A DNA stretch of 61,490 bases, counting the filler. It is 3 parts of 3 records of this genome, joined end to end, with 100 filler letters (N's around TTAATTAATTAA, not from the genome) between each part and the next. Parts side by side here need not be neighbours in the genome. Positions count along the whole stretch, not along the records: positions 31,369 to 54,287 come from SRR22947725_569; 2 more parts are not named here. The stretch is one strand, 5' to 3'. Positions 1 through 61,490 of this stretch are shown here, piece after piece. The translations under genes and the position numbers were made by a program. The notes below the pieces were generated by a model. That model saw nothing but the letters and a program-made list of their open reading frames with translations. It made no database searches and was not told the DNA's origin. Every line of letters starts with the position of its first letter. Position 1 is the first letter of the stretch.

Positions 1-1
1 T

Positions 2-361
2 GTTGACTCAAGTGTTTTAGCTTTTGAAATTGCAGCTAGAGCTTGTTTTAAAGAAGCTTGTCAAAAAGGTGGTTTAAAGCTTTTAGAACCTATTATGAAA
101 GTAGAGGTCGTTACTCCGGAAGATTATATGGGTGACGTAATTGGTGACCTTAACAGCAGAAGAGGTCAAGTTGGTTCAACTGACAAAAGAGGAAACGCAA
201 CAGTTATAAATGCAAATGTGCCATTAGCAAATATGTTTGGTTATGTGAATAATCTAAGATCAATGTCACAAGGAAGAGCTCAATATACTATGCAGTTTTC
301 TCATTATGAAAAAGTACCGCAAAACGTACAAGACGAAGTAACAAAGAAATTGGCAGGATAA
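2..361 (+). CDS. fusA: Elongation factor G, C-terminal part (5' truncated by window)
   Basis: Open frame from base 2: [13 protein letters not shown]...[29 protein letters not shown]...[12 protein letters not shown] domains IV/V. Confidence 0.97.
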
Positions 362-364
362 TAA

Positions 365-673
365 ATGGAACAACAACATATTAGAATTAGATTACAAGCT
401 TACGATCATAAAATTCTAGATCAATCTACAGAAGAAATAGTCAATACTGCTAAAAGAACTGGAGCGGTTATAAAAGGACCGATTCCATTACCAACTAAAA
501 AAGAAATTTTTACAGTTTTAAGGTCTCCACATATTGATAAAAAAAGTAGAGAGCAATTTGAAACCAGAACTCATAAGAGATTAATTGATATTATGGAACC
601 AACACCAGCAACTATCGAAGCTTTAATGAAACTGGATTTGGCAGCGGGTGTAGATGTGGAGATAAAAATATAA
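365..673 (+). CDS. rpsJ: 30S ribosomal protein S10
   Basis: GPIPLPT...[14 protein letters not shown] motif; first gene of S10 cluster. Confidence 0.98.
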
Positions 674-675
674 TT

Positions 676-1446
676 ATGACAATAGGATTAGTTGGTAAAA
701 AATTAGGGATGACACAAAGATTTTTTGAAAACGGGGAGTCTTTGCCAGTTACAGTTTTAAAGATAGAAAAAGCCAAAGTAGTTGACGTTATTGAAAAAGA
801 TAAAAGAGGGTATTCAGCTGTGTTAGTAGGTTATGGTCATGTAAAAAGCTCAAAATTAACAAAGCAAATGAAGGGTTTTTACGCAAAAAAATCACAAGAG
901 CCGAAAAAAATTCTTAAAGAATTTAGATCAGAAAATAAAAATGAGTTGAAACCTGGAACGGAAATTGATCTTGGTGTCTTGAAAGATAAAAAATATGTTG
1001 ATGTTAGAGCTAAAACTATAGGAAAAGGTTTTGCTGGCTCAATGAAAAGACACAATTTTGGAGGTATGAGAGCTACGCACGGTGTATCTATATCTCATAG
1101 AGCTCACGGTTCAACTGGCCAATGTCAAGACCCGGGCAAAGTATTTAAGGGTAAAAAAATGGCTGGACATATGGGTGCAAAATATAGAACAACATTAGGT
1201 CTAGAAATAGTAGAAGCTGATATTCAGAATGGTTTGTTGTACCTAAAAGGTGCAGTTCCTGGAAGCAAAAATACATACGTTGAGATTCAAGAGGCGATTA
1301 AGAAAAAGAATAAATCCAGTATATCTGAAAGGGTTGAGCAGTACAAAGCTTCACTCTTAGAGATGCAATCAACGAAAAAAGATAAAAAGAAAAAAGATAG
1401 TAAAAAAGAAGATGCTAAAACAAATACAAATGAAGAAAAAAAATAA
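676..1446 (+). CDS. rplC: 50S ribosomal protein L3 with Lys/Glu-rich C-terminal extension
   Basis: GKKLGMT, GKGFAG, HRAHGSTGQCQDPGKVFKGKKMAGHMG; operon order. Confidence 0.98.
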   Translation: MTIGLVGKKLGMTQRFFENGESLPVTVLKIEKAKVVDVIEKDKRGYSAVLVGYGHVKSSKLTKQMKGFYAKKSQEPKKILKEFRSENKNELKPGTEIDLGVLKDKKYVDVRAKTIGKGFAGSMKRHNFGGMRATHGVSISHRAHGSTGQCQDPGKVFKGKKMAGHMGAKYRTTLGLEIVEADIQNGLLYLKGAVPGSKNTYVEIQEAIKKKNKSSISERVEQYKASLLEMQSTKKDKKKKDSKKEDAKTNTNEEKK

Positions 1447-2075
1447 TGAAAATAGAAGAAATTAATATTGAAGGTAAAAATATTGGATCAGTAGAAGGTT
1501 CTGATAAGATTTTTAAAATTAAGCCTAGAAAAGATATTATTCAACAGGTTGTTGATTGGCAGCAAAACAGAATGTTTAAAAAAACTGGTAACACTAAAAG
1601 TAGGGGTGAAGTTAGAGGATCTAGAAGAAAAATTGTTCAACAAAAGGGCTCTGGTGGTGCAAGACACGGAAATATTACAGCTCCAATATTTGTCGGAGGG
1701 GGTATTGCTCATGGACCGAGGCATAAAGGAAAATATGCGGTTAAGAAGTTAAATAAAAAAGTTAGGAAACTAGGATTAGTTCATGCACTGTCATCTAAAG
1801 CGAACATGAAGCAAGTTGCAATTTTTACTGAACCAAAAATAAGTTCTTTAAAAACCAAGCATTTTAAAAACTTTTTAAAGAATATAAATTCAAAAAGTGC
1901 ATTATTTATTCATCATAAAGATGCGCCAGTAGAATTTGTAAGAAGTATTAAAAATGTTCCAAATTCAAAAAAATTAGATGTGGTTGGAACAAATGTTTAT
2001 GACCTAATAAAGTATGAAAAAGTTATTTTTACAAAAGAGTCTTTTAAAGCAATAGAGGAAAGGTTAATTAAGTAA
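1446..2075 (+). CDS. rplD: 50S ribosomal protein L4
   Basis: QKGSGGARHG...GGGIAHGP; operon order. Confidence 0.97.
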   Translation: MKIEEINIEGKNIGSVEGSDKIFKIKPRKDIIQQVVDWQQNRMFKKTGNTKSRGEVRGSRRKIVQQKGSGGARHGNITAPIFVGGGIAHGPRHKGKYAVKKLNKKVRKLGLVHALSSKANMKQVAIFTEPKISSLKTKHFKNFLKNINSKSALFIHHKDAPVEFVRSIKNVPNSKKLDVVGTNVYDLIKYEKVIFTKESFKAIEERLIK

Positions 2076-2371
2076 TGAAAAATGATAACGCAGCTTTTGA
2101 CGTAATACTTTCTCCAGTTATTACCGAAAAATCTACTAATCTTAATGTTTTAAATAAACTGACATTTAAAGTTGCTAAAAGTGCAGATAAATTATCAATT
2201 AAGAAAAGTATTGAAAAAATTTACAAAGTGAATGTTATTAAAGTAAATACAATTTTATCTAAGCCTAGGACTAAAACAGTAAGAGGAAAAATAGGCTCAA
2301 CTACAGGTTATAAAAAAGCAATAGTTACTTTAAAAGAAGGTCAAACTGTTGATTTGGCTACGGGAGTTTAA
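2075..2371 (+). CDS. rplW: 50S ribosomal protein L23
   Basis: PVITEKS, YKKAIVTL; operon order. Confidence 0.97.
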   Translation: MKNDNAAFDVILSPVITEKSTNLNVLNKLTFKVAKSADKLSIKKSIEKIYKVNVIKVNTILSKPRTKTVRGKIGSTTGYKKAIVTLKEGQTVDLATGV

Positions 2372-2375
2372 TTAA

Positions 2376-3206
2376 ATGGCATTAAAAAGTTTTAAACCAT
2401 ATACAAAATCAACGAGATCAACAATTTTAGTTGATAGAAGTGATTTGTGGAAAGGTAAACCGGAAAAAAGTTTAACAAAATTTAAGAAAAGAGCTGTTGG
2501 TAGAAATAACCAAGGACGCATTACTACAAGACATAAAATGATGGGTCATAAGAAAAAATATAGATTGATTGATTTCAAAAGAGATAAAGTTGATGTTTCC
2601 GCTGAAATTAAAAGATTTGAATACGATCCTTATAGGAGCGCAAATATTATGCTAGTTGAATATCCTGATAAAACATTAAGTTATGTATTAGGAGTAAATG
2701 GTTTAAACATTGGTGATAAAATTATTTCAGCTGAAAAAAGCGACATTCAAAAGGGAAATACAATGCTTTTAAAGCATATTCCAGTAGGAACCTCCGTTCA
2801 TAATATTGAATTAACTCCCGGCAAAGGTGGAATTTTAGTTAGATCAGCAGGATCTTCCGCTACGGTAATGGGGCAGGATAATGATTATACTTTGATAAAA
2901 CTTTCATCAGGTGAGACGAGAAAAGTATTATCAAAATGCAAAGCAACAATTGGACAAGTATCAAACGTTGATAATAAAAATAAAAAAATTGGTAAAGCCG
3001 GTAGAAATAGATGGCTAGGAAAAAGACCTTCAGTTAGAGGTGTTGTTATGAATCCAGTTGATCACCCACATGGTGGTGGTGAGGGTAAAACTTCAGGTGG
3101 AAGAAATCCAGTTACTCCTTGGGGTCAAGGAACTAGAGGTTTAAAAACAAGAAATAATAAAAAAACTGACCAATTTATTATTTCAAGAAAGAAGAAGAGA
3201 AAATAA
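2376..3206 (+). CDS. rplB: 50S ribosomal protein L2
   Basis: GRNNQGRIT, EYDPYRSA, RGVVMNPVDHPHGGGEG. Confidence 0.98.
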   Translation: MALKSFKPYTKSTRSTILVDRSDLWKGKPEKSLTKFKKRAVGRNNQGRITTRHKMMGHKKKYRLIDFKRDKVDVSAEIKRFEYDPYRSANIMLVEYPDKTLSYVLGVNGLNIGDKIISAEKSDIQKGNTMLLKHIPVGTSVHNIELTPGKGGILVRSAGSSATVMGQDNDYTLIKLSSGETRKVLSKCKATIGQVSNVDNKNKKIGKAGRNRWLGKRPSVRGVVMNPVDHPHGGGEGKTSGGRNPVTPWGQGTRGLKTRNNKKTDQFIISRKKKRK

Positions 3207-3209
3207 ATT

Positions 3210-3509
3210 ATGGCTAGATCAGTTTGGAAAGGTCCTTTTGTTCACCCTAGTTTGCTTAAAAAGGTGGAAAAAGGTGGTGAGGCACTTAAAAGACCAATTA
3301 AGACCTGGTCTAGAGGCTCTACAATTGTTCCAGAATTTGTTGGCTTGAAATTTGAGATACACAATGGAAAAAAATTTATACCAATTACTATTTCTGATGA
3401 AATGGTTGGACACAAACTTGGTGAATTTGCTCCAACAAGACAATTTTTAGGTCATACACCTGCAGATAAAAAAGCAGGTGCAGCAGCACCTAAGAAAGAT
3501 GGTAAATAA
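3210..3509 (+). CDS. rpsS: 30S ribosomal protein S19
   Basis: [23 protein letters not shown]. Confidence 0.98.
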
Positions 3510-3901
3510 TGGATAAAAATAAAAAAAAGATAGTTAAAGACCTAAATATTGTAAAAGCTGTATACAGAAATCTCAGATCTAGTCCTAGAAAAATAAATGA
3601 TATTTTAAGGTCTATTAGAGGAAAAAAAGCTGATGTAGCATTAAGAGATTTACAATTTTCAGAGAAAAGAATTTCTAAAGAAATATCTAAAACAATAAAG
3701 TCTGCAGTTTCTAACGCCGAAAATAATAATCAGTTAGATATAGACAATTTATTTATTAAAGAAGCTTATGTAGGAAAAGGTATGGTAATGAAGAGGTACA
3801 GACCAAGAGCAAGGGGTAGAGCTGGTGAAATAAAAAAACCATTTTCAAATTTAACAATAATAGTAAGTGAAAAAAAAGAAACTGAAAGTAAGAGAGCTTA
3901 A
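3509..3901 (+). CDS. rplV: 50S ribosomal protein L22
   Basis: [26 protein letters not shown]. Confidence 0.97.
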
Positions 3902-3903
3902 TT

Positions 3904-4581
3904 ATGGGTCAAAAAGTAAATCCAATTGGTATTAGATTAAAAATTAATAGAACATGGGATTCTGTGTGGTTTGCAAAGAAAAAAAATTATGGAACCTATT
4001 TGATTGAAGATTTTAAAATTAGAAAATATATAAATAAAACAATTAAGAATTCTGGTGTATCAAAAATTTTAATTGAAAGACCTTCAAAAAAATGTGCCGT
4101 AACAATTTATACATCTAGACCAGGTTTCGTAATTGGTAAAAAAGGATCTGACATTGAAAAAATTAAACTAAATATTTCAAAAATTACTAATGATGAAGTA
4201 AGTGTAAATATTAAGGAGATTAGGAAGCCAGAACTAGATTCTTACTTAGTTGCTGAAAATATTGCACAACAATTAGAAAAACGTGTTGCTTATAGAAAAG
4301 CTATGAAAAGAGCAATGTCTTCAGCGCTAAGATTAGGTGCTAAAGGAATTAAGGTCACAGTTAGTGGTAGATTAGGTGGAAATGAAATTGCAAGAACAGA
4401 ATGGTTAAGAGAAGGTAGCATACCGCTTCACACTTTAAGAGCAGATGTGGATTATGCTGAAGCTGAAGCTTCGACTACTTACGGAATTATAGGGGTAAAA
4501 GTTTGGATTTATAAAGGAATAGTTTTTCAAAAAGATTTACAAAAAAAGATTGAATCTGAAAAGAAAGAGGATTTAAACTAA
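3904..4581 (+). CDS. rpsC: 30S ribosomal protein S3
   Basis: [38 protein letters not shown]. Confidence 0.98.
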
Positions 4582-4997
4582 TGTTACAACCTTCAAGAAC
4601 GAAATTTAGAAAAGCTCACAAAGGTAGAATTAAAGGAAAGGCAACAAGGGGTGCTGCCTTAAATTTCGGATCCCATGGATTGCAAGCTGTAGAGCCTGAG
4701 AGAATAACTTCTAGACAGATCGAGGCAGCTAGAGTTGCTTTAACTAGACACATGCAAAGAAAGGGCAGAGTGTGGTTAAGAATATTCCCCAATATACCTG
4801 TTTCTAAAAAACCAATAGAGGTGAGAATGGGAAAAGGGAAAGGGTCACCAGAATTTTGGGTTTGCAGAGTAAAACCTGGGAGGATAATTTTTGAAATAGA
4901 TGGTGTCAGCGATAGTATTGCCAAAGAATCATTTGATAGGGCTGCATCTAAACTGCCAATAAAAACAAAAGTTATTAAAAGGAATTTAAATTTATAA
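4581..4997 (+). CDS. rplP: 50S ribosomal protein L16
   Basis: [27 protein letters not shown]. Confidence 0.98.
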
Positions 4998-4998
4998 A

Positions 4999-5193
4999 AT
5001 GAAAACTTCTGAAATAAAAAAATTAACAGTTACACAGCTTCAAAAAGAACTTACAAGTTTCAAGAAAGAGCAATTTAATTTGAGGTTTCAAAAGGTTAAT
5101 TCTCAAATTCAAAATACTGCTAGGGTTAAAATAGTTAGAAGATCTATAGCTAAAATTTTAACATTTTTAAATCAAAAGAAGAAAGATAACTAA
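4999..5193 (+). CDS. rpmC: 50S ribosomal protein L29
   Basis: KKEQFNLRFQ...RRSIAKILT; between rplP and rpsQ. Confidence 0.95.
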   Translation: MKTSEIKKLTVTQLQKELTSFKKEQFNLRFQKVNSQIQNTARVKIVRRSIAKILTFLNQKKKDN

Positions 5194-5423
5194 TGCCTAA
5201 AAGAATTTTAACAGGAAAAATTGTTAGTACTAAGAATAAAAATACAGTTGTGATCCAGGTTGAACGTAAGTTTAGACACCCTGTTTTGAAAAAAGTATTA
5301 AAGAGATCAAAAAAATATCATGCACATTATGAAAATGGCACTTTTCAAGATGGTCAAATTATAAAAATTATAGAATCTAAGCCAGTATCAAAGTTAAAAA
5401 AATGGAAAGTTTTGGAGAATTAA
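5193..5423 (+). CDS. rpsQ: 30S ribosomal protein S17
   Basis: [31 protein letters not shown]. Confidence 0.96.
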
Positions 5424-5424
5424 A

Positions 5425-5793
5425 ATGATTCAAGTGCAAACAGAGATGGAAGTGGCAGATAATACTGGAGCTAAAAGAATAGAGTGTATCAAGGTTCTTG
5501 GCGGATCTAAAAGAAGATACGCTAGTATTGGTGATATTGTTGTTGTGAGTATTAAAGATGCGATGCCAAAAGGAAAAGTAAAAAAAGGTGATGTTCATAA
5601 AGCTGTAATAGTAAGAACAAAAAAACAAATTCAAAGAAACGATGGTTCATCAATCAAATTTGATAAAAACGCAGCAGTTTTAATTGCAGCAAATGGAGAA
5701 CCTATTGGTACAAGAATTTTTGGACCAGTTACAAGAGAGTTACGAGATAAAAAACATATGAAGATTATCTCATTAGCTCCAGAGGTACTTTAA
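5425..5793 (+). CDS. rplN: 50S ribosomal protein L14
   Basis: [33 protein letters not shown]. Confidence 0.98.
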
Positions 5794-6131
5794 TGAAAAC
5801 AAAATTAAAAAAGGGACAAACAGTACAGTTGATTGTTGGAGCAGATAAAGGAAAGTCTGGCGAGATAATCAAATTATTTCCTAGAGAATATAAGGCTCTC
5901 GTAAAAGGTATTAATGTTAAGAAAAAACATCAAAAACCGACAAAAGAACAAAAAGGCGGAATAATTAATATCGAAAAACCTGTTCATTTATCAAATTTAA
6001 AACTATTTGATCAAAAAAAATCTTTAAAAAAAGACAAAGAAGAAAAAAAAGATTTAGTAAAGGAAAAAGCTAAAACAAAAAAACCGGCTGGAGAAACAAA
6101 AGCAAAAGTTAAAAAAAAGGTAGCTAAATAA
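5793..6131 (+). CDS. rplX: 50S ribosomal protein L24 with Lys-rich tail
   Basis: KOW motif GADKGKSG, KKHQKP, EKPVHLSNL; position after rplN. Confidence 0.95.
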   Translation: MKTKLKKGQTVQLIVGADKGKSGEIIKLFPREYKALVKGINVKKKHQKPTKEQKGGIINIEKPVHLSNLKLFDQKKSLKKDKEEKKDLVKEKAKTKKPAGETKAKVKKKVAK

Positions 6132-6133
6132 AA

Positions 6134-6688
6134 ATGGAACCAAGATTAAAATCAATTTATAAGACAGAAATTTTACCTCAACTCAAAGACTCGTTGGGCG
6201 TTCAAAATGTAATGGAAGTTCCAAAACTTGTGAAAATAGTTATCAATATGGGTCTTGGACTAGATGCAAATGATAACAAAATTTTAAAAATTATAGAGAC
6301 AGACCTTGCTAATATTGCAGGTCAAAAACCAGTTGTAACTAAAGCTAAAAAAGCAATCTCAAATTTTAAAACTAGGGCAAAGATACCATTAGGATTGAAA
6401 GTAACTTTAAGAAAAAATAACATGTATTATTTTTTAGATAGGTTAATCAATATTGCCTTACCAAGAATTAAAGACTTTAGAGGTTTAAATCCAAAAAGCT
6501 TTGATGAAAATGCAAATTATAGTTTTGGCGTAAAAGAACATGTCATTTTTCCAGAAGTAAATTTTGATAAGGTCGATAAGATGAGAGGCATGGATATAAC
6601 AGTAGTAACATCTACGACTGATAAAATTAAGGCAAAAGCATTATTAGATAAGTTTAATTTTCCATTTGTAAAGAAAGGAGCAAATTAA
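6134..6688 (+). CDS. rplE: 50S ribosomal protein L5
   Basis: [34 protein letters not shown]. Confidence 0.98.
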
Positions 6689-6993
6689 TGGCTAAAACTT
6701 CGGCAATAGAAAAAAATAAAAAAAGAATAAAGTTAGCAAAAAAATATGAAGCTAAGAGAAAAAAATTAAAAAAAATATTAATGGATAAAAAAGTTAATTT
6801 AAATGAAAGATTTGAAGCAGCTCAGAAATTGGCAAAGCTACCCAAAAACTCTGCTAAAATTAGAATTAGAAATAGATGTGAAATAACAGGTAGACCTCAT
6901 GGGTATTACCGTAAACTTAAAATGTCTAGAATAGCCCTTAGAGAACTTTCTTCAATGGGTAAAATTCCAGGCATGACAAAATCGAGTTGGTAG
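6688..6993 (+). CDS. rpsN: 30S ribosomal protein S14 (long, Zn-free type)
   Basis: [16 protein letters not shown]...MSRIALRE...PGMTKSSW; 101 aa. Confidence 0.97.
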
Positions 6994-7003
6994 GAGATAG
7001 AAT

Positions 7004-7405
7004 ATGACAATTAGTGATCCAGTTGGAGATATGTTTGCGAGAATTAAAAACGCTCAACAGAGAAACCATGCTTATGTTATGGTGCCTTCATCTAAATTTA
7101 AAAAATTTGTTTTAGATGCTATGGAAAGAGAAGGTTTTATTGCAGGTTATGAAGTTGTTAAAAATGATAATGACTCTTTTGATAGCTTGAAAGTAGCTTT
7201 AAAATATGTTCAGGGAAGTCCTGTTATTAATGAGATTAGCAGAATATCAAAACCTGGAAGAAGAATTTATACAAGATTTGATAGTTTGCCTAGAGTTCAA
7301 AATGGATTAGGAGTTGCGATTATATCAACCTCTTTTGGAATTTTAACTGATAATGAAGCAAGAGAAAAAAAAGTTGGAGGAGAAATAATCTGTAATATTT
7401 CATAA
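7004..7405 (+). CDS. rpsH: 30S ribosomal protein S8
   Basis: DPVGDMFARIKNA, RISKPGRRIY, GLGVAIISTS; GGAG SD upstream. Confidence 0.97.
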   Translation: MTISDPVGDMFARIKNAQQRNHAYVMVPSSKFKKFVLDAMEREGFIAGYEVVKNDNDSFDSLKVALKYVQGSPVINEISRISKPGRRIYTRFDSLPRVQNGLGVAIISTSFGILTDNEAREKKVGGEIICNIS

Positions 7406-7408
7406 GCT

Positions 7409-7945
7409 ATGTCTAAAATTGGAAAAAAACATATATCTGTACCTAATGACGTCAAAGTGCAAATTAATGCAAACATCATTAATTTTGAAGGACCAAAGGG
7501 TAAAAAATCTTTAAAAATTAATACAGAATTTTTAAATACGATTTTTGAAGATGGTAAAATTTTAGTTACTCCAAAAGATCCTAAAAAACAAAATAAGGTT
7601 TTGTGGGGACTTCAAAGAAGCCTGATAAACAATGCGGTCATAGGCGTTGGTAAGGGTTATGAGCAAACATTGAAATTAAATGGAGTGGGTTTTAGAGCTA
7701 ATTTAAAAGGTAAACAATTGCAACTACAGCTAGGTTTTAGCCATGATATTTTATACGATATTCCTGAAGGTATCGAATTAAAAGTTGATAAACAAACAGC
7801 TATAATTATAAGCGGTGTTGATAAAGAGTTAGTTGGAAAAACAGTTGCGGATATTAAGGAATATAAACCTGTAGAACCCTACAAGCAAAAAGGTATTACG
7901 TCTGAAGGTCAATTTATATTAAAAAAAGAAGGTAAAAAGAAATAA
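7409..7945 (+). CDS. rplF: 50S ribosomal protein L6
   Basis: [29 protein letters not shown]. Confidence 0.97.
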
Positions 7946-8286
7946 TGATTTCAAGAAGTAACAAAAGAAAGAATAGAGTTAGGTCTAAAGTAAAAAGAGT
8001 TAATAAGGGTAGACCAAGACTAACTGTATTCAGATCTGCTAAAAATATCTATGCTCAAGTTATTGATGACAACAAAAGAGTAACATTAGCTAGTGCTTCA
8101 TCTGTTGAAAAAAATATAGAAAAAAAACCTAAAAAAGAATTATCAATGATAGTTGGAAAACTAATTGCTGAAAGAAGTATTGAAAAAGGTTGTAAAGAAG
8201 TATTCTTTGATCGTGGGAAATACAAATACCATGGAAGAATTAAGGAATTAGCTGAAAGTGCTAAAAATGGAGGTTTAAAGTTTTAA
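7945..8286 (+). CDS. rplR: 50S ribosomal protein L18
   Basis: [29 protein letters not shown]. Confidence 0.97.
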
Positions 8287-8289
8287 TTT

Positions 8290-8787
8290 ATGAGTCAAGC
8301 AAATGAATTCAAAGAAAAATTAGTTGCGATTAATAGAATAACCAAAGTTGTTAAAGGGGGAAGAAGATTTGGTTTTGCCGCTCTTGTTGTTACAGGAAAT
8401 CAAAAAGGTCAAGTAGGATTTGGTCAAGGTAAGGCAAAACAAGTGCCTGACGCTATTAAGAAGGCTTCTGAGGCCGCAAGGAAATCACTTATTAAGGTTG
8501 CATTAAGAGAGGGCAGAACATTACATCATGATGTTAGAGGAAGAAATGGTGCTGGTAAAGTTTTGCTTAGAAGTGCACCGGCAGGAACGGGAATAATCGC
8601 TGGAGGACCAGTAAGAGCAATTTGCGAAATGTCAGGGATACAAGATGTAGTTGGTAAATCAATTGGATCATCAAACCCTTATAATTTAGTGAGAGCTTCG
8701 TTTGATGCATTAATTAAACAAAAATCACCCAAGGAAATATCTTTGATTAGAGGTAAAAAAATTAAAGAAATTGTTTCTAGGAGATAA
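8290..8787 (+). CDS. rpsE: 30S ribosomal protein S5
   Basis: [27 protein letters not shown]. Confidence 0.98.
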
Positions 8788-8790
8788 TTT

Positions 8791-9243
8791 ATGCAACTAA
8801 ATACTTTTAATAAAAAAATACATAAAGCAAAAAAAAGAGTTGGTAGAGGTATTGGATCAGGCTTGGGCAAAACATCTGGTCGTGGTGTAAAGGGACAAAA
8901 GTCAAGATCTGGCGTTTCTATAAAAGCATACGAGGGTGGCCAAATGCCATTATACCGAAGGTTACCTAAAAGAGGTTTTAATTCACTCTATAAGAAAGAA
9001 AAAAATATAGCGATAAATTTAGATAAAATTTCAAAATTAATTGATAATAAAAAAATAGATTCTACTAAATCTATAGATTTAAGAAAATTTTTATTAAAAC
9101 CCAAAACACCAAAAAAAATTAAGGTAAAAGTCTTAGGTACAGGAGAAATTTCTACCAAGGTAACAATCTTAGCTGACCATTTTAGTAAATCTGCTCAAGC
9201 AAAAATAGAAAAAGCTGGTGGAAAAATAGAAAAAATTAATTAG
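8791..9243 (+). CDS. rplO: 50S ribosomal protein L15
   Basis: [40 protein letters not shown]. Confidence 0.98.
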
Positions 9244-9249
9244 GTTTAA

Positions 9250-10566
9250 ATGTCAGGCTTCGCTCAAAATGCAGAAAATAGTTTTGGAGCTTTTTCTAAA
9301 GCTAGTGATTTAAAAAAAAGAATTTTATATACTTTATTAATCTTGATCATTTATCGTTTTGGAACCTATGTTCCACTTCCTGGTATTGACCCAACCTCTT
9401 TAAAAGAAATACTAGGCGGAAATCAAAGAAGTTTATTGGGCATGTTCAATGTTTTTGCTGGTGGAGCAGTTCAAAGAATGGCTATATTTGCATTGGGTAT
9501 TATGCCATATATTTCTGCTTCAATTATCATTCAGTTATTAACTGGCGTAACGGAATATTTCAAAAATCTAAAATCTCAAGGTGAAGCTGGAAGGCAAAAA
9601 ATAACTCAGTATACAAGATACGGAACTGTTGTTTTAGCCTTAATCCAAGGCTATGGAGTTGCCGTGAGTTTAGAAAATTCTCAAGGAGTCGTTCAAGATC
9701 CAGGCTTTTATTTTAGGTTTATTACAACAACAACTCTTTTAACAGGAACAGTATTATTAATGTGGTTAGGCGAGCAAATAACCGCAAGAGGAATTGGAAA
9801 TGGAATATCTCTAATAATATTTTCAGGTATAGTAGCTGAAATACCAGGGGCATTGGCATCAACTTTTGAACTTGGAAGAACAGGGGCTATTTCAAGTGGA
9901 ATTATTATTTTAATTTTATTATTACTTTTATCCGCAATATATTTTATCGTTTTTGTTGAGAGAGCTCAAAGAAGAATTTTAATACAATATCCAAAAAGAC
10001 AACAAGGAAATAAAATGTATGGCGGTGAGTCTTCGTACTTACCTCTCAAGGTAAATACTGCAGGAGTTATACCAGCTATTTTTGCATCAGCATTGTTGTT
10101 ATTACCTATTACCTTATCTAACTTTTCATCAACATCAGAAAATTCTATTTTATTATCAATCACATCTATGCTTGGACAAGGAAAACCTCTTTATATGATT
10201 TTCTTTGCAGCCGGAATTGTTTTCTTTTCTTTTTTTTACACTTCAATAGTTTTTAACCCTACTGAAACTGCTGATAATTTAAAAAAACATGGTGGTTTTG
10301 TTCCAGGTATTAGGCCAGGAGAAAGGACCGCTATATTTATAGAAGGATTGTTAACAAAATTAACAGTAATTGGTTCTGCATATTTAGTTATTATTTGTTT
10401 GTTACCTGAGTTTTTAATCGCTAATTACCCAGTGCCATTTTATTTAGGTGGTACATCATTGCTAATTGTTGTTGTTGTTGGAATGGATACGATTACACAA
10501 GTGCAAACTAGATTAATGAGTGTTCAGTATGAGTCATTAATTAAAAAAACTAAATTTAATAGATAG
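9250..10566 (+). CDS. secY: Preprotein translocase subunit SecY
   Basis: ALGIMPYISASIIIQLL, GIGNGISLII, VPGIRPG, GGTSLLIVV; multiple TM segments. Confidence 0.98.
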   Translation: MSGFAQNAENSFGAFSKASDLKKRILYTLLILIIYRFGTYVPLPGIDPTSLKEILGGNQRSLLGMFNVFAGGAVQRMAIFALGIMPYISASIIIQLLTGVTEYFKNLKSQGEAGRQKITQYTRYGTVVLALIQGYGVAVSLENSQGVVQDPGFYFRFITTTTLLTGTVLLMWLGEQITARGIGNGISLIIFSGIVAEIPGALASTFELGRTGAISSGIIILILLLLLSAIYFIVFVERAQRRILIQYPKRQQGNKMYGGESSYLPLKVNTAGVIPAIFASALLLLPITLSNFSSTSENSILLSITSMLGQGKPLYMIFFAAGIVFFSFFYTSIVFNPTETADNLKKHGGFVPGIRPGERTAIFIEGLLTKLTVIGSAYLVIICLLPEFLIANYPVPFYLGGTSLLIVVVVGMDTITQVQTRLMSVQYESLIKKTKFNR

Positions 10567-10572
10567 TTATTA

Positions 10573-11229
10573 ATGAACCTTGTTATTTTTGGACCACCTG
10601 GAGCTGGAAAAGGTACTCAATCCTCACACCTTGTAAAAAATGAAGGAATGTTTCAGCTTTCAACAGGTGATCTTTTAAGAGCAGAATTAAACAGTGGTTC
10701 AGATCTTTCTAAAGAATTAAAAAAAACAATGGATGCAGGAAAATTAGTATCAGATGAAATTATTAGAAATTTAATAGAAAAAAAAATTTCAGATCCTTTG
10801 ATTAAAAACAAAATTATTTTTGATGGATTTCCCAGAAATATTGAACAAGCTAAGTCATTAGATCAAATGTTAAAAAAATATGATCAAGAAATTTCATTAA
10901 TAATAAATTTAAAAGTTGATTATTCAATCTTAGTAAAGAGAATTTCTGGCAGGTTATCTTGTTCTATTTGCAAGAAACCCTTTAACGAATATTTTGATCC
11001 ACCAATTGATACAAATGCTTGTGCTGATAAAAATTGTAATAAAAGAGATTTAATAAAAAGATCCGATGATAATGAGAGCACTGTAACGAGTAGACTGAAA
11101 ACCTACGAAGAACAAACACTTCCAATATTAAATTATTACAAGGAAAAAGGAATCATTAGAGACATAGATGCAATGTTGACAATTAATGAGGTAACCAGTC
11201 AAATAAAAGGGATTATCAATGACTTATAA
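10573..11229 (+). CDS. adk: Adenylate kinase (long form, Cys-containing LID)
   Basis: GPPGAGKGTQ P-loop, STGDLLR, DGFPR, LID CSIC...CADKNC, RSDD. Confidence 0.97.
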   Translation: MNLVIFGPPGAGKGTQSSHLVKNEGMFQLSTGDLLRAELNSGSDLSKELKKTMDAGKLVSDEIIRNLIEKKISDPLIKNKIIFDGFPRNIEQAKSLDQMLKKYDQEISLIINLKVDYSILVKRISGRLSCSICKKPFNEYFDPPIDTNACADKNCNKRDLIKRSDDNESTVTSRLKTYEEQTLPILNYYKEKGIIRDIDAMLTINEVTSQIKGIINDL

Positions 11230-11231
11230 AG

Positions 11232-11259
11232 TTGACTTTGCAAGGTTGATTACTATAAT
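11232..11259 (+). promoter_or_regulatory. Sigma70-type promoter of the alpha operon
   Basis: TTGACT (11232-11237), 16 bp spacer, TATAAT (11254-11259), in the largest intergenic gap of the ribosomal cluster, upstream of rpsM. Confidence 0.75.
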
Positions 11260-11292
11260 CCAGCGATTTTATAAAATAAGGCAATCATAACT

Positions 11293-11676
11293 ATGGCGCG
11301 TATATCAGGTGTAAATCTACCATTAAATAAACAAGTGCATATTGCACTTCAATATATTTATGGAATTGGCGATCATTATGCTGAAAAAATTTGTACAGAA
11401 TTAAAAATAGAAAAATCTAAAAGAGTAAATAGTTTAACAGACGATGAAGTATTAAAGATTAGAGAATTAATAGATGGAAAATATAAAGTTGAAGGTGATC
11501 TCAGAAGAGAAATTTCTTTAAACATAAAGAGGTTGAGAGATTTAGGAACTTACAGAGGAACTAGGCATAGAAAAAAACTTCCAGTAAGAGGTCAAAGAAC
11601 TTCATCAAATGCAAGAACCCGAAAAGGAAAAGCTATTGCTATTGCAGGAAAAAAATTAACAGCGGCTAAGAAATAA
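11293..11676 (+). CDS. rpsM: 30S ribosomal protein S13
   Basis: [27 protein letters not shown]. Confidence 0.98.
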
Positions 11677-12083
11677 TGAGTAAAGAAGAAATTAAGAAAA
11701 AAAGTAAATTCAAAACAAAAAAAAAAGATAAGAAAGTTGTAACTTCTGGTAAAGCTTTTGTTAATGCAACTTTTAATAACACTATAATCTCAATAACTGA
11801 TAAAAGTGGTAATGTACTCTCTTGGTCCTCAGCTGGTTCAAAGGGTTTTAAGGGTTCACGAAAATCAACACCATACGCTGCTCAAGTTGCAGCTGACGAT
11901 GCTGCGATCAAAGCTACAGAATATGGAATCAAATCTTTAGATGTAGAAGTAAAGGGACCGGGTTCAGGTAGAGAGACAGCTCTTAGAGCTCTTCAAGCAA
12001 GAGGCTTTAAAATACTTTCAATTAAAGATACCAGTCCAATGCCACATAACGGTTGTAGACCACCAAAAAAGCGAAGAGTTTAA
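11676..12083 (+). CDS. rpsK: 30S ribosomal protein S11
   Basis: [41 protein letters not shown]. Confidence 0.98.
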
Positions 12084-12108
12084 AAAAATAAATTAAAGGA
12101 GAAGAACA

Positions 12109-13125
12109 TTGATAGAAAAAAATTGGAAAGAATTAGTTAAGCCATCAAAATTAGACATCCAATCTAGTGATGATAAAAGTTTTGCAAAAATTACAGTTGA
12201 GCCTTTAGAAAAAGGTTTTGCATTAACATTAGGTAATTCGTTAAGGAGAATATTATTATCATCTATTCAAGGAACTGCAGTAACAGCTATTCAGATTGAC
12301 GGTGTTCTTCATGAATTTTCATCAATTAATGGTGTTAGGGAAGATGTTACAGACATTGTTCTTAACATTAAAGCATTATCACTAAAATTGAAAAATCCTG
12401 GACCTAAAAAGTTAATTCTTGATGCTCAAGGACCTGGTGAGATTAAAGCAAAAGATTTAAACGAAAGTGCCGATATAGAAATTTTAAATCCAGATCAGGT
12501 AATTTGTAATCTTGATGATAATACCAAAATTTACATGGAATTAACTGTCAACACTGGAAAAGGTTACGTATCAGCAGAAAAAAATAGAGACAAAGACTCT
12601 CCATTAGGATTAATACCAATAGATTCAGTTTATAGTCCTGTTAAAAGAGTATCGTATAATATTTCTGAAACTAGAGAAGGTTTATCAATTGACTATGATA
12701 AACTTACAATGGAAGTTGAAACAAATGGATCAGTTGAGGCTGAAGAGTGCGTTGCATATGCAGCTAGAATTTTACAAGATCAGCTTGCAATGTTTATTAA
12801 TTTTGAAGAGCCTAAAGAGGTTGTTGCACAACAAACATCTTCAGAGCCAGAGTTTAATAAGAATTTACTAAGACGTGTAGACGAACTTGAGCTATCTGTA
12901 AGATCAATGAATTGTCTTAAAAATGATAATATCATCTACATTGGTGATTTAGTTCAAAAGACTGAAGGTGAAATGCTTAGAACACCAAATTTCGGAAGAA
13001 AATCTTTAAATGAAATTAAAGAAGTTTTATCAGGAATGTCATTGTATTTAGGTATTGAAATACCAAATTGGCCACCAGAAAATATAGCTGAGTTATCAAA
13101 AAAATTAGAGGAAGAATACAAATAG
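12109..13125 (+). CDS. rpoA: RNA polymerase alpha subunit (TTG start)
   Basis: [51 protein letters not shown] at 12097-12101. Confidence 0.98.
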
Positions 13126-13569
13126 ATGAGACATAAGGTAGCCTACAGAAAGCTTAATAGAACAGCGGAGCATAGAAAAGCTTTAATTAAAAATATGCTA
13201 AACGCTTTAATTAAGCATGAGCAAATTGAAACTACCTTACCCAAAGCAAAAGAGTTAAAAGTTGCCATTGATAAAATTATCACATTGGGAAAAAAGAATA
13301 CTCTTGCCTCTAAAAGAATATTGATTTCAAAATTACAAGACCAGGAAATGGTAAAAAAAATTACTACAACTTTGATTAAAAGATATGAAAAAAGAAACGG
13401 AGGTTATTCTAGAGTAATAAGATCCGGCTATAGATATGGAGATAATGCTCCCAAAGCATATATTGAATTAGTTGATAAAGATTTTAATGCGAAGGGTCAA
13501 AACTCAGGTCCATCGCAAAAAAAAATTGAAAACAAAGAGATAGAAAAAAAAGAAGTAGTAAAAAAATAA
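13126..13569 (+). CDS. rplQ: 50S ribosomal protein L17
   Basis: MRHKVAYRKLNR, IETTLPKAKEL, RNGGYSR, RYGDNA. Confidence 0.98.
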   Translation: MRHKVAYRKLNRTAEHRKALIKNMLNALIKHEQIETTLPKAKELKVAIDKIITLGKKNTLASKRILISKLQDQEMVKKITTTLIKRYEKRNGGYSRVIRSGYRYGDNAPKAYIELVDKDFNAKGQNSGPSQKKIENKEIEKKEVVKK

Positions 13570-13583
13570 GTTATACCGAAACA

Positions 13584-14027
13584 ATGTCTTTTAAAAATTC
13601 TTCTTTAAATATATCAAATACTTTTTCAGAATTAAAAAATAAAAATTATAGTTTTTCAGCATACAAAAAATTTTCACTATCTTATTTACTAATTTTAATT
13701 TTGGCACTTTCATTCTTATTACCCAATGGAAATAATAAAATTATTACAAATAAAACAAATACATTTAAACCAGCACAAAAAGTTATTGTGAAAAAAACTT
13801 TACAAGATAAAGCAATTGACACATTAAGATTAGCTAGAAAATGTAAAAATTTAGTACCCAAACATTACCAAAGCGCTACCAATAGTGCATATTATAATAA
13901 TGTTGAATTTGCTGATAATCTAAAAAAATTCTCAATTAAGGGGCCAAATGACAGTGGCTGGAATACAATAAGTGATAGAACCTATAATATAATAAATATT
14001 ATGCGTAATGCAGGAGCTGATTGCTAG
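13584..14027 (+). CDS. Hypothetical membrane-anchored protein (no family recognised)
   Basis: 147-aa ORF fills the rplQ-crcB gap exactly; one hydrophobic segment (FSLSYLLILILALSFLLP), two Cys. Confidence 0.65.
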   Translation: MSFKNSSLNISNTFSELKNKNYSFSAYKKFSLSYLLILILALSFLLPNGNNKIITNKTNTFKPAQKVIVKKTLQDKAIDTLRLARKCKNLVPKHYQSATNSAYYNNVEFADNLKKFSIKGPNDSGWNTISDRTYNIINIMRNAGADC

Positions 14028-14035
14028 TCCTTTAG

Positions 14036-14407
14036 ATGAGTAATTTGGCTTTAGTTGCTTTATTTGGAGCAATTGGCAGTTTAAGCAGATATAGCTTAAT
14101 TCAATATTCACCTAAGATTATATTTTTAAATTTTCCAATTGGAACTTTACTCGTTAATCTCATTGGATCATTTTTAATTGGAGTTGTTTCTTCAATTTTT
14201 GATAAAAACTTAATTACAAATGAAATTAGAACTTATTTAGTCTTTGGTTTTTTAGGTGGCTTCACAACGTTTTCAGCTTTCACATATGAGTTTTTTAATT
14301 TTTTAAAAAATTCTGAATATTTGAATGCTTTTTTGTATATATTTTTATCTGTTTTTTTAGGATTAGCCTTATTTATCCTGGGATATAAAGTTATTAAAAT
14401 TTTTTAA
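14036..14407 (+). CDS. crcB: Fluoride efflux channel CrcB/Fluc
   Basis: GAIGSLSRY, GTLLVNLIGS, GFLGGFTTFSAF. Confidence 0.95.
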   Translation: MSNLALVALFGAIGSLSRYSLIQYSPKIIFLNFPIGTLLVNLIGSFLIGVVSSIFDKNLITNEIRTYLVFGFLGGFTTFSAFTYEFFNFLKNSEYLNAFLYIFLSVFLGLALFILGYKVIKIF

Positions 14408-15282
14408 TGAATAAAGTAGTTAAATCTTACAAGATAGATAGAGATTTTATAGATACAAGACTTGATCGTTTTATTAAAATTAAAATATCTAAACTCCCCC
14501 AATCTTTAATCGAAAAAAATTTAAGAAAAAAAAATATACTGGTTAATAAAAAAAAATCCAAGAGTTCATACAAGTTATTAGAAAATGACATTGTAGATTT
14601 TTTATTTGAACCTGAATTAAGCGAAGTTAAAAAGAAGAAAATAAAAAAAATTAATAATTCAGATCTTGATCAATTAAAAAAAAATATAGTTTTTGAATGT
14701 AATGATTATATTATTTTGAATAAACCTTATGGGATTGCATCTCAAGACGGATTGAAAGTTAAAAAAAATCTAATCGATATTCTTAATTTAGATAAAGAAA
14801 AATATTATATTGTTCATAGATTGGATATTGAAACTATTGGGTTGATGATATTTGCTAAAAATAGGGAATATGCGAAAAAATTTTCTGATTTATTTTATTC
14901 GAGAATGATAAAAAAAAAATATTATGCAATTATTAATGGACAAATTAGGAAAAATAAAGGTGAGCTAATCACGACTGAATTACAAGGAAATAAAAAGGTT
15001 ACTTCTTCAACTTTATTTGAAGTTAAATCAAAAAATAAAAATTTCTCATTTTTAGATGTTGAAATATTAACTGGTAGAAAGCATCAAATTAGAAAACAAT
15101 TTTCAGATTTAGATCATCCGGTAGTAGGAGACCAAAAGTACGGAGATAAGAAAAATAAAATTAATTTATGCCTATGTAGCTATTATTTAGAATTTGAGTA
15201 CAAAGGTAAAATTAAAAGCTATTCAATTGATCTTCCAGATTTTATGCAAAATTTTATTCAAAAATCTTTTTATAATTTTTAA
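14407..15282 (+). CDS. RluA-family 23S rRNA pseudouridine synthase (RluC-like, with S4 domain)
   Basis: RLDRF S4 motif, LNKPYG, HRLD catalytic Asp, TGRKHQIR, PVVGDQKYG. Confidence 0.92.
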   Translation: MNKVVKSYKIDRDFIDTRLDRFIKIKISKLPQSLIEKNLRKKNILVNKKKSKSSYKLLENDIVDFLFEPELSEVKKKKIKKINNSDLDQLKKNIVFECNDYIILNKPYGIASQDGLKVKKNLIDILNLDKEKYYIVHRLDIETIGLMIFAKNREYAKKFSDLFYSRMIKKKYYAIINGQIRKNKGELITTELQGNKKVTSSTLFEVKSKNKNFSFLDVEILTGRKHQIRKQFSDLDHPVVGDQKYGDKKNKINLCLCSYYLEFEYKGKIKSYSIDLPDFMQNFIQKSFYNF

Positions 15283-15871
15283 TTATATTTTCATCTAGAT
15301 TTTTAATTTCAGAATTTTCCAAAAAATCACATATATTTGCAATTCCTTTATCTTTAATGCCACAAGGAATGATCCCTTCGTAATTTTTTTTATTCACATT
15401 TATATTTAAGGAAAATCCATGGAAAGCAATCCATCTTTTTACTCGAATGCCAATAGCTGCAATTTTACAAATTTTATTATTTTTATTTACCCATATACCG
15501 ACATTTTTTGGGTCATTAAATCCAGTTACATTATAGTCATCTAAAATCTTAATTATCCAATTTTCTACGTTTCTTACAAATTTTTTTATATTTTTATCTT
15601 TCAACATATGAACAAAATAAACTACTTTTTGACCATTGCCATGAAATGTCCACTGACCACCTCTTGAAGTTTTATAAATTGGAAATTTACTTGGATCTAG
15701 TAAATCATGATCTTTTGCCGATGTTCCCCCGGTATATAAATTAGGGTGCTGCAATATCCATAAAAGATTATTTTCTTTATTAGCCTGTATTTTAATCACT
15801 CTTTTTTCTAACAATTCAATTGCCTCATCATAGGGGACTGGTTTTTTGCTGATTTTTATTTCTAGTTTCAT
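15254..15871 (-). CDS. lipB: Octanoyltransferase
   Basis: QHPNLYTGG, RGGQWTFHG, KIAAIG, HGFSLN, IIPCG. Confidence 0.95.
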   Translation of the reverse strand: MKLEIKISKKPVPYDEAIELLEKRVIKIQANKENNLLWILQHPNLYTGGTSAKDHDLLDPSKFPIYKTSRGGQWTFHGNGQKVVYFVHMLKDKNIKKFVRNVENWIIKILDDYNVTGFNDPKNVGIWVNKNNKICKIAAIGIRVKRWIAFHGFSLNINVNKKNYEGIIPCGIKDKGIANICDFLENSEIKNLDENIIKNYKKIFE

Positions 15872-15901
15872 TATAAGAGATAGTTAAAAGAGTTAAATAC
15901 T

Positions 15902-17281
15902 ATGTCAAGCAATCAACAAATTTCTGAGAATAAATCTTTTGAGGTTACTCAAGATATAATTGATAAATTAGAAAAGTTAATTGAAAATAAGAATGTTAAA
16001 GAAGTAAATGATTATTTTCATTCATTGCATCCCGCAGATGCTGCTGAAGTTCTTTCAAATCTATCTGAAAAATCAAGGTTTAACTTATTGTTACTCGAGA
16101 CTCTAGAGTTAAAAGCCGATACCATTATTGAGTTAAATAATACATTACAAAAAGATATTCTTAATAAGCTTCCAGCTGAGGAAGTTGCAAATATAGTTAA
16201 CGATCTTGAATCTGACAATGCATTACAAGTTGTTTCAAATTTAAATGAAGAAAAGAAAATCGAAGTTTATGAAAAAATACCAACAAAAGATAAGCAGTTA
16301 ATTGAAGAAGTTTTAAATATATACCCTGAAGACTCAGCTGCAAGATTAATGCAAACAGAGTATTGTTCCGTATCACCTGATTGGACTGTTGGAGAAACTA
16401 TAGATTATTTAAGAGAAAATGAAGATCTTCCTAATGAGTTTTTACAAATATTTATTGTAGATGTGGCTGGTAAGTTGATTGGGTCGGTTCCCTCTTCAAG
16501 AGTTTTAAGAAATCCAAGGAATACAAAGATGTCTCATATAATGGTTGAGTCTTCATTTTCCATTAACGGCAATATGGATAAAGAAGAGGTTGGAAACTTC
16601 TTTGAACAGTACAATTTAATTTCCGCTGGTGTGGTCGATAAAAATAATAAACTTATTGGGATGATCACAGCTGATGATATTTTAACTGTTGTTAAAGAAG
16701 AGGCAGAGGAAGATACATTAAAACTTGCAGGTGTTCAGGATGAGGAAATTTCAGATAATGCGTTTAAAATTACAAAAAAAAGATTTGTTTGGTTATTAAT
16801 AAATTTATTTACTGCCATAATAGCTTCTCGAATAATTGGTTTATTTGATGACAGTATCGAAAAAGTAGTTGCCTTAGCTGTATTAATGCCAATTGTAGCG
16901 TCAATGGGCGGAAATGCTGCTACACAAACCTTGGCTGTTACTATTAGATTATTAGCAACAAAAGAACTAACCTCAGACAATTTATCTAAGATTATTAATA
17001 AAGAATTTTACGTTGGTTTTTTAAATGGATTAATATTTTCGATTATATCAGCAGCATTTGTATATTTTTGGTTTTATGATTTTAAACTTTCAATTTTAAT
17101 AGGCATTTCAATGATCATTAATATGATATCAGCAGGATTGTCAGGAATAATAATTCCAACTGTATTAGACAAATGCAAAATAGACCCTGCGATTGCTTCT
17201 ACAGTTTTTGTAACAACAGTAACTGACGTTATTGGTTTTTTATCTTTTTTAGGATTAGCAAGTTTTATTCTTGGATTTTAA
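15902..17281 (+). CDS. mgtE: Magnesium transporter MgtE
   Basis: HPADAA N-domain, CBS pair, MGGNAATQ, DPAIAS...TTVTDV. Confidence 0.95.
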   Translation: MSSNQQISENKSFEVTQDIIDKLEKLIENKNVKEVNDYFHSLHPADAAEVLSNLSEKSRFNLLLLETLELKADTIIELNNTLQKDILNKLPAEEVANIVNDLESDNALQVVSNLNEEKKIEVYEKIPTKDKQLIEEVLNIYPEDSAARLMQTEYCSVSPDWTVGETIDYLRENEDLPNEFLQIFIVDVAGKLIGSVPSSRVLRNPRNTKMSHIMVESSFSINGNMDKEEVGNFFEQYNLISAGVVDKNNKLIGMITADDILTVVKEEAEEDTLKLAGVQDEEISDNAFKITKKRFVWLLINLFTAIIASRIIGLFDDSIEKVVALAVLMPIVASMGGNAATQTLAVTIRLLATKELTSDNLSKIINKEFYVGFLNGLIFSIISAAFVYFWFYDFKLSILIGISMIINMISAGLSGIIIPTVLDKCKIDPAIASTVFVTTVTDVIGFLSFLGLASFILGF

Positions 17282-18081
17282 AAATTATCAATTAGTCTAA
17301 TATTTTTTATATAGAAGGCAATAAAAATCCTTGTTTTGTTTGTTATTTTATTCTGAATTTTAAATTTATCTAAATTAATATTTTCTATATAATCATATTT
17401 AATCTCATTATCTTTAAGATATTTTTTGGTACTTTTAATTATTAAATCTAAATTATGTTTTTTCTTTTTGAGATATCTTATGAATTTTATTACATTACTT
17501 GCTTTATCTAAAGCCTGTGTACTTAACAATTTATTTCGAGAAGATAATGCTAATCCATTTTTATCCCTAATAGTTTTGCATTTTATAACTTTACAGTTAA
17601 TTTTATTTAAATTTATATAATTTTTTATAATCATTAATTGCTGGTAGTCTTTTTCTCCTAAGTAAATCTTCCTTGCCGGCAATATATCTATTAACTTTTC
17701 TATTACTTGTAAAACTCCCCTAAAGTGACCTTTTCTAAATTTTTGCTCCATAAGATTATTAATTTTTGGATATTTTTTATTTTTTGTTTTCCAAGTAAAA
17801 ACTTCTTTAAATGAAGGTAAAAACAAATAATCTACTTTAAGGTTTTTGCAAATTTTAATATCATTTTGAATTTTTTTAGGATATTTTTTTAAATCTTTTT
17901 TATTATTAAATTGCTTTGGATTTAAAAATATACTCACAAAAGTAAATTTATTCTCAGTTTTACTCTTTTTTATTAAAGATTCATGACCTTTGTGCAAGGA
18001 ACCCATGGTAGGAACAAACCCTGTATTTTTAAAATTCTTGATAATTAAGTTTATTTCTTTAGATTTTTTTATGATTTTCAT
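17278..18081 (-). CDS. panC: Pantoate--beta-alanine ligase
   Basis: GFVPTMGSLHKGH, SIFLNPKQF, GEKDYQQ, GLALSSRN, RLIDN. Confidence 0.96.
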   Translation of the reverse strand: MKIIKKSKEINLIIKNFKNTGFVPTMGSLHKGHESLIKKSKTENKFTFVSIFLNPKQFNNKKDLKKYPKKIQNDIKICKNLKVDYLFLPSFKEVFTWKTKNKKYPKINNLMEQKFRKGHFRGVLQVIEKLIDILPARKIYLGEKDYQQLMIIKNYINLNKINCKVIKCKTIRDKNGLALSSRNKLLSTQALDKASNVIKFIRYLKKKKHNLDLIIKSTKKYLKDNEIKYDYIENINLDKFKIQNKITNKTRIFIAFYIKNIRLIDNF

Positions 18082-18097
18082 TTATTGATTAGCCTAT

Positions 18098-18895
18098 ATG
18101 ATTAAACAAGCAATTATACCACTTGCAGGATTAGGTACAAGGATGCTTCCATTGTCTAAGTCTTTTCCAAAAGAGCTTTGGCCATTAGGAGAAAAATCAA
18201 TTTTAGAATATATTTTAGATGAGTGTTTTGAAGCTGGAATTAAAGAAATCATATTTGTAGTATCAAAAAAAAAAGAAATAATTAAAAAATATTTTTCAAG
18301 AGATATATCTTTGGAAAAAAAAGTTGCAAGTAAACCTGAACTGTTAAAATATTTAAAAAATTTAAACAAGGTATCTGGTAAAATCAAATTTGCATATCAG
18401 GAAAATCCCAAAGGTCTAGGTCATGCTGTTTTATGTGCAAAAAAATATATAAAATCTAAGCATTTTCTATTGTTACTACCGGATGATATTATTAAAGGTA
18501 AAAATTGCTCAAAGGAATTGATAAGAATAAATAATAAAACAAAATCATCTGTTGTTGCATTAAGAAAAGTTATAAAAACTGATGTTAAACGATATGGCAT
18601 TGTTGGATTTAAAGATATAAAAAAACTTATGATAAACAAAATGGTTGAAAAACCATCCGTGAAAAGTTCGCCATCACAATATGCGATTATAGGAAGATAT
18701 ATATTGAATAAATCAATATTTAGTTTTTTAACTAATCAGAAAAGTGGAAAATTAGGAGAAATTCAAATTACAGACGCAATGAACTCAATGTTAATAAAAG
18801 AAAAATTTTATGGATGTAAATTTTCAGGAAAATATTTAGATTGCGGCACCAAAAAGGGTTATATAAATTCATTTATTGACATTAATAAAAAATGA
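18098..18895 (+). CDS. galU: UTP--glucose-1-phosphate uridylyltransferase
   Basis: PLAGLGTRMLP..KS.PKE, PKGLGHAV, LLPDD, VEKP, GEIQITDA, DCG. Confidence 0.92.
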   Translation: MIKQAIIPLAGLGTRMLPLSKSFPKELWPLGEKSILEYILDECFEAGIKEIIFVVSKKKEIIKKYFSRDISLEKKVASKPELLKYLKNLNKVSGKIKFAYQENPKGLGHAVLCAKKYIKSKHFLLLLPDDIIKGKNCSKELIRINNKTKSSVVALRKVIKTDVKRYGIVGFKDIKKLMINKMVEKPSVKSSPSQYAIIGRYILNKSIFSFLTNQKSGKLGEIQITDAMNSMLIKEKFYGCKFSGKYLDCGTKKGYINSFIDINKK

Positions 18896-20199
18896 AAATT
18901 TGCTTCATAGGTACAGGGTATGTTGGGTTAGTTTCAGGGGTTCTTTTTTCTGATTTTGGTAACAATGTAGTTTGTGTTGATAACGATCAAAAAAAAATTG
19001 AGAATTTAAAAAAAGGAATTATTCCTATTTTTGAACCTGGCTTGGATGAGCTTGTAATTAAAAATTATAATGCAAAAAGACTTTTTTTTACAACTGATAT
19101 AAATAAAGCTATTAAAGAATCAGATATTATTTTTATTGCAGTAGGAACACCTACAGCAAAAGATGGAGTATCAGCTGATCTTAAAAATGTATACGCTGTC
19201 GCAAAGATTATATCGAAAAATATTAATAAATATAAAATTATTATCACTAAATCTACAGTTCCAGTCTGCACAGGTGATGAGGTTGAAAAAATAATTAAAT
19301 CAAAAAATTCATCTGCTAAGTTTGATGTAGTTTCAAATCCTGAGTTTTTGAGAGAGGGGGAGGCAATAAGAGATTTTAGATATCCGGATAGAGTCGTTAT
19401 TGGATCAAACAACTTAAAAAAAACTAAGCCAATTTTAGAAAAACTTTACGAACCAATCATCAAGAAAGGTAGCAAGTTTATTTCAACAACAAGAAGAAGC
19501 GCTGAATTAATTAAGTATGCCGCCAATGCTTTTTTAGCAACCAAGATTACTTTTATAAATGAAATTGCCAACTTATGTGAACAGGTTGGATCAAATGTTG
19601 AAGATATTGCAATTGGAATAGGTACTGATGAAAGAATAGGTTCCAGGTTTTTGAGAGCTGGACCTGCATATGGCGGTTCATGTTTCCCAAAAGATACAAA
19701 AGCTTTAACAAAAATTGGCGATAAATTTAAAACTGATATGTCAGTTGTTAAATCTGTTATTAAAAGTAATGAAAAAAGAAAATCAAAATTAGCAAATCAA
19801 ATCATTGAAATTTTAGGTAAACCTAAGGGTAAAAAAGTAGGATTTTTAGGAGTCACATTTAAAGCTAACACTGATGATATGAGAGATACACAATGTCTAA
19901 AAATTTTCCCTCAATTGTTGAGGAAGGGTGTAAAAATTTCATATTATGATCCCACTGGAAAAAAAGATGAGTTAAAGAACATAGAATTTAAAAAAAGTTC
20001 ATTAGAAATTTTGAAAAATAATGATCTTATTGTTATTCATACTGAGTGGGACGAATTTAGATCACTAAATTTTAAAAAAGTAAAAAAAAGAAATATTAAA
20101 ATTTTTGACATGAGGAATTTATATCAACCAAATAGTTTTTCAAATCAAAATGTAGCTTATTATTCTATAGGAAGGCCTGCCAATGGAAAAAAAGCTTGA
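18892..20199 (+). CDS. ugd: UDP-glucose 6-dehydrogenase
   Basis: GTGYVG, AVGTP, KSTVPV, SNPEFLREG, GGSCFPKD, FKANTDDMR. Confidence 0.96.
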   Translation: MKICFIGTGYVGLVSGVLFSDFGNNVVCVDNDQKKIENLKKGIIPIFEPGLDELVIKNYNAKRLFFTTDINKAIKESDIIFIAVGTPTAKDGVSADLKNVYAVAKIISKNINKYKIIITKSTVPVCTGDEVEKIIKSKNSSAKFDVVSNPEFLREGEAIRDFRYPDRVVIGSNNLKKTKPILEKLYEPIIKKGSKFISTTRRSAELIKYAANAFLATKITFINEIANLCEQVGSNVEDIAIGIGTDERIGSRFLRAGPAYGGSCFPKDTKALTKIGDKFKTDMSVVKSVIKSNEKRKSKLANQIIEILGKPKGKKVGFLGVTFKANTDDMRDTQCLKIFPQLLRKGVKISYYDPTGKKDELKNIEFKKSSLEILKNNDLIVIHTEWDEFRSLNFKKVKKRNIKIFDMRNLYQPNSFSNQNVAYYSIGRPANGKKA

Positions 20200-20485
20200 T
20201 AAAATTGAAGAAATTCAACTTCAACAAAAAAATACAAAACCATTTTTTTATAAAATAATTCTTCTTAACGATGATTTTACAACAATGGATTTTGTTGTTA
20301 AAATTTTAATTATGTTTTTAAATAAAACTACATATCAAGCAAATGATTTGATGCTAAAGGTTCATCATGAAGGTTCAGCGGTATGTGGAATTTATCCAAA
20401 AGATATTGCGTTCACCATTCAAAATAAAATTTTTAATTATTCAAGATTAAATAAACAGCCTTTAAAGTGTATTGTTAGACAATAA
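20183..20485 (+). CDS. clpS: ClpA adaptor ClpS
   Basis: LLNDDFTTMDFVV, VHHEG; directly upstream of clpA. Confidence 0.93.
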   Translation: MEKKLDKIEEIQLQQKNTKPFFYKIILLNDDFTTMDFVVKILIMFLNKTTYQANDLMLKVHHEGSAVCGIYPKDIAFTIQNKIFNYSRLNKQPLKCIVRQ

Positions 20486-22776
20486 TGGCAACATTTACAA
20501 AATCTTTGGAAAAATCAATCTCTAATGCTTTTGCATTAGCTACTGAGAAAAATCATCAATATGTAACTTTAGAACACTTGCTTTTTTCGCTAATGGATGA
20601 AGAAGATGCTGTTAATGTTATGAAAGCTTGCAGTGTTGATATTGGTTTATTAAGAGAAAACTTAGAACATTATATAGATCACGAGCTTGATAATATTATA
20701 AACTCTGAGAAATTATCTGACCCACAACCTACAGCTGGTTTTCAAAGAGTCATTCAAAGATCAATTGTACATGTTCAGTCTTCAGGAAAGTCAGAAGTTA
20801 CGGGTGCTAACATATTAGTCTCTCTTTTTGCTGAGAGAGAAAGTCATGCAACTTATTTTTTACAAGAACAAGAGGTAACTAGATACGATGTTGTCAATTT
20901 TATATCTCATGGTATTACAAAAATAGAAAATTTTTCTTACACTGAAAATTTAGATCCAAATCAAAAAATTGGTAGCAAAACAAATGAGAAAACAGCACTT
21001 GATAATTTTTGTGTAAACTTAAACCTTAAAGCATCGGCAAATAAGATTGATACATTGATTGGCAGGGATGAAGAAGTTAATCGAATGGCTCAAATACTTT
21101 GTCGTAGAACTAAAAATAACCCATTGTTAGTAGGTGATCCTGGTGTTGGTAAAACTGCAATTGTAGAAGGATTAGCTAAAAGAATATTTAATAATAATGT
21201 TCCAGAACCATTAAAAGATTCTACAATTTTTTCTTTAGATCTTGGTTCGTTACTGGCTGGAACAAGATATAGGGGTGATTTTGAAGAAAGGTTAAAAACA
21301 ATTATTAATGAGATAGAGGGTAACGAGAATTACATACTTTTTATAGATGAAATTCATACTTTGGTAGGTGCGGGAACAACAACTGGAAATTCAATGGATG
21401 CTGCAAATATGCTAAAACCTGCTCTGCAATCAGGCAAGATTAAATGTATCGGATCTACAACGTTTAATGAATATCGTTCTAACTTTGAAAAGGATAGAGC
21501 CCTTCAAAGAAGATTTCAAAAAATTGACGTTCCAGAACCATCTGTGGAAGAAGCTTATAAGATTATGTTTGGGCTAAGAGAAAAATATGAAGAGTATCAT
21601 AGTGTCAAATATAGTGACGAAGCAGTTAGAGCATCTGTTGATTTGTCTACTAAATATATCGGTAATAAGAGACTGCCTGACAAATCTATCGATATCTTAG
21701 ATGAATTAGGAGCCTTTGAAAATTTAAAACCAAAAAAAGATAGAAAGCAATTACTGGATGAAAATGACATCGAACATATCGTATCAAAAATTACAAAAAT
21801 ACCAGAAAAAAGTATTACGGCCAATGACAGGTATTATTTAAAAGATTTAGATAAAAATTTAAAAAGATTAATATACGGGCAGGATCATGCGGTAGATGCA
21901 TTATGTTCTTCAATTAAATTATCCAGATCGGGTTTGCGCAACCCTGAAAAAACAATTGGAAATTATCTATTTAATGGTCCAACAGGTGTTGGCAAAACTG
22001 AACTTGCTAAGCAATTATCCAAAACTTTAGGAGTTGAACTTGTAAGGTTTGACATGTCTGAATTCAGTGAGAAGCACACTATTTCAAAATTAATTGGATC
22101 ACCCCCTGGCTATGTTGGTTTTGATCAAGGTGGACAGTTATCTGAATCGATAGAGAAGAATCCTTACTGTGTTTTATTAATCGATGAAATTGAAAAAGCA
22201 CATCCTGATATTTTTAACATTCTTCTTCAAATAATGGATTATGGAAAATTAAAAGATCAGAATGGAAAAAATGTAGATTTTAGAAATGTTATTTTAATAT
22301 TAACAAGTAATATTGGCGCTTCCCAACTTGAAAAAGATCAAATTGGATTTTCTACGAAAAAAAATGATACAATAGATCAAGAGACTATCAATAAAGTCTT
22401 TAGCCCCGAATTTAGAAATAGATTAGATTCTATCATAAGCTTTAATCGATTGGACAAGACTATTATTAAGCAGATTGTAAGTAAATTTATTCTAGAATTA
22501 GAAACTCAGCTTAATGCAAGGGATGTAGTAATCGAATTATCCAATTCAGCAAATGATTTAATTTGTGAGAAAGGATATTCTCTTACAATGGGTGCTAGAC
22601 CAATCTCTAGATATATAGATGAGCATATAAAAAAAATATTAGCTGACGAAATTATTCACGGTAAACTTATTGATGGTGGACATGTTAAGGTAGATGTTAA
22701 AGATGAAAAAATAGTTTTTAACTATAAAAAATTTTCTAAATCTGAAAAACCAGAAAAAGTTTTAGGTAAAAATTAA
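20485..22776 (+). CDS. clpA: ATP-dependent Clp protease ATPase subunit ClpA
   Basis: TLEHLL N-domain, two Walker A (GDPGVGKT, GPTGVGKT), no ClpB coiled coil, IGF loop. Confidence 0.96.
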   Translation: MATFTKSLEKSISNAFALATEKNHQYVTLEHLLFSLMDEEDAVNVMKACSVDIGLLRENLEHYIDHELDNIINSEKLSDPQPTAGFQRVIQRSIVHVQSSGKSEVTGANILVSLFAERESHATYFLQEQEVTRYDVVNFISHGITKIENFSYTENLDPNQKIGSKTNEKTALDNFCVNLNLKASANKIDTLIGRDEEVNRMAQILCRRTKNNPLLVGDPGVGKTAIVEGLAKRIFNNNVPEPLKDSTIFSLDLGSLLAGTRYRGDFEERLKTIINEIEGNENYILFIDEIHTLVGAGTTTGNSMDAANMLKPALQSGKIKCIGSTTFNEYRSNFEKDRALQRRFQKIDVPEPSVEEAYKIMFGLREKYEEYHSVKYSDEAVRASVDLSTKYIGNKRLPDKSIDILDELGAFENLKPKKDRKQLLDENDIEHIVSKITKIPEKSITANDRYYLKDLDKNLKRLIYGQDHAVDALCSSIKLSRSGLRNPEKTIGNYLFNGPTGVGKTELAKQLSKTLGVELVRFDMSEFSEKHTISKLIGSPPGYVGFDQGGQLSESIEKNPYCVLLIDEIEKAHPDIFNILLQIMDYGKLKDQNGKNVDFRNVILILTSNIGASQLEKDQIGFSTKKNDTIDQETINKVFSPEFRNRLDSIISFNRLDKTIIKQIVSKFILELETQLNARDVVIELSNSANDLICEKGYSLTMGARPISRYIDEHIKKILADEIIHGKLIDGGHVKVDVKDEKIVFNYKKFSKSEKPEKVLGKN

Positions 22777-23228
22777 ATTTCAAATATTGTTTCGATTTCA
22801 ACAGCCGCATTTAAAGGTAGACTGTTAACGCCAACTACTACTCTAGTATGTTTTCCTTTTTCACCAAGTAATTCAACAATTAAATTAGAGGCAGTATTTA
22901 AAATTTTTGGATGATCTTTGAAGTCTTTGGCGCAGTTATAGTATCCAGTTATTTTTATACATTTTTTTATCAAATTTAAATTGCCCAAAGCTTTTTTAAG
23001 CTGCCCCAAGACATTCAGGATAGCAATCTTTGTTGCAATTTCAGCACTTTTAACATCCAAATCCAAGCCTATTTTACCTTCAATAATTTTACCGTTTGTA
23101 TCAATAGGGAGTTGACCTGAAATAAAAATTAAGTTTCCACTTTTCACAAAGGGTAAGTAATTTCCTACAGGATCTGGAGCATTTGGTATCTCAATATTTA
23201 ATTTTTTAATATTGTCTTCTACTGACAT
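22773..23228 (-). CDS. RidA/YjgF-family protein
   Basis: PVGNY, ISGQLP, HTRVVVGV..LP.NAAVEIE. Confidence 0.88.
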   Translation of the reverse strand: MSVEDNIKKLNIEIPNAPDPVGNYLPFVKSGNLIFISGQLPIDTNGKIIEGKIGLDLDVKSAEIATKIAILNVLGQLKKALGNLNLIKKCIKITGYYNCAKDFKDHPKILNTASNLIVELLGEKGKHTRVVVGVNSLPLNAAVEIETIFEI

Positions 23229-25792
23229 TAATTCTTCTTTTTTGTTTTTTTAACTTTTTTTGTTTTTTTTACTTTTTTCCCTTTTTTTTGTGCGTCGTAT
23301 TCGAGACGTTTATCGATATAAACTAAAGCCTCTTCCATTGTAATGTCATTTGGATCTTTATCATCAGGTATTGTAGCATTAATTGTTTTATATTTAATAT
23401 AAGGACCAAATTGTCCTTTCATAACTTTTACTGGCTTTTTATCTTCTGGATGCTCTCCTAAGTTTTTAATTTCGTTAGATGTTCTTCTCCCTGGTTTTGC
23501 TTCAGCAATTAACGTTATAGCTTTATTTAATCCAATGGAGAAAATATCCTCTGGGGCTTCTAATGTTGCGGATTTATTTGAACACTTAACATATGGACCA
23601 AATCTTCCATTGTTAAGTGTGATATCTTCATTATTTTCAGGATATTTACCCAGTATTTTTGGCAAACCTGATAAAAATTTTGCTTTATTGAGATCTATAT
23701 CATTTGGTGAAATTCCTTTTGGTATAGAAAAGTTTTTCATTTCTTTTTCTTCATTACCAACTTGCAAATAGGGTCCAAATCTTCCTTTTTTCAATATTAT
23801 TTTTTTGTCATCATCAGTTACTCCAATGTCCTTAGGTTCAGACATAAAGTCTTCTTGTGCCGCTTTTATTTTTGACAACGGTCTTGTAAATTTACATTCT
23901 GGATAACTTGAACAACCTATAAAGGCACCAAATCTTCCAACCTTTAAACTTAATTCACCTCCACACTGACATTTTCTTAAAACATTATTATCTTGGTCCT
24001 TATCAAATATAATGTCTGCTAAACTTTCATTTAACATATCTAAAATTGTTCTTGTTCTTAACTCTTTAACTTCATTAACATTGGAGTTAAACTGGTTCCA
24101 AAATTGGCTCAATACATCAATCCATTTTATTTTACCTGATGTGATATCGTCTAAACTATCCTCTAATTTTGCAGTAAAATTGTAATCGACATATTTATTA
24201 AAAAGCTTATCTAAAAATGCAGTAATTAACTTCCCTCTATCTGTTGGGATAAATTTTTTATTTATAAGCTCTACATAATTTCTGGTTGATAAGACTGAAA
24301 TAATACTTGCGTAGGTCGAAGGTCTTCCAATGCCTAATTCTTCTAGCCTTTTTACAAGACTAGCCTCTGAATATCTTGGTGGTGGATTGGTAAAATGTTG
24401 CTCATCTATTATTTGATTTAAACTTAATTCATCACCACTATTTACATTTGGCAGAATATTATCCTCATCTTCATTATCTTCTTTTTTTTCATCATCTTCT
24501 TTTGTTTCTTGATAAAGTTTAAGATAGCCATCAAATTTTTGAATGGATCCATTAGCTCTAAACGTAATAGATTTTTCTACATTGCTTATATCGATTGAGG
24601 TTCTTTCAAATTCAGCCGATTCCATTTGAGAGGATACAGTTCTATTCCATATTAATTCATAAAGTCTCATTTGGTCACGATCTAAAATAGACTTTAGAGA
24701 GCTTGGTTCTCTATGAATATCAGTGGGCCTAATAGCTTCATGGGCTTCTTGAGCATTTTTTGCTTTTTTTCCACTATAATTTCTTGGTTGATCCGGTAGA
24801 TAATTTTTTCCAATTTTATTTTCTATATAACTCCTGCATGTTTGTAAGGCTTCATTTGATATTTGAGTCCCATCAGTCCTCATATAGGTAATCAGCCCGA
24901 CAGTTTCTCCATCAATTTCAAAACCTTGATATAATCTTTGGGCAACTTGCATTGTTCTAGATGCACCAAAACCAAGTTTTTTTGATGCTTCTTGCTGCAT
25001 TGTAGATGTTGTAAATGGTGCATATGGATTTCTTTTATAAGGTTTTTTTTCTATTTGAATTATTTTAAAACTGTGTTTTTTTATTTCTTCAACAGCTGAT
25101 TTTGTCTGCTCTTCATTTTTAAAATAAAATTTGTCTACTTTTTCTGAATTAAAAATAGTAATTTTTGTTTTTAAATCTTTATTATCTTTATTTTTAAAAA
25201 AAGATTGTATGGTCCAGTATTCTTCTGGTTTGAAGAGTTCAATTTCATTTTCCCTTTGAACTATTAATTTGAGCGCAACCGATTGTACTCTTCCAGCCGA
25301 TTTGGAACCGGGTAATTTTGTCCATAAAATTGGAGATATGTTAAATCCTACTAAATAATCAAGAGCTCTTCTAGCCATGTAAGCATCGACTAATTCTGTA
25401 TTAATTTCTCTTGGATTATCAATTCCATTTTGCACAGCTCTTTTTGTGATCTCATTAAACACTACTCTTTCAACTTTTTTGTCTTTAAGTAATTTTTTAT
25501 CATCAAGTATATTTTTTACATGCCAAGCAATTGCTTCACCTTCACGGTCAGGATCTGTAGCTAAAATTATTTTCTCACAATCTTTTGCTGCATCATAAAT
25601 TTCTTTTAGAGGCTTTTTTGAACCTGGATCTATTTCCCATGTCATATTAAAATTATTTTCAGTATCAACCGAACCATTTTTAGATGGCAGGTCTCTCACA
25701 TGACCATAACTTGCTAAAACAATATAGTTTTCACCAAGGTATTTGTTTATCGTTTTGGCTTTAGCGGGACTTTCTACAATCACTAAATTCAT
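23228..25792 (-). CDS. topA: DNA topoisomerase I
   Basis: VESPAKAKTI, ATDPDREGEAI, SAGRVQS, ITYMRTD, QEAHEAIRPT; Zn-ribbon remnant plus three G(R/Q)FGPY repeats and Lys tail. Confidence 0.98.
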   Translation of the reverse strand: MNLVIVESPAKAKTINKYLGENYIVLASYGHVRDLPSKNGSVDTENNFNMTWEIDPGSKKPLKEIYDAAKDCEKIILATDPDREGEAIAWHVKNILDDKKLLKDKKVERVVFNEITKRAVQNGIDNPREINTELVDAYMARRALDYLVGFNISPILWTKLPGSKSAGRVQSVALKLIVQRENEIELFKPEEYWTIQSFFKNKDNKDLKTKITIFNSEKVDKFYFKNEEQTKSAVEEIKKHSFKIIQIEKKPYKRNPYAPFTTSTMQQEASKKLGFGASRTMQVAQRLYQGFEIDGETVGLITYMRTDGTQISNEALQTCRSYIENKIGKNYLPDQPRNYSGKKAKNAQEAHEAIRPTDIHREPSSLKSILDRDQMRLYELIWNRTVSSQMESAEFERTSIDISNVEKSITFRANGSIQKFDGYLKLYQETKEDDEKKEDNEDEDNILPNVNSGDELSLNQIIDEQHFTNPPPRYSEASLVKRLEELGIGRPSTYASIISVLSTRNYVELINKKFIPTDRGKLITAFLDKLFNKYVDYNFTAKLEDSLDDITSGKIKWIDVLSQFWNQFNSNVNEVKELRTRTILDMLNESLADIIFDKDQDNNVLRKCQCGGELSLKVGRFGAFIGCSSYPECKFTRPLSKIKAAQEDFMSEPKDIGVTDDDKKIILKKGRFGPYLQVGNEEKEMKNFSIPKGISPNDIDLNKAKFLSGLPKILGKYPENNEDITLNNGRFGPYVKCSNKSATLEAPEDIFSIGLNKAITLIAEAKPGRRTSNEIKNLGEHPEDKKPVKVMKGQFGPYIKYKTINATIPDDKDPNDITMEEALVYIDKRLEYDAQKKGKKVKKTKKVKKTKKKN

Positions 25793-25864
25793 AGTGAAAA
25801 TTTACTCTCAAATATTATGGGAATTGTCAATTTAATGTTTTTTAAAAGTTATAAAATGGTGTTT

Positions 25865-26443
25865 TTATTTAGTTTTTATTTTACTTTCTTCGCCAGAAAC
25901 AATTCGTCTTATATTATCTCTATGAGTATAGACACTAAAAACGGTAAAGAAAAATATTAATAAAGTTAAATTTAAATTGTAAAAAATAAGCGTTGTAAGT
26001 AAAGTTACAACAAATGCAATAATTGCTGATAGAGATGAGATTTTAAAAACTTTAGCTACTATCAACCAAGTTATTAAAAAAACTAAACCTAAAATATAAT
26101 TTATAACTAATATCCCGCCAATAAAAGTAGCTACACCTTTCCCACCTTTAAATTTTAACCAGACTGGAAATATATGACCTAAATATACAATTAAAAAAGA
26201 TAACAAATTATATTCTTGATAAAATTTATTTGTAATAAGAACAGCTAAGCTTCCTTTGGTAATATCAGACAATAGTGTATATACCGCTACTTGTTTATTT
26301 CCTGTTCTCAAAACATTGGTTGCCCCAATATTACCAGATCCAATTTTTCTAATGTCTTCTATGCCTGCAATTTTAGTATAGATAAGACCAAAAGGAATAC
26401 TGCCTAACAAGTACGAATAAAAAATAACTATAAATAAATCCAT
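25865..26443 (-). CDS. plsY: Glycerol-3-phosphate acyltransferase PlsY
   Basis: YLLGSIPFG, GSGNIGATNVLR, GHIFPV.LKFKGGKGVAT, HRDNIRR. Confidence 0.96.
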   Translation of the reverse strand: MDLFIVIFYSYLLGSIPFGLIYTKIAGIEDIRKIGSGNIGATNVLRTGNKQVAVYTLLSDITKGSLAVLITNKFYQEYNLLSFLIVYLGHIFPVWLKFKGGKGVATFIGGILVINYILGLVFLITWLIVAKVFKISSLSAIIAFVVTLLTTLIFYNLNLTLLIFFFTVFSVYTHRDNIRRIVSGEESKIKTK

Positions 26444-27726
26444 TAAATTTCAAAAACTAATTTTCCATTTAAAAAAGTTTTTTCTACCTTGCCCTGCAAT
26501 TTTTTGTTTTCAATAGCTGTATTCTTTGATTTAGATTTCATATTTTCTCTTTTTACAACCCAAGGTTTTTCCAAATCTAGAATTGCAATATCTGCAGGTT
26601 TGCCCGGCTCAAGAGAACCTCCATTAATCCCGAAAATCTTTGCAGGATTTTCAGTCAGACATTTAATTATAGTTTTGAGTTCTAAATTTCCATTATGATA
26701 CTGTTCAAGAGCTAGTGAAAGAAATGTTTCTATGCCAGAAGCTCCACTAGCACATTTTTGAAATGTTAATCTTTTAGACTCTTCATCTTCGGGTTTGTGG
26801 TCTGAAACAATAATATCTATTATCCCTTCTTTAATTCCATCAACAAGTTTAAGCCTATCATCTTCTTTTCTAAGGGGAGGGGAAAGTTTTAGAAATGTTT
26901 TAAATTCTCCGATATCATTTTCATTGAGTGACAAATGGTTAATAGAAACACCACTTGTAAATGTTAAATCTCTTTTTTTCCAATCTTTTATTATTTCAAG
27001 AGATTTTCCAGATGAAAGTAAAGAAATATGGTATTTAGATTGGTACTGACTTAATAATCTTAAATCTCTTTCTATGATAATGTGCTCAGCATATTCTGGT
27101 ATCCCTTTTAAACCTAATTTAGTTGCTATTAACCCATCATTAATAACTCCATTTTTAGATAATGCATTGTCTTGAGGAAACTGAACAATTAAAGCATCTT
27201 GGTTTTTTGCGTAATTAAAAATTTTATCCATTACGTCATTATTTTGAACACTTTTAATACCATCGGTAAAACCTAAGGCCCCACTAAGTTTTAAAAGTCC
27301 AAATTCGCTTATTTCTGTACCTTCAATATTTTTTGTTAATGATGCTAGAGAATAAATTTTTATTAAAGATTTATCTCTAGCTCTTCTTTTAATAAAATCA
27401 AAAGTAGAAACATCGTCGATTATAGGATCGGTATTTGGCATTGTAACAACCGAGGTAACTCCACCTGAAATGGCAGCTTGACTTAATGTTCTATAATTTT
27501 CTTTGTATTCATATCCTGGCTCACCCACAAAAACTCTTGCGTCGATGATTCCAGGTATTGCTAATTTATTTTTACAATCATAAATTTTGGACTCACCAAC
27601 TGTATCTTTGGTTACGTTTTTTCCACAAGCTTCGATTAGTCCTTTTTCGTTTATTAAAATTCCTCCAACTTCATCTAGATTGTTTTTTGTATCAATTATT
27701 CGAGCATTAAGAATAGCTAATTTCAT
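26443..27726 (-). CDS. Dihydroorotase homolog, probably the inactive PyrC' partner of aspartate carbamoyltransferase
   Basis: Amidohydrolase motifs (MPNTDP, PPLR, SDHKP) but HxH replaced by [10 protein letters not shown]; overlaps pyrB stop. Confidence 0.85.
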
Positions 27727-28676
27727 ATTTGATTTTCCATCAGAATTTTAAGACAGGCCATTCTAACCGCAACTCCCATTTCGACTTGTTGGACAATGAT
27801 ACTTCTATTAATATCATCAGCAAGAGAGGCATCAATTTCAATACCTCTGTTCATTGGTCCAGGGTGCATAATTAATGCATTTTCTTTTGCATGCTTGATT
27901 TTTTTGTAATCTAGAGCAAAAAATTCATAGTATTCTCTCGTTGAGGGGATGTAAGATCCATCCATTCTTTCTAGTTGCATCCTTAACATCATAATTATAT
28001 CGACATCTTTAAGACCGTCTTCCATATTTGTAAAAACTTTCACTCCAAATTGACTAATTTCTTTTGGCATAAGTGTACTCGGAGCAATTACTCTTACTTC
28101 TGCTCCCATCATGGTAAGAAGATAAATATTTGATCTAGCGACCCTTGAGTGCATAATATCTCCACAAATTGCAATCTTTAGACCTTCAATTTTTCCTATT
28201 TTCATTTTTATAGTCATTGCATCAAGCAAAGCCTGTGTGGGGTGCTCTCTCCAACCATCCCCAGCATTAATTACTGAGCAGTTTACTTTTCTAGAAAGTA
28301 AATTTGCAGCACCTGAATCTCCATGCCTTATAACCAGGATATCTGGGTGCATTGCATTTAATGTCATTGCAGTATCAATTAAAGTTTCACCTTTTTTAAT
28401 TGCTGAATTAGATACATTCATATTCATAACATCAGCTCCAAGCCTTTTTCCCGCTAATTCAAAAGATGACAATGTTCTAGTAGAACTTTCAAAAAATAAA
28501 TTAATTTGCGTTTTACCTTTTAATAAATTTAATTTTTTATTTTCTTTTCTATTGAGTTCTACAAAAGATTGACTTTCGTTAAGTATATGAACAATTTCTG
28601 GAATAGATAAATCTTGAATACCTAGAAGGTGCTTCTTTTCATATTTAACAGCTTGTTTAGTTTTGAATAAAGCCAT
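27723..28676 (-). CDS. pyrB: Aspartate carbamoyltransferase catalytic subunit
   Basis: [40 protein letters not shown]. Confidence 0.97.
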
Positions 28677-28716
28677 TAAAACCAGTCTAATAGGCTTATT
28701 TTATAAAAAGGGCAAG

Positions 28717-29187
28717 CTATTTATTTAAATAATCCAAATAACCTTGGAGAATAAAGGCAGCAGCATGCTGGTCTAGTTTGGCTGTTTTTTTGGAAGAGTT
28801 AATCTCTAATTCTTCCATCATGGTAAAAGCTCCTTCGCTTGATAGCCTTTCGTCCCACAAAGTAATTGGTAATTTTGTAACCATTGAAAGATTATGTGCA
28901 AAATCTCTAGCAGATTGTGATCTTGGCCCATTGGTCCCATCCATATTGATCGGATTACCAATCACTATTCCTTTGATATCATAGTCCATTATAATTTTGT
29001 TAAGATCTTGTATGAATTTTTTAAATTTTTTCATTACTATAATAGTTAGTGGTGTTGCAATTTTTTGATTTGGATCACTTATAGACAGACCTATATTTTT
29101 TTTACCAGGATCTATTCCTAGTATTCTAGAATTTTTTCCAACTTTGACAGGAAAGTTTGCGTTATCGCAAAGGTTGATAGTTTCCAT
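28717..29187 (-). CDS. yqgF: YqgF/RuvX pre-16S rRNA nuclease
   Basis: LGIDPGKKNIG, WDERLSS, LDQHAAAFILQ. Confidence 0.93.
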   Translation of the reverse strand: METINLCDNANFPVKVGKNSRILGIDPGKKNIGLSISDPNQKIATPLTIIVMKKFKKFIQDLNKIIMDYDIKGIVIGNPINMDGTNGPRSQSARDFAHNLSMVTKLPITLWDERLSSEGAFTMMEELEINSSKKTAKLDQHAAAFILQGYLDYLNK

Positions 29188-29224
29188 TAAAGTGCTATTT
29201 TACCGCAAATTTTATCAAAGTCTA

Positions 29225-29512
29225 ATGGCAATTACCAAAGATACAGTAAAAAAGATTTCAAAACTATCAAGAATAGCTTCAAACGATCAATTTGAAGAGA
29301 ATATGATAAAAGACTTAAATTCAATCTTAAAATTCGTTGAACAACTTAATGAAGTTAAAATTGATTCAATAGAGCCATTAGCATCAACTGTGGATCAAGA
29401 AATCATTAAAAGAGAAGATGCTGTTAAAAAAATGAACGACAAAAATCAAATATTATCGAATTCTCCAACTGATAATAAAGATTTTTATGTAGTTCCAAAG
29501 GTTATTGAGTAA
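29225..29512 (+). CDS. gatC: Asp/Glu-tRNA amidotransferase subunit C
   Basis: [17 protein letters not shown]...FYVVPKVIE; start moved to ATG 29225 to avoid overlap with yqgF. Confidence 0.92.
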
Positions 29513-30972
29513 TGAGCGAAATATATCAACTCAGCCTTTCTGAACTTGTAGATAAAATAAAATCAAAAGAGCTTTCATGCGAAGATGCAGCTAAATCATA
29601 TATAGATAGGGCATCTAAATCAAAAAAATTAAATTGTTATATAGTAGATACTTTTGAAAACGCCTTAAGTAAAGCGAAAGAGCAGGATCAAAATTTTAAT
29701 GATAAACAAAAACTTTTTGGGGCTCCAATTGCTGTTAAAGATTTATTTTGTACCAAAGGAGTTCAGACTAGCGCTTCTAGCAAAATGTTGGAAGGTTTTA
29801 AGCCCGAATATGAATCAACTGTAACAAGTAAGCTATGGGAACATGGTGCAAATTTATTGGGTAAATTAAATTGTGATGAATATGCAATGGGTTCGTCAAA
29901 TGAAACAAGTTATTTTGGAAATGTAATTAACCCGTATAGAAATGATAAAGATTTAGTTCCAGGTGGATCCTCTGGAGGATCTGCATCTGCTGTTGCCGCA
30001 AACTTAACTGCAGCCACAGTTGGTACGGATACGGGCGGTTCTATTAGGCAGCCAGCATCATTTACTGGAATAGTTGGTTTAAAACCAACATACGGAAGAT
30101 GTTCTAGATGGGGGATTGTTGCTTTTGCTTCATCTCTTGATCAAGCAGGACCCATGAGCAAAACCGTTAAGGACTCAGCTTTAATGCTGGAAGTTATTTC
30201 AGGTCATGATGAAAAAGATTCAACTTCAGCAAAAAAAGAAACAGAGCCTTTTAGTCAAAAATTAACTTCAAATATAAAGGGATTAAAAATTGGAATACCT
30301 AAGGAATATAAAGTTGAAGGTATGCCTAAGCAAATTACAGATTTGTGGAACAAGGGTATAGAAATTTCTAAATCACTGGGTTGTGAAATTAAAGAAATAT
30401 CTTTGCCACATACAAAGTATGCTCTTCCAACATATTATATTATTGCACCAGCAGAAGCCTCATCCAATCTGGCTAGATATGATGGTGTTAGATATGGTTT
30501 TAGAGCAGAGGGAAAAGACTTGATTGAAATGTACGAAAATACAAGGGCAATGGGCTTTGGTGACGAAGTTAAAAGAAGAATATTGATAGGAACTTATGTG
30601 TTATCTTCTGGGTATTACGATGCATATTATTTAAAAGCCCAAAGAGTAAGAAGATTGATTAAAAATGATTTTGATGAAGCTTTTAAAGATGTTGATACAA
30701 TCTTGACACCAACCGCTCCATCATCAGCTTTTGCAATAGGTCAAAATGTAGATGATCCAATATCCATGTATTTAAATGATGTATTTACAGTGCCAACTAA
30801 TTTAGCGGGACTACCAGCTATATCAATTCCAGCTGGATACGATGAAAAAAACCTTCCGCTTGGTCTACAATTAATTGGAAAATCTTTTGATGAACAAACG
30901 ATATTAAATAATGCATACGCTATAGAGCAAAATATAAATTTCAAATCACAAGTAAAGGATTGGTGGATTTAA
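29512..30972 (+). CDS. gatA: Asp/Glu-tRNA amidotransferase subunit A
   Basis: [44 protein letters not shown]. Confidence 0.97.
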
Positions 30973-31268
30973 TGAGTGATAAGCAATTTGATTACTATTT
31001 AAAGGGCGAAAAAGGTGATTATGAAGTTGTTATCGGATTAGAAGTTCATGCACAAGTTTTGTCAGAGGCAAAATTATTTTCATCATCATCTACAAAATTT
31101 GGATCAGAACCTAATTCCCAAGTAAGCTTAGTAGATGCGGCAATGCCTGGGATGTTACCAGTGATAAATAAATTTTGTATTGAGCAAGCAGTTAAAACAG
31201 GACTTGGCTTAAATGCTAAAATTAACAATTTGTCAAAGTTTGATAGAAAAAATTATTTTTATGCAGAT
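30972..31268 (+). CDS. gatB: Asp/Glu-tRNA amidotransferase subunit B (3' truncated at contig end)
   Basis: [31 protein letters not shown] running into N spacer. Confidence 0.95.
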
Positions 31269-31368
31269 NNNNNNNNNNNNNNNNNNNNNNNNNNNNNNNN
31301 NNNNNNNNNNNNTTAATTAATTAANNNNNNNNNNNNNNNNNNNNNNNNNNNNNNNNNNNNNNNNNNNN
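31269..31368. other. Artificial contig-joining spacer
   Basis: 44 N + TTAATTAATTAA (stops in all six frames) + 44 N; both flanking genes truncated. Confidence 0.98.
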
Positions 31369-31477
31369 CAATTCCATTTTTACAACATTCTATTACAATT
31401 TCTGGCCCAGAAATTAAAAACATTGGGGCTGCAACTGCTGGAATGCTTAATTCATTTATAAATTGTGGTTTACTCAT
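31369..31477 (-). CDS. Nitronate monooxygenase-like flavoprotein, N-terminus only
   Basis: MSKPQFINELSIPAVAAPMFLISGPEIVIECCKNGI, typical NMO/FabK-superfamily start; cut by spacer. Confidence 0.75.
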
Positions 31478-31505
31478 TGTAAATATATTTAGTATAAATA
31501 TCCTA

Positions 31506-32960
31506 TTATTTTTTGAAATATATGTATTCGTCTTCAATTTTTTTAAATTTAAGTGAAAACATATCTTTAATGTAGTTTTGATTTAATTTCCATGGATATT
31601 TTTTCCCTTGTTTAGGAAGAAATTTTTGAGCCCTTTTTACATAGCCAGAATTTAATCCAATACTAGGCTCTATTTCTAAATTTTCATCATTTATTTTGGG
31701 AACAAATGATTTTAATTCATTTTTATCCATATGGTTTAAAATTCTACAAAAATATTCACAGACTAAATCAATTTTTAACGTCCACGAGGCGTTTGTGTAT
31801 CCAAAAACAACAGTTGCGTTAGGAATATCCTGTAACATCATACCTTTATAGCTTACTAATTTTGAAGGGTCTATTGTTTTATTATCAATTTTTATTTTAA
31901 TTCCACCCATAAATTTTAACTTTAGTCCAGTTGCAGAAATCACAAGATCTGCTTTTAATTCTTTCCCTGAATCTAATAGAATCCCATTTTTATTAAAAGA
32001 TTTTATATTTTCAGTAACTACAGTACATTTACCCTGATTAATTGACTCGAAGAGGTCATTGTCAACCACCACGCAAACTCTTTCATCCCATGGATCATAT
32101 TTTGGATTAAAATGTTTCTCTACATCAAAACCTTTTGAAAGACTATTTTTTATTTCATTTTTAATAAAAGCTTTTACTTCCTTAGGTCTTCCTTTTGAAA
32201 TTCCATAAAAGTAAATTTGTCGTATTATATATTTCCATCTAGAGATAAAATGAGCAAATTTTGAAGGTGTTAAACGAAAAAGAAAATTTGTGAATTTGTC
32301 TTTCCTAGGAAGATTCATCAAATAAGTTGGAGATCTTTGAAGCATTGTGACGTGTTTTGCTTTCTCTGACAGTGAAGGAATTAGAGTAATTGCAGTAGCA
32401 CCACTTCCAATAACAATCACATCCTTATTTAAATAATCAATATCCTTGGTCCATTTTTGAGGATGAATAAACTTACCCTTAAAATTTTCTAGACCCTTGA
32501 AATCTGGAGTATATCCGTTGTCATAATCATAATAACCAGTACAAGACATCAAGAACTTACATTTGTACTCAATTTTTTTATTTTTTTCTTTATCAATTCC
32601 AAACACTGTCCATTCTTTTTTGGATGAGTTCCAGCTAATTTCATCTATCCAATGATTGTATTTTATGTTATTTTCTAAATTGAATTTTGAACTGGTATCG
32701 TTAAGATATTTTAAAATAGTTTTTCCATCAGAAATTGTATTTTTATGTGTCCACGGACTAAATTTGTAGGCAAAAGTATACATATCAGAATCTGATCTAA
32801 TTCCAGGATACTTAAATAAATCCCATGTTCCACCTATTTTATTTCTTCCCTCCAAAACTAAAAACGATTTTTTAGGACAATTTCGTTTTAAATGGCATGC
32901 TGCTCCAATTCCTGAAATTCCAGCTCCAATTATTATTACATCAATTAATTTATTCTTCAT
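31506..32960 (-). CDS. Flavin-containing monooxygenase, EthA/AlmA (Baeyer-Villiger) family
   Basis: GAGISG, GGTWDLFKYPGIRSDSD, FKGKFIHPQKW fingerprint, GSGATA, LQRSPTY, GYTNASWTLK. Confidence 0.92.
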   Translation of the reverse strand: MKNKLIDVIIIGAGISGIGAACHLKRNCPKKSFLVLEGRNKIGGTWDLFKYPGIRSDSDMYTFAYKFSPWTHKNTISDGKTILKYLNDTSSKFNLENNIKYNHWIDEISWNSSKKEWTVFGIDKEKNKKIEYKCKFLMSCTGYYDYDNGYTPDFKGLENFKGKFIHPQKWTKDIDYLNKDVIVIGSGATAITLIPSLSEKAKHVTMLQRSPTYLMNLPRKDKFTNFLFRLTPSKFAHFISRWKYIIRQIYFYGISKGRPKEVKAFIKNEIKNSLSKGFDVEKHFNPKYDPWDERVCVVVDNDLFESINQGKCTVVTENIKSFNKNGILLDSGKELKADLVISATGLKLKFMGGIKIKIDNKTIDPSKLVSYKGMMLQDIPNATVVFGYTNASWTLKIDLVCEYFCRILNHMDKNELKSFVPKINDENLEIEPSIGLNSGYVKRAQKFLPKQGKKYPWKLNQNYIKDMFSLKFKKIEDEYIYFKK

Positions 32961-33011
32961 AAAAGATATTCAATTATAACACACTTTTAAATTTAAGTTT
33001 AAATTTTTTAT

Positions 33012-33047
33012 AAAAAAAAAGAGCAATATTTCTATTGCTCTTTTTTT
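33012..33047. terminator. Intrinsic terminator downstream of the TonB-dependent receptor
   Basis: A9-GAGCAATA-TTTC-TATTGCTC-T7, perfect hairpin with tails on both sides. Confidence 0.85.
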
Positions 33048-33061
33048 AAATTTATTTTTGT

Positions 33062-35782
33062 TTAGAAGTCACGTTTTAATGAGAACATAACTTGTCTTCC
33101 TAGTGTTGGCAGATTAGGAAGGAAGCTGTAAGCTTCATCCATCAAGTTCACAATATTCATACTAACTTTAGTTTTAGCATTTATATCATAACCTAGGTTA
33201 GCATCAACAATGTTTCTGCTTTCTACAGTACCAGAGTAAAAGTTACCCATACTTGCTTCAAAACCACCATCGTATTTATATCCTACTCCAACATTCCATT
33301 TTCTTCCATTATCATAAGCAAATCCAGCTTTAACTCTGTGTTTAGAGTGATTTAAATGCCATGATCCTACTTCAGTTAATGACCCTAAATCATCCTTTTC
33401 AAAAACAGTCTGACTAACTGTTGAATAATTTCCGTATAAAGTTAAATTATCAGTTGCTCTCCATTTCAATCCACCTTCAAATCCCCAGTAATTAACTTTT
33501 CCATAGTTTTTGTATCCAAGCATTACGTTAGTTTCTCCATTATCAGGAGCTTGATCAGTTTGTACAGTTCCAATTGCACCCATTGCAGCTAAACCATTAC
33601 CAACTGCAGCATATGTGTTTGAAAGAAGTGTTGCATAATAAGGACCGTAAACTGGACCGTAAACCGGAGTAAATGCAGATGTAAATAATGCATTTACCGC
33701 ATTACCTAAATCAGCTCCTAAGTTTGGTAGAGCTACTAATGGACTTAATTGTTCTATAGCAACGAAGTTTTCTTTTGTAGAATTATAAATATTAATACTT
33801 AATGTTGTTTTATCAGTAAGCATTCCTTTATAACCAAGCTCATAGTGTGTTTCTTTTCCTAGTTTAGCTTTGTTTCCATCCTCAAGAGGTCCAAACGGGT
33901 TTCCGTTTAGATCAAGCATAGCACCCTGTGAAAAGGCTCCAAGACCTGCAATTCCAGCAAGTGTATTTTGAGAAGTTATAAAAGGAATAAATGCTTGAAG
34001 CGGTGTACCTGCTAAAAGTGGAGCTACTGTAGCAGTTGCAACTGCATATGCCGTAGCTACAGGCATTCCGATTCCTTCATTAACTGGAAGTCCTGGAACA
34101 AACCAAGATGTTGAGGGGTTAGTAAAGGTTTGTGCTTCCTTATTTCCATAAATCCAAACATTAATACCAGGTCCTAATCTTGAAACGGCTAAATCAACAA
34201 ACATATTTAATGCACTAGGTGCTATAAACGCCTTGTTGAATGTTAACCTAAAACTTTCTCTATTATTTGGTTTGAAAACAAGTGCTGCTCTTGGTGCAAA
34301 AGAAGATTCTCCAACCTGTGGGTATTTGTCATATCTCCCTGCAAGTTGTAGATTAAACTTTTCAGAAAGTTTTGTTTTTGCAGAAAAATAAGCTCCATAA
34401 ACATTGTAACTATCTTTGTCTTCATATCTTCCAAAAGTACCAGTGTCAGTATCAAATTTTGAACTTTTATTTTCAACTCCAATTGATAAACCAGTATTAA
34501 TAGCATCAAGAGCTATTTCGTATTGTAATTGAAATTGAGATTGTTTGCTTTCAACTCCTGAAGTTACACCTGTTCTGTAATTGAATCCACGGTATTTGTC
34601 CTCTGTAGGATTAGCGGTATCTGTATAATTATATTGCATAAATAAATTTCCAGACTGAACTCTAGTTTGTATAAAGGCAGTTCTTTGTTGAGCTCTAGTT
34701 TCACCAGTTGAACTAATAAAAATATTTGCTGCAACTTCATTTATTCCTGCTACTGTTGTTATTGAAAGATTATTTGAAGGTCTGAAATAAACAGTTGCAT
34801 CAGCTCCTCTTTGAGAATTTCTTTCTTGAAATCCATCAATAGTTTTTACAACTCTTCCTGTTCTTGCGTCTTTTATTTCATTTACAAATGTTGATGTTGC
34901 AGATTCAGCTAAATCAAAATCTTCATTTTCTCCATATTTTAAATTGAATTTATAACCAAAAGTGTTATCATCATTACTAACAGCATGTCTGAAATCCATT
35001 TTAAACATGTTCATATCGAAGCTTCCTCCTTTATTAAATCCACCCGCTTGAAGATTAATACTTGTTCCCGGATGCTTAAAAGGATCTTTACTTAGGTAAT
35101 GAACCACACCAGCTCCAACACCAGGACCGTAAAGTGCAGATGCAGGACCTAATACAACTTCAACTCTTTCTATATCAAGATTACTTAAATTACTTACATC
35201 AGCATCAAAGAAGTTTATTCCATTGACATTAAGACCTCTGTAATCTAACATTACAAGAGTTGAGGTAGTAAATAAATCTACATTATCTCTTAATGCTACA
35301 CCAGTTCTGTTAGCACCGTGCTTATCAATTTGTACACCTAGCATATCATCTAAAAGTACAATTGAATTGAAAGCAGATTTGTTTTCGATTTCTTTTGCTC
35401 CTAAAATTTGAATTGATGAGGCTGCATTTATAGCTTTTTCCGCTTTTCTGGAACCAGAAATAACTACCTCGTCTAAAGCTTCCCCGGTTGACAATGATAA
35501 TGAAATAACTTGACTCTCAGAACTAACTTGTATTGTTTGTCCTTCAAAACCTAAAGAGCTTATTTCTAAAGTCCAAGGAAAGTCTAAGTCAGATGAGATA
35601 GAAAAATTACCGTCGTCATCAGAAATTACACCAGTTGTTGTTCCTTGAATAATTACATTGACACCATAAAGAGCTTCAACTCCGTCAGTAATTTTTCCTT
35701 TTACAGTTTTAGATTGAGCGTTTACCATCATAAAGGTGGCAAGCATAAAAACTAAACTTGATAAATAAAATTTAAATTTCAT
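33062..35782 (-). CDS. TonB-dependent outer-membrane receptor with N-terminal carboxypeptidase-regulatory-like domain (Bacteroidota type)
   Basis: Signal peptide, VKGKITD...GVNVII...GNFSI...LGFE domain, LDEVVISGSR TonB box, plug IERVEVVLGPASALYG, C-terminal NLMD...F. Confidence 0.93.
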   Translation of the reverse strand: MKFKFYLSSLVFMLATFMMVNAQSKTVKGKITDGVEALYGVNVIIQGTTTGVISDDDGNFSISSDLDFPWTLEISSLGFEGQTIQVSSESQVISLSLSTGEALDEVVISGSRKAEKAINAASSIQILGAKEIENKSAFNSIVLLDDMLGVQIDKHGANRTGVALRDNVDLFTTSTLVMLDYRGLNVNGINFFDADVSNLSNLDIERVEVVLGPASALYGPGVGAGVVHYLSKDPFKHPGTSINLQAGGFNKGGSFDMNMFKMDFRHAVSNDDNTFGYKFNLKYGENEDFDLAESATSTFVNEIKDARTGRVVKTIDGFQERNSQRGADATVYFRPSNNLSITTVAGINEVAANIFISSTGETRAQQRTAFIQTRVQSGNLFMQYNYTDTANPTEDKYRGFNYRTGVTSGVESKQSQFQLQYEIALDAINTGLSIGVENKSSKFDTDTGTFGRYEDKDSYNVYGAYFSAKTKLSEKFNLQLAGRYDKYPQVGESSFAPRAALVFKPNNRESFRLTFNKAFIAPSALNMFVDLAVSRLGPGINVWIYGNKEAQTFTNPSTSWFVPGLPVNEGIGMPVATAYAVATATVAPLLAGTPLQAFIPFITSQNTLAGIAGLGAFSQGAMLDLNGNPFGPLEDGNKAKLGKETHYELGYKGMLTDKTTLSINIYNSTKENFVAIEQLSPLVALPNLGADLGNAVNALFTSAFTPVYGPVYGPYYATLLSNTYAAVGNGLAAMGAIGTVQTDQAPDNGETNVMLGYKNYGKVNYWGFEGGLKWRATDNLTLYGNYSTVSQTVFEKDDLGSLTEVGSWHLNHSKHRVKAGFAYDNGRKWNVGVGYKYDGGFEASMGNFYSGTVESRNIVDANLGYDINAKTKVSMNIVNLMDEAYSFLPNLPTLGRQVMFSLKRDF

Positions 35783-35831
35783 AATTGTTTTGTTTTGTTG
35801 TTATTAATTTGATTAATATCTGTTACATATA

Positions 35832-36854
35832 TTACGAATAATGTAATATGTGTGGCAAAATAATACTATTTATTCGATTTTTAAAATTTTTATTAAAATC
35901 ATGTCCCATTCCTTTAATTATTACTAACCTGGATCCGTGTATCAAAGAAGCTAGTTTTTTTGAGTGACTTGCTTTTACAAGAGGATCGTCTGATCCGTGA
36001 ATTAATAGAGTAGGGACCTTAATAGTTTTTAGTTTTCTATAACGTGAACCAGAGTTTTTTATTGCTCTTCTATGTTGATCAAAAGCTCTCTTATTAAAAC
36101 CGTTTCTAAATTTAATTTCATACAAAGTTTTTTGAATTTGTTTTTCATAATTAAAAACGTAATTATCATTTCCAGAAAAAAGGTGGTCAAGTTTGAAATG
36201 AAATTTTAATACTTTATCAATGTTTCTTTCTTTATTTCTGTAAGAAAAAATTAGTTTTTTTAACTGATTTAATCTTTTTGAATCTGGTTTCTCAGCTTCT
36301 GGATCTAAAAGAAAACCAGTGGACATTAAGTTTGTCATGGTTAAGATTTTCTCAGGATGATTTATTGCCAATATTTGTGCTATCATTCCGCCTGTAGAGT
36401 AACCAATTACATGAAACTTTTTAATCATTAGGTGATTAGTAACAGCCAATGCATCTCTCGCCATTTCTTCAAGATTATAAGAATTTGATTTTGACCAATC
36501 TTTAATCCAGTCGGATTCGCCTAAACCTCTATTGTCAAATCTAATAACTCTAAATCCGTTTTTAAGAATAGTTCTGATCATTTGATCTGGCCATTGAATC
36601 ATCGTCTCAGCTGCTCCATTGATCAGTAAAATTGTTGCTTTTGGATTTTCAATATTACACAGATCTTCGTAAAATATTTTTACATCAATATTTTTTGCAT
36701 AACCAGTTTTACCCTCTATAAAAACAGGAATCTGTTTTGACTTTGTAATAGAAATTAATTTATCAATATATGAATCATTTAATTCATCTTTTAACAAATT
36801 ATTAAAATAAAAACCTAGTATGAAACTGGTAACAATTAAAATAAAAATTATCAT
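35832..36854 (-). CDS. Membrane-anchored alpha/beta hydrolase (esterase/lipase-like)
   Basis: FDNRGLGES, GYSTGG nucleophile elbow, HGSDDPLV, GMGH; N-terminal hydrophobic anchor from ATG 36854. Confidence 0.88.
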   Translation of the reverse strand: MIIFILIVTSFILGFYFNNLLKDELNDSYIDKLISITKSKQIPVFIEGKTGYAKNIDVKIFYEDLCNIENPKATILLINGAAETMIQWPDQMIRTILKNGFRVIRFDNRGLGESDWIKDWSKSNSYNLEEMARDALAVTNHLMIKKFHVIGYSTGGMIAQILAINHPEKILTMTNLMSTGFLLDPEAEKPDSKRLNQLKKLIFSYRNKERNIDKVLKFHFKLDHLFSGNDNYVFNYEKQIQKTLYEIKFRNGFNKRAFDQHRRAIKNSGSRYRKLKTIKVPTLLIHGSDDPLVKASHSKKLASLIHGSRLVIIKGMGHDFNKNFKNRINSIILPHILHYS

Positions 36855-36859
36855 TTGTT

Positions 36860-38524
36860 CTATTCCCAAATAACGTCTTCTTTGTTTTTCAACCAATTGT
36901 TGTATTGGTCAGAGAATTTTTCATCAATTTTTGATCTTTTTATCTTTAAAGTAGGAGTGGTCATGCCATTTTCTGGGAGCCAGTCTTCTTGAACAAAAAT
37001 AACTTTGGACATTTTTTTGTAGTTGTCTAGACTACTGTTCACTTTTTCTAAAATATTAGAAATTTTAGAATTTGTAACTTCTTTATTATTTTTTGCGATT
37101 TCAGTAGGTACAGCTAGAAGAAGAGGTTGATCGCAATTTAGACCAACTACACATACTTGAGAAAATTCTGAAACATTACCAAAATAAGCTTCCAAAACAC
37201 CAGGCTCAATGTATTTACCTTTTGAAGTTTTAAACATGTCCTTGATTCTCCCGGTTATGAACAAAAACCCATCATCATCAATATGTCCTTTGTCTCCAGT
37301 ATGTAACCATCCGTCTTTCAAAGTTTCATTAGTCACTTCTTCATTTTTATAATAGCAACTCAATATAAAAGGTCCTTTCATTAAAATTTCACCTTGATCA
37401 CTTATTTTTAAGTCAACTCCAGGTGTGGGTCTTCCAACAGATCCTCTTCCAAGAGGTTGGTAAGGATCTAAGTTTGTACATGTAGCACAATTTTCAGTCA
37501 TTCCATATCCGTTTGTAATGAAAATACCAAGACTTCTATACCAGTCTAATAATTCAAGCGGCATTGCTGCAGCACCCGTTACTAAAGCTTTTGCCTTGGA
37601 CATACCCAGTGCACCCTTCAATTTTCTTTTTATTAACCAAGAAATAATAGGAATTTTTAATAGTTTATCAAGCTTTGCTTGAGGCATTTTCATTAATATT
37701 TTTTCTTGAAACTTCATATAAATTCTTGGAACTCCTTGAAAAGCTGTAGGTTGTGTGTCATTTAAATTTTGAGCAAATGTTTCTAGTGATTCAACAAAGG
37801 AAATAGTTCCTCCATATCTGAAAGCAACATGCTCGATAACAACTCTCTCAAAAATATGGTTTAAGGGCATATAGGATATAAAACGATTTTTACCACTTAA
37901 ATCAACTTTTAGCGGGTTTCCATCTTCAGTTATTCTTTTTGTATTGAAAAGGGTTTCATAAGTTAATACAACTCCTTTAGGGTCTCCTGTTGTGCCGGAC
38001 GTGAAGATCACAGTCCATATATCTTTAAGGTTTGGTCTAAAATCCTCAGTTTGAGCATCAAATTTATTAATAAATTCATGCCATTGATGACCAACCTCGA
38101 CTTTTGAATGATCTTTGTATTGAGGGAAAGCTATAATAGGCATTTCTAAATCAACACCTTTTTTCATTTCTTCCCAATTTTCTAACTTTCCAACAAATAA
38201 AGCTTTAACATCTCCAAAAGTTAGAAGATTTTTAATTTCTTTAGAATTAAGAGTTGGAAAAAAAGGAACAGATATGTAACCTGCCATAGAAATTGCTAGA
38301 TCTGCAATTACCCATTCTCTACAATTTTTAGAAACCAATCCAATATGACTGTCTTTTTCTAAACCTAAACTTTTTAATCCGTTAGAAAGTTTTCGAGCCA
38401 TTAAACCAACTTCATTCCAAGTGTAAGTTTCCCATAAGTTTCCAAATGGTTGTTTTAAAAAAGGCTTGTCCGCTAATTCTTTTTCCCATTTATAAAAAGG
38501 AAAATCAAATAATTCGTTGTTCAT
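36860..38524 (-). CDS. Long-chain acyl-CoA synthetase (FadD family)
   Basis: FTSGTTGDPKGV, GYGMTE, GWLHTGDKG, ITGRIKD, TPTLKIKR. Confidence 0.93.
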   Translation of the reverse strand: MNNELFDFPFYKWEKELADKPFLKQPFGNLWETYTWNEVGLMARKLSNGLKSLGLEKDSHIGLVSKNCREWVIADLAISMAGYISVPFFPTLNSKEIKNLLTFGDVKALFVGKLENWEEMKKGVDLEMPIIAFPQYKDHSKVEVGHQWHEFINKFDAQTEDFRPNLKDIWTVIFTSGTTGDPKGVVLTYETLFNTKRITEDGNPLKVDLSGKNRFISYMPLNHIFERVVIEHVAFRYGGTISFVESLETFAQNLNDTQPTAFQGVPRIYMKFQEKILMKMPQAKLDKLLKIPIISWLIKRKLKGALGMSKAKALVTGAAAMPLELLDWYRSLGIFITNGYGMTENCATCTNLDPYQPLGRGSVGRPTPGVDLKISDQGEILMKGPFILSCYYKNEEVTNETLKDGWLHTGDKGHIDDDGFLFITGRIKDMFKTSKGKYIEPGVLEAYFGNVSEFSQVCVVGLNCDQPLLLAVPTEIAKNNKEVTNSKISNILEKVNSSLDNYKKMSKVIFVQEDWLPENGMTTPTLKIKRSKIDEKFSDQYNNWLKNKEDVIWE

Positions 38525-38582
38525 ATTGTTTTTGTTTTGTTGTAATAATTTATTGAAATTAAGGTTTTTTTATTAAAACACA

Positions 38583-38611
38583 TTTATAAATAAATATCCA
38601 ATATTTGTCAA
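38583..38611 (-). promoter_or_regulatory. Candidate promoter upstream of the acyl-CoA synthetase
   Basis: Minus strand TTGACA-17-TATAAA; AT-rich context makes it uncertain. Confidence 0.3.
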
Positions 38612-38632
38612 GTTAATTAAAAAATAAATGTT

Positions 38633-40033
38633 TTATCCTTGCAACTTTTTTCTTATTTCTAAGTATTTCTGTTTAGTAATTGGATATTTTAAAATAAAAA
38701 AAATTGATAAAAAATAAATTATCATTAAGAGTGGACCCCCAATCAAACCAAGTTTTGAAATAATTTCAGCTGGAATATTTTCAATTTCAGTTTGAGTAGG
38801 AAATGAAATTAATTTTAATAGGATACCAGCAAAGAAATAACCTAAACCAACAGTTAATTTATAAGCAAATGACATAGTTGAAAAAAATAAACCTTCATGT
38901 CTTTGATTAGTTATTGACTCGTATTCATCAACAACATCTGCCATCATTGAGTTTACTAAACTCATTGAGGTCCATAAAAAGATATAAGCAATTGTAGTAA
39001 ATAAAAAATATGTTACTATTAGGTGTGGATCTCCATTTTCAGGAAAAAACCCAAATATTCTAAGATTAAATGGGCTAGACATAAATAAACCAAAAAGAAA
39101 TGTACTTATGATAACTCCAGTTTTTTTATCAAATTTCTCTCCTATTTTTGGTGCAGTAAACAAAGAGATTACACCTCCTATTGCACCTGAGAAAATAATT
39201 ATTGCTATTTCGTTTTGGTTTAATTCAAAAAAGAATGAAAGAAAATAAGTTATCATAGAATTTCCTATTCCTAAAGCAATATATATCATCATTGTAAATA
39301 GAACTAAAGAGTTAAAAGACTTCATTTTAAAGGCTGTAGTTAAATTTTTAAACAATGATTTTAAGGATTCTTGTTTCTGGATTTTAGGAAGTTTAGGAAT
39401 TGTATGTTTTGTTCCATAAACACTAAGTAAAATGGTAGATATCATAATTAATGCACAAAACATGGCAAACTTTGGATAAGCATTGACATTTAATAGTCCT
39501 GTGGACATTCCATTTTCAGGAACAAAAAAATAAACTAACCCAATAAATGATATTAACGGAGAGACTAATGTTGCAAACATTATTCTGTAACTTGTTATAA
39601 CCGTTCTTTCATTATAGTCTGAACTTAGTTCAGCACCTAGTGACATTCCAGGAACCAAAAAAAGAGATAAAAAAAATCTAATTAAAATTGAAAAAAAAGT
39701 CATCCATAGAAACAACTCAAATTGACCTAAGTTATCTAAAGGTTTAAAAAGTAGATATGTCGAAATTCCAAGAGGAATGGCTGACATTGCCATAAATGGA
39801 TGTCTTCTGCCATATTTTTTTGACTTGTAATTATCTGAAATTGTTCCAATTATTGGATCAGAAATTGCATCAAATAAAAGAGCGATTAGAGTTGCTATTC
39901 CAGTATATATTTGATCCAGTCCAAGAATTTGACTAAAATAAAAGAAAACAAAAACAGCGTATAAAATATCTTTAATTCCAACAGAAATAAAGCCCATTCC
40001 ATAAAAAAATTTTGTTTTAGAATCTACCTTCAT
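38633..40033 (-). CDS. MFS transporter, GPH (MelB-like cation symporter) family
   Basis: DAISDPIIG, YGRRHPF, AELSSDYNERT, MMADVVD, EGLFFS, YPIT; ~12 TM. Confidence 0.9.
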   Translation of the reverse strand: MKVDSKTKFFYGMGFISVGIKDILYAVFVFFYFSQILGLDQIYTGIATLIALLFDAISDPIIGTISDNYKSKKYGRRHPFMAMSAIPLGISTYLLFKPLDNLGQFELFLWMTFFSILIRFFLSLFLVPGMSLGAELSSDYNERTVITSYRIMFATLVSPLISFIGLVYFFVPENGMSTGLLNVNAYPKFAMFCALIMISTILLSVYGTKHTIPKLPKIQKQESLKSLFKNLTTAFKMKSFNSLVLFTMMIYIALGIGNSMITYFLSFFFELNQNEIAIIIFSGAIGGVISLFTAPKIGEKFDKKTGVIISTFLFGLFMSSPFNLRIFGFFPENGDPHLIVTYFLFTTIAYIFLWTSMSLVNSMMADVVDEYESITNQRHEGLFFSTMSFAYKLTVGLGYFFAGILLKLISFPTQTEIENIPAEIISKLGLIGGPLLMIIYFLSIFFILKYPITKQKYLEIRKKLQG

Positions 40034-40185
40034 GAATTGTAAATATATTTTTAAGATACAATTAAATAAATATTTTTAAATCGCTAAAATTTGTTTTAAT
40101 ATCCATAAACTAATGGGCAACATATTTTTCATTAATTTTACATTTAATCAACTTTATATAAATATCTAAATAAAATGATTGTTAA

Positions 40186-41784
40186 ATGAAAGTTAGAAAA
40201 CCAACTGTGGATGTATTGAGTTCTGGTTTCATTGAAAACGAAATTTCAATGAAGAAATTATTGAGTGAACTAAATTCTTATTATAAGTTGTCAAAACAGG
40301 AAGGAAGTGCAGCTCAAATAAAAAGAACAAGAAGTAGAAAAAAATTACTTGCAAGAGAAAAAATAGATTTATTACTTGATAAGAAAAAACCTCACATAGA
40401 ATTAATGCCACTTGCTGGTTTAAAACATGAAAATGGTTTTGGTGCTGGAGGAACAACCGTCGTTGTATTAGGTTATGTTTCAAATGTACTTTGTTTAATT
40501 AATGCCAATGTGTCGACTAGAAAAGCTGGTGCAGTTGATTATGCTACAAGTTTAAAAAACTTAAGATTATCTCAAATAGCCAAAGAAAATAAATTATTAA
40601 CTATCAATTTAGTTGAAAGCGGTGGAGCTAATCTCCCTGATCAAGACAGAGTTTTTAATAATTATGGTAAGTTTTTCTTTGAGATGTCTAAAAGATCAAA
40701 AGAAGGAATACCAACAATTTCTGTTGTTTTTGGTAATGCAACTGCTGGAGGGGCTTATGTTCCCGGAATGTCTGATTATTCAATTTTTCAAAAGAACACG
40801 GCTAAAGTATTTTTAGCTGGTCCTCCACTTGTTAAAATGGCAACCAATGAAGATGCTAATGATGAAGAATTGGGAGGAGCTCAAATGCACAGTAGTATCT
40901 CTGGAGTTTCAGATTTTTTAGCTAAAGATGAAAAGGATGCAATTGAAATAACAAAAAAAATAATTAAAAACATTAAGAAACCAACTCAAAATAAATTTGA
41001 AAACGATTCAATTGCTCCAAAATTTGATAAAAAAGAAATTTTAGGGATTATTCCATCACATTTAAAAAAACCTTTTGATATAAGAGATCTTGTCAAAAGA
41101 TTTATTGATGCATCTGAATTTATTGAATTTAAAGAAAATTATGGCAGAACAATGTTTTGTTGTTGGACTAAAATAAATGGTTATCCTGTTGGAATTATTG
41201 CAAATAATGGAGTGATTTTTCTTGAGTCTGCAAGAAAAGCGACACATTTCATACAATTGGCGAATAAATCAAATATTCCTTTATTATTTATACACAATAC
41301 AACCGGCTTTATGGTTGGTAAAAAGTATGAACAAAATGGCATGATTAACGTAGGTTCTCAATTAATACATGCTGTTTCTGGTAGTACAGTTCCACATATT
41401 AGTCTTCAGGTTGGGAATTCTTATGGTGCAGGAAATTATGCTATGTGTGGTAGATCTTTTGAACCTAGATTTCTATTTTCTTATCCTAATGCAAAATCTG
41501 GTGTTATGGGTGCGGATCAGTTGTCAGGTGTAATGGAAATTATTAAAAGAAATTCTGCATCTTCATTAAATAAAGTAATAGATGAAGATAAGCTTAAAAT
41601 AGAAAAGAAAAAACTAGCTGAACAGGCTGATCAGAAAGCAAGTGTCTGGCACACTACCTCTGAGGTTTGGGACGATGGAGTTATTGATCCAACTGATACT
41701 AGAAAATTTTTATCCTTGGCTTTGGCTACTGTTTATAGTAATGAAATAAAAGGATCTAGTTCGTTTGGCGTATTTAGAATGTAA
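40186..41784 (+). CDS. Acyl-CoA carboxylase carboxyltransferase (beta) subunit, AtuC/AccD2-like
   Basis: ESGGANL, TAGGAYVP, FLAGPPLVK, HNTTGFMVG, GAGNYAMCGR, DDGVIDP, FGVFRM. Confidence 0.9.
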   Translation: MKVRKPTVDVLSSGFIENEISMKKLLSELNSYYKLSKQEGSAAQIKRTRSRKKLLAREKIDLLLDKKKPHIELMPLAGLKHENGFGAGGTTVVVLGYVSNVLCLINANVSTRKAGAVDYATSLKNLRLSQIAKENKLLTINLVESGGANLPDQDRVFNNYGKFFFEMSKRSKEGIPTISVVFGNATAGGAYVPGMSDYSIFQKNTAKVFLAGPPLVKMATNEDANDEELGGAQMHSSISGVSDFLAKDEKDAIEITKKIIKNIKKPTQNKFENDSIAPKFDKKEILGIIPSHLKKPFDIRDLVKRFIDASEFIEFKENYGRTMFCCWTKINGYPVGIIANNGVIFLESARKATHFIQLANKSNIPLLFIHNTTGFMVGKKYEQNGMINVGSQLIHAVSGSTVPHISLQVGNSYGAGNYAMCGRSFEPRFLFSYPNAKSGVMGADQLSGVMEIIKRNSASSLNKVIDEDKLKIEKKKLAEQADQKASVWHTTSEVWDDGVIDPTDTRKFLSLALATVYSNEIKGSSSFGVFRM

Positions 41785-41793
41785 ATATTTATT

Positions 41794-42606
41794 ATGAAAT
41801 ATTTTAATGAAAACGATGTTAAAAATATAAAGTCATACAATTTTGATTTTATAGAATTTGAAGAGTCAAATCACGTTTTTACTTTAACATTAAATCGTCC
41901 TAAAAAGAAAAACGCTCTGAATCCTCAAATGATTAATGAAATAGCATTTGCCTTTCAATATGTTTCATGCTCTAATAGTGTTAGAGCTTTATTATTAAAA
42001 TCAAATGGAGATGTTTTTTGTTCAGGATTAGATCTTAATGCTGTAAATGGTGACATTGAAAAAAATAATTCGACCGTACCAGAAGCTAATTCAAAAATAT
42101 TAATTGGAGAACTATTTAATAAGTTATATAAACCAAAAATCTGTCAGTTGGAAGGAGACGTTTATGCTGGTGGTTTTTTATTAATTGCTGGATGTAATTA
42201 TGTTGTTTCAAAAGATGGTTTAAAATTGGGCCTTCCAGAAGTAAAAAGAGGAATTTTCCCAATGCAAGTTATGGAATCTCTTTCTAAAGTTATTTCCTTA
42301 AGAAATGTAATTGATTGGTGTGTTAGAGGCTATAACTTGGATGTTAAAACTGCTCACAGTTGGGGATTGATTTCTAAAATAGTAGACCAAGCTAATATTG
42401 AATCTGATGTCTCAAAATGGTTACAAGAGGTTACAAGGAATTCTCCTTTTGCCATAAAACATGGATTAGAAGCAATGGATAATATTAAATCTAGTGAGTC
42501 AAATCATGAATATCTTTTGCAAATGTTAGAATTGGTTTTGAAATCTGACGATGCAAAAGAAGGAATTGCTGCTTTTAAAGAAAAAAGAAATCCTAACTGG
42601 AAATAA
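41794..42606 (+). CDS. Crotonase-family enoyl-CoA hydratase (AtuE/LiuC-like, single catalytic Glu)
   Basis: LNRPKKKNAL, FCSGLDL, AGGFLL, GLPEVKRGIFP, EGIAAFKEKRNPNW. Confidence 0.88.
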   Translation: MKYFNENDVKNIKSYNFDFIEFEESNHVFTLTLNRPKKKNALNPQMINEIAFAFQYVSCSNSVRALLLKSNGDVFCSGLDLNAVNGDIEKNNSTVPEANSKILIGELFNKLYKPKICQLEGDVYAGGFLLIAGCNYVVSKDGLKLGLPEVKRGIFPMQVMESLSKVISLRNVIDWCVRGYNLDVKTAHSWGLISKIVDQANIESDVSKWLQEVTRNSPFAIKHGLEAMDNIKSSESNHEYLLQMLELVLKSDDAKEGIAAFKEKRNPNWK

Positions 42607-42628
42607 TAATTTTATTTTTTGAGTTTGT

Positions 42629-42640
42629 TATGCTTGCATA
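42629..42640. promoter_or_regulatory. Palindromic candidate operator TATGC-TT-GCATA
   Basis: Perfect GC-containing inverted repeat in an AT-rich 109-bp intergenic region, 75 bp upstream of the beta-oxidation gene run. Confidence 0.5.
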
Positions 42641-42715
42641 GTATTTTTTTATATTTTAGTATTTTAATACTAATTCACTAATTGTTTTTAATATCAAATA
42701 ATAAAACTCATAAAA

Positions 42716-43711
42716 ATGTTAAAAAATAAAGTTGTTAAATTGTCATCTCGACCTTCAGGTTTTCCATCTGAAGATACATGGGTTCATGAAACTCAAGACG
42801 TAAGAGAAATAAATGATGGAGAAATTCTTTTGAAAAATTTATATGTTTCTTTTGATCCAGCAATGAGAGGATGGCTAAATGAAGCTAGATCGTATATTCC
42901 TCCAGTTCAAATAGGTGAAGTCATGAGAGCTGGAACTATTGGAGAAGTTGTAGACTCAAAAAACCCAAATTTTAATAAAGGCGATGTTCTCTCAGGATGG
43001 GGTGGAGTTCAAGAATATTCCATTTCTGATGGAAAGGGATACTTTAAGGTGCCAAGTACTAAAATTCCATTACCAACTTTTATTGGAACTTTAGGAATGC
43101 CAGGAATGACTGCATACTTTGGTATTCTTGAAGTTGGTAAAATAAAAGAAGGTGATACCGTATTAGTGTCAGCTGCTGCAGGTGCTGTTGGAAGTATAGT
43201 AGGTCAAATTGCAAAAATTAAAGGATGTAAGGTTGTCGGTATTGCTGGTGGTAAGGAAAAATGTGATTATGTCATTAATGAACTTGGTTTTGATGGTTGT
43301 GTTGACTATAAAAATGAAAGTATTAAAAGAGGGATTAAAAGAGAGTGTCCTGATGGAATTGACGTTTATTTTGATAATGTTGGGGGTGAAATTTTAGATG
43401 CTGCTCTTGTCTTTTTAAGAATGGGAGCTAGAATAGTAGTTTGTGGAGCTATTTCACAATACAACGAAATGTCAGCCAAAGGCCCAGATAATTATTTGTC
43501 TTTACTTGTAAATAGGGCTTCCATGAAAGGAATGGTTGTTTTTGATTACGCAAAAAATTATCCTACTGCAACCAAAGAAATGACTCAATGGATTTTGGAT
43601 GGTACTTTAAAATCAAAAGAAGATATTTTCGAAGGAATTGAAAACTTTTATGAGGTTTTTAAAAAATTATTTAATGGAGAAAAAAAAGGTAAATTAATTT
43701 TAAAAATATAA
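42716..43711 (+). CDS. NADP-dependent alkenal/enone reductase (prostaglandin reductase/CurA-like MDR)
   Basis: [43 protein letters not shown]. Confidence 0.9.
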
Positions 43712-43713
43712 TT

Positions 43714-44895
43714 ATGAGAGATGCATTAATCGTTTCTACAGCAAGAACTCCTTTAACAAAATCATACAGAGGAACATTTAACAATACAACTGCTCCAACT
43801 ATGGCAGGTTGGGCAATTGAGGAAGCAGTTAAAAGATCAGGAGTTGATCCAGAAAAAGTTGATGATGTTATAATGGGTGCAGCTTTGCAACAAGGAACAC
43901 AACATTGTAATGTTGCTAGAAATTCTGCATTAGCTGCAGGTCTTCCTGTAACTGTCAGCGGAATGACATTAGACAGACAATGTTCATCTGGAATGATGGC
44001 TATTGCCACTGCTGCTAAACAAATTATAAGCGATGGAATGGACGTTGCTGTTGGAGGCGGATTAGATTCAATTAGTTTGGTTCAAACTGAAAAAATGAAT
44101 CTGGATAGGTGGGTTGATAAAAAATTAATTGAAAAACATAAACATATTTACATGCCAATGCTTAAAACTGCTGAAGTAGTAGCTGATAGGTATAATATTT
44201 CAAGAGAATCTCAAGATGAATATTCTCTTCAAAGTCAGTTAAGAACTGCAAAAGCACAGCAAGAAGGAAAATTTGATGATGAAATTGTATCCGTTACAAC
44301 AACTATGGGAGTTATGGATAAAATAACGAAAGAGATTTCATTTGTTGAAAAGACTACTTCAAAAGACGAGTGCAATAGACCTAACACAACTATTGAAGGA
44401 TTAAGTTCACTTAATCCAGTTGTTGAAGGAGGATCAATTACGGCTGGAAATGCTAGTCAGCTTTCTGATGGTGCATCTGCTTGTGTTTTGATGGAATCAA
44501 GTATTGCAGCAAAGCATAATGTTACACCACTTGGAATTTATAGGGGAATTGCAGTTGCCGGATGTGAACCAGACGAAATGGGTATTGGACCAATATATGC
44601 TGTTCCAAAATTGTTAAAACAAAATGGTCTTAAAATGAGTGACATCGGACTCTGGGAGCTTAATGAAGCATTTGCTGTTCAGGTTTTATATTGTAGAGAT
44701 ATACTTGGAATTCCTAATGAAATTTTAAATGTTAATGGAGGCTCTATTTCAATAGGACATCCTTATGGAATGAGTGGGTCTAGAATGGTTGGTCATGCAC
44801 TAATTGAGGGTAAAAGAAGAGGCGCTAAATATGTAATTTCAACAATGTGTGTTGGTGGAGGAATGGGAGCTGCAGGTCTATTTGAAGTTATATAA
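43714..44895 (+). CDS. Acetyl-CoA C-acyltransferase (thiolase, PimB-like)
   Basis: [33 protein letters not shown]. Confidence 0.95.
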
Positions 44896-44933
44896 ATTAA
44901 CACTTAATAAATTTTAATTAAAAAAATATAAAT

Positions 44934-45674
44934 ATGAAAAGATTAGAAGGTCAAGTTGCCATTGTTACAGGTGGAGCGCGTGGAATAGGTAAAGGAATCT
45001 GTGAAGTTTTTTGCAGAGAAGGAGCAACTGTAGCGTTATGGGATGTTTTGGACGGAACTGAAACAGTAAATGAAATAACACAAAATGGTGGGAAAATATT
45101 TTTTCAAAAAGTTGATGTAACAGATCAAAGTTCTGTAGATAATGCTATTGAAGAGATCATTAAACAGCATGGTAAAATTGAGATTTTAATTAATAATGCA
45201 GGAATCATTAGAGACAAATCATTCTTAAAAATGTCAGAAGAAGAATGGGATTCAGTAATTAATGTAAATCTTAAATCTCTGTACGTAGTAACAAGATCTG
45301 TAGTTCCACATATGAAAGAAAATGGATACGGAAGAATTGTTTCAGCTTCTTCTATTAATGGAACAGCAGGTGCTTTTGGACAAACTAATTATTGTGCTAC
45401 TAAAGCTGGAATTTCTGGTTTTACAAGAGCACTTTGTAAAGAGGTTGGTAGACACGGAATTACTGCAAATGCAGTAGCACCAGGTTTTGTAAAATCTGTA
45501 ATGTCCGACAGTATGCCTGAAGAAATTATTAAGGGCGCAGTTAAAATGATTCCAGTGGGTAGAATTGGTACACCTGAAGATATGGGTCATGCTTATTTGT
45601 TTTTAGCATCTAAAGAATCAGGATTTGTAAGTGGAATAACTCTACATGCGAATGGAGGATCAATGCCAATGTAA
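44934..45674 (+). CDS. SDR, 3-oxoacyl/3-hydroxyacyl-CoA oxidoreductase (FabG-like)
   Basis: TGGARGIG, NNAGI, GQTNYCATK, VAPGF; Asp after beta-2. Confidence 0.9.
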   Translation: MKRLEGQVAIVTGGARGIGKGICEVFCREGATVALWDVLDGTETVNEITQNGGKIFFQKVDVTDQSSVDNAIEEIIKQHGKIEILINNAGIIRDKSFLKMSEEEWDSVINVNLKSLYVVTRSVVPHMKENGYGRIVSASSINGTAGAFGQTNYCATKAGISGFTRALCKEVGRHGITANAVAPGFVKSVMSDSMPEEIIKGAVKMIPVGRIGTPEDMGHAYLFLASKESGFVSGITLHANGGSMPM

Positions 45675-45691
45675 AATTTAAAATTATAATT

Positions 45692-46168
45692 ATGAATAAT
45701 AACGAAGCGTATAAAACTAGTTTCAAGAACTTAGATGAGTTAAACAGTTCTGTTGGAAAAGAACTTGGAGTTTCTGATTGGATTGAAATCACTCAAGAAA
45801 ATATAAATATTTTTGCTAAAATTACTCAGGACGAACAATGGATTCATATAGATAAAGAAAAATCAGAAAAACATTCTCCGTATAAAACAACAATTGCACA
45901 TGGTTTTATGATATTATCTCTAGCCTCCAGATTTTCTTATGATACTTTAAATTTAGAAAGTGTTAAAATGGGAGTCAATTATGGAGTTGACAGGGTTCGT
46001 TTTACCAGTGCTACTCCCTCTGGTGGATTTATTAGAGGAAGAGTTTCTCTACTAGAGTGCGAAAAGAAAGATGGAAGTGCGAAATACAAATTAGGAATTA
46101 CTGTAGAATTAAATGGTCAAGAAAAACCAGTTTGTGTTGCTGAAACCTTAGCTATTGCTTACGAATAA
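45692..46168 (+). CDS. MaoC-family (R)-specific enoyl-CoA hydratase
   Basis: FAKITQDEQWIH (D-x4-H), TIAHGF, NYGVDRVRF hot-dog motifs. Confidence 0.9.
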   Translation: MNNNEAYKTSFKNLDELNSSVGKELGVSDWIEITQENINIFAKITQDEQWIHIDKEKSEKHSPYKTTIAHGFMILSLASRFSYDTLNLESVKMGVNYGVDRVRFTSATPSGGFIRGRVSLLECEKKDGSAKYKLGITVELNGQEKPVCVAETLAIAYE

Positions 46169-46178
46169 AATTAATATT

Positions 46179-46961
46179 ATGGAGAATAAAGCAGTTTTGT
46201 TAGATATTTTTGAAGGTATTGCAGTTATAACTTTAAATAGACCAGAAAGATATAATGCAGTTAATCAAGATTTAATTGAAGGAATTAATTATGTATTTTC
46301 TGTTATAAAAAATGACGATAATATAAGGGCTGTAGTTTTAACTGGAAATGGAAAAGGCTTTTGTTCAGGAGCAGATTTGACAACTATTGGAACTTTATCT
46401 CCAGAAGATTCTAGAGATTATATAATTGATAATTATAAACCAATTTTAAATAATTTTTTAAGTCTAAGGAAACCAATAATAGGAGCAATAAATGGTACTG
46501 CAGCAGGTGTTGGTGCTGCTTTTGCTTTAGCTTGTGATTTTAGAGTTATGAGTAAAGAAAGTGCACTATTGTATGCTTTTATTAATATTGGATTAGGACC
46601 TGATGGAGGTGCTAGTTGGTTGCTTTCAAGACAAGTTGGGTATAGTAAGGCCTTAGAGATTGCTACAGGAGGTAAAAGAGTATTGGGTGAAGAATGTTTT
46701 AAATTGGGTTTAACTAATAAATTAGTTGAATCAAAAGAAATCATTGATGTTGCAAAAAGTTGGGCTATTGAGTTATCAAAAAAACCTACGATTGGAATAG
46801 GTATTACAAAACAAGACATGATTTTTTCTTTAAATAATGATTTGTTAAGTACTATAGAATTTGAAGCTAAAGAACAAGTTGCAGCATTTTATAGTGAAGA
46901 TTTAAAGGAAGGTGTAACTGCTTTTTTAGAAAAAAGAAAAGCTAATTTTAAAGGTAAATAA
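46179..46961 (+). CDS. Crotonase-family isomerase/hydratase (PaaG-like)
   Basis: LNRPERYNA, FCSGADL, GVGAAFALAC, AFINIGLGPDGG; start at ATG 46179. Confidence 0.87.
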   Translation: MENKAVLLDIFEGIAVITLNRPERYNAVNQDLIEGINYVFSVIKNDDNIRAVVLTGNGKGFCSGADLTTIGTLSPEDSRDYIIDNYKPILNNFLSLRKPIIGAINGTAAGVGAAFALACDFRVMSKESALLYAFINIGLGPDGGASWLLSRQVGYSKALEIATGGKRVLGEECFKLGLTNKLVESKEIIDVAKSWAIELSKKPTIGIGITKQDMIFSLNNDLLSTIEFEAKEQVAAFYSEDLKEGVTAFLEKRKANFKGK

Positions 46962-46969
46962 TAAACGGA

Positions 46970-48163
46970 ATGGAAACACAAGTTAAGACAGATTTAACAA
47001 GTTTTAGGTTAGAAACAAGAAAATGGTTGGAAGAAAATTGTCCAGCGTCCATGCAAGAGCCTATAACCGATGCAAAACAATTGTATTGGGGAGGTAGAAA
47101 TGGAGAATTTAGTTCTAAGGATCAAGAAATATGGTTCAATAAAATGTTTGATAAAAAATGGATTGTTCCTTATTGGGAATCTAAATATGGAGGAGGAGGA
47201 TTAAATCCAAAACAAAATAACATTTTAAATCAGGAAATGTCTAGGTTGGGATGTAGAAAGCCTCATATCAATTTTGGTATATCAATGTTGGGTCCTGCTT
47301 TATTAAAGTTTGCTTCTGAAGAACAAAAAATTTATTATTTGAATCAGATTTGCAAAGGAGAAATCAGATGGGTTCAAGGCTATAGTGAACCTAACGCAGG
47401 AAGTGATTTAGCTAATCTTCAAACTAAGGCTGAAGATAAAGGTGATCATTTTTTAGTTACTGGATCTAAAGTATGGACATCTTATGGCGATAAAGGAGAT
47501 TTTATATTTTGTTTAGTTAGAACAAGTACTGAATCAAAACACACAGGGATAAGTTTTTTACTTATTGATATGAACTCAGATGGAGTATCTACAAGACCGA
47601 TAAAGTTAATAAGTGGAAAATCACCATTTGCTGAAACATTTTTTGATTCTGTTAAAGTTCCAAAAAAGAATTTAGTTGGTACTCTTAATGATGGTTGGAC
47701 TATTGCTAAGTATTTATTGACTCATGAGCGTCAAATGATTGGAGGGATAGGTGATACAGATAAGAAAAAAACATTAAGTGAAGTCGCAATTGATTCTATT
47801 GGAGTTACTGATAAATTATTATCAAATGCTTCAATTAGATCAAAGATTGCAAATCTTGAAATGAATGAAAAAATTTTCGAATTAACAATTCAACGAGCTT
47901 TAGACGAACACAAAGCAGGAAATAATTCAGGTGCAGTATCTTCATTTTTTAAATACTATGGGACTGAACTTGCTATGCAGAAAGAGGAATTAAGATTAGA
48001 GGTCAATGGATTTAATTCAACTGAATGGACTAGTGAAGAATCTAATAATGGTAGAGAGGCTAGATATTTTAATAGATCAAAAGGTCATTCAATTGAAGGA
48101 GGAACACATGAAGTTCAGTTAAATATAATAGCAAAAAGAGTCCTTGGGCTCCCATCAAAATAA
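46970..48163 (+). CDS. Acyl-CoA dehydrogenase, large/catalytic subunit (PimC/ChsE-type)
   Basis: WVQGYSEPNAGSDLA, GSKVWTS, LTHER, SIEGGTHEVQLNII. Confidence 0.92.
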   Translation: METQVKTDLTSFRLETRKWLEENCPASMQEPITDAKQLYWGGRNGEFSSKDQEIWFNKMFDKKWIVPYWESKYGGGGLNPKQNNILNQEMSRLGCRKPHINFGISMLGPALLKFASEEQKIYYLNQICKGEIRWVQGYSEPNAGSDLANLQTKAEDKGDHFLVTGSKVWTSYGDKGDFIFCLVRTSTESKHTGISFLLIDMNSDGVSTRPIKLISGKSPFAETFFDSVKVPKKNLVGTLNDGWTIAKYLLTHERQMIGGIGDTDKKKTLSEVAIDSIGVTDKLLSNASIRSKIANLEMNEKIFELTIQRALDEHKAGNNSGAVSSFFKYYGTELAMQKEELRLEVNGFNSTEWTSEESNNGREARYFNRSKGHSIEGGTHEVQLNIIAKRVLGLPSK

Positions 48164-48168
48164 TAATT

Positions 48169-49293
48169 ATGGCACTTGTAATTAATGAAGAGCAAAATAT
48201 GCTCAAGTCTTCAGCAAAAGAATTATTAGATTTAAAATCTCCAATTTCTCATATGAGAGAATTAAGAGACGACAATTATAGTCAATTCGATGTTGATTTA
48301 TGGAAAGAAATGGTTGAAATGGGATGGACGGCTTTAATAATTCCTGAAGAATATAATGGACTTAATTTTGGTTATGTTGGATTAGGTCAAGTTTTAGAAG
48401 AAATGGGAAGAAATCTTACAGTTTCACCAATGATATCCACTGTTTTGGTTTCAACAACATTAATTTCTTTTTCAAAAAATGAAGTTTTAAAAAGTAAACT
48501 CTTTGATGAAATAATGAATGGAAAAAAACTTTGTTCACTGGCTCATGAAGAAACTTCTCATCACAACCCAAATATTAACTTATCAATTATTTCAAAAAAC
48601 GATCAGAAGTTTATTTTGAATGGCAAAAAGAGGTTTGTAATTGATGGATCAATTTCAGATTACTTAATCATTTCAGCTAATAATGAATCCTCTGGTAAAT
48701 TAGAGTTGATTATTTTAGATTCTAAATCAAAAGGGATTACTTTCAACAATAAAGTTCATATGGACTCTAAAAGTTATTCTGATATTTCATTTAATAATGT
48801 TGAGTTTTCTAATAATGATTTTTTATCATCCAATGATGATGGTCAAAAACTTTTAAGCAAAACTCTTGATATAGCTTGTATTGGATTGGCAGCTGAAATG
48901 CTTGGAAATATTCAACAAGCATTTGAAATGACAATGCAATATCTGAAGGAAAGAGAACAGTTTGGAGTAAAAATCGGTTCTTTTCAGGCTCTTCAACACA
49001 GATCATCAATAATGTTTGGGGAAATTGAATTATGTAAGTCAATAGTTTTAAAAGCATTACAAGCTATTGATAAAGATGACGAGAATTTATCTGAATTGGC
49101 AAGTTTAGCCAAATCAAAGTTAGGATTAACATCAAAATTAGTTACTAATGAAGCGGTTCAAATGCATGGTGGAATAGGAATGACAGACGATTCTGATATT
49201 GGTTTTTTTCTAAAAAGAACAAGAGTTACCCAAAGAATTTTTGGAGATTCAAATTACCATTTAGATAGAGTTGCTAAAATAAATAACTATTAG
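48169..49293 (+). CDS. Acyl-CoA dehydrogenase, small/partner subunit (PimD/ChsE-type)
   Basis: REQFGVKIGSFQALQH, QMHGGIGMT, FGD; lacks EPxxGSD and terminal GT.E motifs. Confidence 0.9.
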   Translation: MALVINEEQNMLKSSAKELLDLKSPISHMRELRDDNYSQFDVDLWKEMVEMGWTALIIPEEYNGLNFGYVGLGQVLEEMGRNLTVSPMISTVLVSTTLISFSKNEVLKSKLFDEIMNGKKLCSLAHEETSHHNPNINLSIISKNDQKFILNGKKRFVIDGSISDYLIISANNESSGKLELIILDSKSKGITFNNKVHMDSKSYSDISFNNVEFSNNDFLSSNDDGQKLLSKTLDIACIGLAAEMLGNIQQAFEMTMQYLKEREQFGVKIGSFQALQHRSSIMFGEIELCKSIVLKALQAIDKDDENLSELASLAKSKLGLTSKLVTNEAVQMHGGIGMTDDSDIGFFLKRTRVTQRIFGDSNYHLDRVAKINNY

Positions 49294-50190
49294 TTATTTA
49301 TTTACTTGTTTTTCATAGGTGCTTTCAAATATTTTATCAGCATTAGATGTTTCAAAACCATCTCTTCTGTGTATACTTTTTATTTTATCTATATTTTTAA
49401 ATTTTGGAAGAACTTTTCTCTCTGCAAATTCAACATAACTACCAGAAATTAATGACTTACCTTCTTTAAAATTAGCATTAACTTTATTTGCTACAGAACT
49501 ACTTTGAAGGAGTAATCCATCATTACTTTTTTTAATTATACCGCCCGAATCATTAAGTTTAATTCCAATACTAATTAAAAAATTATTAAAATTTTCTAAT
49601 GAATTATATTCTTTTTCAAGTTCATGAACACTAATAGTATAATGATTCAAATAGTATCTATTGTATATCACCCAAGACCCATATTCAGTTTCTTTTAATA
49701 ACTGATTATAATGATCTAAAGTGGGTAAGCTCCATAAAGGATTACTTAAGAAATTTATAATTTCATCTGGATTGTTTAAATCAATATCGTCAACTGGATC
49801 ATTTTTAACTTGATTAGTATAGTGCTTTATTATTTTTTGTGTTGCTATTGATAATTCATCAACTTTTAATTCACTAATAAATATTCTTGGCATATTTTTT
49901 TCTGGGTGTGAATACCAGAATGCATTTAATTTTTTTTCTTTAAATGAATAGAAATCTCTTTTTATATAACCATGTTTTATAAAAATTTTTTCAAACGAAT
50001 TAATTCCTAGGTGCTTAACTCCCATTGTTCTAAAAGCTATATGATCATTTATGATTTCAGATTGATTTGAAACAATGTTGTTTGAAATCATTGCATTGGT
50101 AATTTTGGTAACATCTGGAACTCTTTTCGAGTATGTTTCAAATAATGATTCTAAAACTAGGTTTATTGTTTTTTTGTCTTGAAACTTCAT
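49294..50190 (-). CDS. DUF1338 protein, 2-oxoadipate dioxygenase/decarboxylase (HglS-like)
   Basis: NDHIAFRT, PRIFISEL, LNHYTISVH, LLQSS, SYVEFAER, RRDGFE..NADKIFEST. Confidence 0.88.
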   Translation of the reverse strand: MKFQDKKTINLVLESLFETYSKRVPDVTKITNAMISNNIVSNQSEIINDHIAFRTMGVKHLGINSFEKIFIKHGYIKRDFYSFKEKKLNAFWYSHPEKNMPRIFISELKVDELSIATQKIIKHYTNQVKNDPVDDIDLNNPDEIINFLSNPLWSLPTLDHYNQLLKETEYGSWVIYNRYYLNHYTISVHELEKEYNSLENFNNFLISIGIKLNDSGGIIKKSNDGLLLQSSSVANKVNANFKEGKSLISGSYVEFAERKVLPKFKNIDKIKSIHRRDGFETSNADKIFESTYEKQVNK

Positions 50191-50199
50191 GATTTAAAG

Positions 50200-51261
50200 T
50201 TAGTTTAAAAATAATTTTCCAGAATCTGTTTTTAAAAACTTTTCAAAAGGTATTTCTTCTTGCTTGATAAAACCTTTTTGTTTTAATGATCCGTTATTAA
50301 CCATTTCAATAACTGAAACTAATGAAGCAGCTGTAGTCCAAGAAATAGCTCTCCATTTATGACCTTCAATTTCAATAGGATAAAATGCTTTAAAATATTC
50401 ACTTCTTGATATTTTTTCTTTTTTCCAGCCTTCAACAACAGCATAAACATAGACTACATCTTCTTCAACTGGAGGTTTAGCATTACTTAGTATCTTTTCT
50501 AATTGAGGTTTGTCATTTTTTAAAATTAGTTCATACATCAAAAATCTCATTAATTTTCCATGACCTGGATATCTAATTGTTTTATAGTTCAATGTATCGA
50601 CTTTTCCTTCATAAGTATCACACATTGTTCCAAGTCCTCCAGATGTAGCAAATGCTTCAAATTCTTGTCCTTCAATATTTATATATTCAAATCCATCAAG
50701 AGATGGCACCATTTTTTTAACTCCATTTTGAATAACTTGAGCGTCATTAATATACTCGTTAATAACACCCTCTGGCGACCAAGTAAAAGAATAAGCTAAT
50801 TGTCCATTTGGATATCTAGGTAAAGCACCAACTCTAAGTTCAATATCCCTTAATGTATCAAATTCACTAGCTAGGTCATTCCCTATTATACCAATTAAGC
50901 CAGGAGCTAATCCGCATTGTGGTGCCATAATTTTTTTTGAATCTTCACTAAGATTTTTTATATAGTCAGTTGTCTCAATATCCTCTGTCAGATCGAAATA
51001 GTTCATTTCTAGATCATAAGCTATTTTTGCAATATTTTTATTTAAAAAAAAAGGTAAAGCAGAAACTACAGTGTCAAAATCTTTAAAAATATTTATTAAG
51101 TTTTCTTTGTTTTTAACATCTGTTTCGATAACGTTAAATGGTAGTTTGAAATCATAATGTGGTTTATTCTGGTCTAATCCAGAAACATTAAAATTTTTAC
51201 TTAAAAGTACCCCTACTAAGGTTCCAACTTTTCCAAGACCAAGAACTAATATGTTTTTCAT
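50200..51261 (-). CDS. Saccharopine dehydrogenase-family protein, L-lysine 6-dehydrogenase-like
   Basis: GLGKVG, YFDLTED, QCGLAPG, RVGALP, TWSPEGVINEY, TSGGLGT, YKTIRYPGH; start at ATG 51261. Confidence 0.85.
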   Translation of the reverse strand: MKNILVLGLGKVGTLVGVLLSKNFNVSGLDQNKPHYDFKLPFNVIETDVKNKENLINIFKDFDTVVSALPFFLNKNIAKIAYDLEMNYFDLTEDIETTDYIKNLSEDSKKIMAPQCGLAPGLIGIIGNDLASEFDTLRDIELRVGALPRYPNGQLAYSFTWSPEGVINEYINDAQVIQNGVKKMVPSLDGFEYINIEGQEFEAFATSGGLGTMCDTYEGKVDTLNYKTIRYPGHGKLMRFLMYELILKNDKPQLEKILSNAKPPVEEDVVYVYAVVEGWKKEKISRSEYFKAFYPIEIEGHKWRAISWTTAASLVSVIEMVNNGSLKQKGFIKQEEIPFEKFLKTDSGKLFLN

Positions 51262-51332
51262 ATTATAACAATTATTAAGTATTTTGTTATAAATATAACA
51301 ATTTAAAGTCATAAATTTCAACTTTTATTTTC

Positions 51333-51566
51333 ATGAATTTAATTAAGTTAATTTGGGATTTTAGAGGTCCTGTTTCGAAAAAAACTGCTCATCATTTTCA
51401 TTCTCATCTCAAAGAATTTCTTGCTTTAGAAAAAATGTATGAATATAAAACCGGTTTAGAGGAAAATAGTGATCATCACTCGATAGTATTTGTTATAACT
51501 AATACTGAAGATTTAGATTTTTTTAAAAAAAAACTTAAGCCAAATAGAGGACAAAAAGTATCTTAA
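51333..51566 (+). CDS. Small conserved hypothetical protein (Flavobacteriaceae-like)
   Basis: KLIWDFRGP...AHH..HLKEF...LKPNRGQ pattern recalled from flavobacterial hypotheticals. Confidence 0.7.
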   Translation: MNLIKLIWDFRGPVSKKTAHHFHSHLKEFLALEKMYEYKTGLEENSDHHSIVFVITNTEDLDFFKKKLKPNRGQKVS

Positions 51567-51621
51567 TTTACTTCACTCTATTATTTTATATTTACTAACT
51601 TGTTTAAATAAATTTAAAAGT

Positions 51622-52833
51622 ATGAACAATGAAAGAGAATTTGATGTTATTATATGGGGAGGTACAGGGTTTACAGGATCATTAGTTGTAGAGTATATTT
51701 ATAATAACTATAAAAATCTTAAATGGGCAATTGCTGGTAGAAGTATTGAAAAATTATATAACATACGATTAAAGTTTGCTGATGATTCAGTTCCTATTAT
51801 TTCTGCCAATAGCGATGATTTAGCTAGTCTTCAATCAATGGTTAAAAGAACTAAGGTTGTTTGCACTACAGTCGGACCATATGCTCTGTATGGATCAAAT
51901 TTGGTTAAAGCATGTGTAGAAAGTAAAACACATTATTGTGATTTGGCTGGTGAGGTTCAGTGGATTAGAAAAATGATCGACCAGTATCATCAAAAAGCTA
52001 AATCTAATAATGTCAAAATTGTTAACTGTTGTGGATTTGATTCAATTCCTTCTGACATGGGTGTCTATTTTATTTATAAAGATTCTCTAAAATTAAACAA
52101 AACCATAAGTAAAATTGAGATGAGGGTTGCTGGTGCAAAAGGTGGTATTAGTGGTGGTACTTATGAAAGTTTGAGTAACGTGAATAAAGAAGCTCTTAAA
52201 GACAATGAAATTTTTAAAACAGTGATCAGCCCATATGGACTAAACCCAATAGGAGAACAAAGCGGACCTGATAAATATGACCTTAGAAAGGTAAAATTTG
52301 ATAAGACATCAAAAAATTGGATTGGTCCATTTATAATGGCTGCTATAAATACTAAGATAGTTAGAAGAAGTAATGCTTTAAGTGGATATTTGTATGGAAA
52401 AGATTTTGAATATGATGAGGCAACTTTGGGTGGCAAAGGATTTAATGGAAGAGTAAAAAGTGTTTTAATGTCAATACCATTAGCAATTGTTATGCTTGCA
52501 AAACCTGGATCAATTATAAAGAAGATTGTTGATAAAATATTACCAAGAGCTGGAGAAGGACCCTCAAAAAAAGATCGTGAAAATGGATATTTTAATTTGA
52601 GATTCTACGTTACTTATAAAGATGGATCTAAGTCCATAGCTAAAGTTACTGGAGACAGGGACCCAGGATACGGTTCAACATCAAAAATGCTAAGTGAATC
52701 TGCCATATGTTTAGCTATGGATAAATTGGATAGTCTAGATGGTGTTATTACACCCTCTACAGCAATGGGAGATAATTTACTGGAGAGGTTAGAAAATAAA
52801 TCAGGATTAACTTTTAATATTAAACATTTATGA
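51622..52833 (+). CDS. Saccharopine-dehydrogenase-like oxidoreductase / trans-acting enoyl reductase family
   Basis: GGTGFTG, AIAGRS, TTVGPYALYG, YCDLAGE, CGFDSIPSD, SGGT, DPGYGSTSKM. Confidence 0.87.
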   Translation: MNNEREFDVIIWGGTGFTGSLVVEYIYNNYKNLKWAIAGRSIEKLYNIRLKFADDSVPIISANSDDLASLQSMVKRTKVVCTTVGPYALYGSNLVKACVESKTHYCDLAGEVQWIRKMIDQYHQKAKSNNVKIVNCCGFDSIPSDMGVYFIYKDSLKLNKTISKIEMRVAGAKGGISGGTYESLSNVNKEALKDNEIFKTVISPYGLNPIGEQSGPDKYDLRKVKFDKTSKNWIGPFIMAAINTKIVRRSNALSGYLYGKDFEYDEATLGGKGFNGRVKSVLMSIPLAIVMLAKPGSIIKKIVDKILPRAGEGPSKKDRENGYFNLRFYVTYKDGSKSIAKVTGDRDPGYGSTSKMLSESAICLAMDKLDSLDGVITPSTAMGDNLLERLENKSGLTFNIKHL

Positions 52834-53639
52834 AAGATGTTAAATCAACCTTTACTAGTTTAGTTGGTTTCTTAATAATATTTTGTTTAATAATTATTTA
52901 TAATAATCCACAACAAGTTGATGATATTAAAGAAATAAATGATTGGGAAACTATTTTTAATGGTGAAGACTTTGATGGATGGGAAATTAAAATTAGAGGT
53001 GAAGAATTAGGTAATAATTTTAAAAACACCTTTAAGGTCAATGATGGTTCATTGAAAGTTTCATACGAAAATTATGAAAATTTTGATGATAGATTTGGTC
53101 ATATATTTTATACGAAATCTAAGTTCAAAAATTACCAACTTAGTTTAGAATATAAATTTAGTGGAGAACATTTGAAAGGTGCTCCAGGATGGTCAATTAA
53201 AAACAGTGGTATAATGCTACATTCTCAGCATCCATCTACTATGCTTTTAGATCAAGATTTTCCTGTTAGTTCAGAAGTCCAGCTTTTAGGAGGATTGGGA
53301 ACCGGAGAAAGATCAACAGCAAATATGTGTTCACCTGGAATCGATGTTGATATTAACTCTGAAAAAGTAAAATACCATTGTGTAAATTCTAATTCTAAAA
53401 CGTATCATAATGACGATTGGGTTAAAGTTGAAGTAATTGTTAAATCAAATAATATAGTTCATCATATTGTTGAAAATGATACGGTGATTTCTTATTCTAA
53501 TTTAAGAGTAGGAGGTGATAAAATTCCAGCCAACTATCTTGACAGAGTAGGGGAGTCTCTTTTTGAAGGATATATATCACTTCAATCAGAGGGACATCCT
53601 GTTGAATTTAAAAATATAAAAATCAAAAACTTGGATTAG
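52830..53639 (+). CDS. DUF1080 (3-keto-disaccharide hydrolase-like) membrane-anchored protein
   Basis: IFNGEDFDGW, FGHIFY, NSGIMLH, EVQLLGG, GYISLQSEGHPVEFKNI. Confidence 0.88.
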   Translation: MKDVKSTFTSLVGFLIIFCLIIIYNNPQQVDDIKEINDWETIFNGEDFDGWEIKIRGEELGNNFKNTFKVNDGSLKVSYENYENFDDRFGHIFYTKSKFKNYQLSLEYKFSGEHLKGAPGWSIKNSGIMLHSQHPSTMLLDQDFPVSSEVQLLGGLGTGERSTANMCSPGIDVDINSEKVKYHCVNSNSKTYHNDDWVKVEVIVKSNNIVHHIVENDTVISYSNLRVGGDKIPANYLDRVGESLFEGYISLQSEGHPVEFKNIKIKNLD

Positions 53640-53697
53640 AACTACATTCTTTTTTGAATGTTTTCATATATTTGAAGACACTATAAACTAATTTATT

Positions 53698-54198
53698 ATG
53701 AAAAATTTATTATTACTATCATTTGTCTCTTTATTAATGTTCTCTTGTGAAACAACAAATAAAGAGGTTAAAAAGGGTCCAGCTCCTGGTTATTTATTAA
53801 CAGCTGATGGAACTAAAATTGATGCGAGGGATGCTGATCCCGCAAATTTAGCAATATGGGAAAAATATATGGACGCCCATAATAACAAAGATTTTGAAAC
53901 AATAGCTAGTATGAATCATGATTCAATTGTATTAAACCTTTGGGATGGAAGAAATTTAATGGGTAATGATACTCATATAGAAATTTTAAAAGGATACATT
54001 GAAGAATTTAATCCTACTTGGAACACTTTCTTCTCATATACAATGCATGTGGATGGTCAAGTTGGTGACTGGGTAATTACAGGACATGAAATCAAACAAA
54101 CTGAAAATGGTGAAGAGAAATCTCTTTCCGATGTTTTAGATGTTTTTATAGTAGATCAAAAAATAAGAAGGATTATTGTTTATCGTAAGGATAACTAA
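53698..54198 (+). CDS. Lipoprotein, probable NTF2/SnoaL-like fold
   Basis: Signal peptide II LLMFSC; WEKYMDAHNNKD...DQKIRRIIVY pattern. Confidence 0.7.
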   Translation: MKNLLLLSFVSLLMFSCETTNKEVKKGPAPGYLLTADGTKIDARDADPANLAIWEKYMDAHNNKDFETIASMNHDSIVLNLWDGRNLMGNDTHIEILKGYIEEFNPTWNTFFSYTMHVDGQVGDWVITGHEIKQTENGEEKSLSDVLDVFIVDQKIRRIIVYRKDN

Positions 54199-54213
54199 TA
54201 AAACTTTTATATT

Positions 54214-54246
54214 AAAAAAAAGGGGATTAAATAATCCCCTTTTTTT
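54214..54246. terminator. Bidirectional intrinsic terminator
   Basis: A8-GGGGATT-AAAT-AATCCCC-T7 between convergent lipoprotein gene and tRNA. Confidence 0.85.
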
Positions 54247-54247
54247 G

Positions 54248-54287
54248 TGACCTCGGCAGGATTCAAACCTACAACCTCTTGAGCCGT
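54248..54287 (-). tRNA. tRNA-Arg(ACG), 3' half only (cut by contig end)
   Basis: Minus strand ACGGCTCAAGAGGTT-GTAGG-TTTGAAT-CCTGC-CGAGGTC-A: putative ACG anticodon, T-arm, acceptor strand; CCA not encoded. Confidence 0.8.
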
Positions 54288-54387
54288 NNNNNNNNNNNNN
54301 NNNNNNNNNNNNNNNNNNNNNNNNNNNNNNNTTAATTAATTAANNNNNNNNNNNNNNNNNNNNNNNNNNNNNNNNNNNNNNNNNNNN
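54288..54387. other. Artificial contig-joining spacer
   Basis: 44 N + TTAATTAATTAA + 44 N, identical design to the first spacer. Confidence 0.98.
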
Positions 54388-54467
54388 ATATTAATAGAAT
54401 AGTTATTAAATTCTTGTCACAAATCAGTCATATCGAGAAGCAAAATGTAGTTTCAGGTTAAAAAAAA

Positions 54468-55592
54468 CTATAGAGTAGCTAGAATTCTTTTTATATTTGT
54501 ACAAATCTTGTTAAATTCTTGATTATTTAGATCCGGATACAATGGCAAACAAAATATACCTTTAGCTTTTTTTTCTGAATTCTTTAACCTTTTCTTATTT
54601 TTGATCAATCCTTTATAAGCTTTCATTTGATGAATCGGATAAGGGTAAATTGATCTTGTTTGGATCTTTAAATTTTGAAGTTTTTTTTGAATTTTTTTAG
54701 CTTTAGAATGATAAACAGTAAATAAATGGTAAACATGATTACAATTTAAGTTTTCTTTTGGCAGTCTTAAATTGGTAGAAGATAGTTTATTTATATACCT
54801 CTTAGCAATTAATTTTCTTTTATTTATAAAAGTGTCAACTTTATTTAGTTTAAAGTTTAAAATGCTTGCTTGGATTTCATCTAGTCTTGAATTTACGCCA
54901 TTTTCATTTGCATAATATTTGTTTTTATATTTTGTGCTTTGAATAGTTTCAATTCCATAAAATCTAATCCTTTTAATTTTTTTGTATAAATTAAAATCAT
55001 TAGTTAGTATAAAACCCCCATCACCATAAGCGCCAAGAATTTTAGTAGGATAAAAGGAAAAACATCCAAATTTACCTATAGTTCCTGAATATTTATTTTT
55101 ATATTTTGATCCTTGAGATTGAGCACAATCTTCAATTACAATTATTTTTTTTGATTTAGTTATTTTATTAATTGAGTCCATATCACACATTTGGCCGTAA
55201 AGATGAACAGGTATTATTGCTCTAGTTTTTGAGGAAATTTCTTTTTTTATTTTATTTACATCAATGAGATAATCTTCACCCACATCCACTAGTCTCGGTG
55301 TCCCCCCTGCATTAATTATTGCAGATATAGTGGGAATGGCTGTATTAGCAGCAGTTATTACCTCATCACCTTGTTTTAAATTTAACGTCTTTAATGAAAT
55401 AAGCAAAGCATCTGTACCGCTTCCTACTGCAATTCCATATTTTCCTTTATATTTTTTAATAAATCTTTTTTCAAAATTCTCTAATTGAGAACCAAAAAAA
55501 ATATTACCTTTCAAAATTGTTCGATTAATATTGGATAATATTTGTTTTTTATATTTTTTATATTCTTTATCGTATGACCAAAATTTAATCAT
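54468..55592 (-). CDS. DegT/DnrJ/EryC1/StrS sugar aminotransferase
   Basis: GSGTDAL, PVHLYGQ, EDCAQS, SFYPTKILGAYGDGG (PLP Lys), NSRLDEIQA. Confidence 0.94.
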   Translation of the reverse strand: MIKFWSYDKEYKKYKKQILSNINRTILKGNIFFGSQLENFEKRFIKKYKGKYGIAVGSGTDALLISLKTLNLKQGDEVITAANTAIPTISAIINAGGTPRLVDVGEDYLIDVNKIKKEISSKTRAIIPVHLYGQMCDMDSINKITKSKKIIVIEDCAQSQGSKYKNKYSGTIGKFGCFSFYPTKILGAYGDGGFILTNDFNLYKKIKRIRFYGIETIQSTKYKNKYYANENGVNSRLDEIQASILNFKLNKVDTFINKRKLIAKRYINKLSSTNLRLPKENLNCNHVYHLFTVYHSKAKKIQKKLQNLKIQTRSIYPYPIHQMKAYKGLIKNKKRLKNSEKKAKGIFCLPLYPDLNNQEFNKICTNIKRILATL

Positions 55593-56313
55593 TTAAAAGC
55601 TTTTTAAATTTTTTTATATTCATAGAGACATTCAAGGCAACATTTTTCCCTAAAATTTTTTTTGCCGATATTTTTTTAATTCTAGGATTATATTTTTTTA
55701 CAAAATTAAATACAGACTGCGATTTTCCACCAATATTGATAATTCCTCTTTTATCAATAATTTTTATAATATTTAAAACTAAATCTTCATGAAATATGAA
55801 GTTAGTTTTAAAATCAGCAAATGCAACTTTGTGAACAAAAGGTTTTTCGGTTACTGATGTTCTCAATATAAGTGAATTTTTATACAACATTACAGAACAC
55901 TCTCCGCCAAGTTTTGACCAAGCATAATTATTAATAGGTTTTACTGGAGAACTTTCAGTATAATTGCCTTTAATACCGGGGTATACATAACAAGTTGAAA
56001 TGTAAATTAATTTAATTTTTAAAATAGAGCATATTTTTGTTATATTTGCAGTGCCGATAATATTTTTATCAATACTTTGAGATATGTCCTGTTCATGTAA
56101 AATCATTGGTCTAGATAAACCAGCCATATGTATTAAATATTTTGGTTTTTTTCTTTTTAAATAAGATTTTATAGAATTTGTATTAAGAATATTTAATTCT
56201 TTTTTTGTGGGAAAAAAAAATTCAAATTTAGTTTTTTTTTCTTCAGCCTTAAATGATTTGGCAAATCTTCCAGTCCCTCCTGTAAAAACTATTCTATTTT
56301 TATAAGTCAACAT
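55585..56313 (-). CDS. RmlD-like NDP-4-keto-sugar reductase
   Basis: TGGTGRF, YISTCYVY, PINNYAWSKLGGE; start at ATG 56313. Confidence 0.8.
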   Translation of the reverse strand: MLTYKNRIVFTGGTGRFAKSFKAEEKKTKFEFFFPTKKELNILNTNSIKSYLKRKKPKYLIHMAGLSRPMILHEQDISQSIDKNIIGTANITKICSILKIKLIYISTCYVYPGIKGNYTESSPVKPINNYAWSKLGGECSVMLYKNSLILRTSVTEKPFVHKVAFADFKTNFIFHEDLVLNIIKIIDKRGIINIGGKSQSVFNFVKKYNPRIKKISAKKILGKNVALNVSMNIKKFKKLLND

Positions 56314-57484
56314 GTGAAAACCATTTACCTTTAAAATTTTTTTCTTTATTGAAAATTTCCTCTTTATGATTCCAAGCAAATAAATATACACAATCGCTCA
56401 TATTGTTTTTAAAATAATTTATATCTTTAATAGGAATATGTTTACCAGGACTAAACTTGCCTATTTTTTCCTCAGTGGTGTCACAAATATAATCAATATA
56501 TTGTGTGCCAATATTACAATAATTTAAAATTGTAGTACTTTTAGAGGTTGCAGCGTAGCCACATATTGATTTTCCTTCATTTTTAAATGAATTAACTTTA
56601 TTTATTATTTTTTCTTTTGATAACTCACAATTTTTTTTAAATTCTAAGCAAGAGTCTATTTGATCTAATTTTTTACTTTTTTCATAATCAAAAATTTTTT
56701 TTAAATTCTTTGAATTATCATAATTATTTCTTTTTAAAATATATCTCATAGAACCACCATGGGTTGTTTGAGGAATTACATCTATTAAAAAAAAGTTAAA
56801 TTTTTTAAATATTTTAGTAATTGATGTCGCCGAGAACATAAAAATATGTTCATCGTAAATTTGGTCGTAAGAAACTTTCTCAAACATTGATCCTAAATAT
56901 GGTTCTTCAAATACAAAAACTCCATCTTTGCTCAAAAGTAAATCAACTGCCTCAATTAGATTATTTAAATCTGGAATATGACAAATCACGTTTGAGGCAC
57001 ATATTAAGTCTGTGGTTCCAAGAAATTTAGTTAATTTTTTTGCAGTTTTGGTATTAAAAAATTCGTTTATTGTTGGCACATTATTTTTTAAGGCTAATTC
57101 TGCAACATTTTTAGAAGGCTCTATCCCAACTATTTGACCATTAGAAAGATTGAAATTTTTTAAAAAAGTACCATCATTGGATCCAATTTCAATGATCTTA
57201 GAATTATTCTTAAGATATTTTTTTACAAATTGAGCATAATTTTTGAAATGTGTTTTCATATATTCTGAACTGCCTGTAAAAAAAGGATAATTTTTGTTAA
57301 ACATGGACTCTGGTTTTGGGTGATCATTAAGTTGAAATAAAGAAAGCTCTTCGTTAAAACCTACCTCCATATTAAAAAAAAATTCTTTTGAAAAATCTTT
57401 TTTATCTAAAAAACCGTTCGCAATCGGCATTTTTCCAAAACTCATAAATGGTTTTATAGATTTATTTGAGATTTTACACTTCAT
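56300..57484 (-). CDS. NDP-hexose C3-methyltransferase (SAM-dependent)
   Basis: GKMPIANGF, EIGSNDG, NVICHIPD, DQIYDEH, THGGSMR, GYAATSK, AWNH. Confidence 0.92.
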   Translation of the reverse strand: MKCKISNKSIKPFMSFGKMPIANGFLDKKDFSKEFFFNMEVGFNEELSLFQLNDHPKPESMFNKNYPFFTGSSEYMKTHFKNYAQFVKKYLKNNSKIIEIGSNDGTFLKNFNLSNGQIVGIEPSKNVAELALKNNVPTINEFFNTKTAKKLTKFLGTTDLICASNVICHIPDLNNLIEAVDLLLSKDGVFVFEEPYLGSMFEKVSYDQIYDEHIFMFSATSITKIFKKFNFFLIDVIPQTTHGGSMRYILKRNNYDNSKNLKKIFDYEKSKKLDQIDSCLEFKKNCELSKEKIINKVNSFKNEGKSICGYAATSKSTTILNYCNIGTQYIDYICDTTEEKIGKFSPGKHIPIKDINYFKNNMSDCVYLFAWNHKEEIFNKEKNFKGKWFSHVDL

Positions 57485-57486
57485 TG

Positions 57487-58407
57487 TTAATTTAAATTTT
57501 TAAATAAACTTAATGTTTCCTTAATATCCTTTTCAATAGAATTATTCAAAACTAGACCAAGTTGTTTGATTTTTGTACTGTCAACATGATAACTTAATTG
57601 ATTCATAATCTCTGATTTAACAAATTTTAATTTTATGTTTTTTTTGTATTTTTTAATCATATTTATTATTTGGCTTACAGTATAATTTCCGCTTAGTGCA
57701 TTATAGGTATTATTATCAAAAAAATTATTTTCAATACAAAATTTAAAAATTTTAAATGAGTCCTTTAAAGAAAGATATGGTCTATATTGATTATATGCAG
57801 TTTTGTAAATTTGAATTTTTTTATTTAGTGAGGCATTTAAACAAAATTTATTAATTGCGGTATGGAACCTCATGCCCTTAGAAACTCCCGCTATAGTACC
57901 GAATCTAAATGTGATATATCTCATTTTAGATTTATTTTTTTTTAGCATTTTTTCTTCTATTAATTTAATTTCAGCATATGGTGACTGAGGTTTAAGTAAA
58001 CTCTCATCGTCCTCGCTAACAATTTTAACTTGTTTGCCATAAACACTTGTAGAAGAAATGTGAATTAATTTTGCTTTTTTTTGTAAAGTATATTGAATAA
58101 TATTTTTCATACATTCAATATTATTTCTATACATTTCTTTTTTAATAGAAAAACTACCTTGAGCATTTGTATGAGAAGCACAGTGAATGATATAATCAAC
58201 TTTTTTAAAATTATTTATTTTAGTTTTACTTAAATCAATATTATAAAATCTGAATTTTTTTTCTTTATTAAGATTAAAAATGGTGTGATATCGATGTGCA
58301 TTAAAATTATCGATTAAAATTACTTCTTTGATATTTTTAATTTTTTTTACATGTTCTATTAAATAAGAGCCTATGTGCCCACATGCACCGGTTATAAGTA
58401 ATTTCAT
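57487..58407 (-). CDS. NAD-dependent epimerase/dehydratase (extended SDR)
   Basis: TGACGHIG, SSTSVYG, PQSPYAEIK, RFGT. Confidence 0.88.
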   Translation of the reverse strand: MKLLITGACGHIGSYLIEHVKKIKNIKEVILIDNFNAHRYHTIFNLNKEKKFRFYNIDLSKTKINNFKKVDYIIHCASHTNAQGSFSIKKEMYRNNIECMKNIIQYTLQKKAKLIHISSTSVYGKQVKIVSEDDESLLKPQSPYAEIKLIEEKMLKKNKSKMRYITFRFGTIAGVSKGMRFHTAINKFCLNASLNKKIQIYKTAYNQYRPYLSLKDSFKIFKFCIENNFFDNNTYNALSGNYTVSQIINMIKKYKKNIKLKFVKSEIMNQLSYHVDSTKIKQLGLVLNNSIEKDIKETLSLFKNLN

Positions 58408-58808
58408 TAAATTTTTCTTTTTTTTATGATTTTTAAAAATTCTTTGTAATTCTCAATATAATCTTTAAATTCGTATTCCATATCACATGCTACTAAAAGA
58501 ATTGCATTTTTTGTAAGAAATTTAATTTTACACCATGTTTCGGGTTTTAAAAGATAACCTTCTCTTTTCGAAAAGTCTAATAAAACTGATCCTTCTTTTT
58601 TTTTTGAAACATAATCTACCCTTATTTTGCCTAAAATTGGGAATAAAAACTGTGAGCATTTTTTATGCGCATGATCACCTCTAATAAAGTTTTTTTTTCC
58701 ATTTATTATAAAAATTCTTTTTACATTAATTGGAAAATTTTTTTTAAGAGAAAAAGGAACTAAGGTTCCACTTCTTTTTTTATAGACTTTAAATTTTATT
58801 TTTCTCAT
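58407..58808 (-). CDS. FdtA/QdtA-like cupin, NDP-4-keto-6-deoxyhexose 3,4-isomerase
   Basis: KRIFII, RGDHAHKKC.QF, ILLVAC..Y..DYIENY; start at ATG 58808 or 58826. Confidence 0.85.
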   Translation of the reverse strand: MRKIKFKVYKKRSGTLVPFSLKKNFPINVKRIFIINGKKNFIRGDHAHKKCSQFLFPILGKIRVDYVSKKKEGSVLLDFSKREGYLLKPETWCKIKFLTKNAILLVACDMEYEFKDYIENYKEFLKIIKKRKI

Positions 58809-59607
58809 AATTTTTGTATATATCACAATATACTACAGGCCACTCCAATACTTTTGTATACTTTTTGAACCAATAAGGAAGAAACCTCTCAGCTAAAAAA
58901 GTGTACATTCTTATTTTATTATATCCTTTTAGATCAAATCCAAAAATGGATTCACAATTATTCAACCAATCGAATACTTCTGAAAAATAAGAGTCAATTA
59001 TACGAGATGATTTACTGATAAACATATTGCCTTGATTGAATTGATGATTATTTCTTACATAATCATTAAAATCTTGTTGATCTTTTTCTGGTAATAATTT
59101 TATAGCTTTATCTAGGGCTCCGTTTCCATGGTAGATATCAAACTGAAATCTTATACTAAATTTTGAATTGAATACTTCTTTGTAATTTCTCAACATGGCA
59201 ATTTTACCGTGCTTAAAAAGTTTTACCCAACTTGGTCTATTCAAAACAGTGAGCTCACCAATTATTGCATCATAATTATCCCATTCTTTTGGTAAATCTT
59301 TTAATAAAGAATTTATAGAATTTTTATTTTTAATATTTTTATGTTCACCCCATAATTCTCTATAAGAGCAAAAACCAACCCAATCATCTTTTTCTTTATC
59401 TTTAAGTAAATTTTTCCAATACCAATAATAAAATGTATATTCTCCATAATAAGGATTTTTTTCTGATATATTATTTAACGTATTATCTAGAAGCCAGTCT
59501 TTAGAAAAATTTTTATTTTTTAAACCTACTGGAATATAATTAAGTTTTTTTACCACATCTAAATAATAATCCTCTAAACACATGCAGTATATTTTTAAAT
59601 TACTCAT
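58789..59607 (-). CDS. DUF4422-family protein (glycosyltransferase-like)
   Basis: DNTLNNISEKNPYYGEYT..YW.WKN, GFCSYR, NMFI, R...FLAER. Confidence 0.82.
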   Translation of the reverse strand: MSNLKIYCMCLEDYYLDVVKKLNYIPVGLKNKNFSKDWLLDNTLNNISEKNPYYGEYTFYYWYWKNLLKDKEKDDWVGFCSYRELWGEHKNIKNKNSINSLLKDLPKEWDNYDAIIGELTVLNRPSWVKLFKHGKIAMLRNYKEVFNSKFSIRFQFDIYHGNGALDKAIKLLPEKDQQDFNDYVRNNHQFNQGNMFISKSSRIIDSYFSEVFDWLNNCESIFGFDLKGYNKIRMYTFLAERFLPYWFKKYTKVLEWPVVYCDIYKNYEKNKI

Positions 59608-60131
59608 TTAAGTTTTAAATAATCTTTTAATCTTATGTTATTTTTATCTTTATGAGATACTATTGGATTTTTAATCGGCCACTTTATTTTTAAATTCTTA
59701 TCGTTCCATAAAATTCCAATTTCATTCCTTTTCGATCTATAATTGGTACAATGATAAGAAATAATATTTTCTTTTTTTAAACCAACAAAACCGTGAGCAA
59801 ATCCCTCAGGTATATATATAGAAAGTCCATTTTGATCTGAAAGTTTTACAGAAAAATATTTACCAAAAGTTTTTGATTTTTTTCTTAAGTCAACCGCTAC
59901 ATCAAATATTTCACCTTTAAGAACGCTTAAGTATTTTCCTTGAGAAAATTTTTTTTGTAAATGCAAACCTCTTAGAACTTTTCTTTTTGAAGACGAAACA
60001 CATGTAAATACAAATTTTTTTTTAGATAGAAATTTTTTTTTGAAAACTTCTCTAAAGAAACCTCTTTTGTCTTTATGCACCTGAGAAAAGAATAATTTAA
60101 GATCTTTAAATTTTGTTGATTTTAGCTTCAT
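59604..60131 (-). CDS. rmlC: dTDP-4-dehydrorhamnose 3,5-epimerase
   Basis: DKRGFFRE, VLRGLHLQ, DVAVDLRK.SKTFG, IPEGFAHGF, WND...KWP. Confidence 0.94.
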   Translation of the reverse strand: MKLKSTKFKDLKLFFSQVHKDKRGFFREVFKKKFLSKKKFVFTCVSSSKRKVLRGLHLQKKFSQGKYLSVLKGEIFDVAVDLRKKSKTFGKYFSVKLSDQNGLSIYIPEGFAHGFVGLKKENIISYHCTNYRSKRNEIGILWNDKNLKIKWPIKNPIVSHKDKNNIRLKDYLKLK

Positions 60132-60133
60132 TC

Positions 60134-60937
60134 TTAGTTTATTCTTTTAAAAAATAAATCTAAAAAACTTATGAATGAAAAATCTCTAAAGTTTTTGAAA
60201 TTTAAAAATTTTATAAAGTTATTTTTATTTTGAGAAATTAATTCATAATTATTTTCACGCATATATTTAATAAAATTTTCGTATTGAATTAAAAAAGCAT
60301 AATTTATGGTAGGGTGAATATTGACCTGTTTCATAACTATGTCTTTATCATTATTATTTGACTTATAAAATGGAGTATGTGAAAAAATTATATATTTTGA
60401 TTGAGTTTTGCTTATTTTTTTAATTATTTCCTTATAATCATTCACATAGTGAATTGAACTCCCAAAAAAAACAAAATCTAATTCTTTTTCTATTAAATTA
60501 ATGTTTTCTAAAACTGAAATATTATTAAGTTTTTTTTCTTTTATAAACTCAATAACAAATTCATTGTAAGTGGATAAATCATGGTAAATATATTCCCAAT
60601 TTTTTAAGTACCTATTTAAATAAATATAATTATCTAAATTGTTTGCTCCAAAGTCTAAAAATTTGATTTTATTGGTGTTAATAGATTGGTAGAGCGTGAG
60701 TAATTCAAGTAAGTAGGCGCAAGTACTAAATGGTCTGTAAAGAGGATTAATGTTGTTTTTTATAATTTCTATTTGATTTTTTTTATCTATCTTTGTTGGG
60801 TGGTTTGAATTTGGTAAATTTTTTAAATTTGTCTCAACAAAAAATATCTTAAATATTTTAAATATTTTTCTTGATAAAAATCGTGGTAAAATGTCAAAAT
60901 ATTTAGATCCTAAAAATTTGTCTAAAATTTTATACAT
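60134..60937 (-). CDS. Putative SAM-dependent methyltransferase (TIGR04325-like)
   Basis: FLDFGA motif I variant, DFVFFGSSIHYV; sugar-cluster context. Confidence 0.6.
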   Translation of the reverse strand: MYKILDKFLGSKYFDILPRFLSRKIFKIFKIFFVETNLKNLPNSNHPTKIDKKNQIEIIKNNINPLYRPFSTCAYLLELLTLYQSINTNKIKFLDFGANNLDNYIYLNRYLKNWEYIYHDLSTYNEFVIEFIKEKKLNNISVLENINLIEKELDFVFFGSSIHYVNDYKEIIKKISKTQSKYIIFSHTPFYKSNNNDKDIVMKQVNIHPTINYAFLIQYENFIKYMRENNYELISQNKNNFIKFLNFKNFRDFSFISFLDLFFKRIN

Positions 60938-60942
60938 ATATT

Positions 60943-61490
60943 TTAAATCAAATTTTTAAGGTAATTTGAGTAATTGCAACTACCATAAAATTTGATTGCT
61001 TTTAAAATATCTGATTTTTTTATCCAGCCTTTTGAAAAAGCGATCTCCTCAAGACAAGCAATTTTAAGTCCTTGCCTGTTTTCTATTGTTGAAACAAAGT
61101 TTGAGGCATCGTAAAAATCGTTAATACTACCGGTATCTAACCAAGAACCTCCTCTTCCTATAAATTCTGCTTTTAATTTATTTTTTCTTTTGTAAAATTT
61201 TAGCAAATCAATAATTTCTAACTCACCTCTTTTTGAGGGCTTAAGTCTTTTTGTTAAATCAACAACTTTGTTATCGAAAAAATAAAGCCCAGTGACAGCT
61301 AGGTTAGACTTAGAATTTTTTGGTTTTTCGTTTAAATTTAATACTTTTTTGTTTTTACCTAAAGTAGCTACGCCATATAGACTAGGATTTTTAACAGGGT
61401 GAATAAAAATTTTTGCACCATTTTTCAAAGATATATTTTTTTTTAAAATTTGAGTCAAACTTTGACCATAAAAAAAATTATCACCAAGTA
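60943..61490 (-). CDS. rmlA: Glucose-1-phosphate thymidylyltransferase (5' truncated by window)
   Basis: Frame open to window end: LGDNFFYG, EKP..SKSNLAVTGLYFFD, RGELEI, WLDTG, RQGLKIACLEEIA. Confidence 0.95.
   Translation of the reverse strand, partial: LGDNFFYGQSLTQILKKNISLKNGAKIFIHPVKNPSLYGVATLGKNKKVLNLNEKPKNSKSNLAVTGLYFFDNKVVDLTKRLKPSKRGELEIIDLLKFYKRKNKLKAEFIGRGGSWLDTGSINDFYDASNFVSTIENRQGLKIACLEEIAFSKGWIKKSDILKAIKFYGSCNYSNYLKNLI

Follow-up and report, generated by a model that had tools for sequence, protein, structure and literature searches.

FadL-type channels, not TonB-dependent receptors (TBDRs), are the known way for free fatty acids to enter cells, a point that weighs against the reading preferred below. 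For SAR86, TBDR loci with lipid enzymes were published in 2012 (PMC3358033). Such SAR86 loci are interpreted as polar-lipid loci (PMC3358033, PMC11582366) and typical TBDR cargo is given as >600 Da (PMC3358033). SAR86 also carries homologues of fadE26/27 (PMC11582366). The initial annotation of our locus knew of no described locus with its architecture: the general idea was already in print for SAR86 (PMC3358033), and what we did not find in the literature is a flavobacterial description of a locus joining a TBDR to lipid enzymes.

Gene content and layout

The locus occupies positions 31369–49293 of the window, by which we mean the whole stretch of 61,490 nucleotides that was analysed. Open reading frames, Pfam and NCBIfam place two arms diverging outward from 40034–40185. 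The minus arm comprises MFS_2, an AMP-binding ligase, an alpha/beta hydrolase, the TBDR, an FMO-like protein and an NMO-like N-terminus; the plus arm comprises Carboxyl_trans, ECH, an ADH_N_2 reductase, thiolase, SDR, MaoC, a further ECH and two acyl-CoA dehydrogenases (ACADs), ending at 49293. Every gene named in the initial annotation was recovered at its place, and its statement that CAZymes and SusD are lacking holds across 31369–49293.

31369–31477, minus: FabK/NMO-like FMN reductase (NMO gene), 5' fragment of ~36 codons, cut by the gap at 31269–31368
31506–32960, minus: Baeyer-Villiger-type flavin monooxygenase (BVMO), 484 aa; Pfam FMO-like and Pyr_redox_3
33014–33047, no strand: hairpin, 15-bp stem with flanking A and T runs, between TBDR stop and BVMO start
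33062–35782, minus: TBDR, 906 aa; signal peptide, CarbopepD_reg_2, Plug and barrel (Pfam)
35832–36896, minus: membrane-anchored alpha/beta-fold serine hydrolase, 354 aa (TTG start) or 340 aa (ATG at 36854)
36860–38524, minus: FadD-like acyl-CoA ligase, 554 aa; AMP-binding, 223 bits
38633–40033, minus: MFS_2 (GPH-family) inner-membrane transporter, 466 aa; MFS_2, 233 bits
40034–40185, no strand: AT-rich divergent intergenic region, 152 bp, between the arms
40186–41784, plus: carboxyltransferase (CT) beta subunit, MCC/GCC lineage, 532 aa; Carboxyl_trans, 386 bits
41794–42606, plus: crotonase-fold enoyl-CoA hydratase (crotonase-1), starting 10 bp past CT; ECH_1, 137 bits
42716–43711, plus: NADPH-dependent medium-chain ene-reductase (CurA / LTB4 12-HD type); ADH_N_2 and ADH_zinc_N
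43714–44895, plus: 3-ketoacyl-CoA thiolase; Thiolase_N/C; TIGR01930, 415 against a cut-off of 241
44934–45674, plus: SDR; adh_short_C2, below or near FabG-type cut-offs
45692–46168, plus: MaoC-like (R-specific) enoyl-CoA hydratase; MaoC_dehydratas
46155–46961, plus: second crotonase, PaaG-like hydratase or isomerase; ECH_1, 190 bits
46970–48163, plus: acyl-CoA dehydrogenase, first of a pair (ACADa); ACAD domains
48169–49293, plus: acyl-CoA dehydrogenase, second of the pair (ACADb), last plus-arm gene; ACAD domains

Positions 31269–31368 form a scaffold linker, with TTAATTAATTAA between two runs of N, and the start coordinate 31369 is therefore an assembly edge. Sequence left of the gap belongs to a different contig, and the translation of the NMO-like fragment (MSKPQFINELSIPAVAAPMF...) continues into the N run. 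In L007, a relative without the gap, the NMO gene is intact (325 aa; Pfam NMO; best solved relatives FabK enoyl-ACP reductases, E 4.5e-22) and the cluster goes on with further lipid-type genes. Between the arms we saw only weak, AT-rich inverted repeats, and no regulator gene lies in the locus, 40034–40185 included. An ORF of ~210 aa adjoins the MFS gene in L013, L029 and L033; two such ORFs in L033 are of the TetR family (Pfam).

The TBDR, whose N-terminus is MKFKFYLSSLVFMLATFMMVNAQ, scores 73.6 against the SusC/RagA model (cut-off 368) over residues 25–227 only; judged by its sequence it is not SusC-type and has no SusD partner. No close solved relative was found in a search of solved structures. 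The BVMO carries the motif FKGKFIHPQKW and two GxGxxG motifs, and its best solved matches are type I BVMOs, over residues 4–218 only. The hairpin upstream of it matches the consensus of a terminator and may act as one. The hydrolase (Abhydrolase_1, 111 bits; GYSTGG motif) finds a macrolide esterase as its best NCBIfam model, 157 against a cut-off of 420, and is a probable esterase; a hydrophobic N-terminal helix is present in all six orthologues inspected. The ligase scores 236 against the long-chain fatty-acid-CoA ligase subfamily (cut-off 476), with FadD13 as best solved match. Among solved proteins, the MFS protein comes closest to the MFSD2A lysophosphatidylcholine symporters (E 3e-15, residues 11–157), with MelB behind them (E 7.6e-7).

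In the plus arm, crotonase-1 reaches 156 with the EchA19 model (cut-off 400) and 113 with that of gamma-carboxygeranoyl-CoA hydratase (426), the ene-reductase 384 with curcumin reductase (440), and the second crotonase 216 with PRK05981 (351) and 193 with PaaG (345). The SDR is probably a 3-hydroxyacyl-CoA dehydrogenase. ACADa scores 264 with PimC-large (624), and ACADb 187 with PimD-small (653) and 131 with IpdE2 (450). The best solved match of ACADa is 4x28_A (E 8e-42), which we take to be a chain of a heteromeric steroid side-chain ACAD, in line with the earlier reading of the pair as heteromeric. None of the locus enzymes reaches the cut-off of an NCBIfam equivalog model specific for a branched-lipid substrate.

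Beside the locus, ACS2 adjoins the NMO gene and scores above the cut-off for acetoacetate-CoA ligase (737 against 639); as such a ligase it fits a 3-methylcrotonyl-type end route. The sole HMG-CoA-lyase-like gene lies ~44 kb away (NCBIfam 163, below the cut-off of 246); a second CT and further ACADs are also within 45 kb. Sulfatase genes occur near the locus in G002. On another contig of G002 there is a separate 804-aa FadB-like gene with a 603-aa ACAD, and the view of the locus as a specialised lipid pathway gains from this: it is an extra set, apart from the canonical FadB-type beta-oxidation cluster. Four studies provide RNA-library contigs that cover all locus genes; at 99.8% identity such contigs bridge thiolase to ACADb, and one bridges the 3' part of CT to crotonase-1. 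The thiolase–ACADb contigs are near-identical in two studies and end at 49461 and 49489, although this RNA evidence consists of contigs only and could include DNA carry-over.

Conservation across relatives

A scan with one genome per species yielded 67 loci, and orthologues were counted in the 30 loci with a TBDR identity of 35% or more. Acyl-CoA genes lie beside the TBDR in 28 of these 30 genomes. Gene order varies, with four arrangements or more, yet the linkage is kept: in L031 and L033 the TBDR is followed on its own strand by SDR-MaoC-ECH2-ACADa-ACADb, and in L034, L036 and L082–L084 it is abutted by CT and ligase. The linkage of the TBDR to catabolic genes, recurring in 28/30 and surviving rearrangement, is not chance, and the co-conservation check called for by the initial annotation thus came out in its favour.

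The constant neighbours are the FabK/NMO-like reductase, acyl-CoA ligase, CT, crotonase, ene-reductase, SDR, MaoC, two-gene ACAD and thiolase. Out of 30, we counted NMO in 26 (identity 76–100%), ligase in 25, hydrolase in 23 (split in L016), CT in 21, SDR in 19 (70–93% identity, rearranged loci included), crotonase-1 and ene-reductase in 18 each, acetoacetate-CoA ligase in 17, MFS in 16 and thiolase in 14, with the 10-kb flank limit depressing the counts of distal genes; ACADa lies 10–15 kb from the TBDR in four of five genomes checked. The BVMO has orthologues in 8/30 loci, closest relatives only, and a 26–30% identical paralogue sits between MFS and ligase in six other loci. BVMO, hydrolase and MFS are accessory. 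The genes for the proposed BVMO-plus-esterase cleavage are present, but they are not a constant part of the cluster.

Divergent TBDRs (29–34% identity) stand beside catabolic genes in G088, G109, G115, G186 and G138, that is, at five of eight TBDR places in a sample of 201 genera. Outside the group, TBDR matches of ≤33% identity stand alone, and in L032 none of the catabolic genes accompanies a TBDR of 38% identity, although its flanks are complete. G064 (L079) has a CT-alpha pair with MaoC, SDR and reductase and no TBDR within 10 kb, so the plus-arm chemistry can stand alone. The L033 variant has extra alcohol and aldehyde dehydrogenases, and an FA_hydroxylase gene (sterol desaturase family) is nearby in 14/30 loci.

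The carboxyltransferase and its alpha subunit

The solved matches of CT are PaMCC beta (451 bits), human MCCC2 (432) and GCC beta (425). It aligns without gaps to GCC beta and lacks the MCC-type insertion, yet its Tyr160 faces Gly in GCC and Phe in MCC. This gate Tyr is found in 23 of 29 CTs examined. Since geranyl-CoA use requires Gly at this position, long isoprenoid-CoA carboxylation appears doubtful in this genome.

Where relatives have an alpha subunit, it forms a full module, lying between CT and crotonase-1; all six relatives with Ala or Ile at the gate have the alpha gene adjacent. In our genome no alpha gene was found adjoining CT or anywhere in the locus or genome. In eight genomes with a Tyr-type CT no fused alpha subunit was found, so carboxylation would rest on a putative partnership in trans; seven of the eight have one biotin carboxylase frame of ~450 aa and G207 gave no biotin carboxylase match at all, negatives to be read with some genomes being incomplete (G001 80%, G115 88% complete). 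G002 has no MCC/GCC-type CT other than that of the locus. At E≤1e-150, a threshold that may leave out ordinary MCC betas, this CT type occurs in 8 of 201 sampled genera, all with genomes of 1.3–2.2 Mb.

The 'Atu-type' carboxylation of the initial annotation thus keeps its MCC/GCC lineage and the absent MCC insertion, but meets Tyr160 in place of Gly, and no alpha subunit was found. Its 'AtuC-type' and 'AtuE-like' genes exist as Carboxyl_trans and ECH, the labels themselves being interpretation. 'Self-contained' does not hold: no alpha subunit was found, the HMG-CoA-lyase-like gene is distant and no regulator lies inside.

Candidate pathways and substrates

With somewhat more confidence than doubt, we read the locus as a conserved TBDR-linked catabolic cluster of pelagic small-genome Flavobacteriaceae for an exogenous lipid-like compound with a methyl-branched or beta-oxidation-resistant bulky acyl chain. 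A branched or bulky lipid is a plausible substrate, and phytol is one candidate. Gene content and linkage are observed; each biochemical step is predicted from family membership. The compound would cross the outer membrane through the TBDR. Where present, the anchored hydrolase would remove an ester-linked group and the MFSD2A-like carrier would take the amphipathic product over the inner membrane. The FadD-like ligase would then form the CoA thioester, and the two-gene ACAD, MaoC hydratase, SDR and thiolase could run an MFE-2-like or steroid-side-chain-like beta-oxidation cycle, the second crotonase serving as isomerase and the CurA-type and FabK/NMO-like reductases saturating C=C bonds. CT and the adjacent crotonase may process the 3-methyl-enoyl-CoA left over by such chains, a route that would be completed by the product of the distant HMG-CoA-lyase-like gene and by the acetoacetate-CoA ligase beside NMO. 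The CT of this genome, having apparently lost its own alpha subunit and with Tyr at its substrate gate, most likely takes a short substrate of the 3-methylcrotonyl-CoA type and works with the cell's housekeeping biotin carboxylase and carrier. In this subclade the BVMO would have been inserted recently between TBDR and NMO, adding a ketone-to-ester step.

It is possible, if unlikely, that two separate modules travel together, the plus arm and acetoacetate-CoA ligase being a leucine/isovalerate, branched-chain acyl-CoA route (Liu-type) and the minus arm an unrelated uptake and activation system. The geranyl-CoA pocket blocked by Tyr160, the single MCC/GCC-type CT of G002, the ACS2 score, the HMG-CoA-lyase-like gene, second CT and ACADs within 45 kb, and the TBDR-less cluster of G064 would all agree with this. 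However, the TBDR linkage outlasts at least four rearrangements, and a CT type confined to 8/201 genera is unlike a family-wide housekeeping gene, as far as the threshold, which may drop MCC betas, allows.

We consider it rather improbable that the locus takes up a polar membrane lipid, intact or in lyso form, and degrades its ordinary or polyunsaturated algal fatty-acid chains. Such a pathway would use the esterase to free the acyl chain and the MFSD2A-like carrier to import the lysolipid; both crotonases and both reductases would then serve as auxiliary enzymes in oxidizing unsaturated fatty acids. The lysophosphatidylcholine symporters nearest to the MFS, the membrane anchor of the hydrolase, the sulfatase genes of G002, the typical cargo size of TBDRs and the interpretation of comparable SAR86 loci (PMC3358033, PMC11582366) point this way. 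Against it, MFS and hydrolase are missing from 14/30 and 7/30 loci, respectively, and are therefore not core; the MFSD2A match is limited to residues 11–157, the oxidation of straight or polyunsaturated chains has no use for CT and the two ACADs, and a canonical FadB system exists elsewhere.

Actinobacterial cholesterol side-chain oxidation includes carboxylation of C24-branched side chains, and the same logic could act on sterol alkyl side chains or on another polycyclic or alicyclic carboxylic acid, to which we give little credence. The best solved relatives of ACADa, 4x28_A and 6wy9/6wy8, are presumably steroid-pathway heteromeric ACADs; the FabK/NMO-like reductase and a FadD3-family match resemble what we take to be KstR2-regulon members; and the EchA19 model is top or good for both crotonases (156 and 162 bits; cut-off 400). 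The nearby FA_hydroxylase genes (14/30 loci) and the SAR86 fadE26/27 homologues (PMC11582366) lend further colour, but all scores are far under equivalog cut-offs, and the annotated neighbours include no ring-opening genes, P450 or aldolase. The phytol or C18-isoprenoid-ketone locus of the initial annotation, combining Atu-type long isoprenoid-CoA carboxylation with BVMO-esterase cleavage of methyl ketones, is very improbable as such: the GCC-like relatives with gate Ala and adjacent alpha (six loci, Ala or Ile), the absent MCC-type insertion, the encoded BVMO and hydrolase and the L033 dehydrogenases speak for it, but the gate is Tyr here and in 22 other loci, no alpha subunit was found, the BVMO is confined to 8/30 loci, and our results do not separate phytol from other branched lipids.

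Whichever branched or bulky acyl chain the preferred reading may involve, the layout of TBDR and acyl-CoA genes shared by relatives suggests that these marine flavobacteria, supposed to live on sugars and proteins, also import lipid-like compounds.

Gene content and limits of the locus

ORF listing together with Pfam and NCBIfam scans confirmed the gene list of the initial annotation, in a window with a G+C content of ~30%. The genes form two divergent arms:

31369-31477, minus strand: NMO-family gene, first ~36 codons
31506-32960, minus strand: flavin monooxygenase of Baeyer-Villiger type (BVMO), 484 aa, with FKGKFIHPQKW and two GxGxxG motifs
33062-35782, minus strand: TonB-dependent receptor (TBDR), 906 aa, with signal peptide, CarboxypepD_reg-like domain, plug and barrel
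35832-36896, minus strand: alpha/beta hydrolase (Pfam)
36860-38524, minus strand: AMP-binding ligase (Pfam)
38633-40033, minus strand: MFS_2 carrier (Pfam)
40034-40185: divergent intergenic region, 152 bp
Plus strand, ending at 49293: in order, carboxyltransferase (CT), crotonase (crotonase-1), CurA-type ene-reductase, thiolase, SDR, MaoC, second crotonase (ECH2) and two acyl-CoA dehydrogenases (ACADa, ACADb)

The intergenic region is AT-rich with weak inverted repeats, and we claim no operator in it. A sigma-70 promoter scan was uninformative (87 sites vs 97 expected by shuffling). Terminator-like sites numbered 5 against 7.2 expected, and the only one singled out was a hairpin with a 15-bp stem at 33014-33047, between the receptor and the BVMO.

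The start of the locus at 31369 is an assembly edge and not a biological boundary. Positions 31269-31368 are a contig-joining linker (a run of N, TTAATTAATTAA and a second run of N) that cuts gatB on its left after 118 codons (30960-31268) and the NMO-like gene on its right; gatA, the truncated gatB and a ribosomal operon to the left belong to a different contig. The gap is spanned by L007, a 914-kb contig of another MAG (G002) whose receptor is 100% identical. There the NMO gene is complete (325 aa) and is followed by a convergent acetoacetate-CoA ligase (NCBIfam 737 bits vs a cut-off of 639, and 610 vs 521). Downstream of both, a conserved block at 17152-22573 of L007 holds DUF4345, an FA_hydroxylase-family protein, an SDR, an MBL-fold protein (best model GntH, below cut-off), DUF1214, DUF1254 and a haloalkane-dehalogenase-subfamily hydrolase (292 vs an NCBIfam cut-off of 265); the genes of this block were found in 9-14 of 30 related loci.

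The right boundary is the same in G002 as in the window: ACADb is followed by a convergent HGLS-family gene (2-oxoadipate dioxygenase/decarboxylase) and two saccharopine-dehydrogenase-family genes, which occupy 49294-52833 of the window and keep their order in G002 (L092). These could be a lysine catabolic set, and none was found within 10 kb of the receptor across the 30 related loci. Beyond them lie a 3-keto-disaccharide-hydrolase-family protein (52830-53639) and a 166-aa protein without a family match (53698-54198), a 50%-identical homologue of which directly follows a divergent TBDR in locus L083 of genome G115. In G002 the locus sits inside a 55-kb stretch rich in acyl-CoA genes, with an HMGL-like gene, a second CT, two more ACADs, a second NMO, an APH-family gene, a TetR gene and sulfatases. 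On L091 of the same genome (85-1744), a 240-aa ORF matching the N-terminal half of the sulfatase family adjoins a 290-aa ORF matching the C-terminal half, possibly a broken gene, near a 774-aa sulfatase, the second NMO/FabK-like gene and the TetR gene. Since a FadB-type enzyme (804 aa) and an ACAD (603 aa) are encoded apart from it, on a different contig of G002, the locus is an additional, specialised set.

The initial annotation had likened the locus to a PUL without SusD or CAZymes, and indeed Pfam detected neither in 31369-49293 or downstream in L007. The SusC/RagA model TIGR04056 scored the receptor at 73.6 bits vs a cut-off of 368.25, matching residues 25-227 only. On both counts the locus lies outside the SusC/SusD PUL class. 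Like these PULs, it places a TonB-dependent importer with a CarboxypepD_reg-like N-terminal domain beside enzymes for the presumed substrate and an inner-membrane MFS carrier, the immediate neighbours of the TBDR being the alpha/beta hydrolase and the BVMO. Unlike them, it has no SusC/RagA-type barrel, SusD or CAZyme, and no hybrid two-component or ECF/anti-sigma regulator. Searches against solved structures returned no informative relative for the TBDR or for crotonase-1.

Linkage, carriers and presence in RNA libraries

The initial annotation had proposed looking for co-occurrence of this TBDR clade with FadD, BVMO and AtuC-like genes. We aligned 14 receptor homologues and scanned one genome per species, which yielded 67 loci by way of 152 pattern matches and 73 confirmed relatives; onto these loci the proteins of the window and L007 were mapped by tblastn. 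Counts were taken over 30 loci.

Table. Orthologues near the receptor in the 30 loci with a receptor identity of at least 35% across most of the protein (orthologue: at least 40% identity over at least half the length). Distal plus-arm genes are undercounted, since flanks were limited to 10 kb.
NMO: 26/30
Ligase: 25/30
Hydrolase: 23/30
CT: 21/30
SDR: 19/30
Crotonase-1: 18/30
Ene-reductase: 18/30
Acetoacetate-CoA ligase: 17/30
MFS: 16/30
Thiolase: 14/30
MaoC: 10/30
BVMO: 8/30

At least one of these acyl-CoA genes lies beside the receptor in 28 of the 30 loci, so the proposed co-occurrence was borne out, the BVMO being accessory, and it persists through rearrangement. The exceptions are L008, a 5-kb contig with hydrolase, TBDR and BVMO alone, and L032 (labelled Microscillaceae), whose flanks are full and hold no linked gene. 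ACADa lies 10-15 kb from the receptor in four of five genomes checked. Since the carrier genomes are related, the counts do not represent independent events, and the several distinct gene orders are a stronger argument for linkage than the counts. In L029-L031 and L033 the receptor is followed on the same strand by SDR-MaoC-ECH2-ACADa-ACADb; in L034 and L036 NMO-reductase-crotonase-CT-ligase diverges from it. Receptors that are only 29-34% identical (L082-L084, L087, L089) nevertheless lie beside ligase/CT or SDR/MaoC/ACAD genes. In Rhodothermales, KSB1 and other groups, where receptor identity is 33% or less, the receptor matches stand alone. Set beside these varied orders, the idea that the two arms are separate modules that merely travel together seems unlikely to us, though it is the strongest of the competing explanations.

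In an even sample of the family (201 genera), the receptor was found in 7 genomes at E<=1e-100, with >40% identity in G001 only, and the CT type in 8 genomes at E<=1e-150, every one of 1.3-2.2 Mb; 5 of 8 receptor places in this sample had linked acyl-CoA genes. Two rearranged or odd forms were also seen. Locus L031, in a MAG labelled Saprospiraceae, carries a 510-aa HpaB-family flavin monooxygenase between its MaoC and ACAD genes (7529-9061). Protein P0067 (824 aa, on a 2.5-kb contig) fuses thiolase domains to a TBDR barrel and is probably a gene-calling artefact, or else a variant in which thiolase abuts the receptor.

Both the named receptor homologues and the titles of the records with related loci point to Flavobacteriaceae or Bacteroidetes MAGs, and carrier genomes measure 1.2-2.2 Mb. 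For two of these carriers the label is BACL29 MAG-121220-bin8; the GTDB genus MAG-121220-bin8 is equated with an NS4-clade species in the text of PMC8319329 and listed among small-genome Flavobacteriaceae of North Sea blooms in that of PMC6794258. SAR86 was considered as host in view of the small genome and GC of ~30%, and was ruled out by the Flavobacteriaceae labels of the named TBDR homologues and of L007. Loci L059 and L029 come from MAGs labelled SAR86 or Gammaproteobacteria. They are 95% identical to each other in DNA and 81-95% identical to contigs labelled Flavobacterium or Flavobacteriaceae, with 78-91% in the comparison against L030 and L033, and because of this high identity we rejected horizontal transfer. 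The names are probably binning labels and no evidence of SAR86 carriage; the taxonomic labels of some bins look unreliable. Identity to the window is itself a mosaic: in G001, the nearest of the genomes searched, contig C70 is 99% identical over 36418-48877 and C21 only 87% over 31583-36544, and in L007 the receptor is fully identical, crotonase-1 88% and the BVMO 92%. This points to strain mixing in the assemblies, or to recombination.

In 12 RNA-labelled runs from several studies, 40-49% of sampled words of 33000-42900 were present, and contigs of four runs (four studies) covered 30/30 bins at 90% likeness. Contigs nearly identical to the window span thiolase to ACADb: X5 (43998-49461, 6 differences) and X10 (43975-49489, 10 differences). 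Further contigs run from the 3' part of the CT to crotonase-1 (40807-42638), and the greater part of the ligase is covered as well. Such contigs report presence in the libraries, where DNA carry-over is possible, and not levels, strands or transcript ends; the shared stop of X5 and X10, ~170-200 bp beyond ACADb, hints at a transcript end weakly at most. Depth was lower over 49351-50682 in X5 and X10, with low bins at 36031-36696 and 38695-39360, but we discarded any ranking of genes by depth or uncovered parts, which such differences cannot sustain.

Gate residue and alpha subunit of the carboxyltransferase

The CT belongs to the MCC/GCC lineage: its bit scores are 451 with P. aeruginosa MCC beta, 432 with human MCCC2 and 425 with GCC beta, and ~200 or less with PCC-type betas. 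The discriminators named in the text of Jurado et al. 2015 (PMC4673880) are the gate residue, Gly162 in GCC and Phe191 in MCC, and three residues that MCC inserts directly ahead of this Phe. At this site the window CT aligns without gaps to GCC beta 5ikl_B, and both MCCs carry an extra PDR. Its Tyr160 faces the Gly of GCC and the Phe of MCC ('191' being the numbering of the human chain), so that an aromatic residue is present at the gate and the MCC insertion is absent. The description of the CT as AtuC-type is therefore apt as to lineage and the missing insertion, but not as to the gate, which is Tyr rather than Gly, nor as to an alpha subunit, of which we found none.

At the gate, 23 of 29 CTs from related loci carry Tyr, five carry Ala and one carries Ile. 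All six non-Tyr CTs are adjoined by a gene of 658-668 aa, which in L081 and L082 carries the Pfam domains Biotin_carb_N, CPSase_L_D2, Biotin_carb_C and Biotin_lipoyl; in the other non-Tyr loci the adjoining alpha gene was matched by tblastn at 47-48% identity. No alpha gene was seen in the 23 Tyr-type loci, with the CT of L014 and L017 at a contig edge that hides one side. Genome-wide, and subject to MAG incompleteness, one Biotin_carb_C match, in a ~450-aa frame, was found in each of G001, G002, G115 and G203-G206 and none in G207, and G064 and G011 have a second match (661-663 aa) beside the CT. In G002 the ~450-aa frame adjoins a 168-aa biotinyl-domain frame, a second small biotinyl protein frame (136 aa) is present, and the long CTs are two, that of the locus and a 517-aa PCC/MmdA-like one. 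Thus no dedicated alpha subunit (AtuF or LiuD/MccA) was found for the CT type of the window.

We infer from these patterns an ancestral module of beta, alpha and crotonase with an open, GCC-like gate, from which the lineage of the window would have lost the alpha gene and had its gate closed by Tyr. Most likely the CT acts on a short 3-methyl-2-enoyl-CoA, with the housekeeping biotin carboxylase and carrier supplied in trans. It may also have changed or lost its carboxylase function. Tyr-type CTs are very highly conserved, at 84-98% identity in loci with receptors of 35-88%, and this speaks for a functional protein.

The liu cluster has the gene order liuB/liuD/liuC. The locus resembles it in the beta-alpha-crotonase order of its relatives and in Liu-type acetoacetate handling, through the adjoining acetoacetate-CoA ligase convergent with NMO in L007. 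As in the Pseudomonas Atu/Liu clusters described in the text of PMC4673880, a crotonase comes after a beta of this lineage, and the cluster includes ligase, ACAD and SDR. The hydratase had been called AtuE-like; it does adjoin the CT, and scores 113 against a cut-off of 426 with the gamma-carboxygeranoyl-CoA hydratase model. Unlike Atu/Liu, the locus has a TBDR attached, a two-gene ACAD, a Tyr gate rather than Gly (GCC) or an insertion-preceded Phe (MCC), no alpha found, no AtuA-family match among the annotated genes and neighbours, and a lyase outside it: the sole small HMGL-like gene of G002 is ~44 kb off and scores 163 vs 246 for HMG-CoA lyase.

Proposed function and known systems

ACADa has as its best solved relatives 4x28_A (E 8e-42, 147 bits) and 6wy9/6wy8, which we take to be heteromeric ACADs of steroid catabolism, 4x28 being presumably a heterotetramer. 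Both ACADs match PimC/PimD and IpdE2 models far below cut-off, and their genes are 5 bp apart. The initial annotation's two-subunit ACAD holds as two adjacent, diverged genes, ACADa being nearest 4x28_A; their assembly into one enzyme is a prediction. For the NMO-like protein, the match to FabK enoyl reductases (E 4.5e-22) is better than that to nitronate monooxygenases (E 5e-10 at best), which makes an enoyl-thioester reductase the better guess. The best solved match of the ligase is FadD13.

Type I BVMOs are recognised by two Rossmann motifs and the fingerprint FxGxxxHxxxW; IIGAGISG, VIGSGATA and FKGKFIHPQKW are all present in the flavin monooxygenase, and solved BVMOs align over residues 4-218 only (best E 1.1e-30). 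Its orthologue follows the receptor in the closest relatives only, with NMO or another SDR directly after the receptor elsewhere; this, and the hairpin between the two genes, make the BVMO look like a recent insertion. A 26-30% identical paralogue lies between MFS and ligase in six other loci. The nucleophile motif of the hydrolase is GYSTGG, and all six orthologues inspected have a hydrophobic helix at the N-terminus. On the positive-inside rule the esterase might face the periplasm, but orthologues put positive charges on opposite sides of the helix. In locus L016 (8891-9927) the hydrolase is split into ORFs of 177 and 164 aa, which fits a dispensable enzyme. In L013, L029 and L033, the MFS gene has ORFs of ~210 aa beside it (both TetR-family by Pfam in L033, which also has a zinc alcohol dehydrogenase and an aldehyde dehydrogenase); none is found in the window's locus.

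What the data show are the gene families, their linkage, the gate residue, the missing alpha gene and the presence in RNA libraries; the pathway itself is a proposal. A lipid-like compound would be taken up by TonB-powered transport, optionally de-esterified and carried by the MFS protein, and activated with CoA. An MFE-2-like beta-oxidation cycle fit for 2-methyl-branched or bulky chains would follow, two reductases would reduce C=C bonds, and a Liu/Atu-type bypass would turn a 3-methyl-enoyl-CoA remnant into acetoacetate, reactivated by the neighbouring ligase. On balance we lean towards this general reading, TonB-linked uptake coupled to catabolism of branched or bulky acyl-CoAs. Iso-branched fatty acids, which also end in isovaleryl- or 3-methylcrotonyl-CoA, fit it as substrate.

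More specific substrates are harder to defend. The MFS carrier is nearer to MFSD2A lysolipid symporters (E 3e-15, over the N-terminal 150 residues) than to MelB (E 7.6e-7); chains of polar lipids, or polyunsaturated ones, strike us as a rather improbable substrate beside a CT of the MCC/GCC lineage. Sterol side chains are less probable still. Actinobacterial cholesterol side-chain degradation and peroxisomal MFE-2 systems act on 2-methyl-branched or bulky acyl-CoAs with an ACAD gene pair, a MaoC-type hydratase, an SDR and a thiolase, and the locus has the same set, a likeness at family level only, given the modest bit score to 4x28_A and NCBIfam scores well below cut-offs; ring-degrading genes, a P450 and an aldolase are all missing from the annotated neighbours. 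Phytol, one of the candidates first put forward with Atu-type carboxylation, makes a very doubtful sole substrate for a locus whose gate is not the Gly of GCC.

In SAR86, whose genomes list nitropropane-dioxygenase-type genes along with many ACADs and enoyl-CoA hydratases, TBDRs beside lipid-catabolic enzymes were read as high-affinity lipid uptake (Dupont et al. 2012, PMC3358033). A paper of 2024 on a SAR86 isolate puts its emphasis on beta-oxidation, fadE26/27 homologues and TBDTs (PMC11582366). The concept of a TBDR-lipid locus therefore already exists. Our locus shares with those of PMC3358033 the pairing of TBDR and lipid-catabolic enzymes in a streamlined pelagic bacterium. It differs in phylum and in having a CT and a full beta-oxidation set, the SAR86 loci named in that text comprising patatin, a rhodanese/beta-lactamase-family protein and a flavin oxidoreductase. 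Among literature listings and abstracts we found no description of the flavobacterial locus or of an alpha-less, Tyr-gated MCC/GCC beta subunit, and the main text of two bloom papers on the carrier clades is without lipids (PMC8319329, PMC6794258). The initial annotation knew of no described locus of such architecture; we too found none for flavobacteria, and the concept was published for SAR86.

It is tempting to speculate that this is a true lipid utilisation locus of streamlined pelagic Flavobacteriaceae, combining an importer for scarce isoprenoid-type or sterol-side-chain lipids of phytoplankton, branched-chain beta-oxidation and an alpha-less, Tyr-gated CT that uses AccC/BCCP. We hold this fuller version only tentatively; if true, the carboxylase architecture would be one not described for the lineage. 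The way in which the gate residue (Tyr vs Ala/Ile) tracks loss of alpha raises the directly testable question of how MCC/GCC-type carboxylases of streamlined genomes work or come to serve another function. Substrate assays would have defined targets in the ligase, the ACAD pair and the CT with AccBC.

Current models treat marine Flavobacteriaceae almost wholly as degraders of glycans and proteins, and their TonB transporters serve as glycan markers in bloom proteomics. If the lipid reading is true, not every flavobacterial TBDR reports on polysaccharide, and a conserved, apparently transcribed TBDR locus for lipid-like carbon would add a substrate class to these abundant small-genome clades.
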